Source of the DNA: Parcubacteria bacterium RAAC4_OD1_1
Lineage (GTDB): Bacteria > Patescibacteriota > Minisyncoccia > Phycocordibacterales > UBA9973
Direction: 5' to 3'
DNA: 64,000 nucleotides
Assembly: GCA_000505065.1 (NCBI GenBank)
Contig: AWSN01000001.1
Span: 132,247-196,246, forward strand
Part shown: positions 1-64,000 of the stretch, in pieces
Layout: each line of letters starts with the position of its first letter
Position numbering within the stretch: the stretch's first letter is position 1
Translations under genes and position numbers: made by a program
Notes under the pieces: model-generated
What the model was told of the DNA's origin: nothing
Database searches by the model: none
The model's input: only the letters and a program-made list of their open reading frames with translations

Positions 1-742
1 TAGCCACGGAATGATTCTTGCAGAAGAAGGGGAGAAAATGTCTAAATCTCGTGGTAATGTCATAAATCCAGATGAAATAATAAAATTATATGGAGCAGAC
101 ACACTTCGTCTTTATGAAATGTTTATTGGTCCTTTTGATCAAGCTGTCTCTTGGAGTACTGAGAGTATTATTGGGCCAAGAAGATTTTTGGAAAAAGTTT
201 GGAAAATAGGAGAAAAAATTGGCTCCTCGAGGTCGAACCTCGGGATCACTAGAGGTTCGACCTCTTCCCGCCAATCATATTCTGCTACATTTCAAACCTT
301 ACTTCATAAAACTATCAAAAAAGTAAGTGAAGATATTGAAAATATGAATTTTAATACAGCTGTTTCTTCTATGATGATACTTGTAAATGAAATGGAAAAA
401 CAAGATGTGGCAAAAAAAGATTTTGAAATGTTCTTACAAATATTATCTCCATTTTCTCCACATATAGCAGAAGAATTGTGGTATTTATTAGGGAATAAAA
501 AATCAATACATACTTCTTCTTGGCCTAAATGGGATAAATCTAAAATCAAAGAAGATAAAATAAAGATAGCGGTACAAGTAAATGGTAAGGTTAGGTCTGA
601 GGTAATCATAGATAAGGATTCTGATGAAAATTTGGTTAAAAATCTTGTCTTAAATCTTGTATCATTAAAACCTTGGATAGAAAATAAACAAATAAAAAAG
701 TTTATATATGTCCCAGGTAGGATTGTGAATATTGTGGTCTAG
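1..742 (+). CDS. leuS: Leucine--tRNA ligase, C-terminal part (gene starts before window)
   Basis: KMSKS motif, [13 protein letters not shown]-terminal VQVNGKVR and [11 protein letters not shown]. Confidence 0.96.
228..265. repeat. Intragenic palindrome doublet in leuS
   Basis: CGAGGT-CGA-ACCTCG (228-242) and AGAGGT-TCG-ACCTCT (251-265); 229-241 is the exact reverse complement of 252-264. Confidence 0.9.
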
Positions 743-807
743 TATTATTAAATTTAATTAGGTATAATGTATTTGTTGAGTTTTATTATTCATTAATAAA
801 AAATAAA

Positions 808-3171
808 ATGGAATCAAAAAAATTAAAATTCTTTAATAATCTTTCTTTTGGAATATTATTGTTTACAATATTTGCATCTTTTATCTTTTTTATGCCGTAT
901 TTGCCTGTTACACTAGAGGCAAGTAAAGGCTTTCTTGTTTCAATAGGGGCAACTTTATCTATCTTCTTTTGGTTTGTAGTTAGACTAGGTGAAGGTAAAT
1001 TTGTTATTCCTAAAGATAGGCTTATTATTTTAGGAGCAGTTATTCCATTTATATTTCTAATTTCTTCTTTCTTTTCTTCTTCTTTATATGTATCTTTGTT
1101 TGGTAATGGTTTTGAAGTTGGAACATTTGGTTCAATGTTGATTCTATATATAATCTTTTTTTTATCAGCAGTCCATTTCCAAACAGAAAATAAATTAAAA
1201 ACATTTTTTAAGTTTCTAATGATTACAGCTTTTGTTATAACAATCTTTCAATTAATTAATTTTACTATTGGGTTCGGAAGATTTTTACCAGGCTTGTTAC
1301 AAGGTGTATCATCTGGAAATCTTTTAGGTAGCTGGAATGATTTTGCTTTAATGTTTGGTTTATTTGTATTACTTTCAATTTTTTCTATTGATTTATTAAA
1401 ATCTAAATTAATATATCGTATAATTCAATATTTTGTTTTAGTTTTAGGTATTTTATTTTTAATTATAATAAATATGCCTTTAGTTTGGCTTTTGGTTGGT
1501 CTTTTTGGTGTCATACTTTTTGTATATAACATTTCAGCTGGGCATTCTCATTCTTCTTCAGAGCAAGAATCTAATGAAAAACCTCACGCGAATGGTTTTC
1601 CGGTGGCCTCTCTTGTTTTAGTTATTATTTCTTTTATTTTTATTATTGGTAGCAATTCTATTGGTAATCTTATATCAAATTACATAAGTCTTTCTAGTCC
1701 AGATGTAAGACCTTCTTTTATAACAACATCACAGATTGCATATAAAGCAATAAAGCATAATCCATTTTTGGGTACAGGTCCTAATACTTTTGTTATCGAT
1801 TGGACAATGTGGAAACCTGCTCAAATATCCAATACCTTATTTTGGGATATTGATTTTAACAGTGGTTTTAGTATGTTTACAACATTATTTGCTACTGTTG
1901 GAGTCTTGGGAGCACTTTCTATTTTAGCTTTTCTTTTTGTATTTATTATTAGAATAATTCAATCTTTAAAAATTGCATTTAAGGATGGTGTTCTCAATTA
2001 TTTTATAATGACAACTCTTATGGTTTCATTATATTCATGGATTATTTTTATAATTTATAATCCAAATATTTTGATGCTCATACTTGCTTTTTCTTCAAGT
2101 GGTATTTTAATAGGAATACTTATATATAAAAGGGTAATTCCTACAAATGAAGCATCATTTTTGAATGACCCAAGAAATAGCTTCTTCTCAATTCTTTTCT
2201 TGGTTGTACTTATGATGTCATCTATCTCTCTAACTTATGTTTATGTAGAAAAATTTGTTTCTCTTATATATTATTCTAAAGGTGTTGTAGCAAATGTTAA
2301 TGATATAGATTCTCTTTCTAAATCTGAAGTAATGATCTCAAACGCAATAACTTTAGATAAAAATGATAGTTACTATAGGTCATTATCACAAGTTTATGTA
2401 AATGAGATATCTTTGGTGGCAAATAACAAAAATTTATCAGAAGATACCTTGAAATCTTCTTTACAACAGCTAGTAAATCTTTCTCAAGAGTCAGCTACTT
2501 TAGCTGTTAGTAGGAATCCAAAAAATTATTTAAATTATATAAATTTAGGAGATGTATATACTTCACTTGTTGTTTTTGGTGTTGAAAATAGTTACGAAAA
2601 TGCATTGTCTTCATACAATAAAGCCTTAGAACTTGCCCCAAATAACCCAAGTATAATTCTTTCTATGGCTAATCTTGAATTTATAAATAAAAATAATGAT
2701 AAGGCAAAAGAATATATTAAAAATGCTTTAACTTTAAAATCAAATTATATAGATGCTATATTTTTGATGGCTCAAATCGAAACAGCAGAAGGAAATTTGG
2801 GTGAGGCTATTAAACAAGCTGAATATGCTTCTCAGATTAACCCAAATGATTCTACTATATTCTTTAGATTAGGTTTACTTAGATATAATAATTCTGATTA
2901 TTCAGGAGCTGTTAGTGCTTTTGAAAGAGCTGTAATCTTGAATAATAATTATCTTAATGCTAGATATTTCCTTGGTTTATCTTATCAAAAAGTTGGACGA
3001 AAAAGTGATGCCCTAACTCAGTTTGAGATATTAAATAAATTAGTACCAGAAAATGAAGAAATTAAAAATGCTTTAAATTCTGTAAACAATAATACTATTA
3101 CAGAAACAGAAGAAAACGAAGATACTAATAAAAATACTGAAAATAAGCCCCCATTAAAAGAAAATCAATAA
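808..3171 (+). CDS. Polytopic membrane protein (O-antigen ligase-like) with C-terminal TPR repeats
   Basis: Many hydrophobic segments, PFLGTGPNTF loop, TPR-like C-terminus (ALELAPNNP, ARYFLGLSY). Confidence 0.75.
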   Translation: MESKKLKFFNNLSFGILLFTIFASFIFFMPYLPVTLEASKGFLVSIGATLSIFFWFVVRLGEGKFVIPKDRLIILGAVIPFIFLISSFFSSSLYVSLFGNGFEVGTFGSMLILYIIFFLSAVHFQTENKLKTFFKFLMITAFVITIFQLINFTIGFGRFLPGLLQGVSSGNLLGSWNDFALMFGLFVLLSIFSIDLLKSKLIYRIIQYFVLVLGILFLIIINMPLVWLLVGLFGVILFVYNISAGHSHSSSEQESNEKPHANGFPVASLVLVIISFIFIIGSNSIGNLISNYISLSSPDVRPSFITTSQIAYKAIKHNPFLGTGPNTFVIDWTMWKPAQISNTLFWDIDFNSGFSMFTTLFATVGVLGALSILAFLFVFIIRIIQSLKIAFKDGVLNYFIMTTLMVSLYSWIIFIIYNPNILMLILAFSSSGILIGILIYKRVIPTNEASFLNDPRNSFFSILFLVVLMMSSISLTYVYVEKFVSLIYYSKGVVANVNDIDSLSKSEVMISNAITLDKNDSYYRSLSQVYVNEISLVANNKNLSEDTLKSSLQQLVNLSQESATLAVSRNPKNYLNYINLGDVYTSLVVFGVENSYENALSSYNKALELAPNNPSIILSMANLEFINKNNDKAKEYIKNALTLKSNYIDAIFLMAQIETAEGNLGEAIKQAEYASQINPNDSTIFFRLGLLRYNNSDYSGAVSAFERAVILNNNYLNARYFLGLSYQKVGRKSDALTQFEILNKLVPENEEIKNALNSVNNNTITETEENEDTNKNTENKPPLKENQ

Positions 3172-3182
3172 TTAATTTATAG

Positions 3183-4871
3183 ATGACGAATCGTGTTTTA
3201 AAATTTCTCAATAGAGAATTTAAGGGAATTAACGAAGCCGCCTTATTACTTGGCGGTTTCGCTTTTCTCTCTCAAATATTAGGTTTGATAAGAGATAGAA
3301 TGCTTGCACAAATTGTTGGAGTTGGGGAGACTCTTGATGTTTATTATGCTGCCTTTAGAATTCCAGATTTCCTTTACATATCAATAGCATCTTTAGCTTC
3401 TGTTACTGTCCTTATGCCGTTTTTAATAGAGAAAATTGGTTATGGTGGTAATAATATTGAAGCAAAAAAATTTTTAAATAATATTTTTACAGCTTATGTT
3501 GTTTTTATGGTTGGAATAAGTCTAATTATATTTTTATTAATGCCATATTTAGCTAATATTATAGCTCCAGGATTTAATGATGTTCAAATTAAAATGCTTA
3601 TAAATATAAGTAGAATAATGCTTCTTTCTCCAATTTTTATTGGTTTATCAAATCTTATAGGTACTGTTACTCAAATTTTTAAAAATTTTTTAGTTTTTTC
3701 ACTTTCCCCAGTCTTTTATAATTTAGGAATAATTTTAGGAATAATTTTTCTTTATAGATTTTTAGGAATTTATGGATTAGGGATTGGTGTTATTGTTGGA
3801 GCTTTTCTTCATTTTATTATTCAAGTTCCTGTTGTTCTTAAACATGGATTTTTCCCTAGATTTATTTCAAACATAGATTGGAAAGAGGTTTTGAAGGTGG
3901 TAAAGACATCTTTACCAAGGACTCTTACTTTATCTTCAAATAGCTTAGCTTTTTTGGTTCTTATTGCTATTGCATCATCTTTTGAAAAAGGAGCAATATC
4001 CCTTTTTACTTTTTCTTATAATTTACAATCTGTTCCTGTTGGGATAATAGGTATTTCTTATTCTGTAGCAGCTTTCCCAATTCTTGTAAAATCATTTTCA
4101 ATAAAAGATATGGATAATTTTATTAAACATATTATTATTGCATCAAAACAAATTATCTTTTGGTCTTTACCTGTTATGTTTTTGTTTATTGTATTACGTG
4201 CACAAATTGTTCGTGTTGTTTTAGGGACCAATTCTTTTTCTTGGGCTGATACTAGACTTACATCAGCATCTGTAGCAATTTTTGTAATATCTCTTATTAC
4301 TCAGAGTTTGGTACTTTTATTTGTAAGAGGTTATTATGCGACAGGAAATACTAAAAAACCACTTTTCATAAATATGTTTTCGTCTCTAATTATTATAATA
4401 TTTGCTTATTTTTTAATGTGGTTATTTAGTTCAAATCCTTATTTGCTTGAAGTTTTAGAGAATTTACTTAGAGTAGAAAATGTTTCAGGAACAATAATGT
4501 TCATACTTCCTATTTCTTATGTATTAGGATCAATAATAAATTTAATTTTAATCTGGATTTCATTTAAAAAAGATTTTCTAAAAGATTATAATTTTAAAGT
4601 TATATCAAAAACTTTTTTTGATAGCTTACTCGGATCTATTGTTATTGGTGTTGTTTCTTATCTGTCCCTTGGTATTTTTGATGATATTTTTGATGTTACT
4701 ACTGGCTATGGAATATTTTTGCAAGGTTTTGTTTCTGGTAGTATAGGAATACTTTATGGAATTTTTGTTCTTTATTTGATAAAGAACAGAGAAATTAGAG
4801 ATCTGTTTGTAGCTATAAAGAATAAATTTTGGAAAAATCGAATTGTTGCTCCAGAACAGATTGATTTGTAA
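3183..4871 (+). CDS. murJ: Lipid II flippase MurJ/MviN
   Basis: SQILGLIRDR, YYAAFRIPD motifs; many TM segments. Confidence 0.92.
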   Translation: MTNRVLKFLNREFKGINEAALLLGGFAFLSQILGLIRDRMLAQIVGVGETLDVYYAAFRIPDFLYISIASLASVTVLMPFLIEKIGYGGNNIEAKKFLNNIFTAYVVFMVGISLIIFLLMPYLANIIAPGFNDVQIKMLINISRIMLLSPIFIGLSNLIGTVTQIFKNFLVFSLSPVFYNLGIILGIIFLYRFLGIYGLGIGVIVGAFLHFIIQVPVVLKHGFFPRFISNIDWKEVLKVVKTSLPRTLTLSSNSLAFLVLIAIASSFEKGAISLFTFSYNLQSVPVGIIGISYSVAAFPILVKSFSIKDMDNFIKHIIIASKQIIFWSLPVMFLFIVLRAQIVRVVLGTNSFSWADTRLTSASVAIFVISLITQSLVLLFVRGYYATGNTKKPLFINMFSSLIIIIFAYFLMWLFSSNPYLLEVLENLLRVENVSGTIMFILPISYVLGSIINLILIWISFKKDFLKDYNFKVISKTFFDSLLGSIVIGVVSYLSLGIFDDIFDVTTGYGIFLQGFVSGSIGILYGIFVLYLIKNREIRDLFVAIKNKFWKNRIVAPEQIDL

Positions 4872-4910
4872 AACCTTTGATTTTTAAGGATTTTTTGCTA
4901 ATATAAAGAT

Positions 4911-6722
4911 ATGAAATCTAATAACATTAGAAATTTTTCTATCATTGCCCACATAGATCATGGTAAGAGTACTTTGGCTGATAGAATGATAGAAATAACT
5001 AATACAATAGAAAAAAGAAAAATGAAAGATCAGGTCCTTGATTCAATGGAACTTGAACGGGAAAGAGGAATAACTATAAAGATGCAACCTGTAAGAATGG
5101 GGTATGAGGTTGATGGAAATGATTATATTTTAAATCTTATTGATACTCCAGGACATATAGATTTTTCTTATGAAGTTTCTCGAGCTCTTAAGGCTGTTGA
5201 GGGGTCTATACTTTTGGTTGATGCAACTCAAGGGGTACAAGCTCAAACTCTAACCACTCTTCAAATGGCTCGTGATTTGGGGCTTGTTATTATTCCAGTG
5301 TTGTCAAAAGTAGATTCACCATTAGCAAGAGTAGATGAAATAAAAATGGAAGTCGCGATCCTTTTAAATATAGATCCCGATACAGTTATGATTGTTTCAG
5401 GTAAAACTGGTTATGGTGTGTCAGAATTACTTAATGAAATAGTAAAAAAAATTCCTCCACCCAAAATGAATACAATAGATTCTTCTGGGCGTGCTCTTGT
5501 TTTTGATTTTAAATATGATAATCATCGAGGGGTGATAGTTTATGTAAGAGTAGTAGAAGGAGAGTTTAAAAAAGGTGAATCACTTATGTTTGCTGTCTCT
5601 TTAGAAAAGTTTATCTGTCTTGAGGTTGGGATATTTTCTCCTTGGGAAGAATCAAAAGATTCTATAAAAGAAGGTGAGATTGGATATATTATTACAGGGA
5701 TTAAAAAGCCTGGTATAGCTTCTGTGGGTGACACAATAACTTCTACTAAGAGACCAATGCAGGCTCTTTCTGGTTATATGAACCCTAGGCCTGTGGTTTG
5801 GGCTTCTGTCTATCCTGAGAGTCAAGATGATTTTCCTAATCTTAAACTAGCACTAGGAAGACTTAAATTATCCGACTCCTCTTTCTCTTATGAGGAAGAA
5901 TCATCAGGTACTTTGGGGCGAGGCTTTCGTTGTGGTTTCTTGGGAATGCTTCATTTAGAAATTATTACCGAAAGATTAAATAGAGAATTTAATTTAGAGC
6001 TTATTGTTACAATGCCTTCTATTACTTACAAAGTAATTACTAAAAATGGGAAAGAAGAAATAATTTATTCACCCCATCTTTTCCCAGACGATGGATCTAT
6101 AACTAAAGTGTATGAACCTTGGGTAAATGTTAAAATAATTGCTCCATCTATATATCTTAGTTATTTGATGCCATTTTTGTTTGACCATGAAGCTATTGTG
6201 GGGGCAACAGAAAATTTTGGAGACAATAGATCTTCTGTCGATCTTGAAATGCCACTTCGAGAACTTATGAGGAATTTTTTTGATGATTTAAAGAGTTTAA
6301 CTTCTGGCTATGCTTCTATTTCTTACGAAATAGGAGATTATAGAGAAGCAGATGTTGTAAGGATGGATATTTTAGTCGGAGGTGATCCTATTCCTGCTTT
6401 TTGTAGGGTTATATCAAGAAGAAGGGTAGAAGAAGAAGCTAAGTCTCAAGTAGAAAAATTACAAAAAATAATACCAAGACAGCAATTCGCTTTTAAGATT
6501 CAAGCTAAAGCATTAGGTAGAATAATTTCATCCGAGTCAGTTTCAGCATTTAGGAAAGATGTTCTTATGCATGGAAGTAAAGTAGTAGGGGGTGGTGATG
6601 TGAGTAGAAAAAAGAAATTACTTGAAAAACAGAAAAAGGGTAAAAAGAGAATGCAATCAAGTGCAAAAATAAACATCTCTCATGACGTTTTTTTAAAGAT
6701 GATGCGGGGTAAAGATAAATAG
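4911..6722 (+). CDS. lepA: Elongation factor 4 (LepA)
   Basis: IRNFSIIAHIDHGKSTLADR, GFRCGFLGMLH, KKKLLEKQKKGKKRM. Confidence 0.98.
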   Translation: MKSNNIRNFSIIAHIDHGKSTLADRMIEITNTIEKRKMKDQVLDSMELERERGITIKMQPVRMGYEVDGNDYILNLIDTPGHIDFSYEVSRALKAVEGSILLVDATQGVQAQTLTTLQMARDLGLVIIPVLSKVDSPLARVDEIKMEVAILLNIDPDTVMIVSGKTGYGVSELLNEIVKKIPPPKMNTIDSSGRALVFDFKYDNHRGVIVYVRVVEGEFKKGESLMFAVSLEKFICLEVGIFSPWEESKDSIKEGEIGYIITGIKKPGIASVGDTITSTKRPMQALSGYMNPRPVVWASVYPESQDDFPNLKLALGRLKLSDSSFSYEEESSGTLGRGFRCGFLGMLHLEIITERLNREFNLELIVTMPSITYKVITKNGKEEIIYSPHLFPDDGSITKVYEPWVNVKIIAPSIYLSYLMPFLFDHEAIVGATENFGDNRSSVDLEMPLRELMRNFFDDLKSLTSGYASISYEIGDYREADVVRMDILVGGDPIPAFCRVISRRRVEEEAKSQVEKLQKIIPRQQFAFKIQAKALGRIISSESVSAFRKDVLMHGSKVVGGGDVSRKKKLLEKQKKGKKRMQSSAKINISHDVFLKMMRGKDK

Positions 6723-6855
6723 ATTAGCTAAATAAAACTGGTATATAAAGCAATATCATACTTATAATTACAAGTATTGAAATTACCCCAAAAAGCCTCG
6801 ATATTCTTTTTTTATTTTTTGGGTCGAAAAACATGCTATAATACTATCATTATTT

Positions 6856-7236
6856 ATGAAAGAATTCAAGAAAGGAAATAATATATTTTATCACAACCCA
6901 ATATTTTTATTTGTATTGTTTTTGTTTTTATTATTACTCTTTTATAAAGTTTTTGGTTTGATTCAAAAAGAAAAAGAGAGTAGTAAGAATAAAGAATTGT
7001 TGTTGTCTCAGGTAGAAGATTTAAAAAAAAGAGAAAATAATCTTTCTTTAGAAATTTCTAGTTTAGAGACAGAAGAGGGGGTTGAAAAACTTATTAGGGA
7101 TAAATATCAAGTTGCCAAAGAGGGGGAAAAAATGGTAATAATAGTAGGGGAAGATAATATAGAAAAAGAGAGTAAAAATAAAAACAATAATGGTTTTTTA
7201 TTTTGGGTTAGAAATATTTTTGATTTTAATAAATAA
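6856..7236 (+). CDS. Septum formation initiator (FtsB/DivIC-like)
   Basis: N-terminal TM, coiled coil, EKLIRDKYQVAKEGE motif. Confidence 0.75.
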   Translation: MKEFKKGNNIFYHNPIFLFVLFLFLLLLFYKVFGLIQKEKESSKNKELLLSQVEDLKKRENNLSLEISSLETEEGVEKLIRDKYQVAKEGEKMVIIVGEDNIEKESKNKNNNGFLFWVRNIFDFNK

Positions 7237-7243
7237 TATATTT

Positions 7244-7314
7244 GCGGGATTAGTTTAGTGGTATGATGCGTCCTTCCCAAGGATGAGACACGGGTTCGAT
7301 TCCCGTATCCCGCA
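7244..7314 (+). tRNA. tRNA-Gly(CCC)
   Basis: Acceptor GCGGGAT/ATCCCGC, anticodon loop TTCCCAA, T-arm GGTTCGATTCC; CCA not encoded. Confidence 0.95.
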
Positions 7315-7430
7315 CACTTGACATAATTTATTTTTTATGTTTTTTAATTTAATTTGTCAATATTTTCTTATTTTATAACTATGCTATACTGTAGCAGTGA
7401 GTTAATTATTAATTAATTTTTTAAAATTTT

Positions 7431-7670
7431 ATGAGTAAAGTAACAGTATATAGTACACCTACATGTCATTTTTGCCACATGGCTAAAGATTTTTTTAAGG
7501 AAAAAGGGGTTGAGTTTGAAGATTTTAATGTTGCTACAGATCTTGAAAAAAGAAAAGAAATGTTTGACAAAAGTGGTCAGATGGGTGTGCCTGTGATAAT
7601 TATTGAAAATAATCTTATTGTTGGTTTCAATAAACCAAAAATAGTAGAATTATTGGGTATAAAAGAGTAG
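7431..7670 (+). CDS. Glutaredoxin-like (NrdH/YruB family) protein
   Basis: CHFC active site, GQMGVPVI motif. Confidence 0.9.
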   Translation: MSKVTVYSTPTCHFCHMAKDFFKEKGVEFEDFNVATDLEKRKEMFDKSGQMGVPVIIIENNLIVGFNKPKIVELLGIKE

Positions 7671-7735
7671 TATTTTTTTTAAAAATATCGTATTATAAAA
7701 GCATCCTAATGTAAAAAGGATGTTTTTATAATTTT

Positions 7736-7996
7736 GCCCTCGTAGTTCAATGGACCCCATCATAATGCTTCTGTAGTTCAATGGATAGAACAGTCCCGTC
7801 CTAAGGGATAGATGTCAGTTCGATTCTGGCCAGAAGCACAAATAAGCATTATGAGGGGCATGTGCCATAGTTCCGTCCTGAGGTGAGAAATGGGTAGGGA
7901 CCCATTTCGCAAGACCTTGAGCGTTTTGTAATCAAAATGCGAAAGGTATACCGCTTTTGTAAGAAGTAGATGCACGTTCGATTCGTACCGAGGGCA
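7736..7996 (+). pseudogene. Interrupted tRNA-like shell enclosing tRNA-Arg(CCU) and a structured insert
   Basis: 5' GCCCTCG-TA-GTTC-AATGGA (7736-7754) pairs perfectly with 3' CGAGGGC-A (7989-7996), preceded by T-arm GCACG-TTCGATT-CGTAC; D-stem 3' strand and a normal anticodon arm are not recognisable. Confidence 0.65.
7767..7838 (+). tRNA. tRNA-Arg(CCT)
   Basis: GCTTCTG/CAGAAGC acceptor, GTTC/GAAC D-stem, GTCCC-GTCCTAA-GGGAT anticodon arm, GTCAG-TTCGATT-CTGGC T-arm. Confidence 0.9.
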
Positions 7997-8032
7997 CTTT
8001 TATTTTTAACCTATTTATGCTATAATATACTT

Positions 8033-8320
8033 ATGGATCAAGAGATTAAGAATCTTTTAGAAGAAAATTTGAGATTATCTAAAGAGAATAATGAATTACT
8101 TATAAAGGTAAGAAATTTTCAACGTTGGTCCCAAATAAGTAAAGCTTTATATTGGCTTGTAATAATAGGTGTAGCTTTGGGTGCATTTTATTTTATAAAG
8201 CCGTATTTTGATAATGTTTTAAATATTTATACAGGTGGAGTTTCTGATATAAATATGATAAAAGATTTAGGTGGAAAGGTTGATATAAATTCTATAAATG
8301 AATTATTAAAACAGTATTAA
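8033..8320 (+). CDS. Hypothetical single-TM protein
   Basis: Start moved to MDQEIK (TATAAT at 8021-8026); coiled coil then TM segment. Confidence 0.8.
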   Translation: MDQEIKNLLEENLRLSKENNELLIKVRNFQRWSQISKALYWLVIIGVALGAFYFIKPYFDNVLNIYTGGVSDINMIKDLGGKVDINSINELLKQY

Positions 8321-8332
8321 TAGTTTACATAT

Positions 8333-8405
8333 GCCGAGATAGCTCAGTTGGTAGAGCGCTCCCCTGAAGAGGGATAGGTCCCCAGTTCGAGCCTGGGTCT
8401 CGGCA
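8333..8405 (+). tRNA. tRNA-Phe(GAA)
   Basis: GCCGAGA/TCTCGGC acceptor, loop CTGAAGA, T-arm CCCAG-TTCGAGC-CTGGG. Confidence 0.95.
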
Positions 8406-8522
8406 CACAACATATGAACTACTTCATATGTGTCCAGGCGAGAAAGATTTTTCGTTATTTAATGTAATCATTAAATCGAAAAATACCTGGCTATGTAATA
8501 GCCGAGCCTGGGTCTCGGCACA
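8388..8522 (+). repeat. 20-bp direct repeat of the tRNA-Phe 3' end flanking a ~95-bp structured insert
   Basis: CGAGCCTGGGTCTCGGCACA at 8388-8407 and 8503-8522. Confidence 0.9.
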
Positions 8523-8526
8523 AAAC

Positions 8527-8555
8527 AAAAAAATACCCTAACGGGTATTTTTTTT
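8527..8555. terminator. Bidirectional intrinsic terminator
   Basis: A-tract-TACCC-TAAC-GGGTA-T-tract between convergent units. Confidence 0.7.
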
Positions 8556-8556
8556 G

Positions 8557-9054
8557 TTATATTGATTTAATTTTTAATTTTGTTTCTCGGTGTTTATCTA
8601 TTTTTGGAAGTCTTATAATTAAAAGACCATGTTTTTCTATAGCCTCTGCTTCTTCTGGGTTTATTTCTTCTGGTAAAGATATTGTTCTTGAAAATGATCC
8701 CCAATATAATTCTTGCACAAAATAATCATCTTTATTAACAGATTGATTTTCTTCTCTTTTCCCTTTGATTGTTATTAAATCACGAGTGATTATAATGTTT
8801 AGATTGTCAGGTTGTACTCCAGCTACCATGGTTTGGACTATAATATCAGATGGAGTTTGATATAAATCAATAGTAAGTTCTGCTTCCACTTCTTCTTCCC
8901 ATCTAGATTCTTTTTCTATTTCTATTTTTTCTTCATTTTCTTCATTATTAATTTTTAACCTACGATTGTCTTTTTCTTCTAAAAAATCCCCTTCGTTTTC
9001 CTCGAAACGAATTCCACCTGTAAGGCGTTCCAAAAATGATTTCTTTTTAAACAT
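8557..9054 (-). CDS. Hsp20/alpha-crystallin small heat-shock protein
   Basis: ELYWGSFSRTISLP, GLLIIRLPK; start at MFKKKSF. Confidence 0.92.
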   Translation of the reverse strand: MFKKKSFLERLTGGIRFEENEGDFLEEKDNRRLKINNEENEEKIEIEKESRWEEEVEAELTIDLYQTPSDIIVQTMVAGVQPDNLNIIITRDLITIKGKREENQSVNKDDYFVQELYWGSFSRTISLPEEINPEEAEAIEKHGLLIIRLPKIDKHRETKLKIKSI

Positions 9055-9058
9055 ATAT

Positions 9059-9763
9059 TTATTGTATAGAAGGTGATAACCTTCCAATACGTTTTAATTT
9101 CTCAAAAATAAGAATATTAATAATCGTGACGACCCAAAGAAAACCAAAAACAGAAAGGAAATTATCGCCACTTCCTTTCATTATAAAAAAATTAAAGACA
9201 CTATGCAATAGTATTGCGAGTAAAATTCCAACAATAAGATAAAATCCTCTAAATTGTTTTATATAAAAAGATAAACCAAGAGCACTTCCAATTATTGCGC
9301 TTGATATTGCATGAAGAAGGGTTGATCCAAGAAAACGAAGATTTCCAGTTATCATACCGACTATTGCCCCATCTACTTTAATTGGGTTCATTAAATACAT
9401 TACGTTTTCCATAGCTGCAAAACCAAGAGCGACGGCTATAAAATACATAGGATAGTCTATTGGTTCATCGACATGTTTATTTCCAATTATTATTATAGCT
9501 ACTCCTAAAAGTTTTATTAACTCTTCTATGCTTGCCCAAATTATTATTTTAGTTCTTTCGTTAGATATAAAATTGAGAGAATATCTTTCAAGCCATATTG
9601 CAATAAAAACAAGAAAACTTCCAATAAAAAAAGAAAGGATTATAAGTCCTACTGGTTCTGGTTTTTCATCATCTTCTTGTTTAAGCCAAAACCAAAGCCA
9701 AAAAATAGCAGGGATTGCTCCACTTAATATTGCTATGAGTAATGTTTTTGGGTCTGACATCAT
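9059..9763 (-). CDS. PrsW family intramembrane metalloprotease
   Basis: PEP, EELIK, GFAAMEN, LLHA and LHSVFN motifs. Confidence 0.9.
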   Translation of the reverse strand: MMSDPKTLLIAILSGAIPAIFWLWFWLKQEDDEKPEPVGLIILSFFIGSFLVFIAIWLERYSLNFISNERTKIIIWASIEELIKLLGVAIIIIGNKHVDEPIDYPMYFIAVALGFAAMENVMYLMNPIKVDGAIVGMITGNLRFLGSTLLHAISSAIIGSALGLSFYIKQFRGFYLIVGILLAILLHSVFNFFIMKGSGDNFLSVFGFLWVVTIINILIFEKLKRIGRLSPSIQ

Positions 9764-9770
9764 TATTTAA

Positions 9771-11981
9771 TTAAACTGGCTCGCCTTGGCTCGTATCAGG
9801 TGAGACAGGCCATTTTTCTATCATTAATAATTTTTTATTTTCCTTAAGAAACATACCCCATAATTCTTCTGTGACGAAAGGCATAAATGGATGGAGGATT
9901 TTTAATATTTTTTCTAGTGTGTATAGAAGAAAATGTTTTCTAGATAATATTTCTTTTTCTGCACCATTCTCGAAAATATTTTTACTTTCTTCAAGTATTA
10001 TATCAGCAAAACGTGCCCATGTATATTGATATATTTTTTCTCCAACCAAATAGAACTTATATTCATCCATTTCTTTTGTGATTTCTATTATTAATTTATC
10101 AATTTCATCTATTAATTTTTTATCTACATCTACATAATTATTAAAATTTTCATTTTTTATATTTTCAGTATTTGAAAGTACAAAACGAGTTATATTCCAG
10201 AGTTTATTTGCATAGTTTTTATATGCTCTTATTTTATCTTCTGACATTTTGCTGTCATTTCCGGGTCCTGTCCCTATGATGAGTGACATACGGACAGCAT
10301 CTGCTCCATATTTTGCTGTAAGCTCTAGTGGGTCAAGTGAATTTCCTAGAGACTTACTCATTTTTCTTCCTTGCGCATCTCTTACTATTCCATGTAAATA
10401 AACATTTTTAAAAGGAACTTCTCCAAGTAGATATGTACTCATAAGTATCATTCGAGCAATCCAAAAGAAAAGAATATCATACCCAGTTTCAAGCATATTG
10501 GTAGGGTGGTAAGTTTTAAAGTCAGATGCATTTAAATCTGGCCAGCCTAGGGTCGAGAATGTCCAAAGTCCTGAAGAGAACCAAGTGTCTAGAGTGTCCG
10601 AGTCTTGTTCCCACCCATTACCATTTGGTGTTTCTACTCCACAATATATTTCTTCACCCTTATACCAGACAGGGATACGATGTCCGTACCATATCTGGCG
10701 GGAAATACACCAATCACGTAGATTTTCTATCCAATTATAATAAACTTTTTCAAAACGATTTGGAATGATATTTACCTCTTTACTCCTTACAGCTTCAAGC
10801 ATTAATTCTTTTAAGCTTTTATTATCTCTCTCTTTTATTGGTTTGTTTACATCTATAAACCATTGAAGTTTTGGTAATGGTTCTATTATTCCACCAGTTC
10901 TTTCTGCAGTAGAAATATTTTGTGTTACTTCCTCTTCTTTTTCTAAAAGATTATTTTCTCTCAAAAAATTTACGATTACCTCTCTTGCTTCAATTGTTTT
11001 TTTGTTAAGAATCCTTTCATCTCCTACTGTCATTTTCGCAAATTCATTTATAACTTGTTTTGTATCTAATTTATGTCTTGTTGCAATATCAGCATCTATT
11101 TGTGAGTGAGCGGGGGTGACTCCGAGTGCCCCTGTTCCAAATTCTTTTTCCACAGATTCATCTGCTACTATTTTAATATTTAAAGATACTCCACAAAAAT
11201 CTTTAATTTCATAAGTTTTACCAATATATTTTTTATATCTTTCATCATTAGGGTGTACAGCAACAGCTGTATCTCCAACTTTTGTTTCTGGTCTGGTTGT
11301 AGAAATATAGATAGGGAAGTCATTACTATATTTAAATGTATATAGTTTTGCTTTTCTTTCTTCGTAAACTATTTCATCATCAGAAATTACGGTTTGACCT
11401 TTTGGATCCCAGTTTACGATTCTGTGCCCTCTATAAATAAGTCCATCATCATACATTTTCTTAAATGCAGTTCGGACTGCTAAATTTCTTTTTTCATCCA
11501 AAGTAAAAGCTTCACGAGACCAATCAAGGGATGCTCCCATTTTTTTAGATTGATTTATGATTGTATCATGACTTTCTTGTGCAAATTGATTTACTCTTTT
11601 TAGAAATTCTTCACGACCCAAATCTCCTTTTCTTTTACCTTCTTCTTTCTCTAATATTTTTTCAACTTTTGATTGAGTAGCAATTGCTGCATGATCTGTA
11701 CCTGGAAGCCAAAGCGTCTTATATCCTTTCATACGAGCAAATCTTGTCATAATATCTTCTATTGTAAGAGTCGCAGCGTGACCCAAATGCAGTGTCCCTG
11801 TCACATTTGGAGGAGGGAGAACCATAGAAAAAGTTTCTGCATCTTTATCCGTCATTCCTTTTTCTATACAAACATCTGGATTAAAAAATCCTGATTCTTC
11901 CCACATTTTATAAATACGATCCTCTGTCTCTTTAGGGTCGTATGGCTTCAATAATTTAGGATCTATATTTGACTCATTCAT
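9771..11981 (-). CDS. valS: Valine--tRNA ligase (short form, no C-terminal coiled-coil arm)
   Basis: PPPNVTGTLHLGH, DWCISRQIWYGH, KMSKS; start at MNESNID. Confidence 0.96.
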   Translation of the reverse strand: MNESNIDPKLLKPYDPKETEDRIYKMWEESGFFNPDVCIEKGMTDKDAETFSMVLPPPNVTGTLHLGHAATLTIEDIMTRFARMKGYKTLWLPGTDHAAIATQSKVEKILEKEEGKRKGDLGREEFLKRVNQFAQESHDTIINQSKKMGASLDWSREAFTLDEKRNLAVRTAFKKMYDDGLIYRGHRIVNWDPKGQTVISDDEIVYEERKAKLYTFKYSNDFPIYISTTRPETKVGDTAVAVHPNDERYKKYIGKTYEIKDFCGVSLNIKIVADESVEKEFGTGALGVTPAHSQIDADIATRHKLDTKQVINEFAKMTVGDERILNKKTIEAREVIVNFLRENNLLEKEEEVTQNISTAERTGGIIEPLPKLQWFIDVNKPIKERDNKSLKELMLEAVRSKEVNIIPNRFEKVYYNWIENLRDWCISRQIWYGHRIPVWYKGEEIYCGVETPNGNGWEQDSDTLDTWFSSGLWTFSTLGWPDLNASDFKTYHPTNMLETGYDILFFWIARMILMSTYLLGEVPFKNVYLHGIVRDAQGRKMSKSLGNSLDPLELTAKYGADAVRMSLIIGTGPGNDSKMSEDKIRAYKNYANKLWNITRFVLSNTENIKNENFNNYVDVDKKLIDEIDKLIIEITKEMDEYKFYLVGEKIYQYTWARFADIILEESKNIFENGAEKEILSRKHFLLYTLEKILKILHPFMPFVTEELWGMFLKENKKLLMIEKWPVSPDTSQGEPV

Positions 11982-12003
11982 AAGTAAAATATAGCATATT
12001 TTA

Positions 12004-13188
12004 CTATAAAGATAAATTCCCATTGGCTTTGATGGAGCCCAGTTTTGTTGTATATTTTTTATTTTTATATTGGTAGTATCCTGCGATGGCGATCATAAGA
12101 GCATTGTCTCCTGTGTGGCCACGGCCCGGGAAGTGGGCTTTGATCTTTAGGAAGTCCGACTTCCTAACTTTTTTAATTTCATTAGTTATAACTTTTTTAA
12201 GTTGAGGAGAAGCAGAGACTCCACCTCCCACTATTAGGGTTTTGATTTTATATTCCCTTATTGCTTTCATTGTTTTATAAGAAAGCACTTCAAATGCTGC
12301 ATCTTCAAATTCTTTGGCAATTTTTCTTTTTATATCATCTGTAAGTTCTCCGATATCTCGTATCATATAAAGCACAGCAGTTTTAAGTCCTGAAAAAGAA
12401 AAATCATAATCTTTTGAATACATCATCGGACGGGGGAGTTTTATTTCTAGTATTTCACTCGAAATGTTATTCCCGTCAGCACGCAATAAATTTCTGCTGA
12501 AATTTTTGCTCGTGCTCGGCCCGTCGGCCTGCGCAAGGCTTTCTGGAACAACATTCTCTCGTTCCATACTAGCTAATTTTCCAATCTCTGGTCCGCCCGG
12601 GTAAGGGAGCCCCATCATACGAGCGACTTTGTCGAAAGCTTCTCCAACGGCATCATCGCGAGTTTGCCCAATTTTTTTGTATTTCATCCAATTTTTTATA
12701 AAAACAAGTTCCGTGTGTCCACCAGAAACAAGAAGTGTAAGCATTGGGAACAGTTCTTTGGTGTTTTTAATTGTGAAATTTTTTCCTTTTTTAGGAAATA
12801 TAGAAAATATATGTCCCTCCATATGGTTTACGGGTACTATTGGTAATTTATATTTTGAGGATAATTCTTTTGCAAAGACTATTCCAGTCCAAAGTGCAGG
12901 CTCAAGCCCTGGTCCAGTAGTGACAGCGATTGCATTTATTTTTTTATTAATATCTTTTTCTCTAATTTTTGCTTTTCTTAAAACTTTTTCAAATACAAGT
13001 GGCAGATTTTTTATATGCTCTCTTTTAGCAAGAGCAGGATAGACACCACCATATTCTTTATGGATATCTATCTGTGAAGAAACTTCATTTCCAAGTATTT
13101 TAAATTTTGTAGTTTTACCCTGTTGTTTAATCTCCACTATTGCTATGGCAGTCTCATCACAAGATGTTTCTATGGCTAATATTTTCAT
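12004..13188 (-). CDS. tsaD: tRNA N6-adenosine threonylcarbamoyltransferase TsaD
   Basis: ILAIETSCDET, NHMEGH, LLVSGGHT, DDAVGEAFDK, FSFSGLKT. Confidence 0.96.
   Translation of the reverse strand: MKILAIETSCDETAIAIVEIKQQGKTTKFKILGNEVSSQIDIHKEYGGVYPALAKREHIKNLPLVFEKVLRKAKIREKDINKKINAIAVTTGPGLEPALWTGIVFAKELSSKYKLPIVPVNHMEGHIFSIFPKKGKNFTIKNTKELFPMLTLLVSGGHTELVFIKNWMKYKKIGQTRDDAVGEAFDKVARMMGLPYPGGPEIGKLASMERENVVPESLAQADGPSTSKNFSRNLLRADGNNISSEILEIKLPRPMMYSKDYDFSFSGLKTAVLYMIRDIGELTDDIKRKIAKEFEDAAFEVLSYKTMKAIREYKIKTLIVGGGVSASPQLKKVITNEIKKVRKSDFLKIKAHFPGRGHTGDNALMIAIAGYYQYKNKKYTTKLGSIKANGNLSL
12147..12167. repeat. Intragenic palindrome in tsaD
   Basis: TTAGGAAGT-CCG-ACTTCCTAA, perfect arms. Confidence 0.85.
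12458..12561. mobile_element. ~105-bp structured element inserted in frame in tsaD
   Basis: Outer stem AATGTTATTCC/GGAACAACATT, inner hairpin with TGCT loop; motifs shared with 34056-34175 and 63682-63792. Confidence 0.65.
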
Positions 13189-13245
13189 GAAAATACTATA
13201 ACATAAGGGTTTTTATTTGGCTATTATTTGTGGTAGAATTGAAAT

Positions 13246-13824
13246 ATGGAAAAGAAACATATTATAACTATCGCAGGTAAGCTTGGAAGTGGTAAATCTT
13301 CTACTGCTAAAAAGGTTGCAGAGATTTTGGGATATGAACATAAATCCACAGGAGATTTTATGAGAGAGATAGCAATAAATAGGGGTGTTTCTTTAGGAGA
13401 TTTAAGTGTAATAGCTGAAAATGATCCTTCTATTGATAAAGAGCTTGATGATCATAATTTAAATATTGGGACAAAAGATAATGTTGTTTTAGATTCAAGA
13501 CTTGGTTTTCATTTTATTCCCAATTCCTTTAAAGTTTTTTTAGAATTAGATGAAGCTACTTCAGCAGAAAGAATTTTAAAAGATAAACTCAGTAATCCAA
13601 ATAGAAATACAGAAGCTACTGGAGGTTTTGATACAATTAAAAATATTAAAGAAAAAATAAAACTAAGATTAGAAAGTGAAAAGAAGAGATATAAAGATTT
13701 ATATAATATAAAAGATCATACCATTCATTCTAATTTTGATTTAGTTATAAATACAAAAGAGGTTTCACTTGAAGAAGTTTCAAAAAGAGTCATAGAAGAA
13801 TATAATAATTGGCTTAATAAATAA
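13246..13824 (+). CDS. cmk: Cytidylate kinase (archaeal-like type)
   Basis: ITIAGKLGSGKSS P-loop, VVLDSRLG, RYKDLYNI, FDLVINT. Confidence 0.8.
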   Translation: MEKKHIITIAGKLGSGKSSTAKKVAEILGYEHKSTGDFMREIAINRGVSLGDLSVIAENDPSIDKELDDHNLNIGTKDNVVLDSRLGFHFIPNSFKVFLELDEATSAERILKDKLSNPNRNTEATGGFDTIKNIKEKIKLRLESEKKRYKDLYNIKDHTIHSNFDLVINTKEVSLEEVSKRVIEEYNNWLNK

Positions 13825-13830
13825 AACGAG

Positions 13831-15285
13831 ATGAAAATACTAAATGAAATTTTAAAAGATATCATAATTTTAGAGTCAAAGGGAAACGTTGATACCCCTG
13901 TTTCTTCTGTGTCTTTAGATTCGAGAGATATAGAGCCCCATTCTTTGTTTGTTGCACTTATTGGTAATGTTTTAGACGGGCATTCTTTTATAGATGAAGT
14001 TGTTGAAAAAGGGGCCAAAGTTATAGTTCATGAGAAGGATTTAAGTGAATATAAATCTGGCGTGACTTATATTAAAGTAAAAGATACTCATGAAGCAGTT
14101 GGTATTATTGCAAGTAATTTTTATGGCAATCCGTCCAAGCATTTAAAGCTTGTTGGTGTGACAGGGACAAATGGTAAAACGACAACTGCAACACTTCTTC
14201 ATCAATTATTTAGAAATCTTGGTTATAAAGCTGGGATGATCGGCACAATAGTAAATAAAGTAAATGATGAATCTTATGAAGCTAAACGTACGACCCCAGA
14301 TCCTATTTCTCTAAATAAAATTCTTGCTGAAATGGTGGATAAAGGTTGCGAATATGTATTTATGGAAGTATCTTCTCATTCTATTTCAGAAAAAAGAGTT
14401 TCGGGTCTTTCTTTTGTAGGTGGAATATTTACAAACCTTACCCTTGATCATTTGGATTATCACAAGACTATAGAAAGTTATGCTGAAGCGAAAAAAGGTT
14501 TCTTTGATATGATTCCTAGTTCTGGTTTTGCAATTGCAAATATAGATGATGATATGGGGGAATATATGCTTTCTACTACTAAAGCAAAAAAATATGTATT
14601 TGGGTTAAAAAATGCAGAGGTCAGACCTATGCAAATTTTGCAGAGGTCAGACCTCTGCGGATCAGACCTCTGCGGATATTTTAATGAAAGATTAGAAACA
14701 AAATTAATTGGTGAATTTAATGCTTACAATATTTTAGGAATTTATGCTGTAGCGGTTTTGCTTGGACAAGATAAAGAAAAAATAAAAGAAATTATTAAAG
14801 ACTTAGATGGAGCTCCTGGCAGATTTCAAGCGATAAAAAATAACGATGGAATTATTGGAATTGTAGATTATGCTCATACTCCAGATGCATTAGAGAATGT
14901 TTTAAAAACTGCTAATGGTATAAAAAAAGATGGCAGGCTTATTGCTTTGGTTGGTTGTGGTGGAGATAGAGATAGAAGTAAAAGGCCGATAATGGCTCGT
15001 ATCGGATATGATTTAGCAGATATACTTATCCTTACATCTGATAATCCTCGCACCGAGAAGCCAGAAGATATTCTTATGGAAATGCAGAAAGGTTTACCTC
15101 TTGAAGCATTAGACAAAGTGGAAATAATTGTAGATAGGCATATGGCAATAGAAAAAGCATGCTCCATAGCAAAATCTGGAGATATCATTTTGGTTGCAGG
15201 AAAAGGTCACGAGAATTATCAAGAGGTCAATGGAGTTAAACACCATTTTGATGATTTGGAAGAGTTAGAAAAATATTTAAAATAA
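13831..15285 (+). CDS. murE: UDP-MurNAc-tripeptide synthetase (mDAP-type)
   Basis: GVTGTNGKTT, MEVSSH, VDYAHTPDAL, DNPR, GKGHENYQ. Confidence 0.96.
   Translation: MKILNEILKDIIILESKGNVDTPVSSVSLDSRDIEPHSLFVALIGNVLDGHSFIDEVVEKGAKVIVHEKDLSEYKSGVTYIKVKDTHEAVGIIASNFYGNPSKHLKLVGVTGTNGKTTTATLLHQLFRNLGYKAGMIGTIVNKVNDESYEAKRTTPDPISLNKILAEMVDKGCEYVFMEVSSHSISEKRVSGLSFVGGIFTNLTLDHLDYHKTIESYAEAKKGFFDMIPSSGFAIANIDDDMGEYMLSTTKAKKYVFGLKNAEVRPMQILQRSDLCGSDLCGYFNERLETKLIGEFNAYNILGIYAVAVLLGQDKEKIKEIIKDLDGAPGRFQAIKNNDGIIGIVDYAHTPDALENVLKTANGIKKDGRLIALVGCGGDRDRSKRPIMARIGYDLADILILTSDNPRTEKPEDILMEMQKGLPLEALDKVEIIVDRHMAIEKACSIAKSGDIILVAGKGHENYQEVNGVKHHFDDLEELEKYLK
14613..14676. repeat. Intragenic palindromes plus 15-bp tandem duplication in murE
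   Basis: TGCAGAGGT-CAG-ACCTATGCA, GCAGAGGT-CAG-ACCTCTGC, TCAGACCTCTGCGGA x2 (14647-14676). Confidence 0.9.
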
Positions 15286-16680
15286 ATGCAAAATTATAAA
15301 CAATTTTTTAAAGGGAAGAAGATTACAGTCATGGGGCTTGGGATACTTGGGCGTGGGGTAGGGTATACTAAGTTCTTGGCAGAGTGTGGTGCGGATTTAA
15401 TAGTGACAGACCTAAAGACTAAAGAACAACTCGCTATTTCAATTAAAGCTTTAGAAAAATTCTCCAGTCCTAAGCAAGGCTTGGGACCGATAAAATTTAT
15501 ATTAGGGGAACATAGGTTAGAAGATTTCAAGGGTAGGGATATGATTATAAAAGCTGCTGGGGTACCGTTTGATTCTATTTACATAAAAGAAGCTAAGAAA
15601 AATAATATTCCTATCGAGATGGATGTCTCACTGTTTGCTAAACTTGCGAGAGATGTAAAGATAGTAGGTGTGACAGGGACTCGTGGAAAAAGTATGACAA
15701 CAACTTTGATATATGAAATTCTATCAAAGAATATTAAAGATCAAAAAGTTTATATTGGTGGCAATCTTCGAGGAGTTGCCACATTGCCATTACTCAAAAA
15801 AGTAAAAGATGGAGATATTTTAATTTGTGAGCTAGATTCTTGGCAACTTCAAGGGTTTGGAGATAGTAAAATATCTCCAAACATTTCCGTCTTTACTTCT
15901 TTTATGCCTGATCATATGAATTATTATAAAAATAGTATGGAAAAGTATTTTGATGATAAGGCAAATATTTTTAAATATCAAAAAAAAGATGATGTTCTAA
16001 TAATTCGTCCAGGGATGAAAAGTTTTATAAAGAAATCTAATGTTAAAGGAAAATTAATTGTAATTAATCCAAACGATGTTATAGCTTGGAAATTTAATGT
16101 ATTAGGAGCTCACCATAGAGAGAATTTAGCATGTGCGGTAGAAGTAGCGAAGCAATTTGATATACCAATTTCTAAAATCAAAAAAACTGTAGCAGATTTT
16201 AAAGACTTAGAAGGTAGAATGCAATTACTTAGAGTTTATAAGGGGATAAAGATTTATAATGACAACAATGCCACAACCCCCGAAGCAACGATTGCAGGGC
16301 TTGAAGCCTTAAGTGATCAGCCAAAGGCCTTGCCTATGGCTAGCCATAGGCAAGGCCTTTGGCAAAAAAACATTATTCTTATTTGTGGTGGTGCTGATAA
16401 AAATTTACCACTTGAGAATCTTGTAAAAGTTGTAAATAAGAATTGTAAATTTATTTCTTTGATTCCTGGAGGCGGAACTGATAGGTTGTTGTCTAATAAA
16501 AATTTAAAAGTAAAAAGTTATAAAGGAACTGATTTTAAAGATATAATAATTACAGCAATTAATAATGCAAAAAGGGGAGATATCGTGATTCTTTCTCCAT
16601 CATTTGCTTCGTTTGGGATGTTTAATAATGAGTATGAAAGAAATGATTTATTTATGAAAATAGTCAAAAATTTAAAATGA
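15286..16680 (+). CDS. murD: UDP-MurNAc-L-Ala--D-Glu ligase
   Basis: GLGILG, GVTGTRGKS, ELDSWQL, DHMNYY, LSPSFASFGMF. Confidence 0.95.
   Translation: MQNYKQFFKGKKITVMGLGILGRGVGYTKFLAECGADLIVTDLKTKEQLAISIKALEKFSSPKQGLGPIKFILGEHRLEDFKGRDMIIKAAGVPFDSIYIKEAKKNNIPIEMDVSLFAKLARDVKIVGVTGTRGKSMTTTLIYEILSKNIKDQKVYIGGNLRGVATLPLLKKVKDGDILICELDSWQLQGFGDSKISPNISVFTSFMPDHMNYYKNSMEKYFDDKANIFKYQKKDDVLIIRPGMKSFIKKSNVKGKLIVINPNDVIAWKFNVLGAHHRENLACAVEVAKQFDIPISKIKKTVADFKDLEGRMQLLRVYKGIKIYNDNNATTPEATIAGLEALSDQPKALPMASHRQGLWQKNIILICGGADKNLPLENLVKVVNKNCKFISLIPGGGTDRLLSNKNLKVKSYKGTDFKDIIITAINNAKRGDIVILSPSFASFGMFNNEYERNDLFMKIVKNLK
15467..15487. repeat. Intragenic palindrome in murD
   Basis: GTCCTAAGC-AAG-GCTTGGGAC; nearly identical to the unit at 50095-50119. 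Confidence 0.85.
16320..16363. repeat. Perfect 44-bp intragenic palindrome in murD
   Basis: GCCAAAGGCCTTGCCTATGGCT|AGCCATAGGCAAGGCCTTTGGC. Confidence 0.95.
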
Positions 16681-16681
16681 T

Positions 16682-17257
16682 ATGGATGAAATTAAGATTT
16701 TAAATTCTAAAATATTTATATATAAAAATTATGAAAATGATTTTAAAGATGTTGTTACTCCTAATTTAATCCATTCTGATAATATTTTGGAAGTAAAAGA
16801 TGGAAAAGAAAAAATGGATAATTTAGATGGTATTTTTACTTCAAACAAAGAAATAAAAATAGGAATTAAAACAGCAGATTGTGCGCCTGTATGTTATTTC
16901 GATGGAGAGAAAATAGGAATTGCTCATATAGGGTGGCCAGGTTTATGTACTGAACTTAATAAAAAAATGCTTTCAAATTTTAATACAAAAAACCTTAAAA
17001 TATTTATTGGCCCATTTATACATAGATTTGAAATAAAAAAAGATTTTTGTTTTGATAAACTAAAAGGTGATTTTAGTATGTTTATGGATTATGAAGGTGA
17101 TAAAATATTTTTTAATTTTAAAGATGCATTATTGTCTCAATTTAAAAGTCTTAATGTTATAATAGATGGAAGAGATACATTTATGGATTTATCTTTGCCA
17201 AGTTATCGTAGAGATAAAACAAAAGATAGATTATTAACAGTTATAAGTTTTAATTAA
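16682..17257 (+). CDS. YfiH/PgeF (laccase-domain) family protein
   Basis: DGIFT, TADCAPV, AHIGWPG, IGPFI, SYRR motifs. Confidence 0.85.
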   Translation: MDEIKILNSKIFIYKNYENDFKDVVTPNLIHSDNILEVKDGKEKMDNLDGIFTSNKEIKIGIKTADCAPVCYFDGEKIGIAHIGWPGLCTELNKKMLSNFNTKNLKIFIGPFIHRFEIKKDFCFDKLKGDFSMFMDYEGDKIFFNFKDALLSQFKSLNVIIDGRDTFMDLSLPSYRRDKTKDRLLTVISFN

Positions 17258-17258
17258 T

Positions 17259-17498
17259 ATGAAAAAATTAGAAATTGGGGAGATATATAAACATTATAAG
17301 GGGACGAAGGTGAAGGTCCTCGGGGAGTGTCTACATAGTGAGACTCTGGAGTGTATGGTTATTTATATACACTTAGAAGATGGGGCGACTTGGGTAAGAC
17401 CAAAGAAAATGTTTCTAGAAAATATAAAGGTTGGGAATAAAAAGGTTGAAAGATTTAAAAAGATTAAATCAAGAATTTTAATTAAGCCCGGGAAATAA
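17259..17498 (+). CDS. DUF1653-like protein
   Basis: YKHYKG, HSETLE, WVRPKKMF. Confidence 0.85.
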   Translation: MKKLEIGEIYKHYKGTKVKVLGECLHSETLECMVIYIHLEDGATWVRPKKMFLENIKVGNKKVERFKKIKSRILIKPGK

Positions 17499-17501
17499 AA
17501 T

Positions 17502-18182
17502 ATGCATAAAATTTCTGTAATTATACCTGCTCATAATGAAGAGGGGTATATAGGAAAAACTATTGAAGTATTAAATAAAAATAATGTTTCTTTTGAGCTG
17601 ATTGTTGTATGTGATTCTTGTAAAGACAATACAGGAGAAATTGCTAAGCAATATACCGATATGGTTTTTAATGTGGATTTTCAGACTGTTTCAAAAAATA
17701 GAAACTTTGGAGTCAGTAAATCCTCGGGAGATGTTTTGGTATTTTTAGATGCAGATACTATTGTTTCAGATAATTATTTGAGTGAGATTTCTAAAATGAT
17801 TGAAACTTACGATATGGGTTGTGCAAAATGGAAAAGTGAGAGCAATACAATATTAGGTAATTATATAGTGTGGCTTACAAATAGATATAATAGAAAAAAT
17901 ATTGGTGGTAATTTTTTTATAAAGAAAGATTTATTTAATAAACTTGGGGGATTTAATGAGAGTATGAAAAGAGGTGAGGACACAGACCTTGGGGAGAGGG
18001 CAAGAAAGATAGGAACTCATTATGTATTTATGGAGAATTGTTTTATAATTCCAAGTGAGAGGAGATATAGGGAGAATGGGTATTTAAAGATGATCATTAA
18101 ATCAGGGGTTTGGGGTTTCTTTTATAAAAATTTTAGAAATTATTATAATAAAAAGATAGGGAGTAAATTTTATGAGCAATAA
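17502..18182 (+). CDS. Glycosyltransferase family 2
   Basis: SVIIPAHNEE, FLDAD, GGFNE..GEDTD. Confidence 0.92.
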   Translation: MHKISVIIPAHNEEGYIGKTIEVLNKNNVSFELIVVCDSCKDNTGEIAKQYTDMVFNVDFQTVSKNRNFGVSKSSGDVLVFLDADTIVSDNYLSEISKMIETYDMGCAKWKSESNTILGNYIVWLTNRYNRKNIGGNFFIKKDLFNKLGGFNESMKRGEDTDLGERARKIGTHYVFMENCFIIPSERRYRENGYLKMIIKSGVWGFFYKNFRNYYNKKIGSKFYEQ

Positions 18183-18789
18183 AAAACAAATTATATATGT
18201 TGGTGGGGGAAATGCTTTTGAAAAAAAAGAAGATTTTTATGAATATCTTAAAGAATATGAATTAGACCCTTATGATAAAAATAAAAGATGGACCAGAGAA
18301 TTGCCTGTTATTTTGGAAGATAAATTTGATTATTTTAAAATTGAAATGCCCTCAAAAGATGAGGCTGATTATATAGCTTGGAAAATTTGGTTTGAAAAAT
18401 ATTTGAAATTTTTAAATGACAAAGAAACAATTTTGATGGGATATTCGCAAGGTGGTACTTTTTTGTTAAAATACTTATCAGAAAATTTATTTCCAAAAAG
18501 AGTTAAGCAAATTCATTTAATTGCACCATTTGTTAAAGAAAACAATTTTGAAAAATATAAGTTAATGAATTTTAAATTTGATTTATCTAAAATTAATAGA
18601 ATTAATGAAATTTGTGATGATGTTCATATATGGTATTCATCGGATGATTTTCTTGTTTTACCAGATAATTCTGAAATTGTTATAAAAAACATACCAAAAA
18701 TCGTTATTCATAAATTTGATGACAGAAATCATTTTTTTCAAGAAGCTTTCCCAGAATTATTAGAAGTAATAAATAAGTCAATTTTATGA
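18172..18789 (+). CDS. Alpha/beta hydrolase (YdeN/RBBP9-like)
   Basis: GYSQGG nucleophile elbow, SSDD, NHF. Confidence 0.8.
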   Translation: MSNKKQIIYVGGGNAFEKKEDFYEYLKEYELDPYDKNKRWTRELPVILEDKFDYFKIEMPSKDEADYIAWKIWFEKYLKFLNDKETILMGYSQGGTFLLKYLSENLFPKRVKQIHLIAPFVKENNFEKYKLMNFKFDLSKINRINEICDDVHIWYSSDDFLVLPDNSEIVIKNIPKIVIHKFDDRNHFFQEAFPELLEVINKSIL

Positions 18790-19739
18790 TTAAGCCCATT
18801 TTAGTAACTGGTTATGTAAATCCTGACTTAGATGCTGTGGCTGGGTCTATGGCTTATTCGGAGTTTTTAATAAAAAAAGGTATTGAGTGCATTGTTGGTT
18901 TTTTGGGTGAACCTCATGAAGAAGCAAAATATATTTTAAATAGATTTAATATTAAATATCCAGAGCAAATCGAGAATGATGCTAATTTTGAAAAAGTAAT
19001 ATTAGTTGACGCAAGTGATTTAACTGGGTTGGAGAATAGAATTAATCCAGATAAGGTAATTGAGATAATAGACCATAGAAAGGTAAATGAAGCTGATAAA
19101 TTTACTAATGCAAAGGTTCAGATTGAATTAGTTGGCTCTGCTTGCACACTCGTTGCAGAAAAATTTATAGAAAATAAGGTAAATATTTCAAAAGATAGTG
19201 CTATTCTTTTATGTGGAGCTATAATATCTAATACCTTGAATTTTAAAAATAAAGGTGTTACTACGGAAAGAGATATAAAAGCTTTTAAATATTTAAATGA
19301 GATAGCTCTATTGCCTATAGATTTTAAAAAAGACCTTTTTGAATCAAAGTCCGACTTATCTGGAGATAAATTAAAAGAAAGAATTATGGGTGATTTAGCT
19401 TGGTTTAATTTAAGTGGTAAAAGAGTAAGTATTGCTCAATTAGAAATAGTAAATTCCAATAAGATAATTAGTAATAGAGTAGATGAAATTATTGATATAT
19501 TTAATGAAATAAAGAAAGATTTAAAACTTGATTATATATTTTTAAATTTAATAGAGTTAGAAGATGAAAAAAATTTCATCATAACAGATGATATTGAACT
19601 ACAGTCAATTTTGGAAAAAATTTTAAATATAAAATTTGAGTCTAATCTGGCTATAAGAAATGAATTAATAATGAGAAAGCAAATAGTCCCTTTATTTAAA
19701 GATGAATTAGAGAAAATTATAAATAAAGACATAAAATAA
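18786..19739 (+). CDS. Mn-dependent inorganic pyrophosphatase (DHH family, PpaC-like)
   Basis: NPDLDA, ILVD, IIDHR, VGSACT, MRKQIVP. Confidence 0.85.
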   Translation: MIKPILVTGYVNPDLDAVAGSMAYSEFLIKKGIECIVGFLGEPHEEAKYILNRFNIKYPEQIENDANFEKVILVDASDLTGLENRINPDKVIEIIDHRKVNEADKFTNAKVQIELVGSACTLVAEKFIENKVNISKDSAILLCGAIISNTLNFKNKGVTTERDIKAFKYLNEIALLPIDFKKDLFESKSDLSGDKLKERIMGDLAWFNLSGKRVSIAQLEIVNSNKIISNRVDEIIDIFNEIKKDLKLDYIFLNLIELEDEKNFIITDDIELQSILEKILNIKFESNLAIRNELIMRKQIVPLFKDELEKIINKDIK

Positions 19740-19743
19740 ACTT

Positions 19744-20190
19744 ATGAATACACATACTGATAGTTTAAAAACAATAAAATGTAGAGGAATTATTTTTAAT
19801 AATGATAAAATTCTTGTAGTGAAGCATAGTATAAATCATGATTTTTATGCTTTACCAGGTGGACATTTAGAGGGTCAAGAAGATGCAAAAGAATGTGTAG
19901 AAAGAGAAATTTTTGAGGAGTTTGGTATTAAACCAGAGGTTGGAAAGCTTTTGTATATAAATCAATATAAATATTTTGAGAATGATAATTTTCTAGAATT
20001 CTTTTTTGAAATAAAAAATAGTCAGGATTATTTAGATATAGGTAAATTAAAAGGTAGTCATTCTTATGAATTAGTAGATGTATTATGGGTTTCAAAAGAA
20101 GATGATATTAATATCTTGCCTAAAAAATTAAATGAAGATTTTAAAAATGGTTCGGTTTTACACGATGAAGTGATTTTTATAAAGGTTTAA
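19744..20190 (+). CDS. NUDIX hydrolase
   Basis: PGGHLEGQEDAKECVEREIFEEFG Nudix box. Confidence 0.92.
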   Translation: MNTHTDSLKTIKCRGIIFNNDKILVVKHSINHDFYALPGGHLEGQEDAKECVEREIFEEFGIKPEVGKLLYINQYKYFENDNFLEFFFEIKNSQDYLDIGKLKGSHSYELVDVLWVSKEDDINILPKKLNEDFKNGSVLHDEVIFIKV

Positions 20191-20206
20191 TTAATAAAAA
20201 TATAAT

Positions 20207-20725
20207 ATGTCAATAAATAAAATTTGTGGGGGAGATAATTATACGTTTAATGATAAATCAATGACTATATCAATGCCAATTTCTGTCCCTCGATTTCCAG
20301 AAAAAATAATTTTCAATGATTATGATTTATCTTTAAAAATGACTTTCCATGTAACTCTCGTTCCCATTGGTGAATTAATAAAGAAACATAAGATTGAAAT
20401 TCCTAATTTTAATGATTTAATCTTAGAAGATTTTTGTAGTTTTGTTAATTCAAATAAAATTGAATTAATTAAATACAGAAATGAGTTTCGTTTTGTTGAA
20501 GAGAATGATCTAAGATCAGTAGTCATTATGTGTGATGTAACTAATTTAGATATTTTTTTCAAATTAATAAATGAAAAATATAATTTAAATTTAGAAACTT
20601 CACCAACTCACGTCACTTTATATATACTACCTGATAAGGGTGGAATATTTATACTTGATTCAGAAGATTTAAAAAATAAAACAGAATTAATAGAAATACC
20701 AGAATTAAGTAATTATTTAAAATAA
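20207..20725 (+). CDS. Putative 2H phosphoesterase
   Basis: Two HxT motifs (FHVTL, THVTL) about 85 aa apart. Confidence 0.6.
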   Translation: MSINKICGGDNYTFNDKSMTISMPISVPRFPEKIIFNDYDLSLKMTFHVTLVPIGELIKKHKIEIPNFNDLILEDFCSFVNSNKIELIKYRNEFRFVEENDLRSVVIMCDVTNLDIFFKLINEKYNLNLETSPTHVTLYILPDKGGIFILDSEDLKNKTELIEIPELSNYLK

Positions 20726-20726
20726 T

Positions 20727-21509
20727 ATGGAAAAATTTGAGATAAAAAACAGAAAAGGATTGAAGATTGTTGGAAATATTTTAAAACCCAATAATCCAAT
20801 TGGATTATCTTTTGTAATGCATGGATTAGGTGGATACAAAGAAGAACATCACATAGATTTAATGGCTAATACTTTATTTGAAAACAATTATACTGTTATA
20901 AATTTTGATGCAACAAATTCTAGGGGGGAAAGTGAGGGGAAATACGAAGATGCAACAATGCAAATACATTATGAAGATTTAGTTGATGTTATAAATTGGG
21001 TAAAGACACAAACTTGGTATAAAGAACCGTTTATTTTAGCTGGTCATAGTATGGGTGGATATGCTGTCGCAAGATATGCAGAAGAATTCCCTCTAGAAGT
21101 AAAGGGCGTATTCCCGTTTGGTGCAGTTTTTTCTGGTAAAGATTGTTTTGAAACATATAAAAAACTAAGAACAGAAGAACTTAATGATTGGAAAGAAACG
21201 GGTTGGACTTATAGAACTAGTAAATCAAAACCAGAATTTGAGATGAAGCTTCCTTGGTCTCATATGGAAGAAAGATTAAAACATGATTTAAAACCAATGG
21301 TAGATAAAATCATTATGCCTATATTATTTGTTGCAGGAGAAAATGATACAAGTTGTCCCCCTGAAGATCAAAAAAAGTTTTATGATTTATTATCAGAAAA
21401 AACAAAAAAAGAATTTCATATTGTAAAAGGGGTTGGGCATGTATTTCGTGAATCAGAGCATTTAAATCAATTAAAAGAAATATTTAATAATTGGTTAAAT
21501 AGTTTATAA
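20727..21509 (+). CDS. Alpha/beta fold hydrolase
   Basis: HGLGG, GESEG, GHSMGG, GEND, GHVF. Confidence 0.9.
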   Translation: MEKFEIKNRKGLKIVGNILKPNNPIGLSFVMHGLGGYKEEHHIDLMANTLFENNYTVINFDATNSRGESEGKYEDATMQIHYEDLVDVINWVKTQTWYKEPFILAGHSMGGYAVARYAEEFPLEVKGVFPFGAVFSGKDCFETYKKLRTEELNDWKETGWTYRTSKSKPEFEMKLPWSHMEERLKHDLKPMVDKIIMPILFVAGENDTSCPPEDQKKFYDLLSEKTKKEFHIVKGVGHVFRESEHLNQLKEIFNNWLNSL

Positions 21510-21516
21510 TAAATTT

Positions 21517-22848
21517 ATGAATTTAGAATTATCAAAAATAAATAACGTTCACTTTATTGGTATTGGGGGTATCGGTATTTCGGCTGTGGCGAGAATGATG
21601 AAAGTAATGGGAAAGAATGTCACAGGGCAAGATATGCAAGATGGGGAGATTGTTAAGGAGTTAAAAAAGTTGAATATTGAAATAAACATCGGCCATCAAT
21701 CATATGAGAATATATCGGATGATACAGAGCTTGTTATTTATACTGTGGCAATTGAGACTTATGATAAAGAACTTTTTGAGAAATTAAAATCGCAAGATAA
21801 GTTTATTATTAAATCATATCCAGAAATGCTCGGAGTTATAAGTGAAGATAAATATACCATTGCTGTTTGTGGGACTCACGGCAAGACGACGACGACAGGA
21901 ATGCTCAAAGAGATATTTGTAGATAATGGGAGTGATCCAACAGTTATAGTGGGGAGTTTACTTAAAGATAAAGATGGATCTCGGACCAATTTTATTCATG
22001 GTACGGGCTCTCATTTTATAGTGGAAGCTTGCGAATATAGAAGGTCATTTTTAAATATCAATCCAGACATTGTAGTTATTACAAACATAGACAATGATCA
22101 TTTGGATTATTATAAAGATATAGAAGATATAAAAAGTGCTTTTCGTGCCTTTGTAGAAAAATTACCTGAAGATGGATATGTAGTTTGTAATATAGATGAT
22201 GAAAATATAAAGGATGTAGTAAATGGAATAAAAGCAAAGGTAATAAACTGGGGTGAGTATTTTGATGGAGAATTAAAACTTAAAATTCCAGGGATACATA
22301 ATAAGAAAAATGCGGCCGCTGCCACGGCTGTCGCCCTCACTTGTGGTATCTCAAAAGAAAAATCCCAGGAATATGTAAAAAATTTCCCTGGTACATGGAA
22401 GCGTTTTGAATTTAAGGGCAAGCTTCCAAATGGAGTGTTGGTCTATGATGACTATGCTCATCATCCTACAGAAATTACTTCAACCTTAGAGGGTTTTAGA
22501 GAAATTTATCCTAAAAGTAAAGGTTGGAATATCACAGTAATATTCCAACCACATCTTTTCTCTCGGACCAAGCTACTTCTTAATGATTTTGCACAGAGCT
22601 TTTATGATGCTGATCAAGTAATAATATTGCCTATATATTATGCTCGTGAAGTTGATGATGGTAGTATCTCATCTTTAATTTTATCAGACGAAATAAACAA
22701 ATTTACCCATAATTCTAAAGTCTTCCTTGATTTTAAATCATCCGAAAATTACTTGGGAGCTGAGCTCCCAAGTATGGGGGAGAAAAATATTATAGTTACA
22801 ATGGGGGCTGGGGAAGCCTCTAAAATAGGAGATATTATACTTAAATAG
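21517..22848 (+). CDS. murC: UDP-MurNAc--L-alanine ligase
   Basis: HFIGIGGIGISA, GTHGKTTT, DDYAHHPTEI, FQPH, TMGAG. Confidence 0.96.
   Translation: MNLELSKINNVHFIGIGGIGISAVARMMKVMGKNVTGQDMQDGEIVKELKKLNIEINIGHQSYENISDDTELVIYTVAIETYDKELFEKLKSQDKFIIKSYPEMLGVISEDKYTIAVCGTHGKTTTTGMLKEIFVDNGSDPTVIVGSLLKDKDGSRTNFIHGTGSHFIVEACEYRRSFLNINPDIVVITNIDNDHLDYYKDIEDIKSAFRAFVEKLPEDGYVVCNIDDENIKDVVNGIKAKVINWGEYFDGELKLKIPGIHNKKNAAAATAVALTCGISKEKSQEYVKNFPGTWKRFEFKGKLPNGVLVYDDYAHHPTEITSTLEGFREIYPKSKGWNITVIFQPHLFSRTKLLLNDFAQSFYDADQVIILPIYYAREVDDGSISSLILSDEINKFTHNSKVFLDFKSSENYLGAELPSMGEKNIIVTMGAGEASKIGDIILK
22750..22774. repeat. Intragenic palindrome in murC
   Basis: TACTTGGGAGC-TGA-GCTCCCAAGTA, perfect arms. Confidence 0.9.
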
Positions 22849-22870
22849 TTTATGGTATAATAAAAATAGT

Positions 22871-23665
22871 ATGAAGAATTTTTTTATTTATTTTATAATT
22901 ATCTCATCAATTTTTACTTCCAATTTAGCATTTGGAGCTGTTAATGAAAGTACAGGTCTTATTACAAAATCAGTTTGGTTTTCGAATGAATCTTTTAAAG
23001 ATGGAGATGATATAAAGATTTATACAGCTATATGGAATGGTGAAAGCTCAAAAATATTTGTTAAAGTAGAATTCTATGATAAGAGTGTAGTTTTAGGTAA
23101 TAGAGAAATAGAAGTACTTCCAGAGGAAATAAAAGAAGTTTCTATTCCTTTTAATGTTAAAAATGGGGATCATAGTATATATGCTAAAATTGTTTCATCT
23201 CAAATATTAAATTCAAAAGGAATTAAAGAAAAAATATCTTTGCCAATATCTAAAACAGAATGGAATAATATTACTGTCTCTTTTGGAGTGGAAGATGAAG
23301 CCACGGGGGAGGTAAAAACAAGTCAAGATTTTATTAAAGATGAATTATACAAAGCAAATAAAAGTTTTATTAATATTATTCCTGAGTCTATTCGTACTCC
23401 TATTTCAAATTCATTAAATAATATAGAGAATATTAGAAAAGAAAAATTAGAAGAAGTTTCTATTTCGAAGGAAAAAGCCAAAGAGAATGTTTTAAAATTG
23501 GAAAATAGTGAAATAGGTGAGGGAACAGAGAAACCCATAGCATTACTTCGTCACATTTTTCTATCCGCATTAGAGTTTATTTTAAATAATAAAATTATAT
23601 TTTATGGACTCATAATCTTTATAGTTTTTTATCTAATAAGGTTAATTTTTAAGAAAATATTGTAA
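22871..23665 (+). CDS. Hypothetical exported protein with C-terminal TM anchor
   Basis: Signal peptide, beta-rich (Ig/CARDB-like) segment, C-terminal TM. Confidence 0.7.
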   Translation: MKNFFIYFIIISSIFTSNLAFGAVNESTGLITKSVWFSNESFKDGDDIKIYTAIWNGESSKIFVKVEFYDKSVVLGNREIEVLPEEIKEVSIPFNVKNGDHSIYAKIVSSQILNSKGIKEKISLPISKTEWNNITVSFGVEDEATGEVKTSQDFIKDELYKANKSFINIIPESIRTPISNSLNNIENIRKEKLEEVSISKEKAKENVLKLENSEIGEGTEKPIALLRHIFLSALEFILNNKIIFYGLIIFIVFYLIRLIFKKIL

Positions 23666-23713
23666 TAAAATAAATATTTGTCAAATAAAGACTTTATAAG
23701 ATATAATTAATTT

Positions 23714-23980
23714 ATGGTTAATAGAGTAGTTTTTGATATGGTTTTTTTTATATCGATTTTCATTTTACCTTGGTGGATTACTTTACCTATTGCTATTTTA
23801 GGTTTATTTATATTTAATAACTTTTATGAGTTTGTAATATATGGGATGATAACATTTAGTATATATTCTTATGAAGGTGATAGGATGATTACTTCTAAAA
23901 TTTTGTTTCCGATTATTATTTTATTGTGTTATTTTATTATTCAAACCCTAAAACATTATATTATTTTATATAGAAAATAA
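23714..23980 (+). CDS. Small membrane protein upstream of PBP2
   Basis: Hydrophobic 88 aa ending 2 nt before the PBP2 start. Confidence 0.7.
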   Translation: MVNRVVFDMVFFISIFILPWWITLPIAILGLFIFNNFYEFVIYGMITFSIYSYEGDRMITSKILFPIIILLCYFIIQTLKHYIILYRK

Positions 23981-23982
23981 TT

Positions 23983-25680
23983 ATGATATTTAAAAGAAAA
24001 AAAAGAAGAATTAAAAGTGAGATTGATCCAGATGAGATTTTTCTTGATTCAAAAAATTTACCGAATTTCAATACTCAGCAATTTGAAGGTAGATTAGAAA
24101 AGCCAATACCCAAGAGAACTATATCTATTTTAAGTATTATTTTTATATTTTTCTTTTTGATTTTCGTGGGTAAATTAGGATATTTACAGATAGTTAAAGG
24201 TGAGGCATATCTTTCAAAAAGCGAAAACAATACCTTAAGAAATGAGCCGATTATTGCATCACGTGGACTTTTATATGATAGGAATAATGTACTTCTTGCT
24301 TGGAATTCTTGGCATGAAGAAGATGTAGAAAAACTTTCTATTCCAGAAAGAATTTATACAGATAAAGGAGGTTTTAGTTTGCTTTTGGGTTATACTAGTG
24401 GTCCAGCAAAAGATAAAGATGGGCATTTTTGGCAAGATACTTTTATTGGTAAGGATGGGATAGAAGAATATTACGATGATGTTTTAAAGGGTGAAAATGG
24501 AGTTCGAATTACAGAAACAAATGTGAAAGGAGAAATTCAATCAGAAAATATTATTAATCCACCGAAAGATGGTAAAGATTTGAGATTATCCATCGATTCA
24601 AGAATTCAAGAAAAACTTTATCAATCTATTTCTTTAATGGCAGAAAATGCTCATTTTATAGGTGGGGCAGGAGTAATAATGGATATTAAAACTGGTGAAG
24701 TGATAGCGATGACAAGCTATCCAGAATATGATAGTACTATTATATCAGATGGTAATGATGTAAAAATTATTAGTAATTATTTTGTGGACAAAAGAAAAGT
24801 TTTTTTGAATAGAGCTATTTCTGGACTTTATGCACCAGGGTCTATTGTAAAGCCATTTTTTGCATATGGCGCATTGAGTGAAAATATAATAAATCCACTC
24901 AAACTTATTCTTTCTAATGGTTCTATTTCTATTCCAAATCCATATTTCCCCGGACAATTTTCAGTATTTAAAGATCATGATTCATTTGGTTATGTAGATA
25001 TGAGAAAGGCTATTGCTGTCTCATCCGATGTTTATTTTTATGTCATTGGTGGAGGTTTTCAAGATCAAAAAGGTATGGGAATTGTAAATATTGATAAGTA
25101 TGCCCAACTTTTTGGTATTTCTAGTAAGACTGGAGTAGATCTTTTGGGTGAAAAAGGTGGAACTATACCAACTCCGGAATGGAAATCCAAAACTTTTAAA
25201 GGTGAAATGTGGCGAGTGGGAGATACTTACAATACTTCGATTGGTCAGTATGGATTTCAAGTCACTCCACTTTCTATGGCGAGAGCTGTTGCTGGTATCG
25301 CAAATTATGGAGAAATACCCACCCCACATCTTTTATTAAATGATAATAAATTTAATAATCAAAAAACTATTTTAGATATTGATAAAGATAAAATGAAGGT
25401 TGTTCACGAAGGTATGAGAATGGCAGTCACTGAAGGGACTGCGACAGCTCTTAATATTCCCACTTTGGAAGTTGCAGCAAAAACAGGAACAGCCCAGGTA
25501 GGCTTGGGTAATACAAATACTAATTCGTGGGTTGTTGGATTTTTCCCTTACGATAATCCAAGATACTCTTTTGCTGTGATGATGGAGCGTGGACCCAAAG
25601 AAGCTTCTGGAAATGCAACTCGTGTTATGAGAGAAGTTGTTGAATATATAAGTATTTATCTAAAGGAATACATAGACTGA
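23983..25680 (+). CDS. mrdA: Penicillin-binding protein 2 (class B)
   Basis: RGLLYDRN, PGSIVK (SxxK), SSDVYFY, KTGTAQ. Confidence 0.88.
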   Translation: MIFKRKKRRIKSEIDPDEIFLDSKNLPNFNTQQFEGRLEKPIPKRTISILSIIFIFFFLIFVGKLGYLQIVKGEAYLSKSENNTLRNEPIIASRGLLYDRNNVLLAWNSWHEEDVEKLSIPERIYTDKGGFSLLLGYTSGPAKDKDGHFWQDTFIGKDGIEEYYDDVLKGENGVRITETNVKGEIQSENIINPPKDGKDLRLSIDSRIQEKLYQSISLMAENAHFIGGAGVIMDIKTGEVIAMTSYPEYDSTIISDGNDVKIISNYFVDKRKVFLNRAISGLYAPGSIVKPFFAYGALSENIINPLKLILSNGSISIPNPYFPGQFSVFKDHDSFGYVDMRKAIAVSSDVYFYVIGGGFQDQKGMGIVNIDKYAQLFGISSKTGVDLLGEKGGTIPTPEWKSKTFKGEMWRVGDTYNTSIGQYGFQVTPLSMARAVAGIANYGEIPTPHLLLNDNKFNNQKTILDIDKDKMKVVHEGMRMAVTEGTATALNIPTLEVAAKTGTAQVGLGNTNTNSWVVGFFPYDNPRYSFAVMMERGPKEASGNATRVMREVVEYISIYLKEYID

Positions 25681-25721
25681 GCATTGACTTTTAAGCTTAA
25701 ATAAGTTAAAATTGTAAAATT

Positions 25722-26186
25722 ATGGATGAAAAAAATTACATAACAGAAGAGAAAAAACAAGATTTAATAAAAGAATTAGATTATCTAAAGAATACTAAAA
25801 GAAAGGAAATTCAGGAGGCTTTACAAGCGGCTAAGGCACTTGGAGATCTTTCTGAAAATGCTGAATATCATCAAGCAAGAGAAGATCAAGGAAAAACAGA
25901 AGATCGTATAAATCAAATCGATCATATGCTTAAATCTGCTATTGTGGTTAAGAAGCATTCAAGTAATAAGGTTGAAATTGGGACAACTGTGCACATAAAA
26001 AAGGAAAGTTCAAAAGATGTCATTGTTTATAGTATAGTTGGAGCTGAAGAAGCAGATATGGCAAGTAATAAAATTTCAAACAAATCACCACTTGGAGAAG
26101 CATTGTTTGGAAAATCAAAAGGGGATACTTTTTCTATCTCCACACCTAAAGGACTAGTCAAATACACCCTAATTGATATACAATAG
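25722..26186 (+). CDS. greA: Transcription elongation factor GreA
   Basis: GDLSENAEY, ISNKSPLGEAL. Confidence 0.96.
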   Translation: MDEKNYITEEKKQDLIKELDYLKNTKRKEIQEALQAAKALGDLSENAEYHQAREDQGKTEDRINQIDHMLKSAIVVKKHSSNKVEIGTTVHIKKESSKDVIVYSIVGAEEADMASNKISNKSPLGEALFGKSKGDTFSISTPKGLVKYTLIDIQ

Positions 26187-26190
26187 GGCT

Positions 26191-27672
26191 ATGGCATCTA
26201 TTATAGAATTACGCGATACGCGTTTACAAAAAATTAATAAACTTAAAGAGGTAGGGATGGATCCGTATCCTACATCTATTTCTCGTGATTACTCTTTTAA
26301 GGAATTAAAAAATTCATTTGAAGAATTATCAAAATCAGAAAAGAATATTTCTATTGCAGGTAGAGTAATGATAATTCGTGGACAAGGGGCTATCCTTTTT
26401 GTCGTCTTACAAGATGAAGGGGAAAGATTCCAGGCTGTACTTAAAAAAGATGAACTTAAAGAAGAGATTTTTAATCTATTTGTTAATACAGTTGATAATG
26501 GAGATTTTTTATCTATCTCAGGTACACTTTTTGTTACACAAAGAGGAGAACAGAGTATCCTTATAAAAGATTGGCAGATGGCTTCTAAAGCACTTCTTCC
26601 TCTTCCTGATAAATGGCATGGACTTCAAGATGTTGAAGAGACTTATAGGAAAAGATATTTAGATATGATAATGGATAAGGAAGTTTATGATAGATTTATA
26701 ATCCGCAACAGGATAGTTAAATATATTCGTGAATTTTTTGACAAGAAAGATTTTATCGAAGTTGAAACTCCAATACTTCAAACACAAGCAGGGGGTGCAA
26801 TGGCTAGGACTTTTGATACACACCATAATGATTATGATATGGATATGGTCCTTCGTATTTCTCTTGAAATTGAGCACAAAATGATAATGGCTGGTGGGTA
26901 TAATAAAGTTTACGAAATAGGTAAAACTTTTAGAAATGAAGGTTCTGATCCTACTCATATGCAAGAATTTAGTTTACTAGAGTGGTATGCAGCTTATGAG
27001 ACACTAGAAACAAATATGTCTTGGACTGAAGAACTCATTAAATCTATTGCTAAAGATATAATGAATAAAAATAATTTTATTGTTTATGATAATTTTGGTA
27101 ATGGAGTAGAAGTAGATATTGTTTCTCCTTGGGTTCGTGTTTCATTTAGAGAACTTTTAAAAAAAGATGCAAATATTGATATACAAAGTATTACTCTAGA
27201 AGAAGCAAGAGTTCAGGCTCTTAAATGGGGAGTAAAAGAAGAAGAAGTTAAAAAACTTGGCCTTGGTAATCTTTTAGATAAGATTTATAAAAAATCTTCT
27301 AGGGATAAAATCATTAATCCAACTTTTGTGATTGATTTTCCGGGAGATTTAAAACCTCTTGCTCAACAAAACGAAGATGGTACTGCAAAGGTTGCCCAGC
27401 TCATAATTGCTGGTGCAGAGATTACAAATCAATATGCAGAGCTAGTAGATCCAGTAAAGCAGAGAATACTTCTCGAAGATCAATCAAAAGCAAAAACAGC
27501 TGGTGACGATGAGGCTATGGATGTTGATGAGAGATTTCTAACTTCTATGGAGCATGGCATGCCACCAATGACAGGATTTGGAATGGGGATAGACAGATTA
27601 GTGGCAATTTTTACAGAACAAAAAAATCTTCGAGATACAATCTTTTTCCCACTAATGAAGCCGAGAGAATAA
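26191..27672 (+). CDS. lysS: Lysine--tRNA ligase (class II)
   Basis: PLPDKWHGL, YRKRYLD, FRNEG, GFGMGIDRL; start at MASII. Confidence 0.96.
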   Translation: MASIIELRDTRLQKINKLKEVGMDPYPTSISRDYSFKELKNSFEELSKSEKNISIAGRVMIIRGQGAILFVVLQDEGERFQAVLKKDELKEEIFNLFVNTVDNGDFLSISGTLFVTQRGEQSILIKDWQMASKALLPLPDKWHGLQDVEETYRKRYLDMIMDKEVYDRFIIRNRIVKYIREFFDKKDFIEVETPILQTQAGGAMARTFDTHHNDYDMDMVLRISLEIEHKMIMAGGYNKVYEIGKTFRNEGSDPTHMQEFSLLEWYAAYETLETNMSWTEELIKSIAKDIMNKNNFIVYDNFGNGVEVDIVSPWVRVSFRELLKKDANIDIQSITLEEARVQALKWGVKEEEVKKLGLGNLLDKIYKKSSRDKIINPTFVIDFPGDLKPLAQQNEDGTAKVAQLIIAGAEITNQYAELVDPVKQRILLEDQSKAKTAGDDEAMDVDERFLTSMEHGMPPMTGFGMGIDRLVAIFTEQKNLRDTIFFPLMKPRE

Positions 27673-27694
27673 GTAGAAAGTAGAAAGGGAATAC

Positions 27695-27739
27695 AAAAAA
27701 GAAACGGGCGAATCACTAAGGTGATCCGTCCGTTTTTTT
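27695..27739. terminator. Intrinsic terminator after lysS (bidirectional form)
   Basis: AAACGGGCGAATCAC-TAAG-GTGATCCGTCCGTTT with A- and T-tracts. Confidence 0.7.
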
Positions 27740-27988
27740 GTTTTCCAAAACAAAATTTTTTGACACAATTCCTGTGTCCGAAAATACTTCCCCAGAAATA
27801 AATTCTTCTGGTACAGGAAATGATTTCCAAAGAAGGTATATTTTACCTTCTGAAATACCATAAAATCCAGCAGGGGGTGGCGGAAAGTTTGTTTCTTTTT
27901 TCATTTGATTTAAATTATTTGTTCATGTTCAATTTTGTGTATATTATATCACAAAAATAACTAGATGTCTATTAATAGATTTTTATAC

Positions 27989-28070
27989 TTATCCACAGTT
28001 TTAGGTGGGGTATTGTGTTTGTTTTGTGGGATAAAGTGGTGTATAATATAAGAAGGTGGGATAAAGTGGG
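27989..28070 (+). promoter_or_regulatory. mraZ promoter with DnaA box and MraZ-binding GTGGG repeats
   Basis: TTATCCACA at 27989-27997; GTGG(G/T) at 28005, 28026, 28036, 28056, 28066 (10-bp phase); TATAAT 28042-28047. Confidence 0.8.
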
Positions 28071-28169
28071 ACTAAAACATTTTTGCTATAAAAAAATGTT
28101 CGTCCGAACAAATTTTATTAAAATTTGTTTTAGGGAATATTAAAAATAACCTTATTTCACAATATTATT

Positions 28170-28604
28170 ATGCTTATCGGAGAATACACACATACACTTG
28201 ATGAAAAAAATAGAATGTCTCTACCTGTAAAGTTCCGTAAAGAAATGGGGAAGAGCGTTGTTGTGGCACCTGGGCTTGATAATTGTCTTGCTATTTATAC
28301 TGCAAAAGAATGGCAAAAGATTTCTAGTAAATTATCTGACTCTTCAATGCTAGCAAGTGATAATAGAAGTTTCTCGAGATTTATGTTTGGTCAAGCTGTT
28401 GTGGTAGATGTAGATACCAATGGCCGAATACTAATCCCGGAAAATTTAAAAAATCGTTCAGGCCTTACTTCAAAAGTTGTGGTGATTGGAGTACAAAATC
28501 GTGCTGAAATCTGGAATGAAAAAGCTTGGTCAGATTATAAAGGAGTGGTTGAAAAACAAGCTGATACATTAGCGGACAAGCTTGGGCAAATAGGAGTTCT
28601 TTAA
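28170..28604 (+). CDS. mraZ: Transcriptional regulator MraZ
   Basis: GEYTHTLDEKNRMSLP, DTNGRILIP, AEIW. Confidence 0.96.
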   Translation: MLIGEYTHTLDEKNRMSLPVKFRKEMGKSVVVAPGLDNCLAIYTAKEWQKISSKLSDSSMLASDNRSFSRFMFGQAVVVDVDTNGRILIPENLKNRSGLTSKVVVIGVQNRAEIWNEKAWSDYKGVVEKQADTLADKLGQIGVL

Positions 28605-28605
28605 T

Positions 28606-29499
28606 ATGACACATATACCTGTTCTAAAAGATGAATTAATACAAAGTCTAAACATAAAAGAAGGCGATATCATTGTTGATGGTACATTGGGTGGCGGAGG
28701 TCACACCAGTGAAATCATAAAAATCTTTAAAGATAAAGTTAAAATTATTGGACTCGATCTTGATTTTGATGCAAAAGCAAGAACTCTTAAATCTATCGGT
28801 AATTTAAAAAATAATTTTACTTTTGTTAATCGAGGATTTCAAGAAATATCTGAGATTTTGAGAGAGATGGATATAAATGAAGTAAATAGTGTAATGCTTG
28901 ATCTTGGGATAAGTTCTTTCCAACTTGAAGTTTCAGAAAGGGGATTTAGTTTTAAAAAAGATGAACCACTACTGATGACAATGAAGAAAGACCCAAATGA
29001 AAATGATATTACGGCTTATGACATTGTGAATACTTGGGGGGAAAAAACTTTAGCAGATATTATTTACGGATTTGGTGAAGAACAATTTTCAAGGAGAATT
29101 GCTAAGGCGATAGTTCTAAGAAGGAAAGAAAAAGAAATTAAAACTACTTTTGATTTAGTGGAAATTATCGAAAATGCCGTTCCGTTATTTTACAAGAAAG
29201 GTAAAATACATCCCGCCACAAAGACTTTCCAAGCACTTAGGATAGCCGTAAACAGTGAACTTACAAATTTAGAACAAGTTATAGAAAAAGGTTTTAAAAG
29301 TTTGAAGAATAAAGGGAGAATGTCCATCATAACTTTCCATAGCTTAGAAGACAGGATAGTGAAAAGAGCATTTATAAATTTAAAAGATAAAGGAGTCGCA
29401 AATATTATTAACAAAAAGCCGATTTCGCCAAGTGAAATTGAATTAAAAGAAAACCCAAGATCACGAAGTGCAAAATTAAGGATAATAGAAAAAATATGA
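28606..29499 (+). CDS. rsmH: 16S rRNA C1402 N4-methyltransferase
   Basis: HIPVL, DGTLGGGGH, DLGISS, FQALRIAVN, NPRSRSAKLR. Confidence 0.97.
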   Translation: MTHIPVLKDELIQSLNIKEGDIIVDGTLGGGGHTSEIIKIFKDKVKIIGLDLDFDAKARTLKSIGNLKNNFTFVNRGFQEISEILREMDINEVNSVMLDLGISSFQLEVSERGFSFKKDEPLLMTMKKDPNENDITAYDIVNTWGEKTLADIIYGFGEEQFSRRIAKAIVLRRKEKEIKTTFDLVEIIENAVPLFYKKGKIHPATKTFQALRIAVNSELTNLEQVIEKGFKSLKNKGRMSIITFHSLEDRIVKRAFINLKDKGVANIINKKPISPSEIELKENPRSRSAKLRIIEKI

Positions 29500-29819
29500 C
29501 AAAAACAAAAATAGTAGCACAAACAATTACAAATGATATATATGTTCAAAAAATAATTTTTAAGTCATTGATTTTTTCTGTTGTTCTTATGTTTGTGGTG
29601 TATCTTTATCTTGTTGGGTCTATAACCTTTAATGTTCTTGCTCGTAAATCTTTAGAAAATACAGTAAAAATTTTAAATAATAATATAAGTCAGCTAGAAA
29701 TAGATTATTTTAATAAATCAAATGAAATAAATAAAGAATTTGCTACATCGCGTGGATTTGTTGATGTCTCAAATAGTATTTTTGCTTCTAGAAATATTAA
29801 TCAAGTTGCTGTTAGATAA
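29496..29819 (+). CDS. FtsL-like cell division protein
   Basis: Single TM plus coiled coil between rsmH and ftsI. Confidence 0.65.
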   Translation: MTKTKIVAQTITNDIYVQKIIFKSLIFSVVLMFVVYLYLVGSITFNVLARKSLENTVKILNNNISQLEIDYFNKSNEINKEFATSRGFVDVSNSIFASRNINQVAVR

Positions 29820-29827
29820 AAAAGTTT

Positions 29828-31543
29828 ATGGCAAAGACTTCACCTTTTATAATTCGAATAAGGATAGTCTCTGTCTTTGTACTTTTTGTTGCTTTTGTGC
29901 TTGTCACAAGGTTATTTTTTGTTCAAGTTATACATAAAAATTATTATGAAGAAAAAGCTGATAGGCAATTTGCTACACCTTCAGGAAATATTTTTGATAG
30001 AGGTAATATATTTTTTACAAAGAAAGATGGCTCACTTATTACTGCGGCTACTGTGTCTACTGGATTTAAAATTGCATTAAATACAAATAAACTTGAAGAT
30101 AAAGAAAATGCTTATACAAAACTATCACCATATTTAGAAATAGAAGAGAGTGTGTTTATGGAAAGAGCCAGCAAGATAAATGATCCATATGAAGAAGTTG
30201 CTATAAATCTAACTAAAGAACAAGCCGATGAGATAGAGAAAATGAAAATTCCTGGGGTTTCTATATTTAAAGATAATTGGAGATTTTATCCTGGAGAGAA
30301 TTTAGCTTCGCATACTCTTGGATTTATAGCTTATAAAGGAAATGATCGTGTGGGTCAATATGGACTTGAAAGATATTATAATGATGTTCTTTCCAAATCC
30401 AAAGATGAAATGTATGTAAATTTTTTTGCTGAGATTTTTTCAAACATAGAGGATTCTTTTAGTAGAGAAGAAAAAATAGAAGGTGATATAGTGACCACCA
30501 TTGAACCTCAAGTTGAATACATGCTTGAGTCAGAGCTCCGTTCTTCTTTAGATAAATGGGACGCAGAACTTGCAGGGGGGATAATTATGGACCCTATTAC
30601 AGGTGAGATATATGCGATGGCTGGAATGCCAGATTTTGATTTGAATAATTTTAAAGAAGTAAATAATATATCTATATACAGAAATCCTTTAGTTGAGAAT
30701 GTTTTTGAATTTGGTTCTGTTATTAAGCCTTTAGTTGTGGCCACAGGACTTGATCTTGGTGTTATAACTCCAGAGACTAATTATTATGATAGTGGGAGTG
30801 TGATAGTAAATAAAAAAGAAATAAAAAATTTTGATGATAAAGGTAGAGGAAATGTCACTGTTCAAGATATTCTTGATCAGTCTTTAAATACTGGGATGGT
30901 CTACATCGAATCTAAAATCGGCCACAGTAATTTTAGAAATTATATGAAATCATATGGTATCGGGGAACGTACGGGAATAGATTTACCAAATGAAACATAT
31001 GGTCTTATAAAAAATTTAGAAAGTCCTAGGGATATAGAATATGCTAATGCTGCTTTTGGGCAAGGTATTGCTCTCACTCCAATTGGGGCAGTACGAGCAT
31101 TCTCGTCTTTGGCAAACGGTGGTAACCTCGTCACTCCTCATATTATTAAAGAAATAAAATATGAAAATGGGGCTTCAGAGATTTTAGAATATCCTTACGT
31201 GAAAGAAAATTTAATAAAGAAAGAATCTGCTGATACCATTACTCGAATGCTTGTTCATGTTTTTGAATCATATAATAATGGGTCTTATAAAATAAATAGC
31301 CATAGTATCGCCACAAAAACAGGAACCGCACAAGTTGCAATGGAAGGAGGTGGAGGGTATTATCCTGATAAGCATATGCATTCATTTTTTGGATATTTTC
31401 CAGCTTACAATCCTAGATTTATAGTTTTTTTATTCTTAAAAGATCCAAAAGGAATTAGATATGCTTCAGAAACTCTTATTCCTCCATTTTTAAATATTAC
31501 AAAATTTTTACTTAATTATTATAATGTTCCGCCAGATAGATAA
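29828..31543 (+). CDS. ftsI: Division transpeptidase FtsI/PBP3-like
   Basis: GSVIK, SLN, KTGTAQ; dcw position. Confidence 0.85.
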   Translation: MAKTSPFIIRIRIVSVFVLFVAFVLVTRLFFVQVIHKNYYEEKADRQFATPSGNIFDRGNIFFTKKDGSLITAATVSTGFKIALNTNKLEDKENAYTKLSPYLEIEESVFMERASKINDPYEEVAINLTKEQADEIEKMKIPGVSIFKDNWRFYPGENLASHTLGFIAYKGNDRVGQYGLERYYNDVLSKSKDEMYVNFFAEIFSNIEDSFSREEKIEGDIVTTIEPQVEYMLESELRSSLDKWDAELAGGIIMDPITGEIYAMAGMPDFDLNNFKEVNNISIYRNPLVENVFEFGSVIKPLVVATGLDLGVITPETNYYDSGSVIVNKKEIKNFDDKGRGNVTVQDILDQSLNTGMVYIESKIGHSNFRNYMKSYGIGERTGIDLPNETYGLIKNLESPRDIEYANAAFGQGIALTPIGAVRAFSSLANGGNLVTPHIIKEIKYENGASEILEYPYVKENLIKKESADTITRMLVHVFESYNNGSYKINSHSIATKTGTAQVAMEGGGGYYPDKHMHSFFGYFPAYNPRFIVFLFLKDPKGIRYASETLIPPFLNITKFLLNYYNVPPDR

Positions 31544-31547
31544 AAAT

Positions 31548-32849
31548 ATGAAGAAAATATTAAAAAAAATTATAGTTTATATTATTACACTTGAAGCTAA
31601 ACTGGTTATTAAAAGATATAAGCCTAAAATTATTGCCATTACAGGTTCAGTAGGGAAGACTTCTACTAAAGATGCCGTTTTTACTGTTTTGTCTAAATTT
31701 AAATTTGTAAGGAAAAGTGAAAAGAGTTTCAATAGTGAAATTGGCCTTCCCCTTACTATACTTGGTCTTCCAAATGGTTGGGATGATGTTTTTACTTGGA
31801 TTGAAAATATTTTTCGTGGCTTATTAATTATAATATTAAAAAGACCATATCCAGAATATCTTGTCCTTGAAGTAGGAGTAGGTAAGCCGGGCGATATAAA
31901 GAAAAATGTTGCTCCTTGGCTTTCCCCTGATATCGTTATTATTACTCGTTTTCCAGACAAGCCAGTACACGTAGAATTCTTTGGTTCAGTTGAAAAGGTA
32001 ATAGAAGAAAAAAGCGCTCTTGCTTATTGTTTAAAAAAAGATGGACTTTTAATACTTAATCATGATGATGAAAAGGTTTATTCTTTACACGAAAAGGCGA
32101 ATAGACGAACTGTTTCTTTTGGAGAAAATGAAAAAGCCACTTATCGTGCCACTTATCCTATTTATACTTATAAAAATGTAGGGAATACAAGTATACCCAA
32201 TGGGATAAATTTTAAATTAGAATATAATGGTAATACTTTTCCAGTTTATATGCCAGAAGTTTTGGGTATGCATTATATAGGGCAAGCTCTATCAGCTATT
32301 ATTTGTGCGAATGAGCTTGGTTGTGATTTGCTAAAATCAATATCTTTTATAGGGGAGTATCGTACTCCACCAGGGAGATTGTCTCTTATAGATGGGATAA
32401 ATGATTCTTATATTATTGATGACACTTATAATTCTTCTCCAGTAGCCGTAGGTGTGGCTCTTGGTTTACTTAAAGAAGTAAAAACAAAAAGGAAGATTGC
32501 TATCCTTGGAGATATGCTTGAGCTTGGTAAGTGGACAGAGGAAGAACATAGAGAGGTAGGATATAAAGTAAAAGATATTGCTGATATTATCATTACCGTC
32601 GGAATAAGATCAAAATTTATAAAAGACGGAGCAATAGAAAAAGGATTTAAAGAAAATAGTATTTATAGTTTTGACGATGCTTTATCTTGTGCTTCTTTTG
32701 TTAAAGATTTTGTAAAAAGTGGTGATGTCATTTTGGTGAAGGGATCACAAGGAGTTAGACTTGAGAGAGTGGTAGAAATCCTTATGAAAGATAAAGATAA
32801 TAAAAAGAAACTATTATGTAGACAAGATAGAGAATGGAAGAATAGATAA
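31548..32849 (+). CDS. murF: UDP-MurNAc-tripeptide--D-Ala-D-Ala ligase
   Basis: ITGSVGKTSTK, DDTYNSSP, LGDMLELG, LVKGS. Confidence 0.94.
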   Translation: MKKILKKIIVYIITLEAKLVIKRYKPKIIAITGSVGKTSTKDAVFTVLSKFKFVRKSEKSFNSEIGLPLTILGLPNGWDDVFTWIENIFRGLLIIILKRPYPEYLVLEVGVGKPGDIKKNVAPWLSPDIVIITRFPDKPVHVEFFGSVEKVIEEKSALAYCLKKDGLLILNHDDEKVYSLHEKANRRTVSFGENEKATYRATYPIYTYKNVGNTSIPNGINFKLEYNGNTFPVYMPEVLGMHYIGQALSAIICANELGCDLLKSISFIGEYRTPPGRLSLIDGINDSYIIDDTYNSSPVAVGVALGLLKEVKTKRKIAILGDMLELGKWTEEEHREVGYKVKDIADIIITVGIRSKFIKDGAIEKGFKENSIYSFDDALSCASFVKDFVKSGDVILVKGSQGVRLERVVEILMKDKDNKKKLLCRQDREWKNR

Positions 32850-32977
32850 ATCCCCACACCTATATTTTTATTAATTTCATTATTTTTCTTTAAAATGAAG
32901 ATAATATTTAAATGATTGAATTTTGTAAAAGTAATACTGTCCGTTTTTTAAAACAATAAAAATATAGGTGTGGGGAT
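32850..32977. repeat. 128-bp MITE-like element with perfect 23-bp terminal inverted repeats
   Basis: ATCCCCACACCTATATTTTTATT (32850-32872) / AATAAAAATATAGGTGTGGGGAT (32955-32977). Confidence 0.8.
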
Positions 32978-33016
32978 AAATTTGACTTTATGTACTCAAT
33001 ATAATAATATAAAAAT

Positions 33017-33168
33017 ATGGTTAGTATTATCACAAAATCAAATAACAGTTTCTTCTTTTGGGGAAATTTTTATTATACTTTCGTTTGAAAGTTGATTTTT
33101 GATAATAATTAAATTCTCTAATATATTTATTCACAAAAACCAGCTTTCAAACGAAAACTGGTTTTTGT
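33017..33168 (+). promoter_or_regulatory. Putative attenuator: leader peptide MVSIITKSNNSFFFWGNFYYTFV (33017-33088) with antiterminator/terminator
   Basis: 33079-33101 can pair with 33134-33156, excluding terminator ACAAAAACCAG../..CTGGTTTTTGT (33133-33168); TTGACT-17bp-TAATAT upstream. Confidence 0.65.
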
Positions 33169-33229
33169 TCTTTTCTGTTGTTCTTTGAGAGTTAATAAAA
33201 TAAATATAAACAATTTAAAAATTTAAGTT

Positions 33230-33547
33230 ATGGGAAATAATGGATATTTTGTTGATGTTGTTGTAGGTTTTGAAGATACCTCAATTAATGATTCAAGTAA
33301 TATTACTTGTCGTGAGTTCTACAGGCAAATTCATGTTGCCGATAGGCCAAAAGGACATTCTGCGAATAGAATCATCATAAATAAATTTGATGAGATTATT
33401 GCAGTAAAATGCAGTTGTAGTTCTACTCACCCCGTACTTAAAAACGGGAAGTATTCTGTACTTTGGGATATGATAATAATTCCCAAATATATTGTGATCT
33501 ATAAAAATATGACACACAATAATTTTTTAAATTGTCTTAATTTATAA
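33230..33547 (+). CDS. Hypothetical protein
   Basis: ATG ORF with A-rich upstream, followed by a terminator hairpin. Confidence 0.55.
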   Translation: MGNNGYFVDVVVGFEDTSINDSSNITCREFYRQIHVADRPKGHSANRIIINKFDEIIAVKCSCSSTHPVLKNGKYSVLWDMIIIPKYIVIYKNMTHNNFLNCLNL

Positions 33548-33552
33548 AAATT

Positions 33553-33594
33553 AAAAAATCCGCTAGAGCTTTTTTGGGCCAGCGGATTTTTTTT
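33553..33594. terminator. Bidirectional terminator
   Basis: AAAAAATCCGCT...AGCGGATTTTTT between convergent ORFs. Confidence 0.7.
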
Positions 33595-33604
33595 ACCTCA
33601 AATT

Positions 33605-33970
33605 TTATTCGAGAATTAGTTCTTTCGAGAAAGGGAATTGTGTGACTTGAAAGTCAAACTTTTCTTTTTTCTTGAAATTAAAAAAATGTGATCTGTCAGT
33701 TTTTATCTTAACAAAATCACCATCATCAGTTTCAATAGTTACGAAATAGTTTGTAATTTTTATCACTTCCGGTATGGAAGTCGCAAAGTCTACAGGGGAT
33801 AAATCTCCTGCAAGAGTTTCTGATTGTTCTTGAGTTAGATCAAAAACAATACCACGGATTTCTTTCTTTTCTGGTATAAACATAAGAAAAAAATTCAATA
33901 AATTTTTCCAGAAAAGACTTGTGATAATTACTATCACAAAAGCAACGGATAAAAGAATTTTTGCTTCCAT
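33605..33970 (-). CDS. Hypothetical membrane-anchored protein
   Basis: N-terminal TM, beta-rich C-terminus. Confidence 0.65.
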   Translation of the reverse strand: MEAKILLSVAFVIVIITSLFWKNLLNFFLMFIPEKKEIRGIVFDLTQEQSETLAGDLSPVDFATSIPEVIKITNYFVTIETDDGDFVKIKTDRSHFFNFKKKEKFDFQVTQFPFSKELILE

Positions 33971-34055
33971 AATTTTAGTTTTAAAGTTTATTTATTTTTT
34001 TTATACCATTTTTGTCATAAAAAGTCTAGGTAATGATTTTTTTGTAGCTATAGAT

Positions 34056-34175
34056 AATTTTCTGCTGAGAATTTTCGCGACCTCATCTCGGCTCGTTAGC
34101 CTCCGACTGTCACAAATTAAAAAAGTGCTACTTAAATTTTTTTAATTTGTGAACCCATTGCGTGGCTTTCAGAAC
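34056..34175. repeat. Intergenic copy of the structured element found in tsaD
   Basis: AATTTTCTGCTGAGAATTTT...CTCGGCTCGTTAGCCT...GGCTTTC in the same order as 12488-12543. Confidence 0.6.
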
Positions 34176-34256
34176 TAAGTAGGGACAGAGAATGGATTGA
34201 ATTAGGGATTAAGGAGTTGAGTTTGATACTTAAATAAGGTTCACGAAGTTCACACA

Positions 34257-34760
34257 TTAACCAATTTTATTTAATATCAAATCGGTAATCTCTTCAGGAT
34301 TAAATTTAGTAGTATCAATCTCTGTAAATTCTGAAAAATCTTTAGCTTGTTGCATACCATGTGTGTAATCAAATCTTTCTCTATCAGGCATCCTTTTTCT
34401 TTCTTCGCCTCTTTTTTGTATTCTTTCCCATAAAACTTCTTTTGGAGCAGAAAGATAAAACATATAAATATCTGTATTGTTCTTAATGGCAATATCTTTT
34501 AATTTGTTATCACGCTCTTTTGTAATTCCACTATCAATAACAACGTTCACGTTATTTGAAAGGAAAGAGTTAGTTAATGAAAATATTGCATCAAATGCTA
34601 CTGCGTTAAAATCATCAGTCGCTTTTGATTTAGTGATTAAATTTCTTATCATATCAAGCCCAACAAAAACAGTATTTTCCATTTTTTCTTTTAAGATTGC
34701 ACTAACTGTTGATTTTCCAGCACCCCTTGCCCCATCTAAAATTATAAGTTTTGCTTTCAT
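34257..34760 (-). CDS. AAA_33-type P-loop kinase
   Basis: GARGAGKST, VVIDS, ERIQKR, IDTT. Confidence 0.85.
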   Translation of the reverse strand: MKAKLIILDGARGAGKSTVSAILKEKMENTVFVGLDMIRNLITKSKATDDFNAVAFDAIFSLTNSFLSNNVNVVIDSGITKERDNKLKDIAIKNNTDIYMFYLSAPKEVLWERIQKRGEERKRMPDRERFDYTHGMQQAKDFSEFTEIDTTKFNPEEITDLILNKIG

Positions 34761-35362
34761 ATTTTTATGTTAAATTTTAATAATTCATCATTAAGTTGTT
34801 CAACTGACTTAAATACAATTCCATTTAATCCATACTCTCTAGCTTTAAGAATATTTTTTTTACCATCATCTATAAACACAGTTTCTTCTGGTTTAACTCC
34901 AAGTTTTTGTAATGTAATATCAAATATTTCTTTATTAGGTTTCTTTATCCCTAGTTCCCAAGAGAATGATTTTATTTCAAATAAGTCTCTTATATACCAT
35001 TTATTCAATACATTTGCTTCAAACACTGTAGTATTTGATATAAAACCAAGTTTATAATTTTCCTTAAGTTTTAGTAGTAATTCCTTCATTCCAATAAACA
35101 TTGTTGCTTTTTCAATTCCTTCTCTGAATAAATTTATTATAAATTCTTCGTTTTCATTATTATGTTCAATATTAAATTCCTTAAGAAAATTTATTGCCAT
35201 TTCTTTTTCTGAACTCCAATTATTTAACTGAACAGAAGTCTCATATAGATGCATAAATTCGGATGATTTTTCAATTCCAAATTTGTCTTGCAATGATTTT
35301 GATATACCTACATTCTTAGTTCCAAGAGTTTCCCATAAATCAAAAATAATTGCTTTTATCAT
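34757..35362 (-). CDS. HAD family hydrolase
   Basis: FDLWETL, ISN, KKP, FIDD. Confidence 0.92.
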   Translation of the reverse strand: MIKAIIFDLWETLGTKNVGISKSLQDKFGIEKSSEFMHLYETSVQLNNWSSEKEMAINFLKEFNIEHNNENEEFIINLFREGIEKATMFIGMKELLLKLKENYKLGFISNTTVFEANVLNKWYIRDLFEIKSFSWELGIKKPNKEIFDITLQKLGVKPEETVFIDDGKKNILKAREYGLNGIVFKSVEQLNDELLKFNIKI

Positions 35363-35449
35363 TACATTATTATATCAGATACTTGAAAAAGTTCTAAACT
35401 CTTAAAATGGTGTAAAAAACTACTTTAATAAATAAGGCTAAAAACGTTG

Positions 35450-35521
35450 TGACCTCACGGAGAATCGAACTCCGATTAGCGGATTGAGAACCCGCTGTCC
35501 TAACCGTTAGACGATGAGGCC
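35450..35521 (-). tRNA. tRNA-Glu(CTC)
   Basis: Minus strand GGCCTCA/TGAGGTC acceptor, GCGGG-TTCTCAA-TCCGC, GTTCGATTC. Confidence 0.95.
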
Positions 35522-35751
35522 AGTTAGATACATATAAAATACCAGAAAAATAGTCTTTTTACAAGAAGATAAAAATTCTTGTTTTTAATTAAAAAAATAG
35601 TTATTATATATAGAAATTTATGTAATTTTTACATATTGACAAATATCCCCAAATATGATACAATATAACAGAAGGTGGTTAGGGATGGTTAAATTGAATA
35701 GTTGATTTAATAAGTCATTTATTCAATTTAACCATTTTAAAATCAACCATT

Positions 35752-35952
35752 ATGAAAACAAAAATTAATTTTAAAAAAATTGCAAATAATTTTGCAATAG
35801 TGTACATTTTACTTTCAATAATTGATGCTGGTATTGGCGGTTTGTTGTCACCCATATTGTTTTGTATTCCAGTTTTAATTACGGGAGTTGTGAGTTCTGC
35901 AATATTGTTTGCGGGGCTTGAAAAAAAATATTTTTCCGGGACAGGATCGTAA
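35752..35952 (+). CDS. Small two-TM protein
   Basis: Hydrophobic 66 aa, TTGACA promoter upstream, hairpin downstream. Confidence 0.55.
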   Translation: MKTKINFKKIANNFAIVYILLSIIDAGIGGLLSPILFCIPVLITGVVSSAILFAGLEKKYFSGTGS

Positions 35953-36042
35953 CCGGAACGAAGAGGGGGGATCTGAAGCGTATGAAGTTTAACTTCTGCG
36001 CTTCTTTTTTATATTCATATTTATTTATGCTATAATTTATTT

Positions 36043-36732
36043 ATGGAAGATTTAGGGAATTTGTATATAGTAGCAACACCAATAGGTAACTTAGAAGATA
36101 TAACTCTTCGGGCTATTCGAATACTCAAAGAAGTGGACTATATACTTTGTGAAGACACTAGGACGACAGAAAATTTACTCAGGCATTATGATATAAAAGC
36201 CAAAACGATGAGCTATCATGCTCATAGTTCAATGGGTAAAGAAAATACAATAATAAACCTTTTAAAAAATGGCAAGAACCTAGCTCTTGTTTCTGACGCC
36301 GGGACACCTTGTATTTCTGACCCAGGAGTAATGCTTGTTTCTTCTATTTATAAAGAATTTGGAAATGATGCAAAGGTAATTCCCATTCCAGGACCGAGTG
36401 CTCTTATTTCTGCACTTTCTTCTTCTGGTGTATCTGTAGCCGAATTCACATTTCTTGGTTTTTTACCACACAAAAAAGGTAGAGAAACTATTTTTAAAGA
36501 AATTTCAAATTCAAAAAGAGTCATTGTTTTTTATGAATCAGTTCATCGTATTTTAAAGACTTTGGCTTCACTTATAAAACATACTCCAAATGGAAAGGTG
36601 ACAATAGGACGTGAACTTACAAAACAATTTGAGCAATTTGTAAAAGGTAATCCAGAAGAGATACTTAAATATTTTGAATTAAATAAAGACAAAATAAAAG
36701 GGGAATTTGTGGTTATTGTAGAGCCAAAGTAA
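36043..36732 (+). CDS. rsmI: 16S rRNA C1402 2'-O-methyltransferase
   Basis: LYIVATPIGNLEDIT, CEDTR, SDAGTPCISDPG, RELTK. Confidence 0.97.
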   Translation: MEDLGNLYIVATPIGNLEDITLRAIRILKEVDYILCEDTRTTENLLRHYDIKAKTMSYHAHSSMGKENTIINLLKNGKNLALVSDAGTPCISDPGVMLVSSIYKEFGNDAKVIPIPGPSALISALSSSGVSVAEFTFLGFLPHKKGRETIFKEISNSKRVIVFYESVHRILKTLASLIKHTPNGKVTIGRELTKQFEQFVKGNPEEILKYFELNKDKIKGEFVVIVEPK

Positions 36733-36750
36733 ATAGGGTATAATAGAGGG

Positions 36751-36966
36751 ATGAGAAAAGAAAGAACTTTATTTATTATGGGTTTTTGGGTGGCACTCTT
36801 GCCATTCCTTGGTTTTCCAAATAATTGGAGAAAAATATTATTCATTATTACTGGGCTTTTATTAATTTATTTATCTTATCTTTTTTATTTAGAAACAAAA
36901 AGAAGAATCAAAAAAACAAGAGAGGATACAGAGAATTTTGTGGACAATATAGGTAGTAGTGAATAA
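36751..36966 (+). CDS. Small membrane protein
   Basis: WVALLPFLGFP, two TM segments. Confidence 0.75.
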   Translation: MRKERTLFIMGFWVALLPFLGFPNNWRKILFIITGLLLIYLSYLFYLETKRRIKKTREDTENFVDNIGSSE

Positions 36967-36969
36967 TCT

Positions 36970-38178
36970 ATGTCTTTTTTGCAAAATAGAAAAATTAAAA
37001 TAGTCTTTATTGTTATCATTTTTATATTGATTGTTTTTTTTGTTTGGTATCATTTTACAAATAGTGATATAGAATATAATAGAAATTTAGTAGATAATAC
37101 AGAAGAAAAAATCCTTAACGATAACATTAAAAGTGAAAATTTAAATGAGAATGAAATTATCTCTGAAGTTGTATTACCAGCTTCTCATATAGAAACTCCA
37201 AATGAAGTCAAGGCCATATATATGTCTTCTTGGGTCGCAAGTGGTTCAAAATATCGTGACCCACTTGTAAAAATGATAGATGAGACAGAGCTTAATGCAG
37301 TGGTAATAGATATTAAAGATTCAACAGGTAAAATTTCATTCTTAATAAATGATGAGAATATAAAAAATCTAGGCGGAGCAGAAAATAGAATTAGAGATAT
37401 AAGAGAATTTATTGAAGAGCTTCACAGAAAAAATATATATGTAATTGGTAGAATTTCTGTCTTTCAAGATCCATATTTAACAAAAGTAAAGCCGGAGTGG
37501 GCTATTAAGAAAAAGAGTGATGGAACTGTTTGGAAAGATAGAAAGGGTTTATCTTTTCTTGATCCAACAAAAAAAGAAGTTATGGACTACACTTTGTCTA
37601 TTGCTCTTCACTCATATGAAATAGGTTTTGATGAAATAAATTTTGATTATATCAGATATCCTTCAGATGGAAATATGAAAGATATAAATTATAATTTAAA
37701 AGAAGGTGAGACAAGAGCGGACAATATAGAGAAATTTTTTAAATATTTAAATGAAGGTATGAAGAAAGAAACAAACATTCCTATTTCGGGAGATTTGTTT
37801 GGTCTTACAACCGAAGCGATGGATGATATGGGTATTGGGCAAGTTTGGGAAAAGGCTATACCTTATTTCGATTATCTTTGCCCTATGGTCTATCCATCTC
37901 ACTATCCAAGTTTGCATATGGGCTATAAAAACCCTTCTTTGTATCCCTATGAAGTCATAAATCAAGCTTTGACTAAAGGAATAGTAAAAACAGAATCTAT
38001 AGGCCAAAATAGAGCTAAGATAAGGCCATGGCTTCAAGATTTTGACCTAGGGACTACTTATACCAAAGATCTTATACGAGCTCAAATGAAGGCCACTTAT
38101 GACAATAATTTAACTTCTTGGATGCTTTGGGATCCTTCAAATAAATATACAAAAGATGCTCTTTTAATAGAAAATTAA
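36970..38178 (+). CDS. Putative glycoside hydrolase (DUF4015-like TIM barrel)
   Basis: NAVVIDIKD, GFDEINFDYIRYP, PMVYPSHY, RPWLQDF. Confidence 0.85.
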   Translation: MSFLQNRKIKIVFIVIIFILIVFFVWYHFTNSDIEYNRNLVDNTEEKILNDNIKSENLNENEIISEVVLPASHIETPNEVKAIYMSSWVASGSKYRDPLVKMIDETELNAVVIDIKDSTGKISFLINDENIKNLGGAENRIRDIREFIEELHRKNIYVIGRISVFQDPYLTKVKPEWAIKKKSDGTVWKDRKGLSFLDPTKKEVMDYTLSIALHSYEIGFDEINFDYIRYPSDGNMKDINYNLKEGETRADNIEKFFKYLNEGMKKETNIPISGDLFGLTTEAMDDMGIGQVWEKAIPYFDYLCPMVYPSHYPSLHMGYKNPSLYPYEVINQALTKGIVKTESIGQNRAKIRPWLQDFDLGTTYTKDLIRAQMKATYDNNLTSWMLWDPSNKYTKDALLIEN

Positions 38179-38199
38179 ATTTAATTAAAAAATATAAAT

Positions 38200-39417
38200 A
38201 TGAGGAAAAATATTAGAACAATAGTTTACATAATAATTTCCATTATTCTCTTGGGGGGAGTGTTTTTTGTCGGAGTTTATATTGGACAAAGTAGAATTCC
38301 TGAAATAGAAAAAGTTTTTTCTATTACCAATAAAATACCAAAAGTAGAAACTACGGTAGACTTTGATCCATTTTGGAAAGCCTGGAATATTTTAAATGAG
38401 AAATCTATTAATGGTAAAGAAGTGACAGATCAAGAAAAAGTTTGGGGGGCGATTGCTGGACTTGCTTCATCTATGGGGGATCCATACACTACATTTTTCC
38501 CCCCAGAAGAAAATAAAGAATTTACAGAAGAGATTAAGGGAACTTTTACAGGGATAGGAGCAGAAATTGGAAAGAAAGATGATATCCTCACTATTGTCGC
38601 CCCACTCAAAGATACTCCTGCGTGGAATGCTGGACTTAAAGCTGGAGATAAAATATTTAAGATAAACAACGAAAGTGCAATGGATATTTCTGTTGATAAG
38701 GCTATTAGTCTTATAAGAGGTGAAAAGGGTACAGAAGTCACTCTTACCATACTTAGAGAAGGAGAGAAGACAACCAGAGATATAAAAATAATTCGTGACA
38801 ATATAAATATCCCTATCATAGATACAGAGATAAAAGATAATAATATTTTTGTGATAAGTTTGTATAGTTTTTCTGAAAATTCTGCAAATTTGTTTAGAGA
38901 TGCTCTAATAGAATTTTCAAAAGCGAAAACAAATAAATTAATTTTAGATTTAAGAGGTAATCCGGGTGGGTACTTAGACTCAGCTGTCGATATGGCTTCT
39001 TGGTTTGTAGATGAAGGTAAAGTTATAGTTAGTGAAAATAGAGAAGGAACTTCAGGTAAAGAAAAATCTTATAGAAGTCACGGTCCTAGAGTTTTTGCTG
39101 ATAATTTGAAAATGATTATACTTGTAGATGGTGGTTCTGCTTCTGCTTCTGAAATCTTAGCTGGGGCCTTAAATGAATATGGTGTCGCTAAATTGGTGGG
39201 GGAAAAGACTTTTGGTAAAGGTTCTGTTCAGGAACTTGTAAAGATTACAGACGAGACTTCACTCAAAGTTACTGTCGCAAATTGGCTTACCCCAAATGGT
39301 AAATCAATCTCCAAAGAAGGTTTGACCCCAGATTATATAGTACCACTTAAATTATCTGATGTAGAAAAAGATATCGATCCACAGATGAATAAAGCAGTCG
39401 AATTATTAAATAAATAA
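38200..39417 (+). CDS. ctpA: Carboxyl-terminal processing protease (S41, PDZ)
   Basis: GIGAEI, DLRGNPGG, SASASEI, TFGKGSVQ. Confidence 0.93.
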   Translation: MRKNIRTIVYIIISIILLGGVFFVGVYIGQSRIPEIEKVFSITNKIPKVETTVDFDPFWKAWNILNEKSINGKEVTDQEKVWGAIAGLASSMGDPYTTFFPPEENKEFTEEIKGTFTGIGAEIGKKDDILTIVAPLKDTPAWNAGLKAGDKIFKINNESAMDISVDKAISLIRGEKGTEVTLTILREGEKTTRDIKIIRDNINIPIIDTEIKDNNIFVISLYSFSENSANLFRDALIEFSKAKTNKLILDLRGNPGGYLDSAVDMASWFVDEGKVIVSENREGTSGKEKSYRSHGPRVFADNLKMIILVDGGSASASEILAGALNEYGVAKLVGEKTFGKGSVQELVKITDETSLKVTVANWLTPNGKSISKEGLTPDYIVPLKLSDVEKDIDPQMNKAVELLNK

Positions 39418-39514
39418 TTAAATTAAAAATATACTTGTCCCGTAGGAAATACGGGATTAAAATTATAAAATTAATAGTTTTTTCAAAAAAAATAATGAAA
39501 GAATTTCGTACGGG

Positions 39515-39952
39515 ATGAAAATAATTTTAATAACAGATGTGCCAAAAGTTGGAAATAGAAATGAAATAAAAGATTTGAAAGATGGATACGCAAATACTCT
39601 TATTCGTAATGGGGTAGCTTTACTTGCGACTCCTAAATCTATAGCAGATCTAAAAGCCAAGCAGGCTCAGAGTGAAAAGAAGAAACAAGAAGAGATGAAG
39701 ATATTTGAGTCTATGATTGCTTCTATAGATAATAAAAAGATTGAGATTAAGGCCAAAGCCAATGAAAAAGGCCACCTTTTCAAATCGATAAATGAGAAAG
39801 ATGTATCTAAGGCCATCAAAGATATTACTGGCATAGAAGTAGATCCAAATACTATTGTAATGAATAATATAAAAGAACTTGGGTCTCATACTGTAAAAAT
39901 CAAAAAAGGGGATAAAGTAGGGAATTGTGAGATAATAATAACAAAAGCATAA
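39515..39952 (+). CDS. rplI: 50S ribosomal protein L9
   Basis: MKIILITDVPKVG, DGYAN, GHLFKSI, IKELG. Confidence 0.93.
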   Translation: MKIILITDVPKVGNRNEIKDLKDGYANTLIRNGVALLATPKSIADLKAKQAQSEKKKQEEMKIFESMIASIDNKKIEIKAKANEKGHLFKSINEKDVSKAIKDITGIEVDPNTIVMNNIKELGSHTVKIKKGDKVGNCEIIITKA

Positions 39953-39956
39953 TCCT

Positions 39957-39987
39957 CCCCAGATAGTGGTTAAACCACTATCTGGGG
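39957..39987. repeat. Intergenic palindrome of the 3-nt-loop type
   Basis: CCCCAGATAGTGGT-TAA-ACCACTATCTGGGG, no poly-T tail. Confidence 0.85.
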
Positions 39988-40020
39988 GATTGTATTGTTA
40001 TTGTTATATAATGTAATATT

Positions 40021-41754
40021 ATGGATTATCAATCAGAAAACAAGGTGTGTCAGAATTGCAAAAATGACTTTACTGTCGAGCCAGAGGATTTTTTGTTCTA
40101 TAAGAAAATCAAAGTCCCAGCACCGACTTTTTGCCCGGATTGTAGAAGATCCCGAAGATGGTTATGGAGAAATGAAAGAACTTATTATAGAAGAAAATGT
40201 AATGCTCCAGGTCATGAGGAATTTATAATTAGTCTATATTCTCCAGAAGAAAAGAGAAAAATTTATTGTCAGGATTATTGGTGGAGTGATAAATGGGATA
40301 AGATGAATTATGGACAAAAATATGATTTTTCAAAACCCTTTTTTGAGCAGTATAATAATTTATTGCATAATATTCCTATAATTTCTTTATCCAATACACA
40401 ATCAGTAAATAGTGATTATTGTAGCTCTGCGGCTTGGAATAAGGATTGTTATTTATTAAGTGCTGCTGGTTGGAATGAAAATGTATTATATTCTAATCGT
40501 ACTTTTCATAATAAAAATTCTTTTGATTTATATTCAGTAGATAATAGTGAATTTTGTTATGATATTTCTTTTTGTAATAAATGTTATAAAATATTCTTTT
40601 CTTATAATTGTAATGGATGTGTTGAATCATATTTTTTATATAATTGTAGAAATTGTCAAAATTGTTTTGGTTGTGTGAATTTAAGAAATAAACAATATTG
40701 TATTTTAAATGAACAATATACAAAAGAAGAATATGAAAAAAGAATAAAAGAATTAAATTTAAATAATTATTCAAATTTAAAAAATATTAAAGATACTATT
40801 TATAAAAATGTTTATCTTAAAAATATACATAAATTTGCAGAAATAATAAATTGTCAAAATTCGACGGGAGATTATCTACAAAATTCTAATAATTGTAAAG
40901 AATGTTTTGATTTTAGTGGTGATAATAATGAAAACTGTAAATATGTTAATCTGAGTGGTTTTAATGCTAAAGATCTTTATGATACTGGCCCTGGGGCTGG
41001 CTGGGGATCATCTTTACTTTATGAAGGAGTTGATATAAACGATTCGGCAAATATCTTGAGTACTGTAGTTTGTTATAATTCAAATAATTGTTTTTACTGT
41101 TTTAATATTCAAAATTCGAGTAATTTATTTGGTTGTTATGGTTTACATTCCAAACAATACTGCATCCTAAACCACCAATACACCAAAGAACAATACGAAG
41201 AATTAGTCCCTAAAATAATAAAGCATATGAACGATATGCCATATATAGATAGTAAGAGTAGAGTATACAAATACGGAGAATTCTTCCCATCCGAACTCTC
41301 TCCCTTTGCCTATAATGAAACCATAGCTCAAGAATACTATCCTTTAACTAAAGAAGAAGCTTTAGAGCAAGGATATAAATGGAAAGATAAAGAAGAAAGA
41401 AATTACAATATAGATATTAAAAATAACGATATCCCAGATGATATTAATAACACAGATGAATCTATAGTAGGTAAAGTCATAGAATGCTCACATAAAGACT
41501 GTAATCATCAATGCACTGAAGCATTTAAGATAATCCCCGAAGAATACCAATTCTACCGCCGTATAAACCTTCCTCTCCCAAGACTCTGCCCTAACTGTAG
41601 GCACTACGAAAGACTCTCTCAAAGAAACCCTCTTAAACTCTGGCATAGATCCTGTATGAAAGAAGGATGCACCAATACTTTCGAGACATCATATGCACCA
41701 GATAGACCTGAAATAATTTATTGTGAGAAATGCTATCAGCAGGAGGTGTATTAA
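40021..41754 (+). CDS. Cys-rich repeat protein with N- and C-terminal CxxC zinc-binding motifs
   Basis: CQNC, CPDC, CxxC/SxxC solenoid-like repeats, duplicated KQYCILNxQYTKExYE, CPNC, CEKC. Confidence 0.85.
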   Translation: MDYQSENKVCQNCKNDFTVEPEDFLFYKKIKVPAPTFCPDCRRSRRWLWRNERTYYRRKCNAPGHEEFIISLYSPEEKRKIYCQDYWWSDKWDKMNYGQKYDFSKPFFEQYNNLLHNIPIISLSNTQSVNSDYCSSAAWNKDCYLLSAAGWNENVLYSNRTFHNKNSFDLYSVDNSEFCYDISFCNKCYKIFFSYNCNGCVESYFLYNCRNCQNCFGCVNLRNKQYCILNEQYTKEEYEKRIKELNLNNYSNLKNIKDTIYKNVYLKNIHKFAEIINCQNSTGDYLQNSNNCKECFDFSGDNNENCKYVNLSGFNAKDLYDTGPGAGWGSSLLYEGVDINDSANILSTVVCYNSNNCFYCFNIQNSSNLFGCYGLHSKQYCILNHQYTKEQYEELVPKIIKHMNDMPYIDSKSRVYKYGEFFPSELSPFAYNETIAQEYYPLTKEEALEQGYKWKDKEERNYNIDIKNNDIPDDINNTDESIVGKVIECSHKDCNHQCTEAFKIIPEEYQFYRRINLPLPRLCPNCRHYERLSQRNPLKLWHRSCMKEGCTNTFETSYAPDRPEIIYCEKCYQQEVY

Positions 41755-41792
41755 TAATTACTAATTACAAATTAATAATTTGAAATAAAATT

Positions 41793-41821
41793 AAAAAAAC
41801 CTAGCACAGCTAGGTTTTTTT
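41793..41821. terminator. Bidirectional terminator
   Basis: AAAAAAACCTAGC-ACA-GCTAGGTTTTTTT. Confidence 0.75.
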
Positions 41822-41837
41822 AATTAGTAATCATTAA

Positions 41838-42110
41838 TTAGATCACATTAACTACTTTTTTGACTGAAGTGGTTCTGTTAAAGTTTTGTTTTCTTTTTGT
41901 TCCAAATTTAACCTTACCTTCTTTTAAAGCAAAAATTGTGTGGTCTTTACCTATACGAGTATTCTTACCTGCGAGAATTTTGGTTCCACGCTGTCTTATT
42001 ATTATTCCACCTGCTTTTGCAGTTTGTCCATCATAAAGCTTTGTACCTAGATACTTTGGTTGTGAATCTCTTAAATTTTTCGCCGTTCCGCCGGCCTTCC
42101 TATGTGCCAT
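41838..42110 (-). CDS. rpmA: 50S ribosomal protein L27
   Basis: [31 protein letters not shown]. Confidence 0.97.
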
Positions 42111-42183
42111 ATTTTATGTTTGAAGGGGTAACTGTTGATAAAAAGCCTTACAAATTAACCCTAAATGATTTATAATAACTTAT

Positions 42184-42567
42184 ATGAGTATAAATCATTT
42201 TTTAAATAAAATCAAGAGTTATCTAGGTATTGACAATTTTCATCTTGTGTTCTTTTTAGTTATTGTTGGTGTGTCTCTCAGTTCTTTTGCTTTAGGGCGA
42301 ATTTCTATTTCAAAAACAGATAACAATAATCAAATTGAAGAAAATAATTTTTATTTAAAAAATGAAAATGAAAAGGGGATAGAAGGGGAAGACTTTTCCA
42401 CAAACAACAAAGAAGAAAAGAAGTATGTTGCTTCAAAAAATGGTAAACTATATTATAGTCTTAATTGTAGTGGAGCAAATAGAATCAAAGAAGAAAATAA
42501 AATTTTCTTTGCTTCAAAAGAAGAAGCAGAGAAATCGGGGTATGGTTTTGCTACTTCTTGCAATTAA
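42184..42567 (+). CDS. Membrane protein with C-terminal Ada-like metal-binding domain
   Basis: YVASKNGKLYY..C..I...N.IFF....AEKSGY. Confidence 0.75.
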   Translation: MSINHFLNKIKSYLGIDNFHLVFFLVIVGVSLSSFALGRISISKTDNNNQIEENNFYLKNENEKGIEGEDFSTNNKEEKKYVASKNGKLYYSLNCSGANRIKEENKIFFASKEEAEKSGYGFATSCN

Positions 42568-42573
42568 TTAATT

Positions 42574-43509
42574 ATGAGATTATTTTATCAAATTTTTATA
42601 ATAATGTTTGTGGTCATTTCTCTTTTTATTATAAGAGAAGATCTTGTTACTGTATACGGAGAGTTTGTCACATATTTTAAAAATGGTAATAATTTAACTA
42701 CAGATTTAGGTAAAAGTATTGGTATAAAAATAAAAGAAAATACTGAGGATATAAATAAACCTTTAAATAAAATAGACACCCCAGGAGCTCTCGTTGTTAC
42801 AGATAAAATATTTAACCGAGAGAATAGTGTGGGTGGTGATACTCTTTCTTCTGTGGGGGTAATTAAGCTCACCAATGAAATTAGAGTATTTGAACAAGGA
42901 CTTGGTTATCTTAAGGTAAATGATAAATTAAATAAGTCTGCTCAAATAAAGGTGGACGATATGTTTGATCAGGGATATTTTGACCACATCTCTCCATCTG
43001 GTCTTGATGTTAGTGATCTTGGTAGTAAGGCTTCCTATGAATATATTTTGATGGGAGAAAATTTGGCTATGGGGTCTTTTCAAACAAATGAAGAATTGAT
43101 TAAAGCTTGGATGAATAGTGAAGGACATAGAGCTAATATTATTAATAAAAATTATACAGAAATTGGAGTTGCTGTTAAATATGGTAAGTATGATGGGCAT
43201 AATGTCTGGATGGCAGTACAACATTTTGGATTACCAAAGGATGCTTGTCCAGTAGTAGATGAAGTTTTAAAAAATTCAATAAATTTTTTGAATGAAAAGA
43301 TTACTGAAATAGGTCAAGATCTCATAGAAAGAAAAGAAAGGATTGATAATGGGGGATTATATGAGGGAATGACGACAACTGAACAGATAATTAAGTATAA
43401 TTCTATTGTGAATGATTTTAATGATAATTTAAAAGATATTAAAGAAAAAATAGATAAATATAATGAACAAGTTAAATCTTTTAATGAGTGTTTAGCTAAT
43501 ATACAATAG
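42574..43509 (+). CDS. CAP/SCP domain protein
   Basis: YFDH, GENLA, WMNSEGHRANI, EIGVA, VQHFG. Confidence 0.92.
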   Translation: MRLFYQIFIIMFVVISLFIIREDLVTVYGEFVTYFKNGNNLTTDLGKSIGIKIKENTEDINKPLNKIDTPGALVVTDKIFNRENSVGGDTLSSVGVIKLTNEIRVFEQGLGYLKVNDKLNKSAQIKVDDMFDQGYFDHISPSGLDVSDLGSKASYEYILMGENLAMGSFQTNEELIKAWMNSEGHRANIINKNYTEIGVAVKYGKYDGHNVWMAVQHFGLPKDACPVVDEVLKNSINFLNEKITEIGQDLIERKERIDNGGLYEGMTTTEQIIKYNSIVNDFNDNLKDIKEKIDKYNEQVKSFNECLANIQ

Positions 43510-43561
43510 GTCTATTTATATAAAGGGGATTTTAATATCCTTTTATTTGAAAGATATGATA

Positions 43562-43589
43562 ATGTCGCACAATATATCTTTTACGACAT
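43562..43589. other. Candidate dif-like tyrosine-recombinase site
   Basis: ATGTCGCACAA-TATATC-TTTTACGACAT (11-6-11, arms 9/11 inverted) where gene orientation flips. Confidence 0.4.
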
Positions 43590-43802
43590 TAAATAAGTAA
43601 AATTATGGGGGTTGGCTTTGAGTTTATGTTTATTCTTACCAACCCCAAAACTCTTTAAAAATGGTCACAATTTAATTTTTTAATGACCAACGACCACGAC
43701 CTCTTGGGACCTTCCCCCGAGGATGTTTTTTGTTTTTAATCATAAATAAAGAAATATTAGTTCATATATATTATATATAATAGAAAATTTTTAGCAATAC
43801 CT

Positions 43803-44954
43803 TTATACCTTTTTGGTCTTTAGATACCTCTTATTTTTTAATTTATCGGGCATTAGGTCTTCTTTTGTATACTTTTCATAACCTTTACCATATCCTAGGC
43901 CTTCTAGGAGCTTTGTGGAAGGATTTCTGAGATTGAGTGGTATATTTAGGTTTCCATAGGTTTTTACGTCATTTTGGGCCATTCTAAAGGATTCATAAAT
44001 ACTTCGATCTTTCTTGGCTTGTGCTAGATAAACTGCTCCATTGGCCAAGTTTATCGCACATTCTGGGTATCCTATAGTTTCTACAGCACGAAAAACTTCA
44101 TTAGCGACAACAAGTGCTGTTGGCTGTGCAAGACCTATGTCTTCACTTGCAAAAATCACCATTCTTCTAGCAATAAATTTTGGATCTTCTCCTGCTTCTA
44201 TCATTCTTGACAAATAATATAATGTGGGGTCTGGTTGGGATGCTCTCATACTCTTTATAAATGCACTTATGAGATTATGATGTTCGTCTCCCCTCTTATC
44301 ATATCTTATAAATTTTGACTGAACTGTATTTTTTAAATTTTCGAGTGTTAATTCTTTATAAAGATTTATTGTATTTTCAATAGTTGTGATAGCTTGCCTT
44401 GCATCTCCATTTGAGAATGATGTAAGCCATTTAATGGCATCTTTCTTTATTTTATATCCAGTTCTTTTTATTATTTTTTCTATATTTTCATCTTTGAGTT
44501 CTTCGAGTACAAATACCTTACACCTTGAAAGTAATGCAGGTATTACTTCAAAGCTTGGGTTTTCTGTAGTTGCTCCGATTAAAGTAAGCTTGCCACTTTC
44601 TACATAAGGAAGAAGGAAGTCTTGCTGGGCTTTATTGAATCTATGTATTTCATCTAGAAAAAGAATTTTTGGTCCAAATAAATTTCCTCCAGATTTTTTT
44701 TCGTCAATGATAGCTCTTATATCATCTTTACCAGCAGAGACAGCTGATAATTCAAAGAATTCTGCATTTAAAGATTTGGCATAAATTCTGGCCAGAGTCG
44801 TCTTTCCTGTTCCTGGTGGCCCCCAGAGAATGAAAGAAAAAAGGTGTTTTTTGTTTATAGCAATATAAAGTGGTTTGTTTTTATCTATAAGATGTTCTTG
44901 CCCTACAAATTCATTTAGATTTTGAGGTCTTATTTTTGATGCTAATGGTTCCAT
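43803..44954 (-). CDS. rarA: Replication-associated recombination protein A
   Basis: WGPPGTGKTT, DEIHRFNKAQQD, ATTENP, SAFIKSMR, SEDIG. Confidence 0.96.
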   Translation of the reverse strand: MEPLASKIRPQNLNEFVGQEHLIDKNKPLYIAINKKHLFSFILWGPPGTGKTTLARIYAKSLNAEFFELSAVSAGKDDIRAIIDEKKSGGNLFGPKILFLDEIHRFNKAQQDFLLPYVESGKLTLIGATTENPSFEVIPALLSRCKVFVLEELKDENIEKIIKRTGYKIKKDAIKWLTSFSNGDARQAITTIENTINLYKELTLENLKNTVQSKFIRYDKRGDEHHNLISAFIKSMRASQPDPTLYYLSRMIEAGEDPKFIARRMVIFASEDIGLAQPTALVVANEVFRAVETIGYPECAINLANGAVYLAQAKKDRSIYESFRMAQNDVKTYGNLNIPLNLRNPSTKLLEGLGYGKGYEKYTKEDLMPDKLKNKRYLKTKKV

Positions 44955-44983
44955 AATTAACATTTTACCATTAAAAATAATTA

Positions 44984-45034
44984 TTTTAAAACAAACAAAA
45001 CCCCGATTATTTCGGGGTTTTGTTTGTTTTAAAA
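44984..45034. terminator. Long hairpin terminator
   Basis: TTTTAAAACAAACAAAACCCCGA-TTATT-TCGGGGTTTTGTTTGTTTTAAAA. Confidence 0.75.
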
Positions 45035-45035
45035 A

Positions 45036-45287
45036 CTATAGATTATTTAGTTCTTCATCAATTGATTTTAGATCTTCATCTGTTGTATCTGTTATATCAA
45101 TTTGATTTAAATTTTCATTGATAATCTTTGTTGTGTCGTTTTTCATTGCTTCGTTTAATTCTATTTCAGTTTCGTTCGGAATAATTTCTTTATTTTTATT
45201 AGGATTTTTTACAATAATTAAGATTATCAAAACTAAAACTATAACTATTATTCCAATTATTATTGGTGTTGTTTTTTTATTTTCCAT
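45036..45287 (-). CDS. Hypothetical single-TM acidic protein
   Basis: N-terminal TM, acidic tail. Confidence 0.75.
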   Translation of the reverse strand: MENKKTTPIIIGIIVIVLVLIILIIVKNPNKNKEIIPNETEIELNEAMKNDTTKIINENLNQIDITDTTDEDLKSIDEELNNL

Positions 45288-45292
45288 ACATA

Positions 45293-46204
45293 TTATTGGT
45301 TAGTTGTACTTTTTGTTGCATCTTCGACCTCTTGTTCATCCTCTGTTTCTGTTTCATCTTCTATTTCTATCTCATCAATTTTAGGTATTTGAGCAAGAGC
45401 AACCGCAGCCTTTCTTACTGCATCATGAGTAGCTTTAATTTCTTCATATAAAGATTTAATATCAGCTCTAAATGTATCTCTAACAGCTTGCGTTGTTGTT
45501 TTTAGTGTTGATTCTTCTCCCACTTTTATTTCATATATTTTTTCTGATTGCTTAAGTAATGATTCTCTTGTGGTCGTTATTTTTGTTTTTGCAAGAGAAA
45601 TAGCATCTTCAACAGTTTTTACATCCAATCCTTTTTCTTTTGCCTTAGTTGTTCTTGACTCCACTCCAACAAGTACTGTTTCTATTTGATTTACTCTTTC
45701 TCCTAATTTTTCTACTATTTTAACATTTAATTCATCTAATTTATTATCAATTTTTATAAGTGCTTCTTTTTTCTTTTCATCTTTTATTTTAGCAAGACCT
45801 TCTTCAAATCTATTTTTTATTTCTTCTCTTTTTGCTTCCCATTCTTCTTTTGAAGCTTCAAATCTTGTTTTGAATTCTTCTCTTTTTTGTGTTATTTCTT
45901 TTATGACAGCTTCACGTTTTTCTTTAATATTATTTATTATGTCATCGTCTGTTATGTCATCATCCAAATCCTCTCTTGCTTTTGAAGCTTCTTCTCTAAA
46001 AGTTTCTCTTTCTTTTTCCATTTTTTCTTTTGTTTCTTCTCTTAGATTTTTAGCTTCTTCTCTTCTTTGTTCAAATCTATTTTCAACCTCTTCCATTTCT
46101 TCATTTTCACTAGAATCATCTTCAGCATAAACATAAAAACCCCCTAAGGCCAAAATAAGGCCAAAGAACACAATAAAACCATTTTTTAAATATTTTCTAA
46201 TCAT
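45293..46204 (-). CDS. Exported coiled-coil protein
   Basis: Signal peptide, long E/K/R-rich helices. Confidence 0.8.
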   Translation of the reverse strand: MIRKYLKNGFIVFFGLILALGGFYVYAEDDSSENEEMEEVENRFEQRREEAKNLREETKEKMEKERETFREEASKAREDLDDDITDDDIINNIKEKREAVIKEITQKREEFKTRFEASKEEWEAKREEIKNRFEEGLAKIKDEKKKEALIKIDNKLDELNVKIVEKLGERVNQIETVLVGVESRTTKAKEKGLDVKTVEDAISLAKTKITTTRESLLKQSEKIYEIKVGEESTLKTTTQAVRDTFRADIKSLYEEIKATHDAVRKAAVALAQIPKIDEIEIEDETETEDEQEVEDATKSTTNQ

Positions 46205-46326
46205 ATATTATTCAAATTAATAAATTAATAAAATGTAATATTATTTTAATATTACATTTTAATTATAACTCTATGATAAATAAATACAAAGGTAAAATAA
46301 ATTTATTTTACCTTTGTATTATATGA

Positions 46327-47292
46327 TTATTTTATGACACTGTTGATAACTTTTCCTTCTTTTAGTACTGAAACCACATTTTTTACCACTATTTCCGCCA
46401 TCTGGTTTCTTGCCGATGCTCTTGAAGATGCTATGTGGGGTGTGAGTATTACATTTGACAATTTATTTAATCCACTACATAGTTTAGGTTCATACTCAAA
46501 GACATCAAGAGCAGCACCTCTTATTATTTTATTTTTTAATGCATTTACAAGATCTTTTTCGTTGATAACTCCCCCTCTAGATGTGTTTATAAGAAAAGCT
46601 GAACTTTTCATTGTAGATAATGTGTCTTTGTTTATTAGATGTGTAGTAGAAGGTAGTAGTGGAACATGAAGAGAAATAATATCTGCAGTTTTAAATATTT
46701 CATCTATCTCTTTTAATTCTGCTTTTGTTTCTTCTTCTATTTTATTATTTTTTACTATATCATAATATAATATTTTTGAACCAAAACCCTTGTTTAGTAT
46801 TTTAGCGACCTCTGTACCAATTTCACCACATCCAATAAGACCAATTATTTTACCTTTCATATCAGTTCCAACAAGTAATTCTGGATCCCAGCCTTTATAT
46901 TTACCACTCCTTACAAACCTATCCCCTTCTACAAGTCTTGTGGTTAAAGACATCATAAGGGCTACTGTATGTTCTGCGACAGCAATGGATGAAGTTCCTG
47001 GAGTATTTGAAGTCATTATTCCTCTTTTTTTTAACTCTTCTATGTCGAGATTATTAAATCCAACAGAAAAATTAGCTATAATTTTTATATTTGGGCATAC
47101 ATCAAGTATTTCTTTATCTATTGTATCTGTTAGAAAAGTTATAATTCCATCATAATTTTTTTTCTTTAAAGATTTTATTAAATCTTTTTTTGTTGGGGGT
47201 TTTTTAAAATTACCTATATCATAAGAGATGTTATTTTCATCAAGTATCTTAAGTCCGACATCTGGGATTTTTCTTGTTATAAAAATATGCAT
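46327..47292 (-). CDS. D-2-hydroxyacid dehydrogenase (glyoxylate/hydroxypyruvate reductase-like)
   Basis: VGFNN, GCGEIG, INTSRG, LDVFEYEP, TPHIAS. Confidence 0.92.
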   Translation of the reverse strand: MHIFITRKIPDVGLKILDENNISYDIGNFKKPPTKKDLIKSLKKKNYDGIITFLTDTIDKEILDVCPNIKIIANFSVGFNNLDIEELKKRGIMTSNTPGTSSIAVAEHTVALMMSLTTRLVEGDRFVRSGKYKGWDPELLVGTDMKGKIIGLIGCGEIGTEVAKILNKGFGSKILYYDIVKNNKIEEETKAELKEIDEIFKTADIISLHVPLLPSTTHLINKDTLSTMKSSAFLINTSRGGVINEKDLVNALKNKIIRGAALDVFEYEPKLCSGLNKLSNVILTPHIASSRASARNQMAEIVVKNVVSVLKEGKVINSVIK

Positions 47293-47298
47293 AAATAA

Positions 47299-48096
47299 TT
47301 ATCCTATTGTTATTTTATTTTTTCTATTTTTCTCTGCGACTAAAGAAATTTTTTCCATCATATAAATAGCTTCTTTGGGGTGTTTACCTATGGCAGATTC
47401 TTCTGAAAGCATAACTCCATCCGCACCATCTAGTATTGCATAGGCAACATCTGAAACTTCAGCTCTAGTAGGAATAGGGTTCTCTACCATAGAAAGCATC
47501 ATTTGAGTAGCGACTATTACCATTTTGCCAACCTCATTGCATTTTTCTATTATATTGTGCTGGATAAAAGGAATTTCTTCTAATGGAAATTCATTACCCA
47601 AATCACCTCTCGCCACCATAATAGCATCTGCTTCTTTGATAATTTCTTCTAAATTATCATAAGCTACTTTTCTTTCTATTTTAGCTATAACCTTTTGATT
47701 ACCACCTCTTTCTTTAATTAATTCTTTTATTTTTTTTACATCTTTAGCATTCCCTACATAAGACATAGCAATGTATTCTATATTTTCTTCTACTCCAAAA
47801 GTTAAGTCAGAAATATCTTTTTCGGTTATTGCACTTTGTTCTTCTTCTCCTCCAAATTTATGACCCTCACCTTCTTTAACCCTGGGCCCTGATAAATCTT
47901 GAATCATAGGAATGTTTTTTCCACATTCACTAGCTGATTCTCTCACATTTTTTATTACCTCTCTGTGCCAATCGTGAGTATTCCAAGAAAAGTTTAAACG
48001 AGCGATATCCATATGATGATTAATCATTTCTTTAATCATTTCTTTATTATTACTTACTGGCCCTATTGTAGCTATTATTTTTGTTGTAGATTCCAT
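47299..48096 (-). CDS. pyk: Pyruvate kinase, minimal form
   Basis: [49 protein letters not shown]. Confidence 0.88.
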
Positions 48097-48100
48097 ATTT

Positions 48101-49324
48101 TTATTTTGCTATATTTATAAGTCTGTTATATTTTATATCTCTTTCTTTTGGTCCCAAGGCTCCCGATTTGAGACCAAAGCATCCAAATGCATAAGATAAG
48201 TCCCCAATAAAATCATCCATTGTTTCTCCACTTCTGTGGCTAATAATGCAATCAATATCATTTTTTCTTGCAAGCTCTATTGTGTTTAATGTTTCTGTTA
48301 ATGTTCCTATTTGATTTGGTTTGATGATTATGCCCTTGATACTTTTTTCTCTTATTGCTCTATCTAATCTATTTATATTTGTAACAGTAAGATCATCCCC
48401 TATAAGTTTTACTTCTGGAATTATTGCTTGAAGAGTTGTAAAGCTTTCAAAATCTTCTTCTTCAAATGGATCTTCTATTGATATAATAGGAAATTCTTCA
48501 CACATTTTTACATAAAGATCTTTCATTTCTTCTTTAGAAAAAGATTTTGACATAAATTTATAAACTTCTTCTCCTTCATCATAAAAAGATGAAGATGCTA
48601 CATCGAGTGCATATTTAATTTTATTCTCATATCCTAATTCATCTACTGCTTGTTTTATGAGTCTAAGGGGGACAAAGACATCTTCTTCTTCGAGAGCTAC
48701 TCCACCCTCATCTCCTTTTACAAGAGGACCTCCATATTTAGAAATTAATATTTCATCTAATTTATTTTGTATTGCTTTACTTATTTCTACACTTTCTGTA
48801 ACTTTATCTACTTGTGGAACAATATGATATTCTTGGAAAGCTAATTTGGTTTTTGCGTGCTTCCCTCCATTTATAAGATTAAAATATAGATATGGTTCTT
48901 TTTTTGATGGATTTATATCTCTTAAATTTTTTAAATATTCATAAACTTCTTTACCTAGAATTGCTCCTGCTGTTTTAGCACAAGCAATACTTACTCCTAT
49001 CATGCTATTCCCCCCTAGTTTTGTTTTTTGTTGGGTTCCATCTAGATTAAGCATTGTTTCGTCTATTATTTTTTGATCTGTTATATTTATACCAAGAAGA
49101 GCTGGTTTTATTATTTCTTCTATTTGTTTAATTGCTGTAAGTACACCACTTTTACCATTCTCTCCATCACGTAATTCACAAGCTTCATACTTACCAGTAC
49201 TAGCTCCTGATGGAACTTCAAAACTTTTAAAAATATCCCCCACATAAACTGAGACTTTAAGTGTAGGATTCCCGCGAGAGTCAAGTATTTGCTCTGCTTT
49301 TATATCTGTTATTTTTTTATCCAT
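48101..49324 (-). CDS. eno: Enolase
   Basis: [36 protein letters not shown]. Confidence 0.97.
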
Positions 49325-49389
49325 ATATGCTTATTATAACATTTTTATTTATTTTAAAAAACATATTAGTGTGGTATAATATATATGTT

Positions 49390-49572
49390 ATGGAAGAAGA
49401 TGATTATTATAATTTAAATGGAGATCAAGAAGAATCTAAGCCAAATGATCCTGTTTGTCCTCGTTGTGGGCTTAGGACTTATGATGATTCTTGCCAGGTA
49501 TGTGGAACTCCCATCATAGATAAAGCTGACGATGAGGAGGAGGAATATGATTGGAGAGAACACAAAAGGTAA
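49390..49572 (+). CDS. Small acidic zinc-ribbon protein
   Basis: CPRCG...CQVCG; TATAAT at 49375-49380. Confidence 0.7.
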   Translation: MEEDDYYNLNGDQEESKPNDPVCPRCGLRTYDDSCQVCGTPIIDKADDEEEEYDWREHKR

Positions 49573-49632
49573 AAGGTAAATTACTAAACACTTACCGGAA
49601 GGTTTTGCTTTCCGAATTAACTTTAGTTATTA

Positions 49633-50379
49633 CTATTTATTCAAATAATAAAGTCTTTTTGTTTCGGGGAGTCTTTCGATAGCATAACGAAGCATAGTGC
49701 GGGGCATTTTGTTTGAATTTTGATCTAAGTATGAAAGTAACTCCTTCTCATCCACCCTTTTACCCACCTCTCGGAGCATCCACCCACAAGCTTTATGAAT
49801 AAGATCATGTTTATCTTTCATAAGCATATCTGTGATTTTGAAAGTCCAATCTGCTTCTTTTTTATAAATAAAAGCGAAAGTAGAAATAATTGCAATACGT
49901 CTTTCCCATAAATTCTTCGATTTAGCTAACCTAGCAAGGACGGTCCTTGCTAGGTTTTTATTTTTATATAAATAGTCACCCAATATATAATGAGCAGATA
50001 AATCTACTAAATCCCAGTTATTTATATATTTGGTATTTTTCAAATAAAATTTTACAATTTTACTTTTTTCCCCTAGGTCCGACCTAGGGGAACTCGCTCC
50101 TAAGCCTTGCTTAGGAGCGGTTAATTTTTGATATTTTTGAACTAAAATCAAAAGGGCAACAAGACGGGCTTCATGATATTTATTATTTAATAATTCTTGT
50201 ATTTCTTTGAAGTCTATATGAGTATATTTCTTTGCGATACTTCTAGATACTGGAACGGTAATACCGAGGAATACATCTCCTTCCCCATATTCTCCTTTTC
50301 CAGTTTTGAAAAATCTAGTTAAGATTTTAGATTTATCTTTATTTTTTAATTTTAATAATTCATTGATAACCTTTGACAT
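49633..50379 (-). CDS. DNA alkylation repair protein (AlkD-like)
   Basis: FFKTGKGEYGEGD, NNWDLVD, KACGWMLRE, MPRTMLRYAIE. Confidence 0.9.
   Translation of the reverse strand: MSKVINELLKLKNKDKSKILTRFFKTGKGEYGEGDVFLGITVPVSRSIAKKYTHIDFKEIQELLNNKYHEARLVALLILVQKYQKLTAPKQGLGASSPRSDLGEKSKIVKFYLKNTKYINNWDLVDLSAHYILGDYLYKNKNLARTVLARLAKSKNLWERRIAIISTFAFIYKKEADWTFKITDMLMKDKHDLIHKACGWMLREVGKRVDEKELLSYLDQNSNKMPRTMLRYAIERLPETKRLYYLNK
49928..50119. repeat. Three intragenic palindromes in the AlkD-like gene
   Basis: AACCTAGCAAGGA-CGG-TCCTTGCTAGGTT (49928-49956); TTCCCCTAGGT-CCG-ACCTAGGGGAA (50068-50092); CGCTCCTAAGC-CTT-GCTTAGGAGCG (50095-50119). Confidence 0.92.
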
Positions 50380-50427
50380 ATATATGATTATATTATAGTA
50401 TTAAAATAAATTTTAAATCCAATAATC

Positions 50428-50562
50428 ATGGAAATAGTAAAGTTTTTTAATGAATTTTCACCAAGCAATTTTTTGGTCTTTTCAATAATTGTTGTAATTT
50501 TGTCTCTCATACTGTATTTAATATTACCTAAAAGAGATAAAAAACCTCCCAGTTCTTCTTGA
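50428..50562 (+). CDS. Possible 44-aa single-TM peptide
   Basis: MEIVKFFNEFSPSNFLVFSIIVVILSLILYLILPKRDKKPPSSS, ending in a terminator hairpin. Confidence 0.4.
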   Translation: MEIVKFFNEFSPSNFLVFSIIVVILSLILYLILPKRDKKPPSSS

Positions 50563-50584
50563 AAAAGAAGACTGGGAATTTTTG

Positions 50585-52315
50585 TTATATGAACAATCTC
50601 GCTATTCTTATATCTTCAAAACTCAGACTGTGTCCTTCTTTTTCTAATATTAATTTTATTGGATTTAATTTCCCCACTTCTTCCCCTTTCAATTTTTTAT
50701 TTACTTTTTTTACTAAGTCTATATTTTTCTGCGAAGGTTTAATATGAGAAATAATTGTTTCCGGATATTCTTTCATTATTTCTTCTATGTGGTGAGTGAT
50801 AGTACCTTGGGTAAGATTTCTTTCTTTTGCTATTTGTTTTATATTTTTTCCACTTTCCAATAATTCTTTGGTTACTAAAATGGTTGGGATTTTGGTGTCT
50901 ATAATTTTTCTTTTGCTTTTTCGGTGAGTTTTTGATGATGTGTCTAAAGTCCCACCCATTCTTTTTATAAAATCACTTTCCATTTTTTGTTGATCAGATT
51001 TATTTAGTTTACTAAAAACAATTTCATTTTCAGCACTTTCATTTTTTAATTCTTGATCAAATTTTAAAACTTCCGGATCTACTTTTAAAGCATTTTTATT
51101 TAAGCCTATCAATTTTATACCAGAAAGGGTCCGAACTCGAGAAAGAGCAACATACCCCATCCCATAAGCAAAGGTGCTTCTAAGGTCGATTTCTGCGTTA
51201 TCTAGGGACATTCCTTGGCTTTTGTGTATTGTTATGGCCCAGGCGAGGCGAAGTGGAAGCTGTGTTATGGAGGCTTTTATTTTGCCGTCTTCTTCTATAG
51301 CCCAAAGCATTGGGGTTATGGTCACAGTCTTACCGTTATATAGTTTTATTATTGGGTTATGGGTTTCAGGATCAAAATCTACCACTTTGCCTCGAGAGCC
51401 ATTTACATAACCACTTTCCATATTATTTTTAATACACATAATCTCGGCACCAATTTTTAGGCGAAGTTCTTCGTGGGCTAAACAACTTTTTTTCAAAATA
51501 TCAACAATGATATCATTTCCTTTAGAAGTCATATAATATATTTTTTCTTCAGCATCTATTTTTGAAAGTTCGGTGTGATTTTCATTGTCTACATTTACAT
51601 TGTGAGTATATAATTTTGTTGCTTTTTCATTATTATTTAATTTTGCGTCAATTCGTTTTTCTAAATATTTATAATGTTTATCTTCTGTATTATTGTCACG
51701 AATTGTATTTAATATTTCTGTTAAAATATTGTCTTCTTGTCTATGTTGCTCTGTTAAATAGCAAATTGCAGGATTTAATATTTTCCAAGCATCGCTTATA
51801 TAGACCATTTTTGTCCCACCAGTCGGACTGGTGGGATTACCCACTAGTCCGACTGGTGACTCTTCATATATTCGTTTTTCTACTGGTGGAAGCTGAAAGA
51901 AATCTCCAGAGAGTATTACTTGTAATCCACCAAAAGGTTTCTCTACTCTTTTAAATTTTCGGCAAACTTTTTCTATCATATCAAGTTGGTATCCATGAAG
52001 CATCGATATCTCATCTATTATTAGGACTCTGGCTTTCTCGAATCTGTTCCAGAGATATTTTTTCTCTTCGAGTTGATCAAGATCCCTTTCATCCATTTTG
52101 TTTTTAACACCTATCCCAGACCAGCCGTGTATAGTCATACCGTTCATATGAGTAGCGGCAATACCAGTCGAGGCCGTCACTGCGACAGCGATGTCGTGAT
52201 CTTGTAAATATGAAATGTATTGATTGAGTAAATATGTCTTACCAGAGCCTGCACTACCTGTCAGATAAATATTCACCCCAGTTTTCATAATTTTCAAAGC
52301 TTGTTCTTGGGTCAT
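50585..52315 (-). CDS. PIF1-family SF1B helicase with C-terminal HTH
   Basis: GSAGSGKT, IDEISM, GDFFQLPP, AWAITIHKSQG, YVALSR. Confidence 0.92.
   Translation of the reverse strand: MTQEQALKIMKTGVNIYLTGSAGSGKTYLLNQYISYLQDHDIAVAVTASTGIAATHMNGMTIHGWSGIGVKNKMDERDLDQLEEKKYLWNRFEKARVLIIDEISMLHGYQLDMIEKVCRKFKRVEKPFGGLQVILSGDFFQLPPVEKRIYEESPVGLVGNPTSPTGGTKMVYISDAWKILNPAICYLTEQHRQEDNILTEILNTIRDNNTEDKHYKYLEKRIDAKLNNNEKATKLYTHNVNVDNENHTELSKIDAEEKIYYMTSKGNDIIVDILKKSCLAHEELRLKIGAEIMCIKNNMESGYVNGSRGKVVDFDPETHNPIIKLYNGKTVTITPMLWAIEEDGKIKASITQLPLRLAWAITIHKSQGMSLDNAEIDLRSTFAYGMGYVALSRVRTLSGIKLIGLNKNALKVDPEVLKFDQELKNESAENEIVFSKLNKSDQQKMESDFIKRMGGTLDTSSKTHRKSKRKIIDTKIPTILVTKELLESGKNIKQIAKERNLTQGTITHHIEEIMKEYPETIISHIKPSQKNIDLVKKVNKKLKGEEVGKLNPIKLILEKEGHSLSFEDIRIARLFI
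51814..51858. repeat. Intragenic palindrome doublet in the helicase
   Basis: TCCCACCAGT-CGG-ACTGGTGGGA and CACTAGT-CCG-ACTGGTG in inverted orientation. Confidence 0.9.
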
Positions 52316-52333
52316 GTTTTTATTATATCAAAA

Positions 52334-53809
52334 TTATTTAGAATCTAAATCAAGAACTTCATCTATTCGAATTTGTTTTACAAATTCAGGAACATGGGAG
52401 ACTAGGATCATCGCTCCTTGATATTCGTCGAGCGCTTTGGCGATCACTGGTAAGTGACGGAAATTTATATGGTTTGTAGGTTCATCTAGAATAAGAAGAC
52501 CTGGCTTTTCAATCACTAGCTTTGCAAAAGAAACCAATCCTTTTTGACCTTCAGATAAACTTTCTATTTTTGTATTTATTATATCTCCGGTTATTAGAAA
52601 TGATGCAGCGATTGCTCTTACTTTTTCCTCTTCTATTTTCCCCGAGACACTCATCATTGCATTTTCGAGAGTTTCTAATACTGTTTCTTTAAAATTAAGA
52701 GTAGAGAAATCTTGCCTGTAATACCCTACTCGGATACCTTTGGCTATTTCACCTCCTATTGCTCTGTTGTTTGCTAAGGATTCAAGTAATGTACTTTTAC
52801 CAATACCATTAGGTCCTGAAAGTAATAAATGTTTATTTTTACGAAGCTTAATTTTAACTTTTTTTATAACTGGTTCGTGATTTTTTAATACAGAAACACT
52901 TGTTAGATTTAAAATATCCCCTATTAGATTTTCTTGAAATGGTATAATAAAATTTTTAATAGTTCTATCTTCTTTTCGAACATCAATTTTTTCTTCCTCT
53001 AATTCACTTGCGAGATCTCGCATTCTTTTAGCGACAGCTCGAAGATTTCCACCTTTCATTGCAAAAGCATTGGCTTGTTCTTTTTTTGCTTTTATTTCTT
53101 TTGAAAGTAATGCATTTTTTCTATTCTCGCGATCCATTCGGGCTGTGATTTGGTCTCTCACATCGGTATAATCCCCTACATATTGTTCTATTTTTTTAGT
53201 ATAAACATCAAGGTATAAGACTGCATCAGTAAAAGCATTCAAGAAATGAGCATCATGAGAAATTACAATAACCGTTTTTTTGTATTTAATTAAAAAGTCT
53301 GTTAGGTGCCTGATCCCCTCTTTGTCTAGATTATTTGTCGGCTCATCAAGCATTAGTATATCTGGCTCTATAATAAGAGCCGAAGCAAGTAATAGTCGTG
53401 CTTGTTGGCCACCAGAAAATGATCTTACAATTCTGTCATGTATTTTTTCGTGACCTTTTAGGTTTACAACTTCTAAAATATTATCAATCTTAGGATCTAT
53501 ATCGTAAACTTTTTCTTTAAAGCATTTCTGAAAAAAATCACGAACAGTTAAATCGAGTTCATTTTTAGGTATTACTTGTCTAGAAAGAGCAATAGTTGTT
53601 TTTTGGGCTAAGTGAATATCCCCTTCTTCTGGTTCTAATGTCCCATTTATAAGATTGAAAATTGTGCTTTTTCCTGCGCCATTTTGACCCATAATGGTGA
53701 CTTTCATACCACGACGAACAGAAAAGCTAACCTCATCTAAGATGGGTTTATTGTGACCATATAAAAACGAAACTTTTTCAAATCGTATTACTACTTCATT
53801 TGAGCTCAT
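52334..53809 (-). CDS. ABC-F family ATPase
   Basis: Two ABC domains (GQNGAGKS/DEPTNNLD; GPNGIGKS/DEPTNH), no TM. Confidence 0.92.
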   Translation of the reverse strand: MSSNEVVIRFEKVSFLYGHNKPILDEVSFSVRRGMKVTIMGQNGAGKSTIFNLINGTLEPEEGDIHLAQKTTIALSRQVIPKNELDLTVRDFFQKCFKEKVYDIDPKIDNILEVVNLKGHEKIHDRIVRSFSGGQQARLLLASALIIEPDILMLDEPTNNLDKEGIRHLTDFLIKYKKTVIVISHDAHFLNAFTDAVLYLDVYTKKIEQYVGDYTDVRDQITARMDRENRKNALLSKEIKAKKEQANAFAMKGGNLRAVAKRMRDLASELEEEKIDVRKEDRTIKNFIIPFQENLIGDILNLTSVSVLKNHEPVIKKVKIKLRKNKHLLLSGPNGIGKSTLLESLANNRAIGGEIAKGIRVGYYRQDFSTLNFKETVLETLENAMMSVSGKIEEEKVRAIAASFLITGDIINTKIESLSEGQKGLVSFAKLVIEKPGLLILDEPTNHINFRHLPVIAKALDEYQGAMILVSHVPEFVKQIRIDEVLDLDSK

Positions 53810-53873
53810 ATAGATGTATATACTACCTTAAATAAATTAAAAATCCAAACATTTTGTTTGGATTTTTAATTTA

Positions 53874-53933
53874 TTACTTCTTTGCCTTTTTTGGTTTCTT
53901 TGTTTCTTTTTTGTGAGTTACTCCTTTTGCCAT
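53874..53933 (-). CDS. Possible 19-aa Lys-rich peptide MAKGVTHKKETKKPKKAKK
   Basis: ATG, double TAA stop, followed by hairpin 53833-53873. Confidence 0.5.
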   Translation of the reverse strand: MAKGVTHKKETKKPKKAKK

Positions 53934-54026
53934 ATTTATTATTTATTTCGCCATAATTTTAATGACGATAAATTAATTTATTAATAATTTTTTAATTATA
54001 ACATTCTTAAGATAAAAAATAAATTT

Positions 54027-54407
54027 TTATTCTATGATTGTCCCCTGGAATATTATTGCATCATTTTGATATACTATAGCTTCGTTACCTTTATTCCAAA
54101 ATACGATACTTTCATTATAGTTTGTATATTTCGAACCATTAGTAGATAGAGATAGTGTTAATTTTTCTTCAATTATATTTCCATAATTTAAAGTCAATAT
54201 TTTTCCATCTCTAGAGACTTTTACTGTCAATTCTTTATCTGTTAATTCTTCTTTGAAAGTAAAAATGAATTCTTCTAATAATTGATTTTTTGTATTATTT
54301 AAATTATTTGTTTGAAGATTTTCACCTCTTTTAATAAAATATATAAGTCCTAAAACAAGAAGGACAACAACAAATACTGATATTATAGTTTTTTTATTTA
54401 TATTCAT
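54027..54407 (-). CDS. MliC/PliC-like lysozyme-inhibitor domain protein
   Basis: STNGSKY...VFWNKGNEA signature; N-terminal TM. Confidence 0.75.
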   Translation of the reverse strand: MNINKKTIISVFVVVLLVLGLIYFIKRGENLQTNNLNNTKNQLLEEFIFTFKEELTDKELTVKVSRDGKILTLNYGNIIEEKLTLSLSTNGSKYTNYNESIVFWNKGNEAIVYQNDAIIFQGTIIE

Positions 54408-54497
54408 ATTTATTTTTTTAAATTATTTTTATATTTAAATGATAACTCATATAATTAAATAAAACAAATCCCTGATCAAAGCCAGGGATTTATTTTA

Positions 54498-54944
54498 TTA
54501 TTTTTGATATTTTTTATTCTTCCATTTATCAGCAATTTTTACACGAGTAAGAGATCTTTCTAATTCTGTTTCAAAATGCTCATAGTCAACGACTTCTTTA
54601 TTAAGAGCTTGTTTTCTTAACTCCTCTGCTTTTTGTTTAGCTTTTTCAATCATTTCTTCGGTTATTTCTCCGACATTTTCTGCAAAATCTGCTAAAATAG
54701 CAACTTCTGTTTCTTTGTTTTCGTTATTTTTAACTTCTACGAACCCACCAACCAAAGCTATTGGAATCTCTCCTTCTTTATTTCTAGCAACAATATCTCC
54801 TGAAGCTAATCCTGATACTAGAGGAATGTGATCTGGGAGAATAGTTATCTCCCCTTCTGTGGTCGGAACGGTTACAGAAAAAACATCTTCTTCTAAAATA
54901 AGTTTTTCTGGGGTGACTATTTTTAATTTTAATTGTTTTGACAT
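54498..54944 (-). CDS. atpC: ATP synthase epsilon
   Basis: IVTPEK, GEITILPDH, GGFVEV. Confidence 0.95.
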   Translation of the reverse strand: MSKQLKLKIVTPEKLILEEDVFSVTVPTTEGEITILPDHIPLVSGLASGDIVARNKEGEIPIALVGGFVEVKNNENKETEVAILADFAENVGEITEEMIEKAKQKAEELRKQALNKEVVDYEHFETELERSLTRVKIADKWKNKKYQK

Positions 54945-54956
54945 AATGTTTGATTT

Positions 54957-56357
<1,401 letters not shown>

Positions 56358-56460
56358 TTATGAAAAAATGTCTGACACCGGTTTCTATTCCCACACGCCC
56401 CTAGACTTTTTTCAGAATATAATTTGTGTAGCCTTTTCTAATAATTTTTTAATAATAATT

Positions 56461-57369
56461 TTATTCGATTGACGTCATCCCCGCACTAATCTCAGATATT
56501 TCCTGAGTGATGCCTGCTTGACGAGCCTTGTTAAACATTAATGTTAACCCCCCTATCATTTCACCTGCTGCTTCACTTGCATTTTTCATTGCCATCATTC
56601 TGCTTGATTGTTCACTAGCACTTGATTCAAGTATCATTTGGTATATTTGCATTTTTGTCAATTTCTCTGCTAATGATTCAATTAATTTACCAGTATCTCC
56701 TTCAAATAAATATGGAATTATTTCTTTTTTATCTTCTAAATTTTTTTGTTTATCTTTATTTTCTCCTACGCTATCTATAAATTCTTTTATTTCTGTTTTT
56801 GAGATTGGTAAAAGTTTTTTTATTTGAGCTTTTTGAGTTAGAGCTGAAACAAAGTCTGTGTAAGCGATATAAATATTTTTGTAATTTTCTTTTTTATATT
56901 CGTCTATTATTAGTTTGGATACTGGATTTATATCAGATAAATTACTATTGTCTGGTAGATCTATGAATGAAGCTATAACATTTTGGCCTATTCTTCTCAT
57001 TGCATTATCTCCTTTTTTTCCAATTGTTATTATGTCTAAATTATTTCCACTTCTTTCTTTTATCATTAAAAGTGTCTTTTTTATAACTTGAGAATTATAT
57101 GCTCCACAAAGTCCACCATTTGAGGTTATAAGTATAAGTAAATCTTTATCTTTATTATTTTCAATAAAAAATGGATGTGTTATTTCTTCTAATCTGCCTG
57201 ATAACGAAACAAGAAGATCCCAAGAATAACCCGCATACAAACGAGAAGAAAGAGCTCTAGAAACGGATCTTTTCATCTTAGAAGCAGCCACAAGCTCCAT
57301 CGCTTTCGTGATTTTCTTTGTGTTTTTCACACTTCTTATTCTTTGTTTTATTTCTTTTGTTCCTGCCAT
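56461..57369 (-). CDS. atpG: ATP synthase gamma
   Basis: KITKAMELVAA, GLCGAYN, RQAGITQEISEI. Confidence 0.97.
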   Translation of the reverse strand: MAGTKEIKQRIRSVKNTKKITKAMELVAASKMKRSVSRALSSRLYAGYSWDLLVSLSGRLEEITHPFFIENNKDKDLLILITSNGGLCGAYNSQVIKKTLLMIKERSGNNLDIITIGKKGDNAMRRIGQNVIASFIDLPDNSNLSDINPVSKLIIDEYKKENYKNIYIAYTDFVSALTQKAQIKKLLPISKTEIKEFIDSVGENKDKQKNLEDKKEIIPYLFEGDTGKLIESLAEKLTKMQIYQMILESSASEQSSRMMAMKNASEAAGEMIGGLTLMFNKARQAGITQEISEISAGMTSIE

Positions 57370-57371
57370 AT

Positions 57372-58874
57372 TTATTTATTAAAACTTGCAATATATTCTT
57401 CTATTACTTTTTTAATTTCTGCTTCACCAGCATCGGTCCACATTTTACTTTCAGTAATTTCTTTCATAAACACTTTTGCATTTCTTTCTGCATATTCAAT
57501 AAGTCCACTTTCAAATTCTTTTATTTTATCAAGCGGAATGTTGTCTGTGTAGCCTCTTGTTAAAGCATAAAGAATCACAACTTGTTTTTCTGTGGCAACA
57601 GGAGAATATTGAGGTTGCTTTAAGATTTCTACAGCTCTTTTACCACGCTCGAGTTGCTTTTTTGTTCCTTCGTCTAAATCAGAACCGAATTGGGAGAAGG
57701 CTTCAAGCTCACGGAATGATGCAAGGTCAAGCTTCAAAGTCCCAGCCACTTTTTTCATAGCTTTAATTTGAGCAGAAGACCCCACACGAGAAACTGAAAG
57801 TCCTACGTTTACTGCAGGGCGGATTCCTTTATAAAACAAATCAGTTTCTAAAAATATTTGACCATCAGTAATAGAAATAACATTTGTAGGAATATATGCA
57901 GACACATCACCAGCTTGAGTCTCAATTATTGGAAGAGCTGTGATTGATCCACCACCATATTCTTTATTTCTTCTACAAGCTCTTTCTAGAAGTCTTGAGT
58001 GTAAATAGAAAACATCTCCAGGAAAGGCTTCACGACCTGGTGGACGACGAAGTAGAAGTGATATTTCACGATAAGCAACTGCGTGCTTTGAAAGATCATC
58101 ATAAATTATAAGTACATCTTTACCTTGATCCATAAAATATTCAGCAATAGAAACTCCTGTATAAGGAGCAATGTATGCAAGAGGTGCTGGTTCTCCAGCT
58201 CCAGCTGATACAATAATTGTATAATCCATCGCCCCACCTTCTTCTAAACGAGTTTGCAATTTACGAAGCTTAGAATCTTTTTGACCAATCGATACATAAA
58301 CACATATCATATTCTGCCCTTTTTGATTAAGTATTGTGTCAATTGCGATAGCGGTCTTACCTGTCTGACGGTCACCAATTATAAGCTCACGTTGTCCACG
58401 TCCAATTGGAATAAGAGCATCAATTGCTTTAATACCTGTTTGGACTGGCTGATCCACTGAAAGACGGGTCACAACCCCAGGGGCAACTTTTTCTATAGGA
58501 TTTCTTGTTTCAGTTTTAATATCACCTTTTCCATCTATTGGTTCCCCAAGTGCATTTAATACTCTACCTATTTGTTTATCTGAAACTGGAACAGAAAGAA
58601 TTTGCCCTGTAGCACGAACTTCTTCTCCTTCTTTAATTTTTGAAAATTCACCTAAAATAATAACTCCAACTGAATCTTCTTCTAGGTTTAGAGCCACACC
58701 CATAGCCCCACTTTCAAACGTCACCATTTCTGATGCTTTCAACTCTGAAAGACCAGAAACTTTGGAAATTCCATCAAAAACTTCAATAACGTGACCAATT
58801 TTTTCTGTTTTTGTGTCTGCTTGAAACTTTTCTATTTGTTTTCTTAAATTTTCTACAATGTAATTCTTTGTCAT
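57372..58874 (-). CDS. atpA: ATP synthase alpha
   Basis: [20 protein letters not shown]. Confidence 0.98.
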
Positions 58875-58878
58875 AAAG

Positions 58879-59286
58879 TTAATTTGTTATTAAATAATTT
58901 TGTAATTGATGCAATTTATTTTTTAAAGTTAAGTCTATTATTTCATCACCTATTTCTATTCTAATTCCTCCTAAAATATTCTTTTCCTCTAATTTTTCTA
59001 TTTGTATATCTTTTGCTCTGTATTTTTCTTTAATATATTTTTCTAATTCTTTTTCTTCTTTGTCTCCTAATTTATCTCTTGTATAAACTTTCATTTTGAT
59101 AATTCCTTCTTCTTTATCTTTTATTTCCTCTAATTTTTTTAAGATATCTTCTTTTTTACTGAGCAGATTTTTATTTTTTAAAAATTCTACAATATTTTTG
59201 ATGGCTAAATCTAAATCATTTCCATTTTTATCTTTGATGGATTCATAAATTGCGTTTGATATATTGTTAATGGAAATTTTAGCCAT
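58879..59286 (-). CDS. atpH: ATP synthase delta (short)
   Basis: [15 protein letters not shown]; operon position. Confidence 0.9.
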
Positions 59287-59291
59287 ATAAT

Positions 59292-59783
59292 TTATATTTT
59301 CTTTATTTGTTCTAATGTTTTTTCGTCAAAATTTTTAGTATTTGTAGATTCTAATAATTTCTCTGTTGAGAGTACTACAAGAGAAACTATTTCTTTTTTG
59401 GCCTCCTCAATCATTTTTGTTTTTTCTGATTCTAATAATTTCTTACCACTTGTGATTATCTGTTCTACTTCTTTACCAGCTTCCTCTAACATTTCCTTCT
59501 TTTTAGTCATTGCTTCTTCTTTTCCTTCCTTAAATATTATATGAGCTTCTTCTTTAGCTTTTGATATTATTGCCTCATATTCTTTTTGAGTATTTTTAAT
59601 TAATTCAGCATTTTTGTTTGCATTTTCTATGCCACCTTCTATTTTTTCTGTTCTTTCTTTCATAACCTTTTTTAAGGGCTTAAGTGCTAAGAAATACAAA
59701 ACAAAAAGTACAACAATAAAGTTAATCGCTTGAGCGATTATAATCTGCCAATCTATGTGAAATGTAGTAATAAATGAATCCAT
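59292..59783 (-). CDS. atpF: ATP synthase subunit b
   Basis: QAINF TM then coiled coil; start at MDSF. Confidence 0.93.
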   Translation of the reverse strand: MDSFITTFHIDWQIIIAQAINFIVVLFVLYFLALKPLKKVMKERTEKIEGGIENANKNAELIKNTQKEYEAIISKAKEEAHIIFKEGKEEAMTKKKEMLEEAGKEVEQIITSGKKLLESEKTKMIEEAKKEIVSLVVLSTEKLLESTNTKNFDEKTLEQIKKI

Positions 59784-59898
59784 GTTTTTAAGATTACTAA
59801 TTAATAATTTATCCAATAACTAATTTTATTTTAAAGAAGCTTTTGCTCCTTACTCCTAGTCATTTGTTTTGCAACTGACTAGATGTAAATAGCAAAGA

Positions 59899-60117
<219 letters not shown>

Positions 60118-60150
60118 TTATTTTTTAACTAATAATGTTTGACCTTTAAA

Positions 60151-61113
60151 TTAATGTGCACCTTCTAATTCGTGTTTATTTTCTTGGTGCTTTTCTTGGT
60201 GTTCTTCATGCTCATGATCTTGACTAGCAATAGTATAATAAACCAATGTAAGTATAGCAAATATAAATGCTTGTATTACTCCTACAAAAACTTCAAGTAG
60301 TAAAAATGGTGTAGGTAGTATATAAGCGAGCATTGCTCCCATAGACGCAAGTAGAACTTCTCCTGCAAAAACATTACCAAAAAGACGAAATGAAAGTGAT
60401 GCTATTTTTGCAAACTCTCCAATTAGCTCCAAAAATCCAACAGCAAACATTATGGGAGCTGTCATTAAAATCATTGGATCTTTTTTAATTTTAGTAAAAA
60501 TACTACCAAGTGCATTTAAATTTATAAATTTATTTATAGTTTTCCATAGTCCTATTGAGAGTATACCAAATATATTTGCTCCAAGAACAGAAAGGATTGC
60601 AAGAGGAAGTGTACCATTTATGTCTGCTGTCCCACTTCTTATAATGGGAATAAACATTTTACCGTGTTCTCCATTTTCTATAAGACCAAAACCTCCAAAA
60701 GGAAACATTCCAAGCCAATTGTTTAAAAGAACAAAAAGAAATATTGTAAAAACAATCGGAAAAGCTTTGTTTGTTATTTTTCTATCCCCTGTCACCTGAT
60801 CACAAAGTGATTCTGCTCCTTCTATGACAAATTCAAAGAAATTTTGTATCCCTTTTGGTATTTGTTTAATTTTAATTTTTATTATTATGGAAATAATTAT
60901 TAAAATAGCAACAACTATCCAACTTGTAAAAAGTGCATTTGTAACAGTAAAATTACCTATATGAAATATTGGTTCTGCATAAAGTGTTGCTTCATGACTT
61001 ATTTCTTCATTAGAAGAATTGGTTTCAATTTCTAAATTATACTCATTTGATATAACATCTTTATGAGTTTCAATATTTTTTTCTGTATTTTGTGTTTCGT
61101 ATTCTGTTGTCAT
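60151..61113 (-). CDS. atpB: ATP synthase subunit a
   Basis: NWLG, SLSFRLFGNVFAGE, IQAFIF; His/Glu-rich tail. Confidence 0.96.
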   Translation of the reverse strand: MTTEYETQNTEKNIETHKDVISNEYNLEIETNSSNEEISHEATLYAEPIFHIGNFTVTNALFTSWIVVAILIIISIIIKIKIKQIPKGIQNFFEFVIEGAESLCDQVTGDRKITNKAFPIVFTIFLFVLLNNWLGMFPFGGFGLIENGEHGKMFIPIIRSGTADINGTLPLAILSVLGANIFGILSIGLWKTINKFINLNALGSIFTKIKKDPMILMTAPIMFAVGFLELIGEFAKIASLSFRLFGNVFAGEVLLASMGAMLAYILPTPFLLLEVFVGVIQAFIFAILTLVYYTIASQDHEHEEHQEKHQENKHELEGAH

Positions 61114-61114
61114 T

Positions 61115-61387
61115 TTATTTTTCTTTAAATTTTTCTTCTATTTTTGAAGATATATCCAATTTCTTTTTATAAATTTTCATTTCTTTCCAAATTAAATAAA
61201 TAGTTACAAAGAATGATATTCCTATACAAATAAAAAAGAATAAATTACCAGTGTTTCTTTTTTCATCTAAATATTTACCTAAAAATGAAGCTAAAATAAC
61301 AGGGACTGATATATAGGCAGATACTCTACCAAACACCAAGACCCCATCTCTCCACCAAGGTTTATTGTTTTCTTGTAAAGGATTCAT
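61115..61387 (-). CDS. AtpZ/AtpI family protein
   Basis: GKYLD motif, two TM, first gene of the atp operon. Confidence 0.82.
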   Translation of the reverse strand: MNPLQENNKPWWRDGVLVFGRVSAYISVPVILASFLGKYLDEKRNTGNLFFFICIGISFFVTIYLIWKEMKIYKKKLDISSKIEEKFKEK

Positions 61388-61488
61388 AAAAAGAAAATGG
61401 CTGAAAGCCAGTTATAATATATCAAATTATTGCGATATTTTCAAGTTTTTGCTATATTTATATTATTCTCAATTTTTTGAGTATATAT

Positions 61489-61560
61489 GCGTGTGTAGTT
61501 CAGTGGTAGAACGCTGTCCTGATAAGACAGAGGTCCTTGGTCCGATTCCAAGCACACGCA
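61489..61560 (+). tRNA. tRNA-Ile(GAT)
   Basis: GCGTGTG/CACACGC, CTGTC-CTGATAA-GACAG; T-loop TCCGATT. Confidence 0.9.
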
Positions 61561-61561
61561 C

Positions 61562-61600
61562 AAAAATAAAACACTCAGTATAACTGAGTGTTTTATTTTT
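61562..61600. terminator. Bidirectional terminator
   Basis: AAAAATAAAACACTCAGT-ATA-ACTGAGTGTTTTATTTTT. Confidence 0.75.
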
Positions 61601-61613
61601 TAAAGATGTATTA

Positions 61614-61874
61614 TTATCTTCGTGGTTCCATTGGACGAGCTTCGTTGACTGTAAGATTACGTCCTTCGAAGTCTTTACCGTTGAACATAGAGATAGCATT
61701 GTCTGCATCTGTGTCATTGTCGAATTCTACGAATCCGAAACCTTTTGAACGGTTGGTCATCTTATCCATGATAATAGTTGCTGATGAGACCTCACCTGCA
61801 GCACTAAAATGAGCTTTTAACTCATCGTTAGTAGTCTTATAAGGAAGACCACCAACATATAACTTTTTTGCCAT
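61614..61874 (-). CDS. RRM RNA-binding protein
   Basis: RNP2 LYVGGL, RNP1 KGFGFVEF, VNEARP. Confidence 0.95.
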   Translation of the reverse strand: MAKKLYVGGLPYKTTNDELKAHFSAAGEVSSATIIMDKMTNRSKGFGFVEFDNDTDADNAISMFNGKDFEGRNLTVNEARPMEPRR

Positions 61875-62093
61875 ATATGACAATGTGCTTCTTGTAAATG
61901 TACATTCATACAATTACTCGAAGAAAACTAATTTATAAATGTAATCGTATTATCTCGATTTCATTTACATACCTCAATGTTTTAAATACACGAAGAATGC
62001 AACTAACCAAAACACTTAACAACTACTTAATATATTATATCACACATTCAAATAAAAAACAAACCCCTTAAACAAGTTTAAGGGGTTATATTT

Positions 62094-62324
62094 TTAAGCG
62101 CATATTTTCTCGTTATTTTTCCTTTTTTCTGGAGGAAATAATGAAAAAAGATTTATGAATGTGTAGAACATTGATACCAAAATTCCCATTATGGAAACAA
62201 CCGGAATCCAATCGCTTTCCAGTAATTTGATATCAATAACATTTGTTTCGTTATTAAACATTAAAACAATGAATAATACTAAACAAAATAAACTTAAAAT
62301 AAAAAGTAAAATTTTTTTTATCAT
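62094..62324 (-). CDS. Small two-TM protein
   Basis: Hydrophobic 76 aa. Confidence 0.55.
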   Translation of the reverse strand: MIKKILLFILSLFCLVLFIVLMFNNETNVIDIKLLESDWIPVVSIMGILVSMFYTFINLFSLFPPEKRKNNEKICA

Positions 62325-62423
62325 ATCTTTAATTTTTAAATTAATATTTCAAAATTTCATTTATATTATATTATAAAAACAAAAAACAGGGTAGCCTTTC
62401 GACCACCCCAATTTCTTTTTGCT

Positions 62424-62636
62424 CTATATCAATTTATTTTTTGTTAATGATATAGAGATCAGCATGATTCCCAACAGCAAACCTCCAACACTAATTAGCA
62501 TCGGTATGTTATTGGGAAGTTTCTCTACAATTTCAAGGGTTTTTAATACCCCAAAATCTTGGAGTAAAACATATCCCCCACAGATTAAAAACAGGACTCC
62601 AATAACAAACAGGAGCCACAATAGTTTTGTTTTCAT
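62424..62636 (-). CDS. Small two-TM protein
   Basis: Hydrophobic 70 aa. Confidence 0.55.
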   Translation of the reverse strand: MKTKLLWLLFVIGVLFLICGGYVLLQDFGVLKTLEIVEKLPNNIPMLISVGGLLLGIMLISISLTKNKLI

Positions 62637-62692
62637 GATTACTATTTTTAAATTTCAATTTTATATTACCACTAAGAGATTTTATGTCAAGA

Positions 62693-63661
62693 TTATTCTT
62701 CTTCTGAATCCCCTACTTCACCAGAAGCTAGAGCGCTGATTATTTTATCTATGTTTCCATCCATAACCCCCTCTATGTTTGACCAAGATTGCTTAATCCG
62801 ATGATCTGTAATTCTGTCTTGTGGAAAATTATAAGTTCGGATTTTCTCACTTCTATCGGCTGTGCCTATTTGGTTCTTTCTTTCACCTGAGTACTTTTTA
62901 GCTTCTTCTTCATCTTTAAGAAGTTGAAGTTTAGACATTAAAATTTCCATTGCTTTTTCTCTGTTTGCAAGTTGTTTCCTTTCTGTAGTGCATCTCACAT
63001 CTATTCCTGTGGGCTTGTGTATGAGACGAACTGCTGTTTCAACTTTGTTCACATTTTGCCCTCCTGCTCCACCTGATCTTGAATACTCCATTTCAATATC
63101 TCCTGGATTTATTATTACAGTAGTTTTCTTTTTCATTGGAAGAATAGCCACAGATGCTGTTGAAGTGTGTATTCTACCATTTTTTTCTGTAGCTGGGACA
63201 CGTTGCACTCTATGAACTCCAGTTTCAAAGCGGAGTAATTTATAACAATCCTTACCTTTTATTTCAAAAGAAGCTTCTTTATATCCCCCAGCATCGCTTG
63301 ATGATTCATTTAATATTTTCCAACTCCAACCTTTTTCTTCTGTCCATCTTTCGTACATATGAGCTAGTTCCCAAGCAAAAAGAGAAGCTTCATCCCCCCC
63401 TGCTCCAGCACGTACTTCTAATATTAATTCATTTGGGAATTCTTCTTCTTCTTTGTTAGATTTCATTATTTCCTCGATTTGTCTTTCTATTGCTTCTTTT
63501 TGAAAAATAAGATTTTGTAATTCTTCATCAACTAAATCTTTTAAAGATTCATCTTCTTTAAGCATTTCTTTTATTTTATCTTCTTCATTCAAAAGTCGCT
63601 CGTATTCTCCTGCGAAATAACTTGTTTTGTGATCTTTTTTTAGTTCTTCTAGATTTTCCAT
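62693..63661 (-). CDS. prfA: Peptide chain release factor 1
   Basis: [14 protein letters not shown] (PxT), [12 protein letters not shown]. Confidence 0.96.
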
Positions 63662-63681
63662 AGTATTTACATTATAACAAA

Positions 63682-63792
63682 AAAATCATAAATAGTCTTA
63701 TCAAAGGGGCTTTAGAACTCGACGGAGCGAGAACCGCGTAAATTTTTTACTAAAAATTTACGCGCCCTTTGAGAAGAGCTATTTATGATTTT
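63682..63792. repeat. 111-bp long-hairpin element between rpmE and prfA
   Basis: AAAATCATAAATAG/CTATTTATGATTTT, TCAAAGGG/CCCTTTGA, inner CGCGTAAATTTTT-TACT-AAAAATTTACGCG. Confidence 0.8.
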
Positions 63793-63797
63793 AGTAT

Positions 63798-64000
63798 CTA
63801 TTTCTTTGATTTTGTTTTTGCTACAGCTACACGCTTTTTGAAGCGGTCTACACGTCCAGCTGTGTCTATAACCTTTTCATTCCCTGTAAAGAAAGGATGG
63901 CATTTACTACAAATTTCAACATCTATTTTATCCATAGTAGAACCAACATTAAAGACTGCTCCACATGCACATGTGACTTCTGATTTGCTATTATATTTTG
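63798..64000 (-). CDS. rpmE: 50S ribosomal protein L31 (5' end outside window)
   Basis: Manual translation VTCACG...[30 protein letters not shown]. Confidence 0.93.

Follow-up and report, generated by a model that had tools for sequence, protein, structure and literature searches.

Hairpins in core genes of a Patescibacteria genome match the flanks of transposase-like genes and often replace codons, a pattern that likely reflects enzyme-driven copying

The elements reported here are REP-like, and REPs are linked to HUH-tyrosine enzymes known as RAYTs. Nicking and strand transfer have been shown in vitro for one such enzyme, E. coli TnpA-REP, and the sections of the same paper on which we draw still call the spread of REPs unsolved (PMC8266576). 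In excerpts of further work, REPINs are tied to RAYT groups 2 and 3 alone (Bertels, bioRxiv 10.1101/119735; see also, among papers on the known systems, bioRxiv 10.1101/2021.07.10.451892), no REP-like sequence is described near subclass 2.1 genes, 20 TIRYTs, all with an HTH, are placed in that subclass, and an in-frame REP inside the enzyme gene is called unique to subclass 2.4 (Quentin 2018, PMC6006769). Intragenic REPs are also on record, as in-frame short singles and dimers within repair, replication and tRNA genes, and the part of that account available to us names O. terrae, Thioalkalivibrio and others as bearers of short in-frame REPs (PMC3733652). An earlier, sequence-only reading of the present DNA had named the much longer RPEs of Rickettsia as the known in-frame palindromes; by these reports such elements are not restricted to RPEs. 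Our search of the literature outside subscription journals returned no paper on such hairpins in Patescibacteria, and the term TIRYT only in PMC3733652 and PMC6006769.

Here we analysed a window of 64,000 nucleotides (C1:132247-196246, where C1 denotes genome coordinates) of a single-contig genome (G000) of 693,530 bases and 31% GC, whose proteins have their named relatives in Ca. Nomurabacteria and other Patescibacteria; G022 is its closest relative in the comparison, and G004, G021, G041 and G069 are further relatives. All 15 GC-rich palindromic units read from the sequence were found at their coordinates, 14 of them in frame and one intergenic, and the recurring peptides named for them are present at the translated hairpins. 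The seven host genes are uninterrupted ORFs with full-length matches to their families (LeuS C-terminus, TsaD, MurE, MurD, MurC, PF08713 DNA alkylation repair and PIF1-like helicase). Inverted doublets, as claimed, were seen in leuS, in murD at 16320-16363 and in the helicase, and murE also carries a doublet. The 3-nt loops assigned to the units correspond to the steric minimum, but many units are odd-length palindromes around one centre base, and rather than forming the single hairpin family proposed they fall into several sequence families. The units are 17-45 nt long and are translated in all three frames.

A scan for GC-rich hairpins inside ORFs (stem of at least 8, 3-nt loop) gave 30 genome-wide compared with 0-5 in 20 synonymous-codon shuffles, a control proposed with the sequence-only reading, while family cores in ORFs number 44 genome-wide and 0-2 in 20 such shuffles. 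When the genome was compared with 105 enzyme-flank palindromes of the genus at a threshold of at most 2 mismatches, 110 matches were obtained, 53 of them in 34 ORFs; two shuffles retaining the inserted peptides gave 12 and 10 ORF matches. The copy load is put at about 100 copies in 0.69 Mb, about half of them in ORFs, and hosts outside the window include argS, ileS, pheT, ligA, topA, uvrB, fmt, mnmA, miaA and rsmA, as well as the genes for RNase HII and a Xer-type recombinase. One match, at window position 16295, was taken as chance and left out of the 15 units. The window is also rich in long perfect AT-rich palindromes.

The mobilizer of the hairpins had been predicted to be encoded elsewhere. 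Indeed, the genome contains seven HUH-tyrosine (RAYT/TIRYT-like) genes, none in the window, at C1:33249, 61964, 75911, 442114, 499537, 531872 and 672155, coding for proteins of 220-234 aa with an NHFH motif and a conserved Tyr that are 35-71% identical to one another. Each has its own palindrome at its flanks, and in six an inner copy lies in frame; the 3' flank of C1:75911 is a different, imperfect hairpin. Six of the seven match PF01797, four above cut-off, and 50 sequences all keep H82, H84 and Y142, placing the family with the HUH and Tyr of the IS200/IS605 (Y1) superfamily. The best PDB match of the enzyme profile is 4ER8, E. coli TnpA-REP (E 0.011), with the Tyr aligned to what is presumably the catalytic Tyr of TnpA-REP; a PDB search with a single enzyme sequence returned nothing relevant. 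In the four of seven proteins scanned, scores of 22-46 bits fall below the NF047646 RAYT cut-off of 80, and Pfam gives Y1_Tnp alone, with no HTH domain. The family is present in 52 of 61 genomes of the genus and 72 of 301 of the phylum. Three of 12 plasmid matches were examined, and each ends in GGGGTCAG, which Di Nocera 2013 gives as the TIRYT motif; one plasmid relative has self-complementary GGGGTC-W-GACCCC ends, and one matches the enzyme profile at 99% (E 6.7e-18). The GGGG[AT][CG]A[CG] motif, found in all three, occurs here as the variant TAGGTC-N-GACCTA in one family and not in others. All seven enzyme genes are absent at the syntenic sites of G022 (643 kb of G022 covered). A freely mobile cassette was considered and rejected: 20 of 70 genus loci lie beside a gene that also neighbours one of the seven, with 57 distinct neighbour genes on record, and one enzyme clade occupies a fixed site in 11 genomes, so that the loci are semi-stable, and loss and occasional relocation fit better than frequent transposition.

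The 15 window units divide into ten within 0-2 mismatches of resident enzyme flanks and five (leuS, tsaD, murD 15467, 50095 and helicase type) that match only the flanks of relatives, a split that is approximate: counted by unit, leuS and helicase enter twice each as doublets, and pattern scoring was used for the leuS 5' half. In leuS (228-265, forward strand) an inverted doublet encodes a 13-residue peptide, makes the gene 12 codons longer than in G022 and is 1 mismatch from a genus enzyme flank, with no cognate enzyme in the genome. Neither has the single palindrome of tsaD (12147-12167, reverse strand; VRKSDFL, net +4 codons) a cognate enzyme in the genome; its core is identical to enzyme-gene flanks in relatives, and the tsaD loop carries palindromes of five types in 10 of 29 relatives. 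The murE insert (14613-14676, forward strand) consists of a hairpin doublet with a partial tandem copy, 1-2 mismatches from the flank of enzyme gene C1:672155, in a loop that is empty in 26 of 29 relatives and holds a related doublet in G041. Two sites lie in murD, both on the forward strand. The first (15467-15487) is a single palindrome (SPKQGLG, +7 codons) with no cognate enzyme in the genome; the site is empty in 13 of 17 relatives, with a decayed copy in G021 and none in G022, and has a hairpin in 3 of 72 metagenome sequences. The second (16320-16363) is a perfect inverted doublet (PKALPMASHRQGLWQ), each half 1 mismatch off the flank of C1:61964, at a hotspot loop: 31 of 73 distinct metagenome sequences have a hairpin there, with 23 different cores, compared with 0 of 72 and 1 of 73 in two control stretches, the closest metagenome MurD relative being 77% identical.

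The murC palindrome (22750-22774, forward strand; YLGAELPS) is identical to the flank of C1:33249 and length-neutral: the protein is as long as in 23 of 24 genus relatives, and in five of these a different family occupies the same centre. Its peptide lies inside α-helix 406-419 of an alignment-based AlphaFold model (pLDDT 91.7), used instead of a single-sequence fold of pLDDT 36.8, and the proposal that the hairpins write peptide loops into proteins is not supported as stated. Two codons fewer are found here in 19 of 45 metagenome relatives, so the site may stem from an old +2-codon event with rewriting or a further hit later on. The intergenic palindrome downstream of rplI (39957-39987, no strand assigned) has a core identical to the flank of C1:499537. 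Reverse-strand hairpins occupy two positions in the AlkD-like gene. At 49928-49956, a 29-nt palindrome (NLARTVLARL, net +3 codons relative to G022) is 2 mismatches from the flank of C1:442114 and identical to a genus flank; at 50068-50119, adjacent palindromes of two families (50068-50092 and 50095-50119; APKQGLGA and SPRSDLGE), the former identical to the flank of C1:75911, occupy a loop that carries a third hairpin family in G022. Finally, the inverted doublet of the PIF1-like helicase (51814-51858, reverse strand; SPVGLVGNPTSPTGG), with no cognate enzyme in the genome, adds 12 codons relative to G022 and has a core identical to enzyme-gene flanks in G069 and G004.

Alignment to orthologues, proposed with the sequence-only reading as a test for clean indels, showed that most sites are absent from most orthologues, but clean indels are not general. 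At seven of nine single-hairpin sites that are empty in G022 the gain is fewer than seven codons, below the coding length of the hairpin. From G000 to G022 the stems of terminators change while their A/T tracts are kept (C1:410321, 673836, 7684 and 61369), and intergenic hairpins differ in place (C1:477734, 642038 and 672048). In DprA, a perfect 23-nt palindrome of resident type is spelled by a conserved motif, with a chance of about 1e-4 given the peptide and one other element-free 6-residue match in the proteome. Judged from these alignments, many events appear to be replacements and not clean insertions. G022 proteins are only about 85% identical to those of G000, so junctions are blurred and replacement could partly be insertion followed by later deletion; contigs of four sequencing runs, compared with window positions 11900-23000, gave no informative same-strain junction. 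The explanation we favour, and consider probable, is that the hairpins are non-autonomous REP-like elements which the enzymes copy by cut-and-overwrite on single-stranded DNA, replacing a short target stretch.

Its strongest competitor is ordinary REPIN-like insertion of singles and doublets, the appearance of replacement arising from later deletions, repeat hits and host repair of the arms. Different families at one site may indeed be independent insertions at a tolerant loop instead of rewriting, and hotspot loops are also hit by unrelated repeat classes. The murD site at 15467 fits a clean 21-nt insertion, the doublets gain 12-13 codons, near their own length, and REPINs are described as the mobile unit in Pseudomonas (PMC3337134, in part). 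Such insertion is hard to reconcile with leuS of G021, which has the same doublet scaffold with another 5-nt core in both halves (4 of 5 bases changed identically), with terminator stems exchanged between retained A/T tracts, or with the DprA site, where none of 29 relatives shows an indel. Nor does it predict that the inner copy of an enzyme gene matches the flank of that gene exactly at 38 of 41 loci, and the inner copy of the nearest relative at only 11 of 41; inner and outer copies at enzyme genes stay identical while differing between orthologues. We regard ordinary insertion as unlikely.

An origin without the enzymes, in which replication template switching and host gene conversion make and perfect the hairpins and the enzyme genes are another target, has in its favour that changes in the tsaD arms compensate each other, often synonymously, so that pairing is kept, that stems reach beyond the family core, more so between genes (median half-length 13 compared with 11), and that the window abounds in such long perfect AT-rich palindromes as were noted above. 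Acting alone, host gene conversion or template switching could also make copies uniform. What makes this origin very unlikely is the linkage between hairpin and enzyme. We examined 90 enzyme loci of the genus, an initial 30 matches and 60 further ones, the choice of the latter favouring genomes with housekeeping loci in the comparison. Flanking sequence was available for 85, and a hairpin lies upstream in 69 of them, downstream in 63, on both sides in 58 and inside the gene in 42; a wider scan of 80 loci found at least one flanking hairpin in 72 and both in 58; the commonest core is AGG-N5-CCT, while loop and outer stem vary. Hairpin type tracks enzyme clade on a quick tree with three plasmid proteins as outgroup. 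The more alike two enzymes are in sequence, the more alike are their palindromes (Mantel rho 0.55, 0 of 999 permutations), and core count increases with enzyme number (rho 0.70 over 60 genomes; reversed-pattern control -0.01), both correlations being overstated since kin are not independent, and nine enzyme-free genomes are at background (median 2, control 6). Copies in G000 away from enzyme genes lie within 1 mismatch of a resident flank in 42 of 74 cases, far above random sets of seven genus palindromes (mean 5.9, 0 of 2000 as high), and the same match is seen in only 9 of 37 elements of 16 other genomes compared with 3.8 expected (8 of 1000), a figure from incomplete MAGs with enzyme loci included in part. 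Least probable of all is that hairpin-bearing patches cross species by homologous recombination with flanking sequence, in a homing-like manner: about 25 nt beside the murE insert do match the distant G041, which has the insert in common, and not G022, and the murD 15467 hairpin is common to G021 and absent in G022, but synonymous identity to G022 within 20 codons of 22 hairpin sites (0.59-0.66) is comparable to that beside 59 non-palindromic indels (0.65-0.67).

Copy-and-overwrite by the enzymes brings together what was observed, namely that the hairpins match enzyme flanks, co-vary with the clade and number of the enzymes and lie in frame, that gains are often short, that terminator stems are replaced and that cores change in place. 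The absence of a guide tetranucleotide at the hairpins counts against it; GTAG, GTGG and CGTC tags 5' of the hairpin show no enrichment, with 2, 3 and 0 instances among 94 copies in both orientations (background about 5%, 5% and 2%, respectively). By analogy with E. coli TnpA-REP (PMC8266576), we infer that the enzymes bind, nick and transfer strands. Each enzyme would bind its own folded hairpin, nick through the Tyr and transfer a strand, which would pair with hairpins similar to it, or through micro-homology of a few bases, before repair fixes the result. Pairing and repair of this kind would account both for new insertions with deletion and for the rewriting of old copies. Frameshifts and damaging sites would be purged by selection; tolerant loops, hit repeatedly, would remain, along with a few sites at which an existing helix or motif can accommodate the peptide, and copies whose enzyme gene has been lost or has changed specificity would decay or be rewritten. 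A bolder version, in which an HTH-less, TIRYT-like lineage of Patescibacteria has become a hairpin-templated rewriter, with a changing set of up to seven enzymes that would continuously edit the core proteome and terminators of these genomes, is put forward tentatively, as a possibility we would sooner doubt than adopt; its targets would be old copies, terminator stems, the MurC helix and the DprA core motif, with no length change needed.

Short in-frame REPs are already known, and the overwrite pattern is the newest part of these findings. Dozens of enzyme-hairpin pairs, with filled and empty orthologous sites and changes of family, amount to a natural data set, one that speaks for copy-and-overwrite and supplies named substrates for direct assay; if enzyme-driven copying is true, it is also a natural record of repeat spread, and if the rewriting is enzyme-driven the enzymes become candidates for short-template DNA editing. 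Streamlined 0.7-Mb genomes evidently tolerate heavy repeat traffic in essential genes, as at the MurD loop (31 of 73), and some caution is warranted where Patescibacteria proteins have short peptides or indels in common, as these can arise convergently.

How far, then, do known systems extend to this one? With Rickettsia RPEs it has in common that a high share of copies lies in frame within metabolic genes, in a genome that is small and AT-rich; the RPE-1 type, in the excerpt available, is about 150 bp long, encodes a conserved peptide and has no linked enzyme mentioned (PMC10969869), whereas the hairpins here span 17-45 nt, use all three frames and have linked enzymes. Intragenic GTAG/CGTC REPs are similarly short translated singles or dimers in core genes, but are tagged and a minor fraction of their families in the portion of PMC3733652 consulted. 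As excerpted, the literature on the REP/RAYT systems of Proteobacteria (REPtrons, REPINs; groups 2-3, subclasses 2.2 and 2.5) describes the same cognate flanking palindromes, co-evolution and doublets (PMC2817692, PMC3686654, PMC8266576), copy number tied to enzyme presence, semi-stable loci with loss, and orthologous enzyme genes with different REP classes, the 'orthoswitch' (PMC2817692, PMC3686654). The differences are the want of a GTAG/GTGG/CGTC tag, scores of 22-46 bits where the cut-off is 80, and location, REPs being mostly extragenic in those excerpts and about half of the copies here lying in ORFs; no account of coding sequence being rewritten in place was found for REP/RAYT in the same material. 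The proposed miniature REP-like system stands as regards an HUH enzyme with its own palindromes, but not as regards the GTAG/CGTC tag or the RAYT cut-off. With subclass 2.4, in the part of PMC6006769 at hand, it has in common the cognate repeat inside the enzyme gene, here in a TIRYT-like lineage. TIRtrons/TIRYT, which on the excerpts probably equal TnpA-Y1 subclass 2.1 and RAYT group 1, are alike in HUH and Tyr, in untagged repeats at both ends and in several distinct enzymes per genome, and the GGGGTC-W-GACCCC ends of one plasmid relative parallel the AGGTC-N-GACCT family here. They differ in that no HTH was found here and the flanks take the form of short perfect hairpins instead of long TIRs; moreover, TIRYT/group 1 enzymes are reported, in those excerpts, without REPs, so that about 100 copies, about half in ORFs, constitute a repeat family linked to an enzyme group reported to lack them. 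The system works in a REP/RAYT-like manner, but given the missing tag and low score on the REP/RAYT side and the missing HTH on the subclass 2.1 side, it is best regarded as a TIRYT-like variant belonging to neither.

In dprA a perfect 23-nt palindrome (C1:358464-358486), matching the flank of one of the genome's own HUH-tyrosine (RAYT/TIRYT-like) genes, is spelled by the codons of a conserved motif, LDSGLTTIS, and the site shows no indel; the palindrome carries one mismatch in G022, the closest relative genome, and is missing from 28 other relatives. Very long perfect AT-rich palindromes, with stems of 17-23 bp, lie between genes in the window (positions 41789-41825, 44984-45034, 53831-53875 and 61562-61600). 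These are probably two-way terminators, and they may also be a sign of general hairpin perfecting in the lineage.

Within C1:672042-672875 an HUH-tyrosine gene has a direct repeat of ~50 bp, comprising hairpin and flank, on both sides, and the G022 counterpart of this repeat is a single copy with a different hairpin. The arrangement resembles what integration of a circle into a resident hairpin would leave behind. At C1:61369-63018, between gyrB and thrS, two small genes adjoin another such enzyme gene; one of them is NUDIX-like as judged by eye, and a cognate hairpin precedes the first. G022 is without the enzyme gene and both small genes at this site, and the first small gene is present there in three relatives.

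A second, longer structured repeat of ~120-140 nt, beginning ESLAQADGPSTSKNF, lies in frame in tsaD (window positions 12430-12575), with related intergenic copies at C1:119590, 517912, 653262 and 676082. G022 tsaD is without it, and the same loop in relatives holds either this repeat or unrelated long hairpins. Further repeat classes, also in frame, occupy the MurD loops of six relatives (loci L002, L005, L010, L013, L016 and L021), namely CCTGCGCAGGCAGG-type, CTTCGACT.CGCTCAG-type and GCCCAAGGCGGATCCGCC doublets.

Other repeats were seen in or near the window. An intergenic GC-rich hairpin at window positions 7887-7925 is followed by a 13-mer that recurs elsewhere in the genome (C1:6868), and a little past the window, at C1:198869-203208, a 28-37-nt motif recurs between small genes. 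The element of ~130 bp at window positions 32850-32977, which has 15-bp terminal inverted repeats starting CCCCACACCTAT, is MITE-like, and the genome contains at least seven loci that resemble it.

Follow-up and report, generated by a model that had tools for sequence, protein, structure and literature searches.

Architecture of the locus

We analyzed a 64,000-nucleotide stretch (hereafter the window) of Parcubacteria bacterium RAAC4_OD1_1, whose genome (G000; further G-labels denote genomes of the same genus and L-labels individual loci) consists of a single contig of 694 kb with 31% GC and is 95.7% complete. The locus under study (7736–7996, plus strand) lies in the gene order lepA, an ftsB-like gene, tRNA-Gly(CCC), glutaredoxin, the nested tRNA genes (the nest), a 95-aa ORF without family assignment and tRNA-Phe; an equal layout was found in named records labelled Patescibacteria or Paceibacterota. 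A simple scan detected neither a promoter-like site on the plus strand nor a terminator at the locus.

At the core of the nest lies a complete tRNA-Arg(CCU) gene (7767–7838 or 7839), already recognized in an earlier note made from the letters alone and borne out here by an ARAGORN call (score 116.7), an Rfam RF00005 match of 62 bits and the formation of 21/21 stem pairs, leaving no stem position unpaired. It is the only CCU gene that ARAGORN calls in G000, where AGG accounts for 828 of the 179,941 codons in 426 long frames and a gene for tRNA-Arg(UCU) is present. The inverted repeat around it (7755–7770/7844–7858), likewise reported before, comprises 11 perfect pairs and four more beyond one bulged base; at least 11 pairs at like spacing were found at 1 of 5000 random genome positions. 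The left arm (7755–7766), a CCCC-type palindrome arm with pairing extendable to 7770, has a compensated variant in G092. On the other side, a short trailer, the right arm, whose first 5 bases directly repeat the 3' end of the inner gene, and a 4-base tail together occupy 7839–7862. Arms and inner gene form a first insert (7755–7862, hereafter the cassette), which is present as a single copy in G000 and replaces four bases at the border of D-loop and D-stem of an outer tRNA gene. The tail recurs in G092, L072, L153 and L172, and since the unrelated loci L153 and L172 share both the tail and the base loss, two D-stem pairs were probably lost upon insertion.

The outer tRNA-like sequence (the shell) forms 7/7 pairs in its acceptor stem (7736–7742/7989–7995). 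Its 5' piece (7736–7754), comprising the 5' strands of acceptor and D-stem together with the D-loop, is identical at 19/19 positions to the intact syntenic alleles of G015, G016 and G022, and its 3' piece (7967–7996; variable loop, T arm, 3' acceptor strand and discriminator) matches G015 and G016 at 30/30 positions and G022 at 26/30. The earlier description of the shell holds for the acceptor stem and the T arm; it had overlooked two parts lying in between. One is a middle piece (7863–7882) with an altered 3' strand of the D-stem, the 5' strand of the anticodon stem and the anticodon loop with CCT at 7877–7879, identical to intact alleles at 14–15 of 20 positions, and the other is a second insert (7883–7966). 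Because its ends are identical to intact syntenic alleles, the shell is, as judged from sequence, the resident syntenic tRNA-Arg(CCU) gene cut by two inserts. Two of its four D-stem pairs are lost and its anticodon stem is broken as well; it cannot refold to a normal tRNA. The inner allele differs from the shell, with 54–58 of 72 positions identical to shell-type alleles, and the two had rightly been regarded as Arg paralogs. The full 261 nt fold with a z-score of −5.3 relative to 200 shuffles, and the whole nested arrangement of complete tRNA, inverted repeat and outer shell was confirmed. Two readings offered before as alternatives, a mobile element carrying a tRNA and a decayed tRNA, are both supported and appear as two halves of one thing: a broken resident Arg(CCU) gene and an insert that brings its replacement.

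It had also been proposed that pairing of the flanks competes with the inner acceptor stem, and this competition turned out to be weak. A cloverleaf stacked on the 11-bp arm helix reaches −34.8 kcal/mol, compared with −34.7 kcal/mol when the gene's first four bases pair with the right arm, and the unconstrained ensemble prefers the latter (pair probabilities 0.85–0.96). As both folds are equal in energy, the arm need not block folding of the inner tRNA.

The second insert is a separate, independent 84-bp insertion into the shell that substitutes for about three bases of the 3' strand of the anticodon stem. It belongs to a family of dispersed three-hairpin repeats with three copies in G000 and matches in 43/93 genus genomes, which reside in relic copies of Asn, Phe and Arg tRNA genes and inside other palindromes. 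Across 22 copies, the hairpins are 94.7% paired and show 79 double-sided changes vs. 27 in shuffles (0/500), with two count measures not above shuffles (130/500 and 164/500) and slid controls lower. Since the repeat occurs both ways round in tRNA-Phe copies, it is best regarded as a DNA hairpin element, and Rfam gave no intron, ribozyme or known-RNA model for either insert. Hairpins are also found at other RNA genes of G000. At 8333–8522 of the window, hairpins come after the tRNA-Phe, along with 20 bases (8503–8522) that repeat the 3' end of this gene, and like layouts with a hairpin related to the second insert lie 3' of the tmRNA and of tRNA-His. At G000:C1:321650–321910, a 5' relic of tRNA-Asn is split by the three-hairpin repeat directly upstream of an intact tRNA-Asn, as in at least ten relatives.

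An assembly chimera joining the tRNA genes of two strains, which the earlier note wanted excluded and which is conceivable because G000 is probably a metagenome assembly and tRNAs are repeats, has virtually no chance of being correct, since the nested unit also occurs with divergent sequence in G092, L072, L189 and L218, a contig from sequencing run X6 covers 7731–7865 with three differences, and covarying arms would not arise from misjoining. A contig from run X2 is identical over 7867–8081; runs X2 and X4 may represent the source campaign and were therefore not counted as independent. The run matching the stretch best, X1, is a simulated metagenome and was left aside. In run X16, which may be an RNA run, a contig spanning 7689–7894 with 14 other letters and 19 gaps represents a relative's nest and is silent on transcription. 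Among the run matches listed, there was no joint skipping an insert and no single piece across the whole stretch, and the runs listed as containing the stretch included no RNA run.

Nested tRNA genes within the genus and beyond

Among 93 screened genomes of the genus, 74 matched an anticodon-arm pattern, and 75 regions from 72 genomes were fetched. All 75 adjoin glutaredoxin or the downstream ORF, and most of them contain one intact tRNA-Arg(CCU). Nested Arg(CCU) genes are present in 6/72 of these genomes, five of which (G000, G092, G025, G103 and G063) were identified by pattern among the 93 and the sixth (G111) via the fetched regions; G109 likely retains a nest remnant. The shell anticodon reads ACT in G092, L072 and L189, L218 has shortened arms, and L199 has lost both the right arm and the 3' shell. 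In addition, the sole Arg(CCU) gene at the syntenic locus is damaged-looking or lacks the 5' acceptor strand in G022 (L301) and G061 (L230), which suggests that rescue is not always needed and that selection for a spare copy may be weak.

In larger scans, a doubled-D-arm pattern gave 50 loci when one genome per species was used and 107 in metagenomes, with no nested match in viral contigs. Dozens of nested records were found in Patescibacteria and Bacteroidota, and at 99 distinct loci a tRNA lies behind a 5' relic, though not every one of these loci has a 3' shell. The inserts occupy the D-loop and positions 21/22, 31/32, 34/35, 35/36 and 37/38. Within an arm family, like arms return in many genomes at set loop positions of tRNA genes that share the anticodon of the insert. 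We distinguish three cassette arm families, with names coined here: CCCC...GGGG, to which the window's cassette belongs, CCTGCC...GGCAGGCGGG, the commonest, with arms of 19 and 18 bases at position 21/22, and TCCCG...CGGGA from Bacteroidota. Triple nests were detected in G063 and at L072, where a window-type cassette has its own tRNA split by a third cassette. In the Bacteroidota nests L061, L084, L091, L094, L102, L160 and L181, the arms prolong the inner acceptor stem and the shells all lack the identical 8 bases of the anticodon arm.

The large scans admitted a locus only if its two D-arms lay on the same strand and its inner gene scored 100 or more, which makes antisense, non-cognate and decayed inner copies uncountable there; the unbiased sample comprises three loci. 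A shell-free search of 401 genomes returned five matches, three with tRNA cargo and two without; in 3/3 cargo matches, a Thr(CGU) gene lies inside a Thr(CGU) shell in like orientation. Among 22 pattern matches without a called tRNA, tandem repeats or chance accounted for 21, and the remaining one was a nest cut by a contig end. A free or circular cassette was not seen.

Fate of inner genes and shells

None of the 99 inner genes scores below 110.6 (filter 100), and it is the shells, not the inner genes, that gather further repeats and deletions. For the CCTGCC-type shells (n = 42), an automatic one-cut rule, unable to score two-insert shells such as that of the window, classified 22 as rejoining to an intact tRNA with the same anticodon and 20 as damaged, re-invaded or partly deleted; as misfits of this rule, L128 was mis-registered (intact) and L201 is probably not one of the 42. 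The rejoinable shells differ from the inner gene at 6–25 compensated positions. Perfectly rejoined shells could also be yielded by ongoing selection on shells, and it is chiefly on this intact half that a rival explanation with still-working shells rests. For the nest itself, we are nearly certain of a dead shell and a replacement gene.

In that rival explanation, which extends the earlier ideas of an intervening sequence removed as RNA or of a processing scaffold, a precursor would be spliced or processed so that inner and outer tRNAs are both made. The covarying arms would fit as well, and group I introns in Patescibacteria tRNA genes are reportedly the subject of a preprint. After two excisions, however, 2/4 D-stem pairs and the anticodon stem of the window's shell remain broken, and the shell anticodon is mutated in three relatives. 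Insertion sites differ among loci, the second insert lies in either orientation in tRNA-Phe copies, and 3' shell parts are deleted at L076, L145 and L199. A group I or II intron core gave no Rfam match at gathering score in the window, nor at E up to 10 in 7650–8100. For a bulge-helix-bulge (BHB) motif, 0/4 helix pairs form at the window's D-loop junction and 1/4 at the 21/22 junction of L124, the two junctions scored, and neither a splicing endonuclease (PF01974) nor RtcB (PF01139) was found in the 95.7% complete G000. With excision failing to restore the stems, varying sites and no splicing enzymes found, RNA-level processing is a very improbable explanation. Known tRNA introns and split tRNAs (group I, archaeal BHB) likewise interrupt a tRNA gene in the D-loop or anticodon arm; the nest differs in lacking ribozyme core, BHB and enzymes, and in that the interrupted gene is broken and the intact gene lies within the insert. 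Nor does an Arg or Thr isoacceptor gap, for which the earlier note proposed to look, call for a joined product: ARAGORN finds Arg CCU, UCU, UCG and GCG as well as Thr UGU, CGU and GGU. Its calls in G000 also include the unusual anticodons Pro(AGG), Ser(ACU), Ile(UAU) and Stop(UUA), and CAU genes number only two. Separately, a reverse-transcriptase route was considered and rejected: no RVT_1 was found in G000, and the inner genes have genomic leaders and trailers, not a uniform CCA end.

Probable horizontal spread

We inferred a tree by a quick method from flank proteins (64 of 75 rows, 567 columns; 11 rows, including that of G063, were excluded for being too short), which could themselves have moved along with the unit. 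In this tree, G022, a genome without a nest, is the sister of G000 (SH-aLRT 99), and the sisters of G103 are also without a nest. G000 and G092 have a common cassette, as do G025 and G103. AU tests, performed by a quick method with groups fixed beforehand, reject both the clade G000+G092 (p = 6e-5) and the clade G025+G103 (p = 6.5e-5). L072 has a G000-type unit with a flank 95% identical to that of G099 from a distant clade. Its contig is labelled as a gammaproteobacterial bin, yet the flanks resemble G099, and it is probably misbinned.

In G025, the shell is like the alleles of its neighbours G065 and G008, which fits a fresh insertion, and the inner gene equals that of G103. Shells with young ends and an old, shared, decayed middle are consistent with the unit having been transferred through homologous replacement. 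The scattered carriers could also stem from repeated loss. Altogether, we consider a DNA-level cassette with horizontal spread quite probable.

Candidate drivers of the cassette

One scenario dispenses with a dedicated element: a hairpin repeat would enter a dispensable tRNA gene, template switching at 5–7 bases of microhomology during ordinary break repair would later place a copy of an entire tRNA at the hairpin tip, and the scar would hitch-hike by homologous recombination. It would account for empty palindromes in D-, anticodon- and T-loops of dead copies (G063, G111, L060, L085, L318) and for the right arm repeating the last 5 bases of the inner gene at the window's nest and the last 7 in L072 and L159; moreover, the CCU genes of G022 and G061 show that decay without a spare is possible. 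What makes it unlikely is that the 19- and 18-base arms recur in Arg(CCU), Arg(UCU) and Thr(CGU) nests of distant lineages, which is too stereotyped for accidents, and that many compensated changes usually separate the inner from the shell allele, which local copying does not explain. An Arg(UCU) gene would also be unlikely to tolerate the empty step.

We would likewise give low odds to a REP-associated Y1 (HUH) transposase moving the cassette as a REPIN-like unit with tRNA cargo, whose single-stranded circle would be inserted into exposed loops of the cognate tRNA gene without target duplication. Insertion into loops without such a duplication suits single-strand "peel and paste" transposition as known from IS200/IS605. 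G000 contains six Y1_Tnp ORFs (open frames of 221–250 aa), four of them above the Pfam cut-off, and each adjoins its own palindrome pair. These transposase-like genes (G000:C1:33249, 61964, 75911, 442114, 499537 and 531908) have distinct pairs, each dispersed in the genome. However, 0/6 of the Y1-linked palindromes match the cassette arms or the second insert, and the one protein scored against NF047646 reached 22 bits, below the cut-off of 80. Both inserts remove 3–4 target bases, unlike a clean Y1 insertion, and the genes seen between tRNA relics and full copies are of the GIY-YIG and not the Y1 type, with Y1 flanks read in G000 only.

The third candidate, proposed by association, is a small GIY-YIG nuclease, which we put forward tentatively, at close to even odds. 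Neither nuclease nor transposase genes are present at the nest itself. Elsewhere, G000 encodes three small GIY-YIG proteins of 84–88 aa; one gene lies between inverted arms, and one closes with a hairpin that belongs to the family of the second insert and has a tRNA-Gln 3' repeat behind it. In the region G000:C1:349784–351068, tRNA-Gln(UUG) is followed by an ORF, a small GIY-YIG gene with the repeat hairpin as its final codons, the tRNA 3' repeat and an opposite-strand tRNA-like gene with the anticodon UUA. Among the best 29 small GIY-YIG loci of the genus, 9/29 lie within 500 bp of a tRNA, and five clearly show a 5' relic, the nuclease and a full tRNA. By eye, inverted arms flank 11 of these 29 loci, one with CCCGTAG-type arms like those of the G063 and G111 cassettes. 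At L318, L320, L325, L326, L328 and L300, a small GIY-YIG gene has on one side a 5' tRNA relic interrupted by a palindrome and on the other a full tRNA (Leu, Asn, Ser, Phe), with the ORF ends reaching up to or into the tRNA. The PDB chains closest to the small GIY-YIG proteins are UPF0213 proteins, and ComEC is present in G000.

Two described systems offer parallels. In the available text, SsnA of Neisseria is a 94-aa GIY-YIG protein that cleaves single-stranded DNA close to hairpin repeats and influences transformation, with single-domain genes of ~90 aa between short inverted repeats (NTS/SRM) in an IS-like arrangement (PMC11893778). The cassette differs, as far as that text goes, in that the SRM is unlike its arms and that it holds a whole tRNA gene and no nuclease, and the same text makes no mention of tRNA (PMC11893778). 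A single-domain GIY-YIG gene flanked by inverted repeats occurs elsewhere in G000 and in the genus, not at the nest. The SRM consensus has no match in the nest, 0/29 at the GIY-YIG loci and one in the genome; because the motif fails to match, the likeness may be read as "works like", not as membership. SegB of phage T4, according to the accessible part of its description, is a free-standing GIY-YIG homing endonuclease directed at a tRNA motif, through which tRNA genes are propagated by gene conversion; it differs as a double-strand cutter acting between co-infecting phages, with no nesting (PMC2330249).

Relationship to known mobile elements

The nest does not belong to the introns, MITEs, REPINs, SRM repeats or integrase islands on the features tested, while borrowing from each. 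Like a MITE, the cassette has terminal inverted repeats around a non-coding core. Multiple dispersed genomic copies, another MITE feature, are seen for the second insert and not for the cassette, and a target-site duplication is absent: the shell pieces join without a repeat, and 3–4 target bases are replaced. REPINs are described in the portion of the source available as hairpin doublets, about 100 bp long and associated with RAYTs (bioRxiv 2024.07.17.603846). They share with bacterial MITEs and Rickettsia palindromic elements, in the available texts, the character of non-coding dispersed hairpins of ~100 bp nesting in palindromes and genes (PMC3733652, bioRxiv 2024.07.17.603846). The cassette differs from these in its functional-looking gene cargo that replaces the target, in arms that are not multi-copy in G000, and in the lack of a match to the Y1-linked REPs of the genome.

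Integrative elements such as prophages and islands enter tRNA genes, restore them via an att-site repeat and carry an integrase. They likewise leave one working copy and a relic; they duplicate one end only, whereas the nest holds a complete gene in an insert of about 100 bp within both halves, at varied internal positions. No integrase lies by the nest, and the three integrase genes of G000 are >370 kb away. At G000:C1:572512–587400, a tRNA-Lys with its 3' repeat 15 kb off and integrase genes at both ends marks a likely integrated element.

Discussion

Our preferred reading, to which we assign a probability of roughly 0.6, is that a resident tRNA-Arg(CCU) gene was split by a hairpin-armed insert with a complete second tRNA-Arg(CCU), the dead shell being likely left by a small non-autonomous gene-replacing cassette that a small GIY-YIG nuclease probably moves in trans. 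In such a process, single-stranded cassette DNA would fold into a single long hairpin capped by the cloverleaf, and a small GIY-YIG nuclease of the Ssn/Slx1-like kind might nick the hairpin or cloverleaf DNA. Incoming DNA, which could be taken up by a genome with ComEC, would be patched in, with tRNA homology steering it to the cognate gene. Two modes of entry are conceivable: the cassette alone could enter a resident allele, as in G025, or the cassette could arrive together with the old shell middle, with tRNA ends and flanks serving as homology, as in G000, G092 and L072. RNase P and 3' trimming would then release the inner tRNA from the transcript. That the process iterates is visible in the triple nests.

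More speculatively, and with doubts on our part, such nests may represent a minimal class of selfish DNA: a ~100-bp hairpin-clamped tRNA gene whose cargo would act both as homing guide and as antidote, entering loops of a gene with the same anticodon, replacing it and repeating the step until Russian-doll loci result, with tiny GIY-YIG nucleases lodged at tRNAs as its drivers in trans in Patescibacteria and Bacteroidota. Literature searches, with most subscription journals outside their scope, found no description of nested tRNA genes. The window's locus contributes a census of the genus, tests of horizontal spread, a count of intact vs. decayed copies and a second repeat family. For annotation, scanners call the inner gene only, and the shell stays hidden.

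The nests reveal a route by which foreign alleles overwrite tRNA genes of bacteria with tiny genomes, with successive replacements readable in the sequence. If the cargo guides targeting, the cassette would be the smallest self-targeting and self-compensating mobile unit known to us, and a testable role would emerge for the small GIY-YIG genes and palindromes that abound, unexplained, in tiny genomes.
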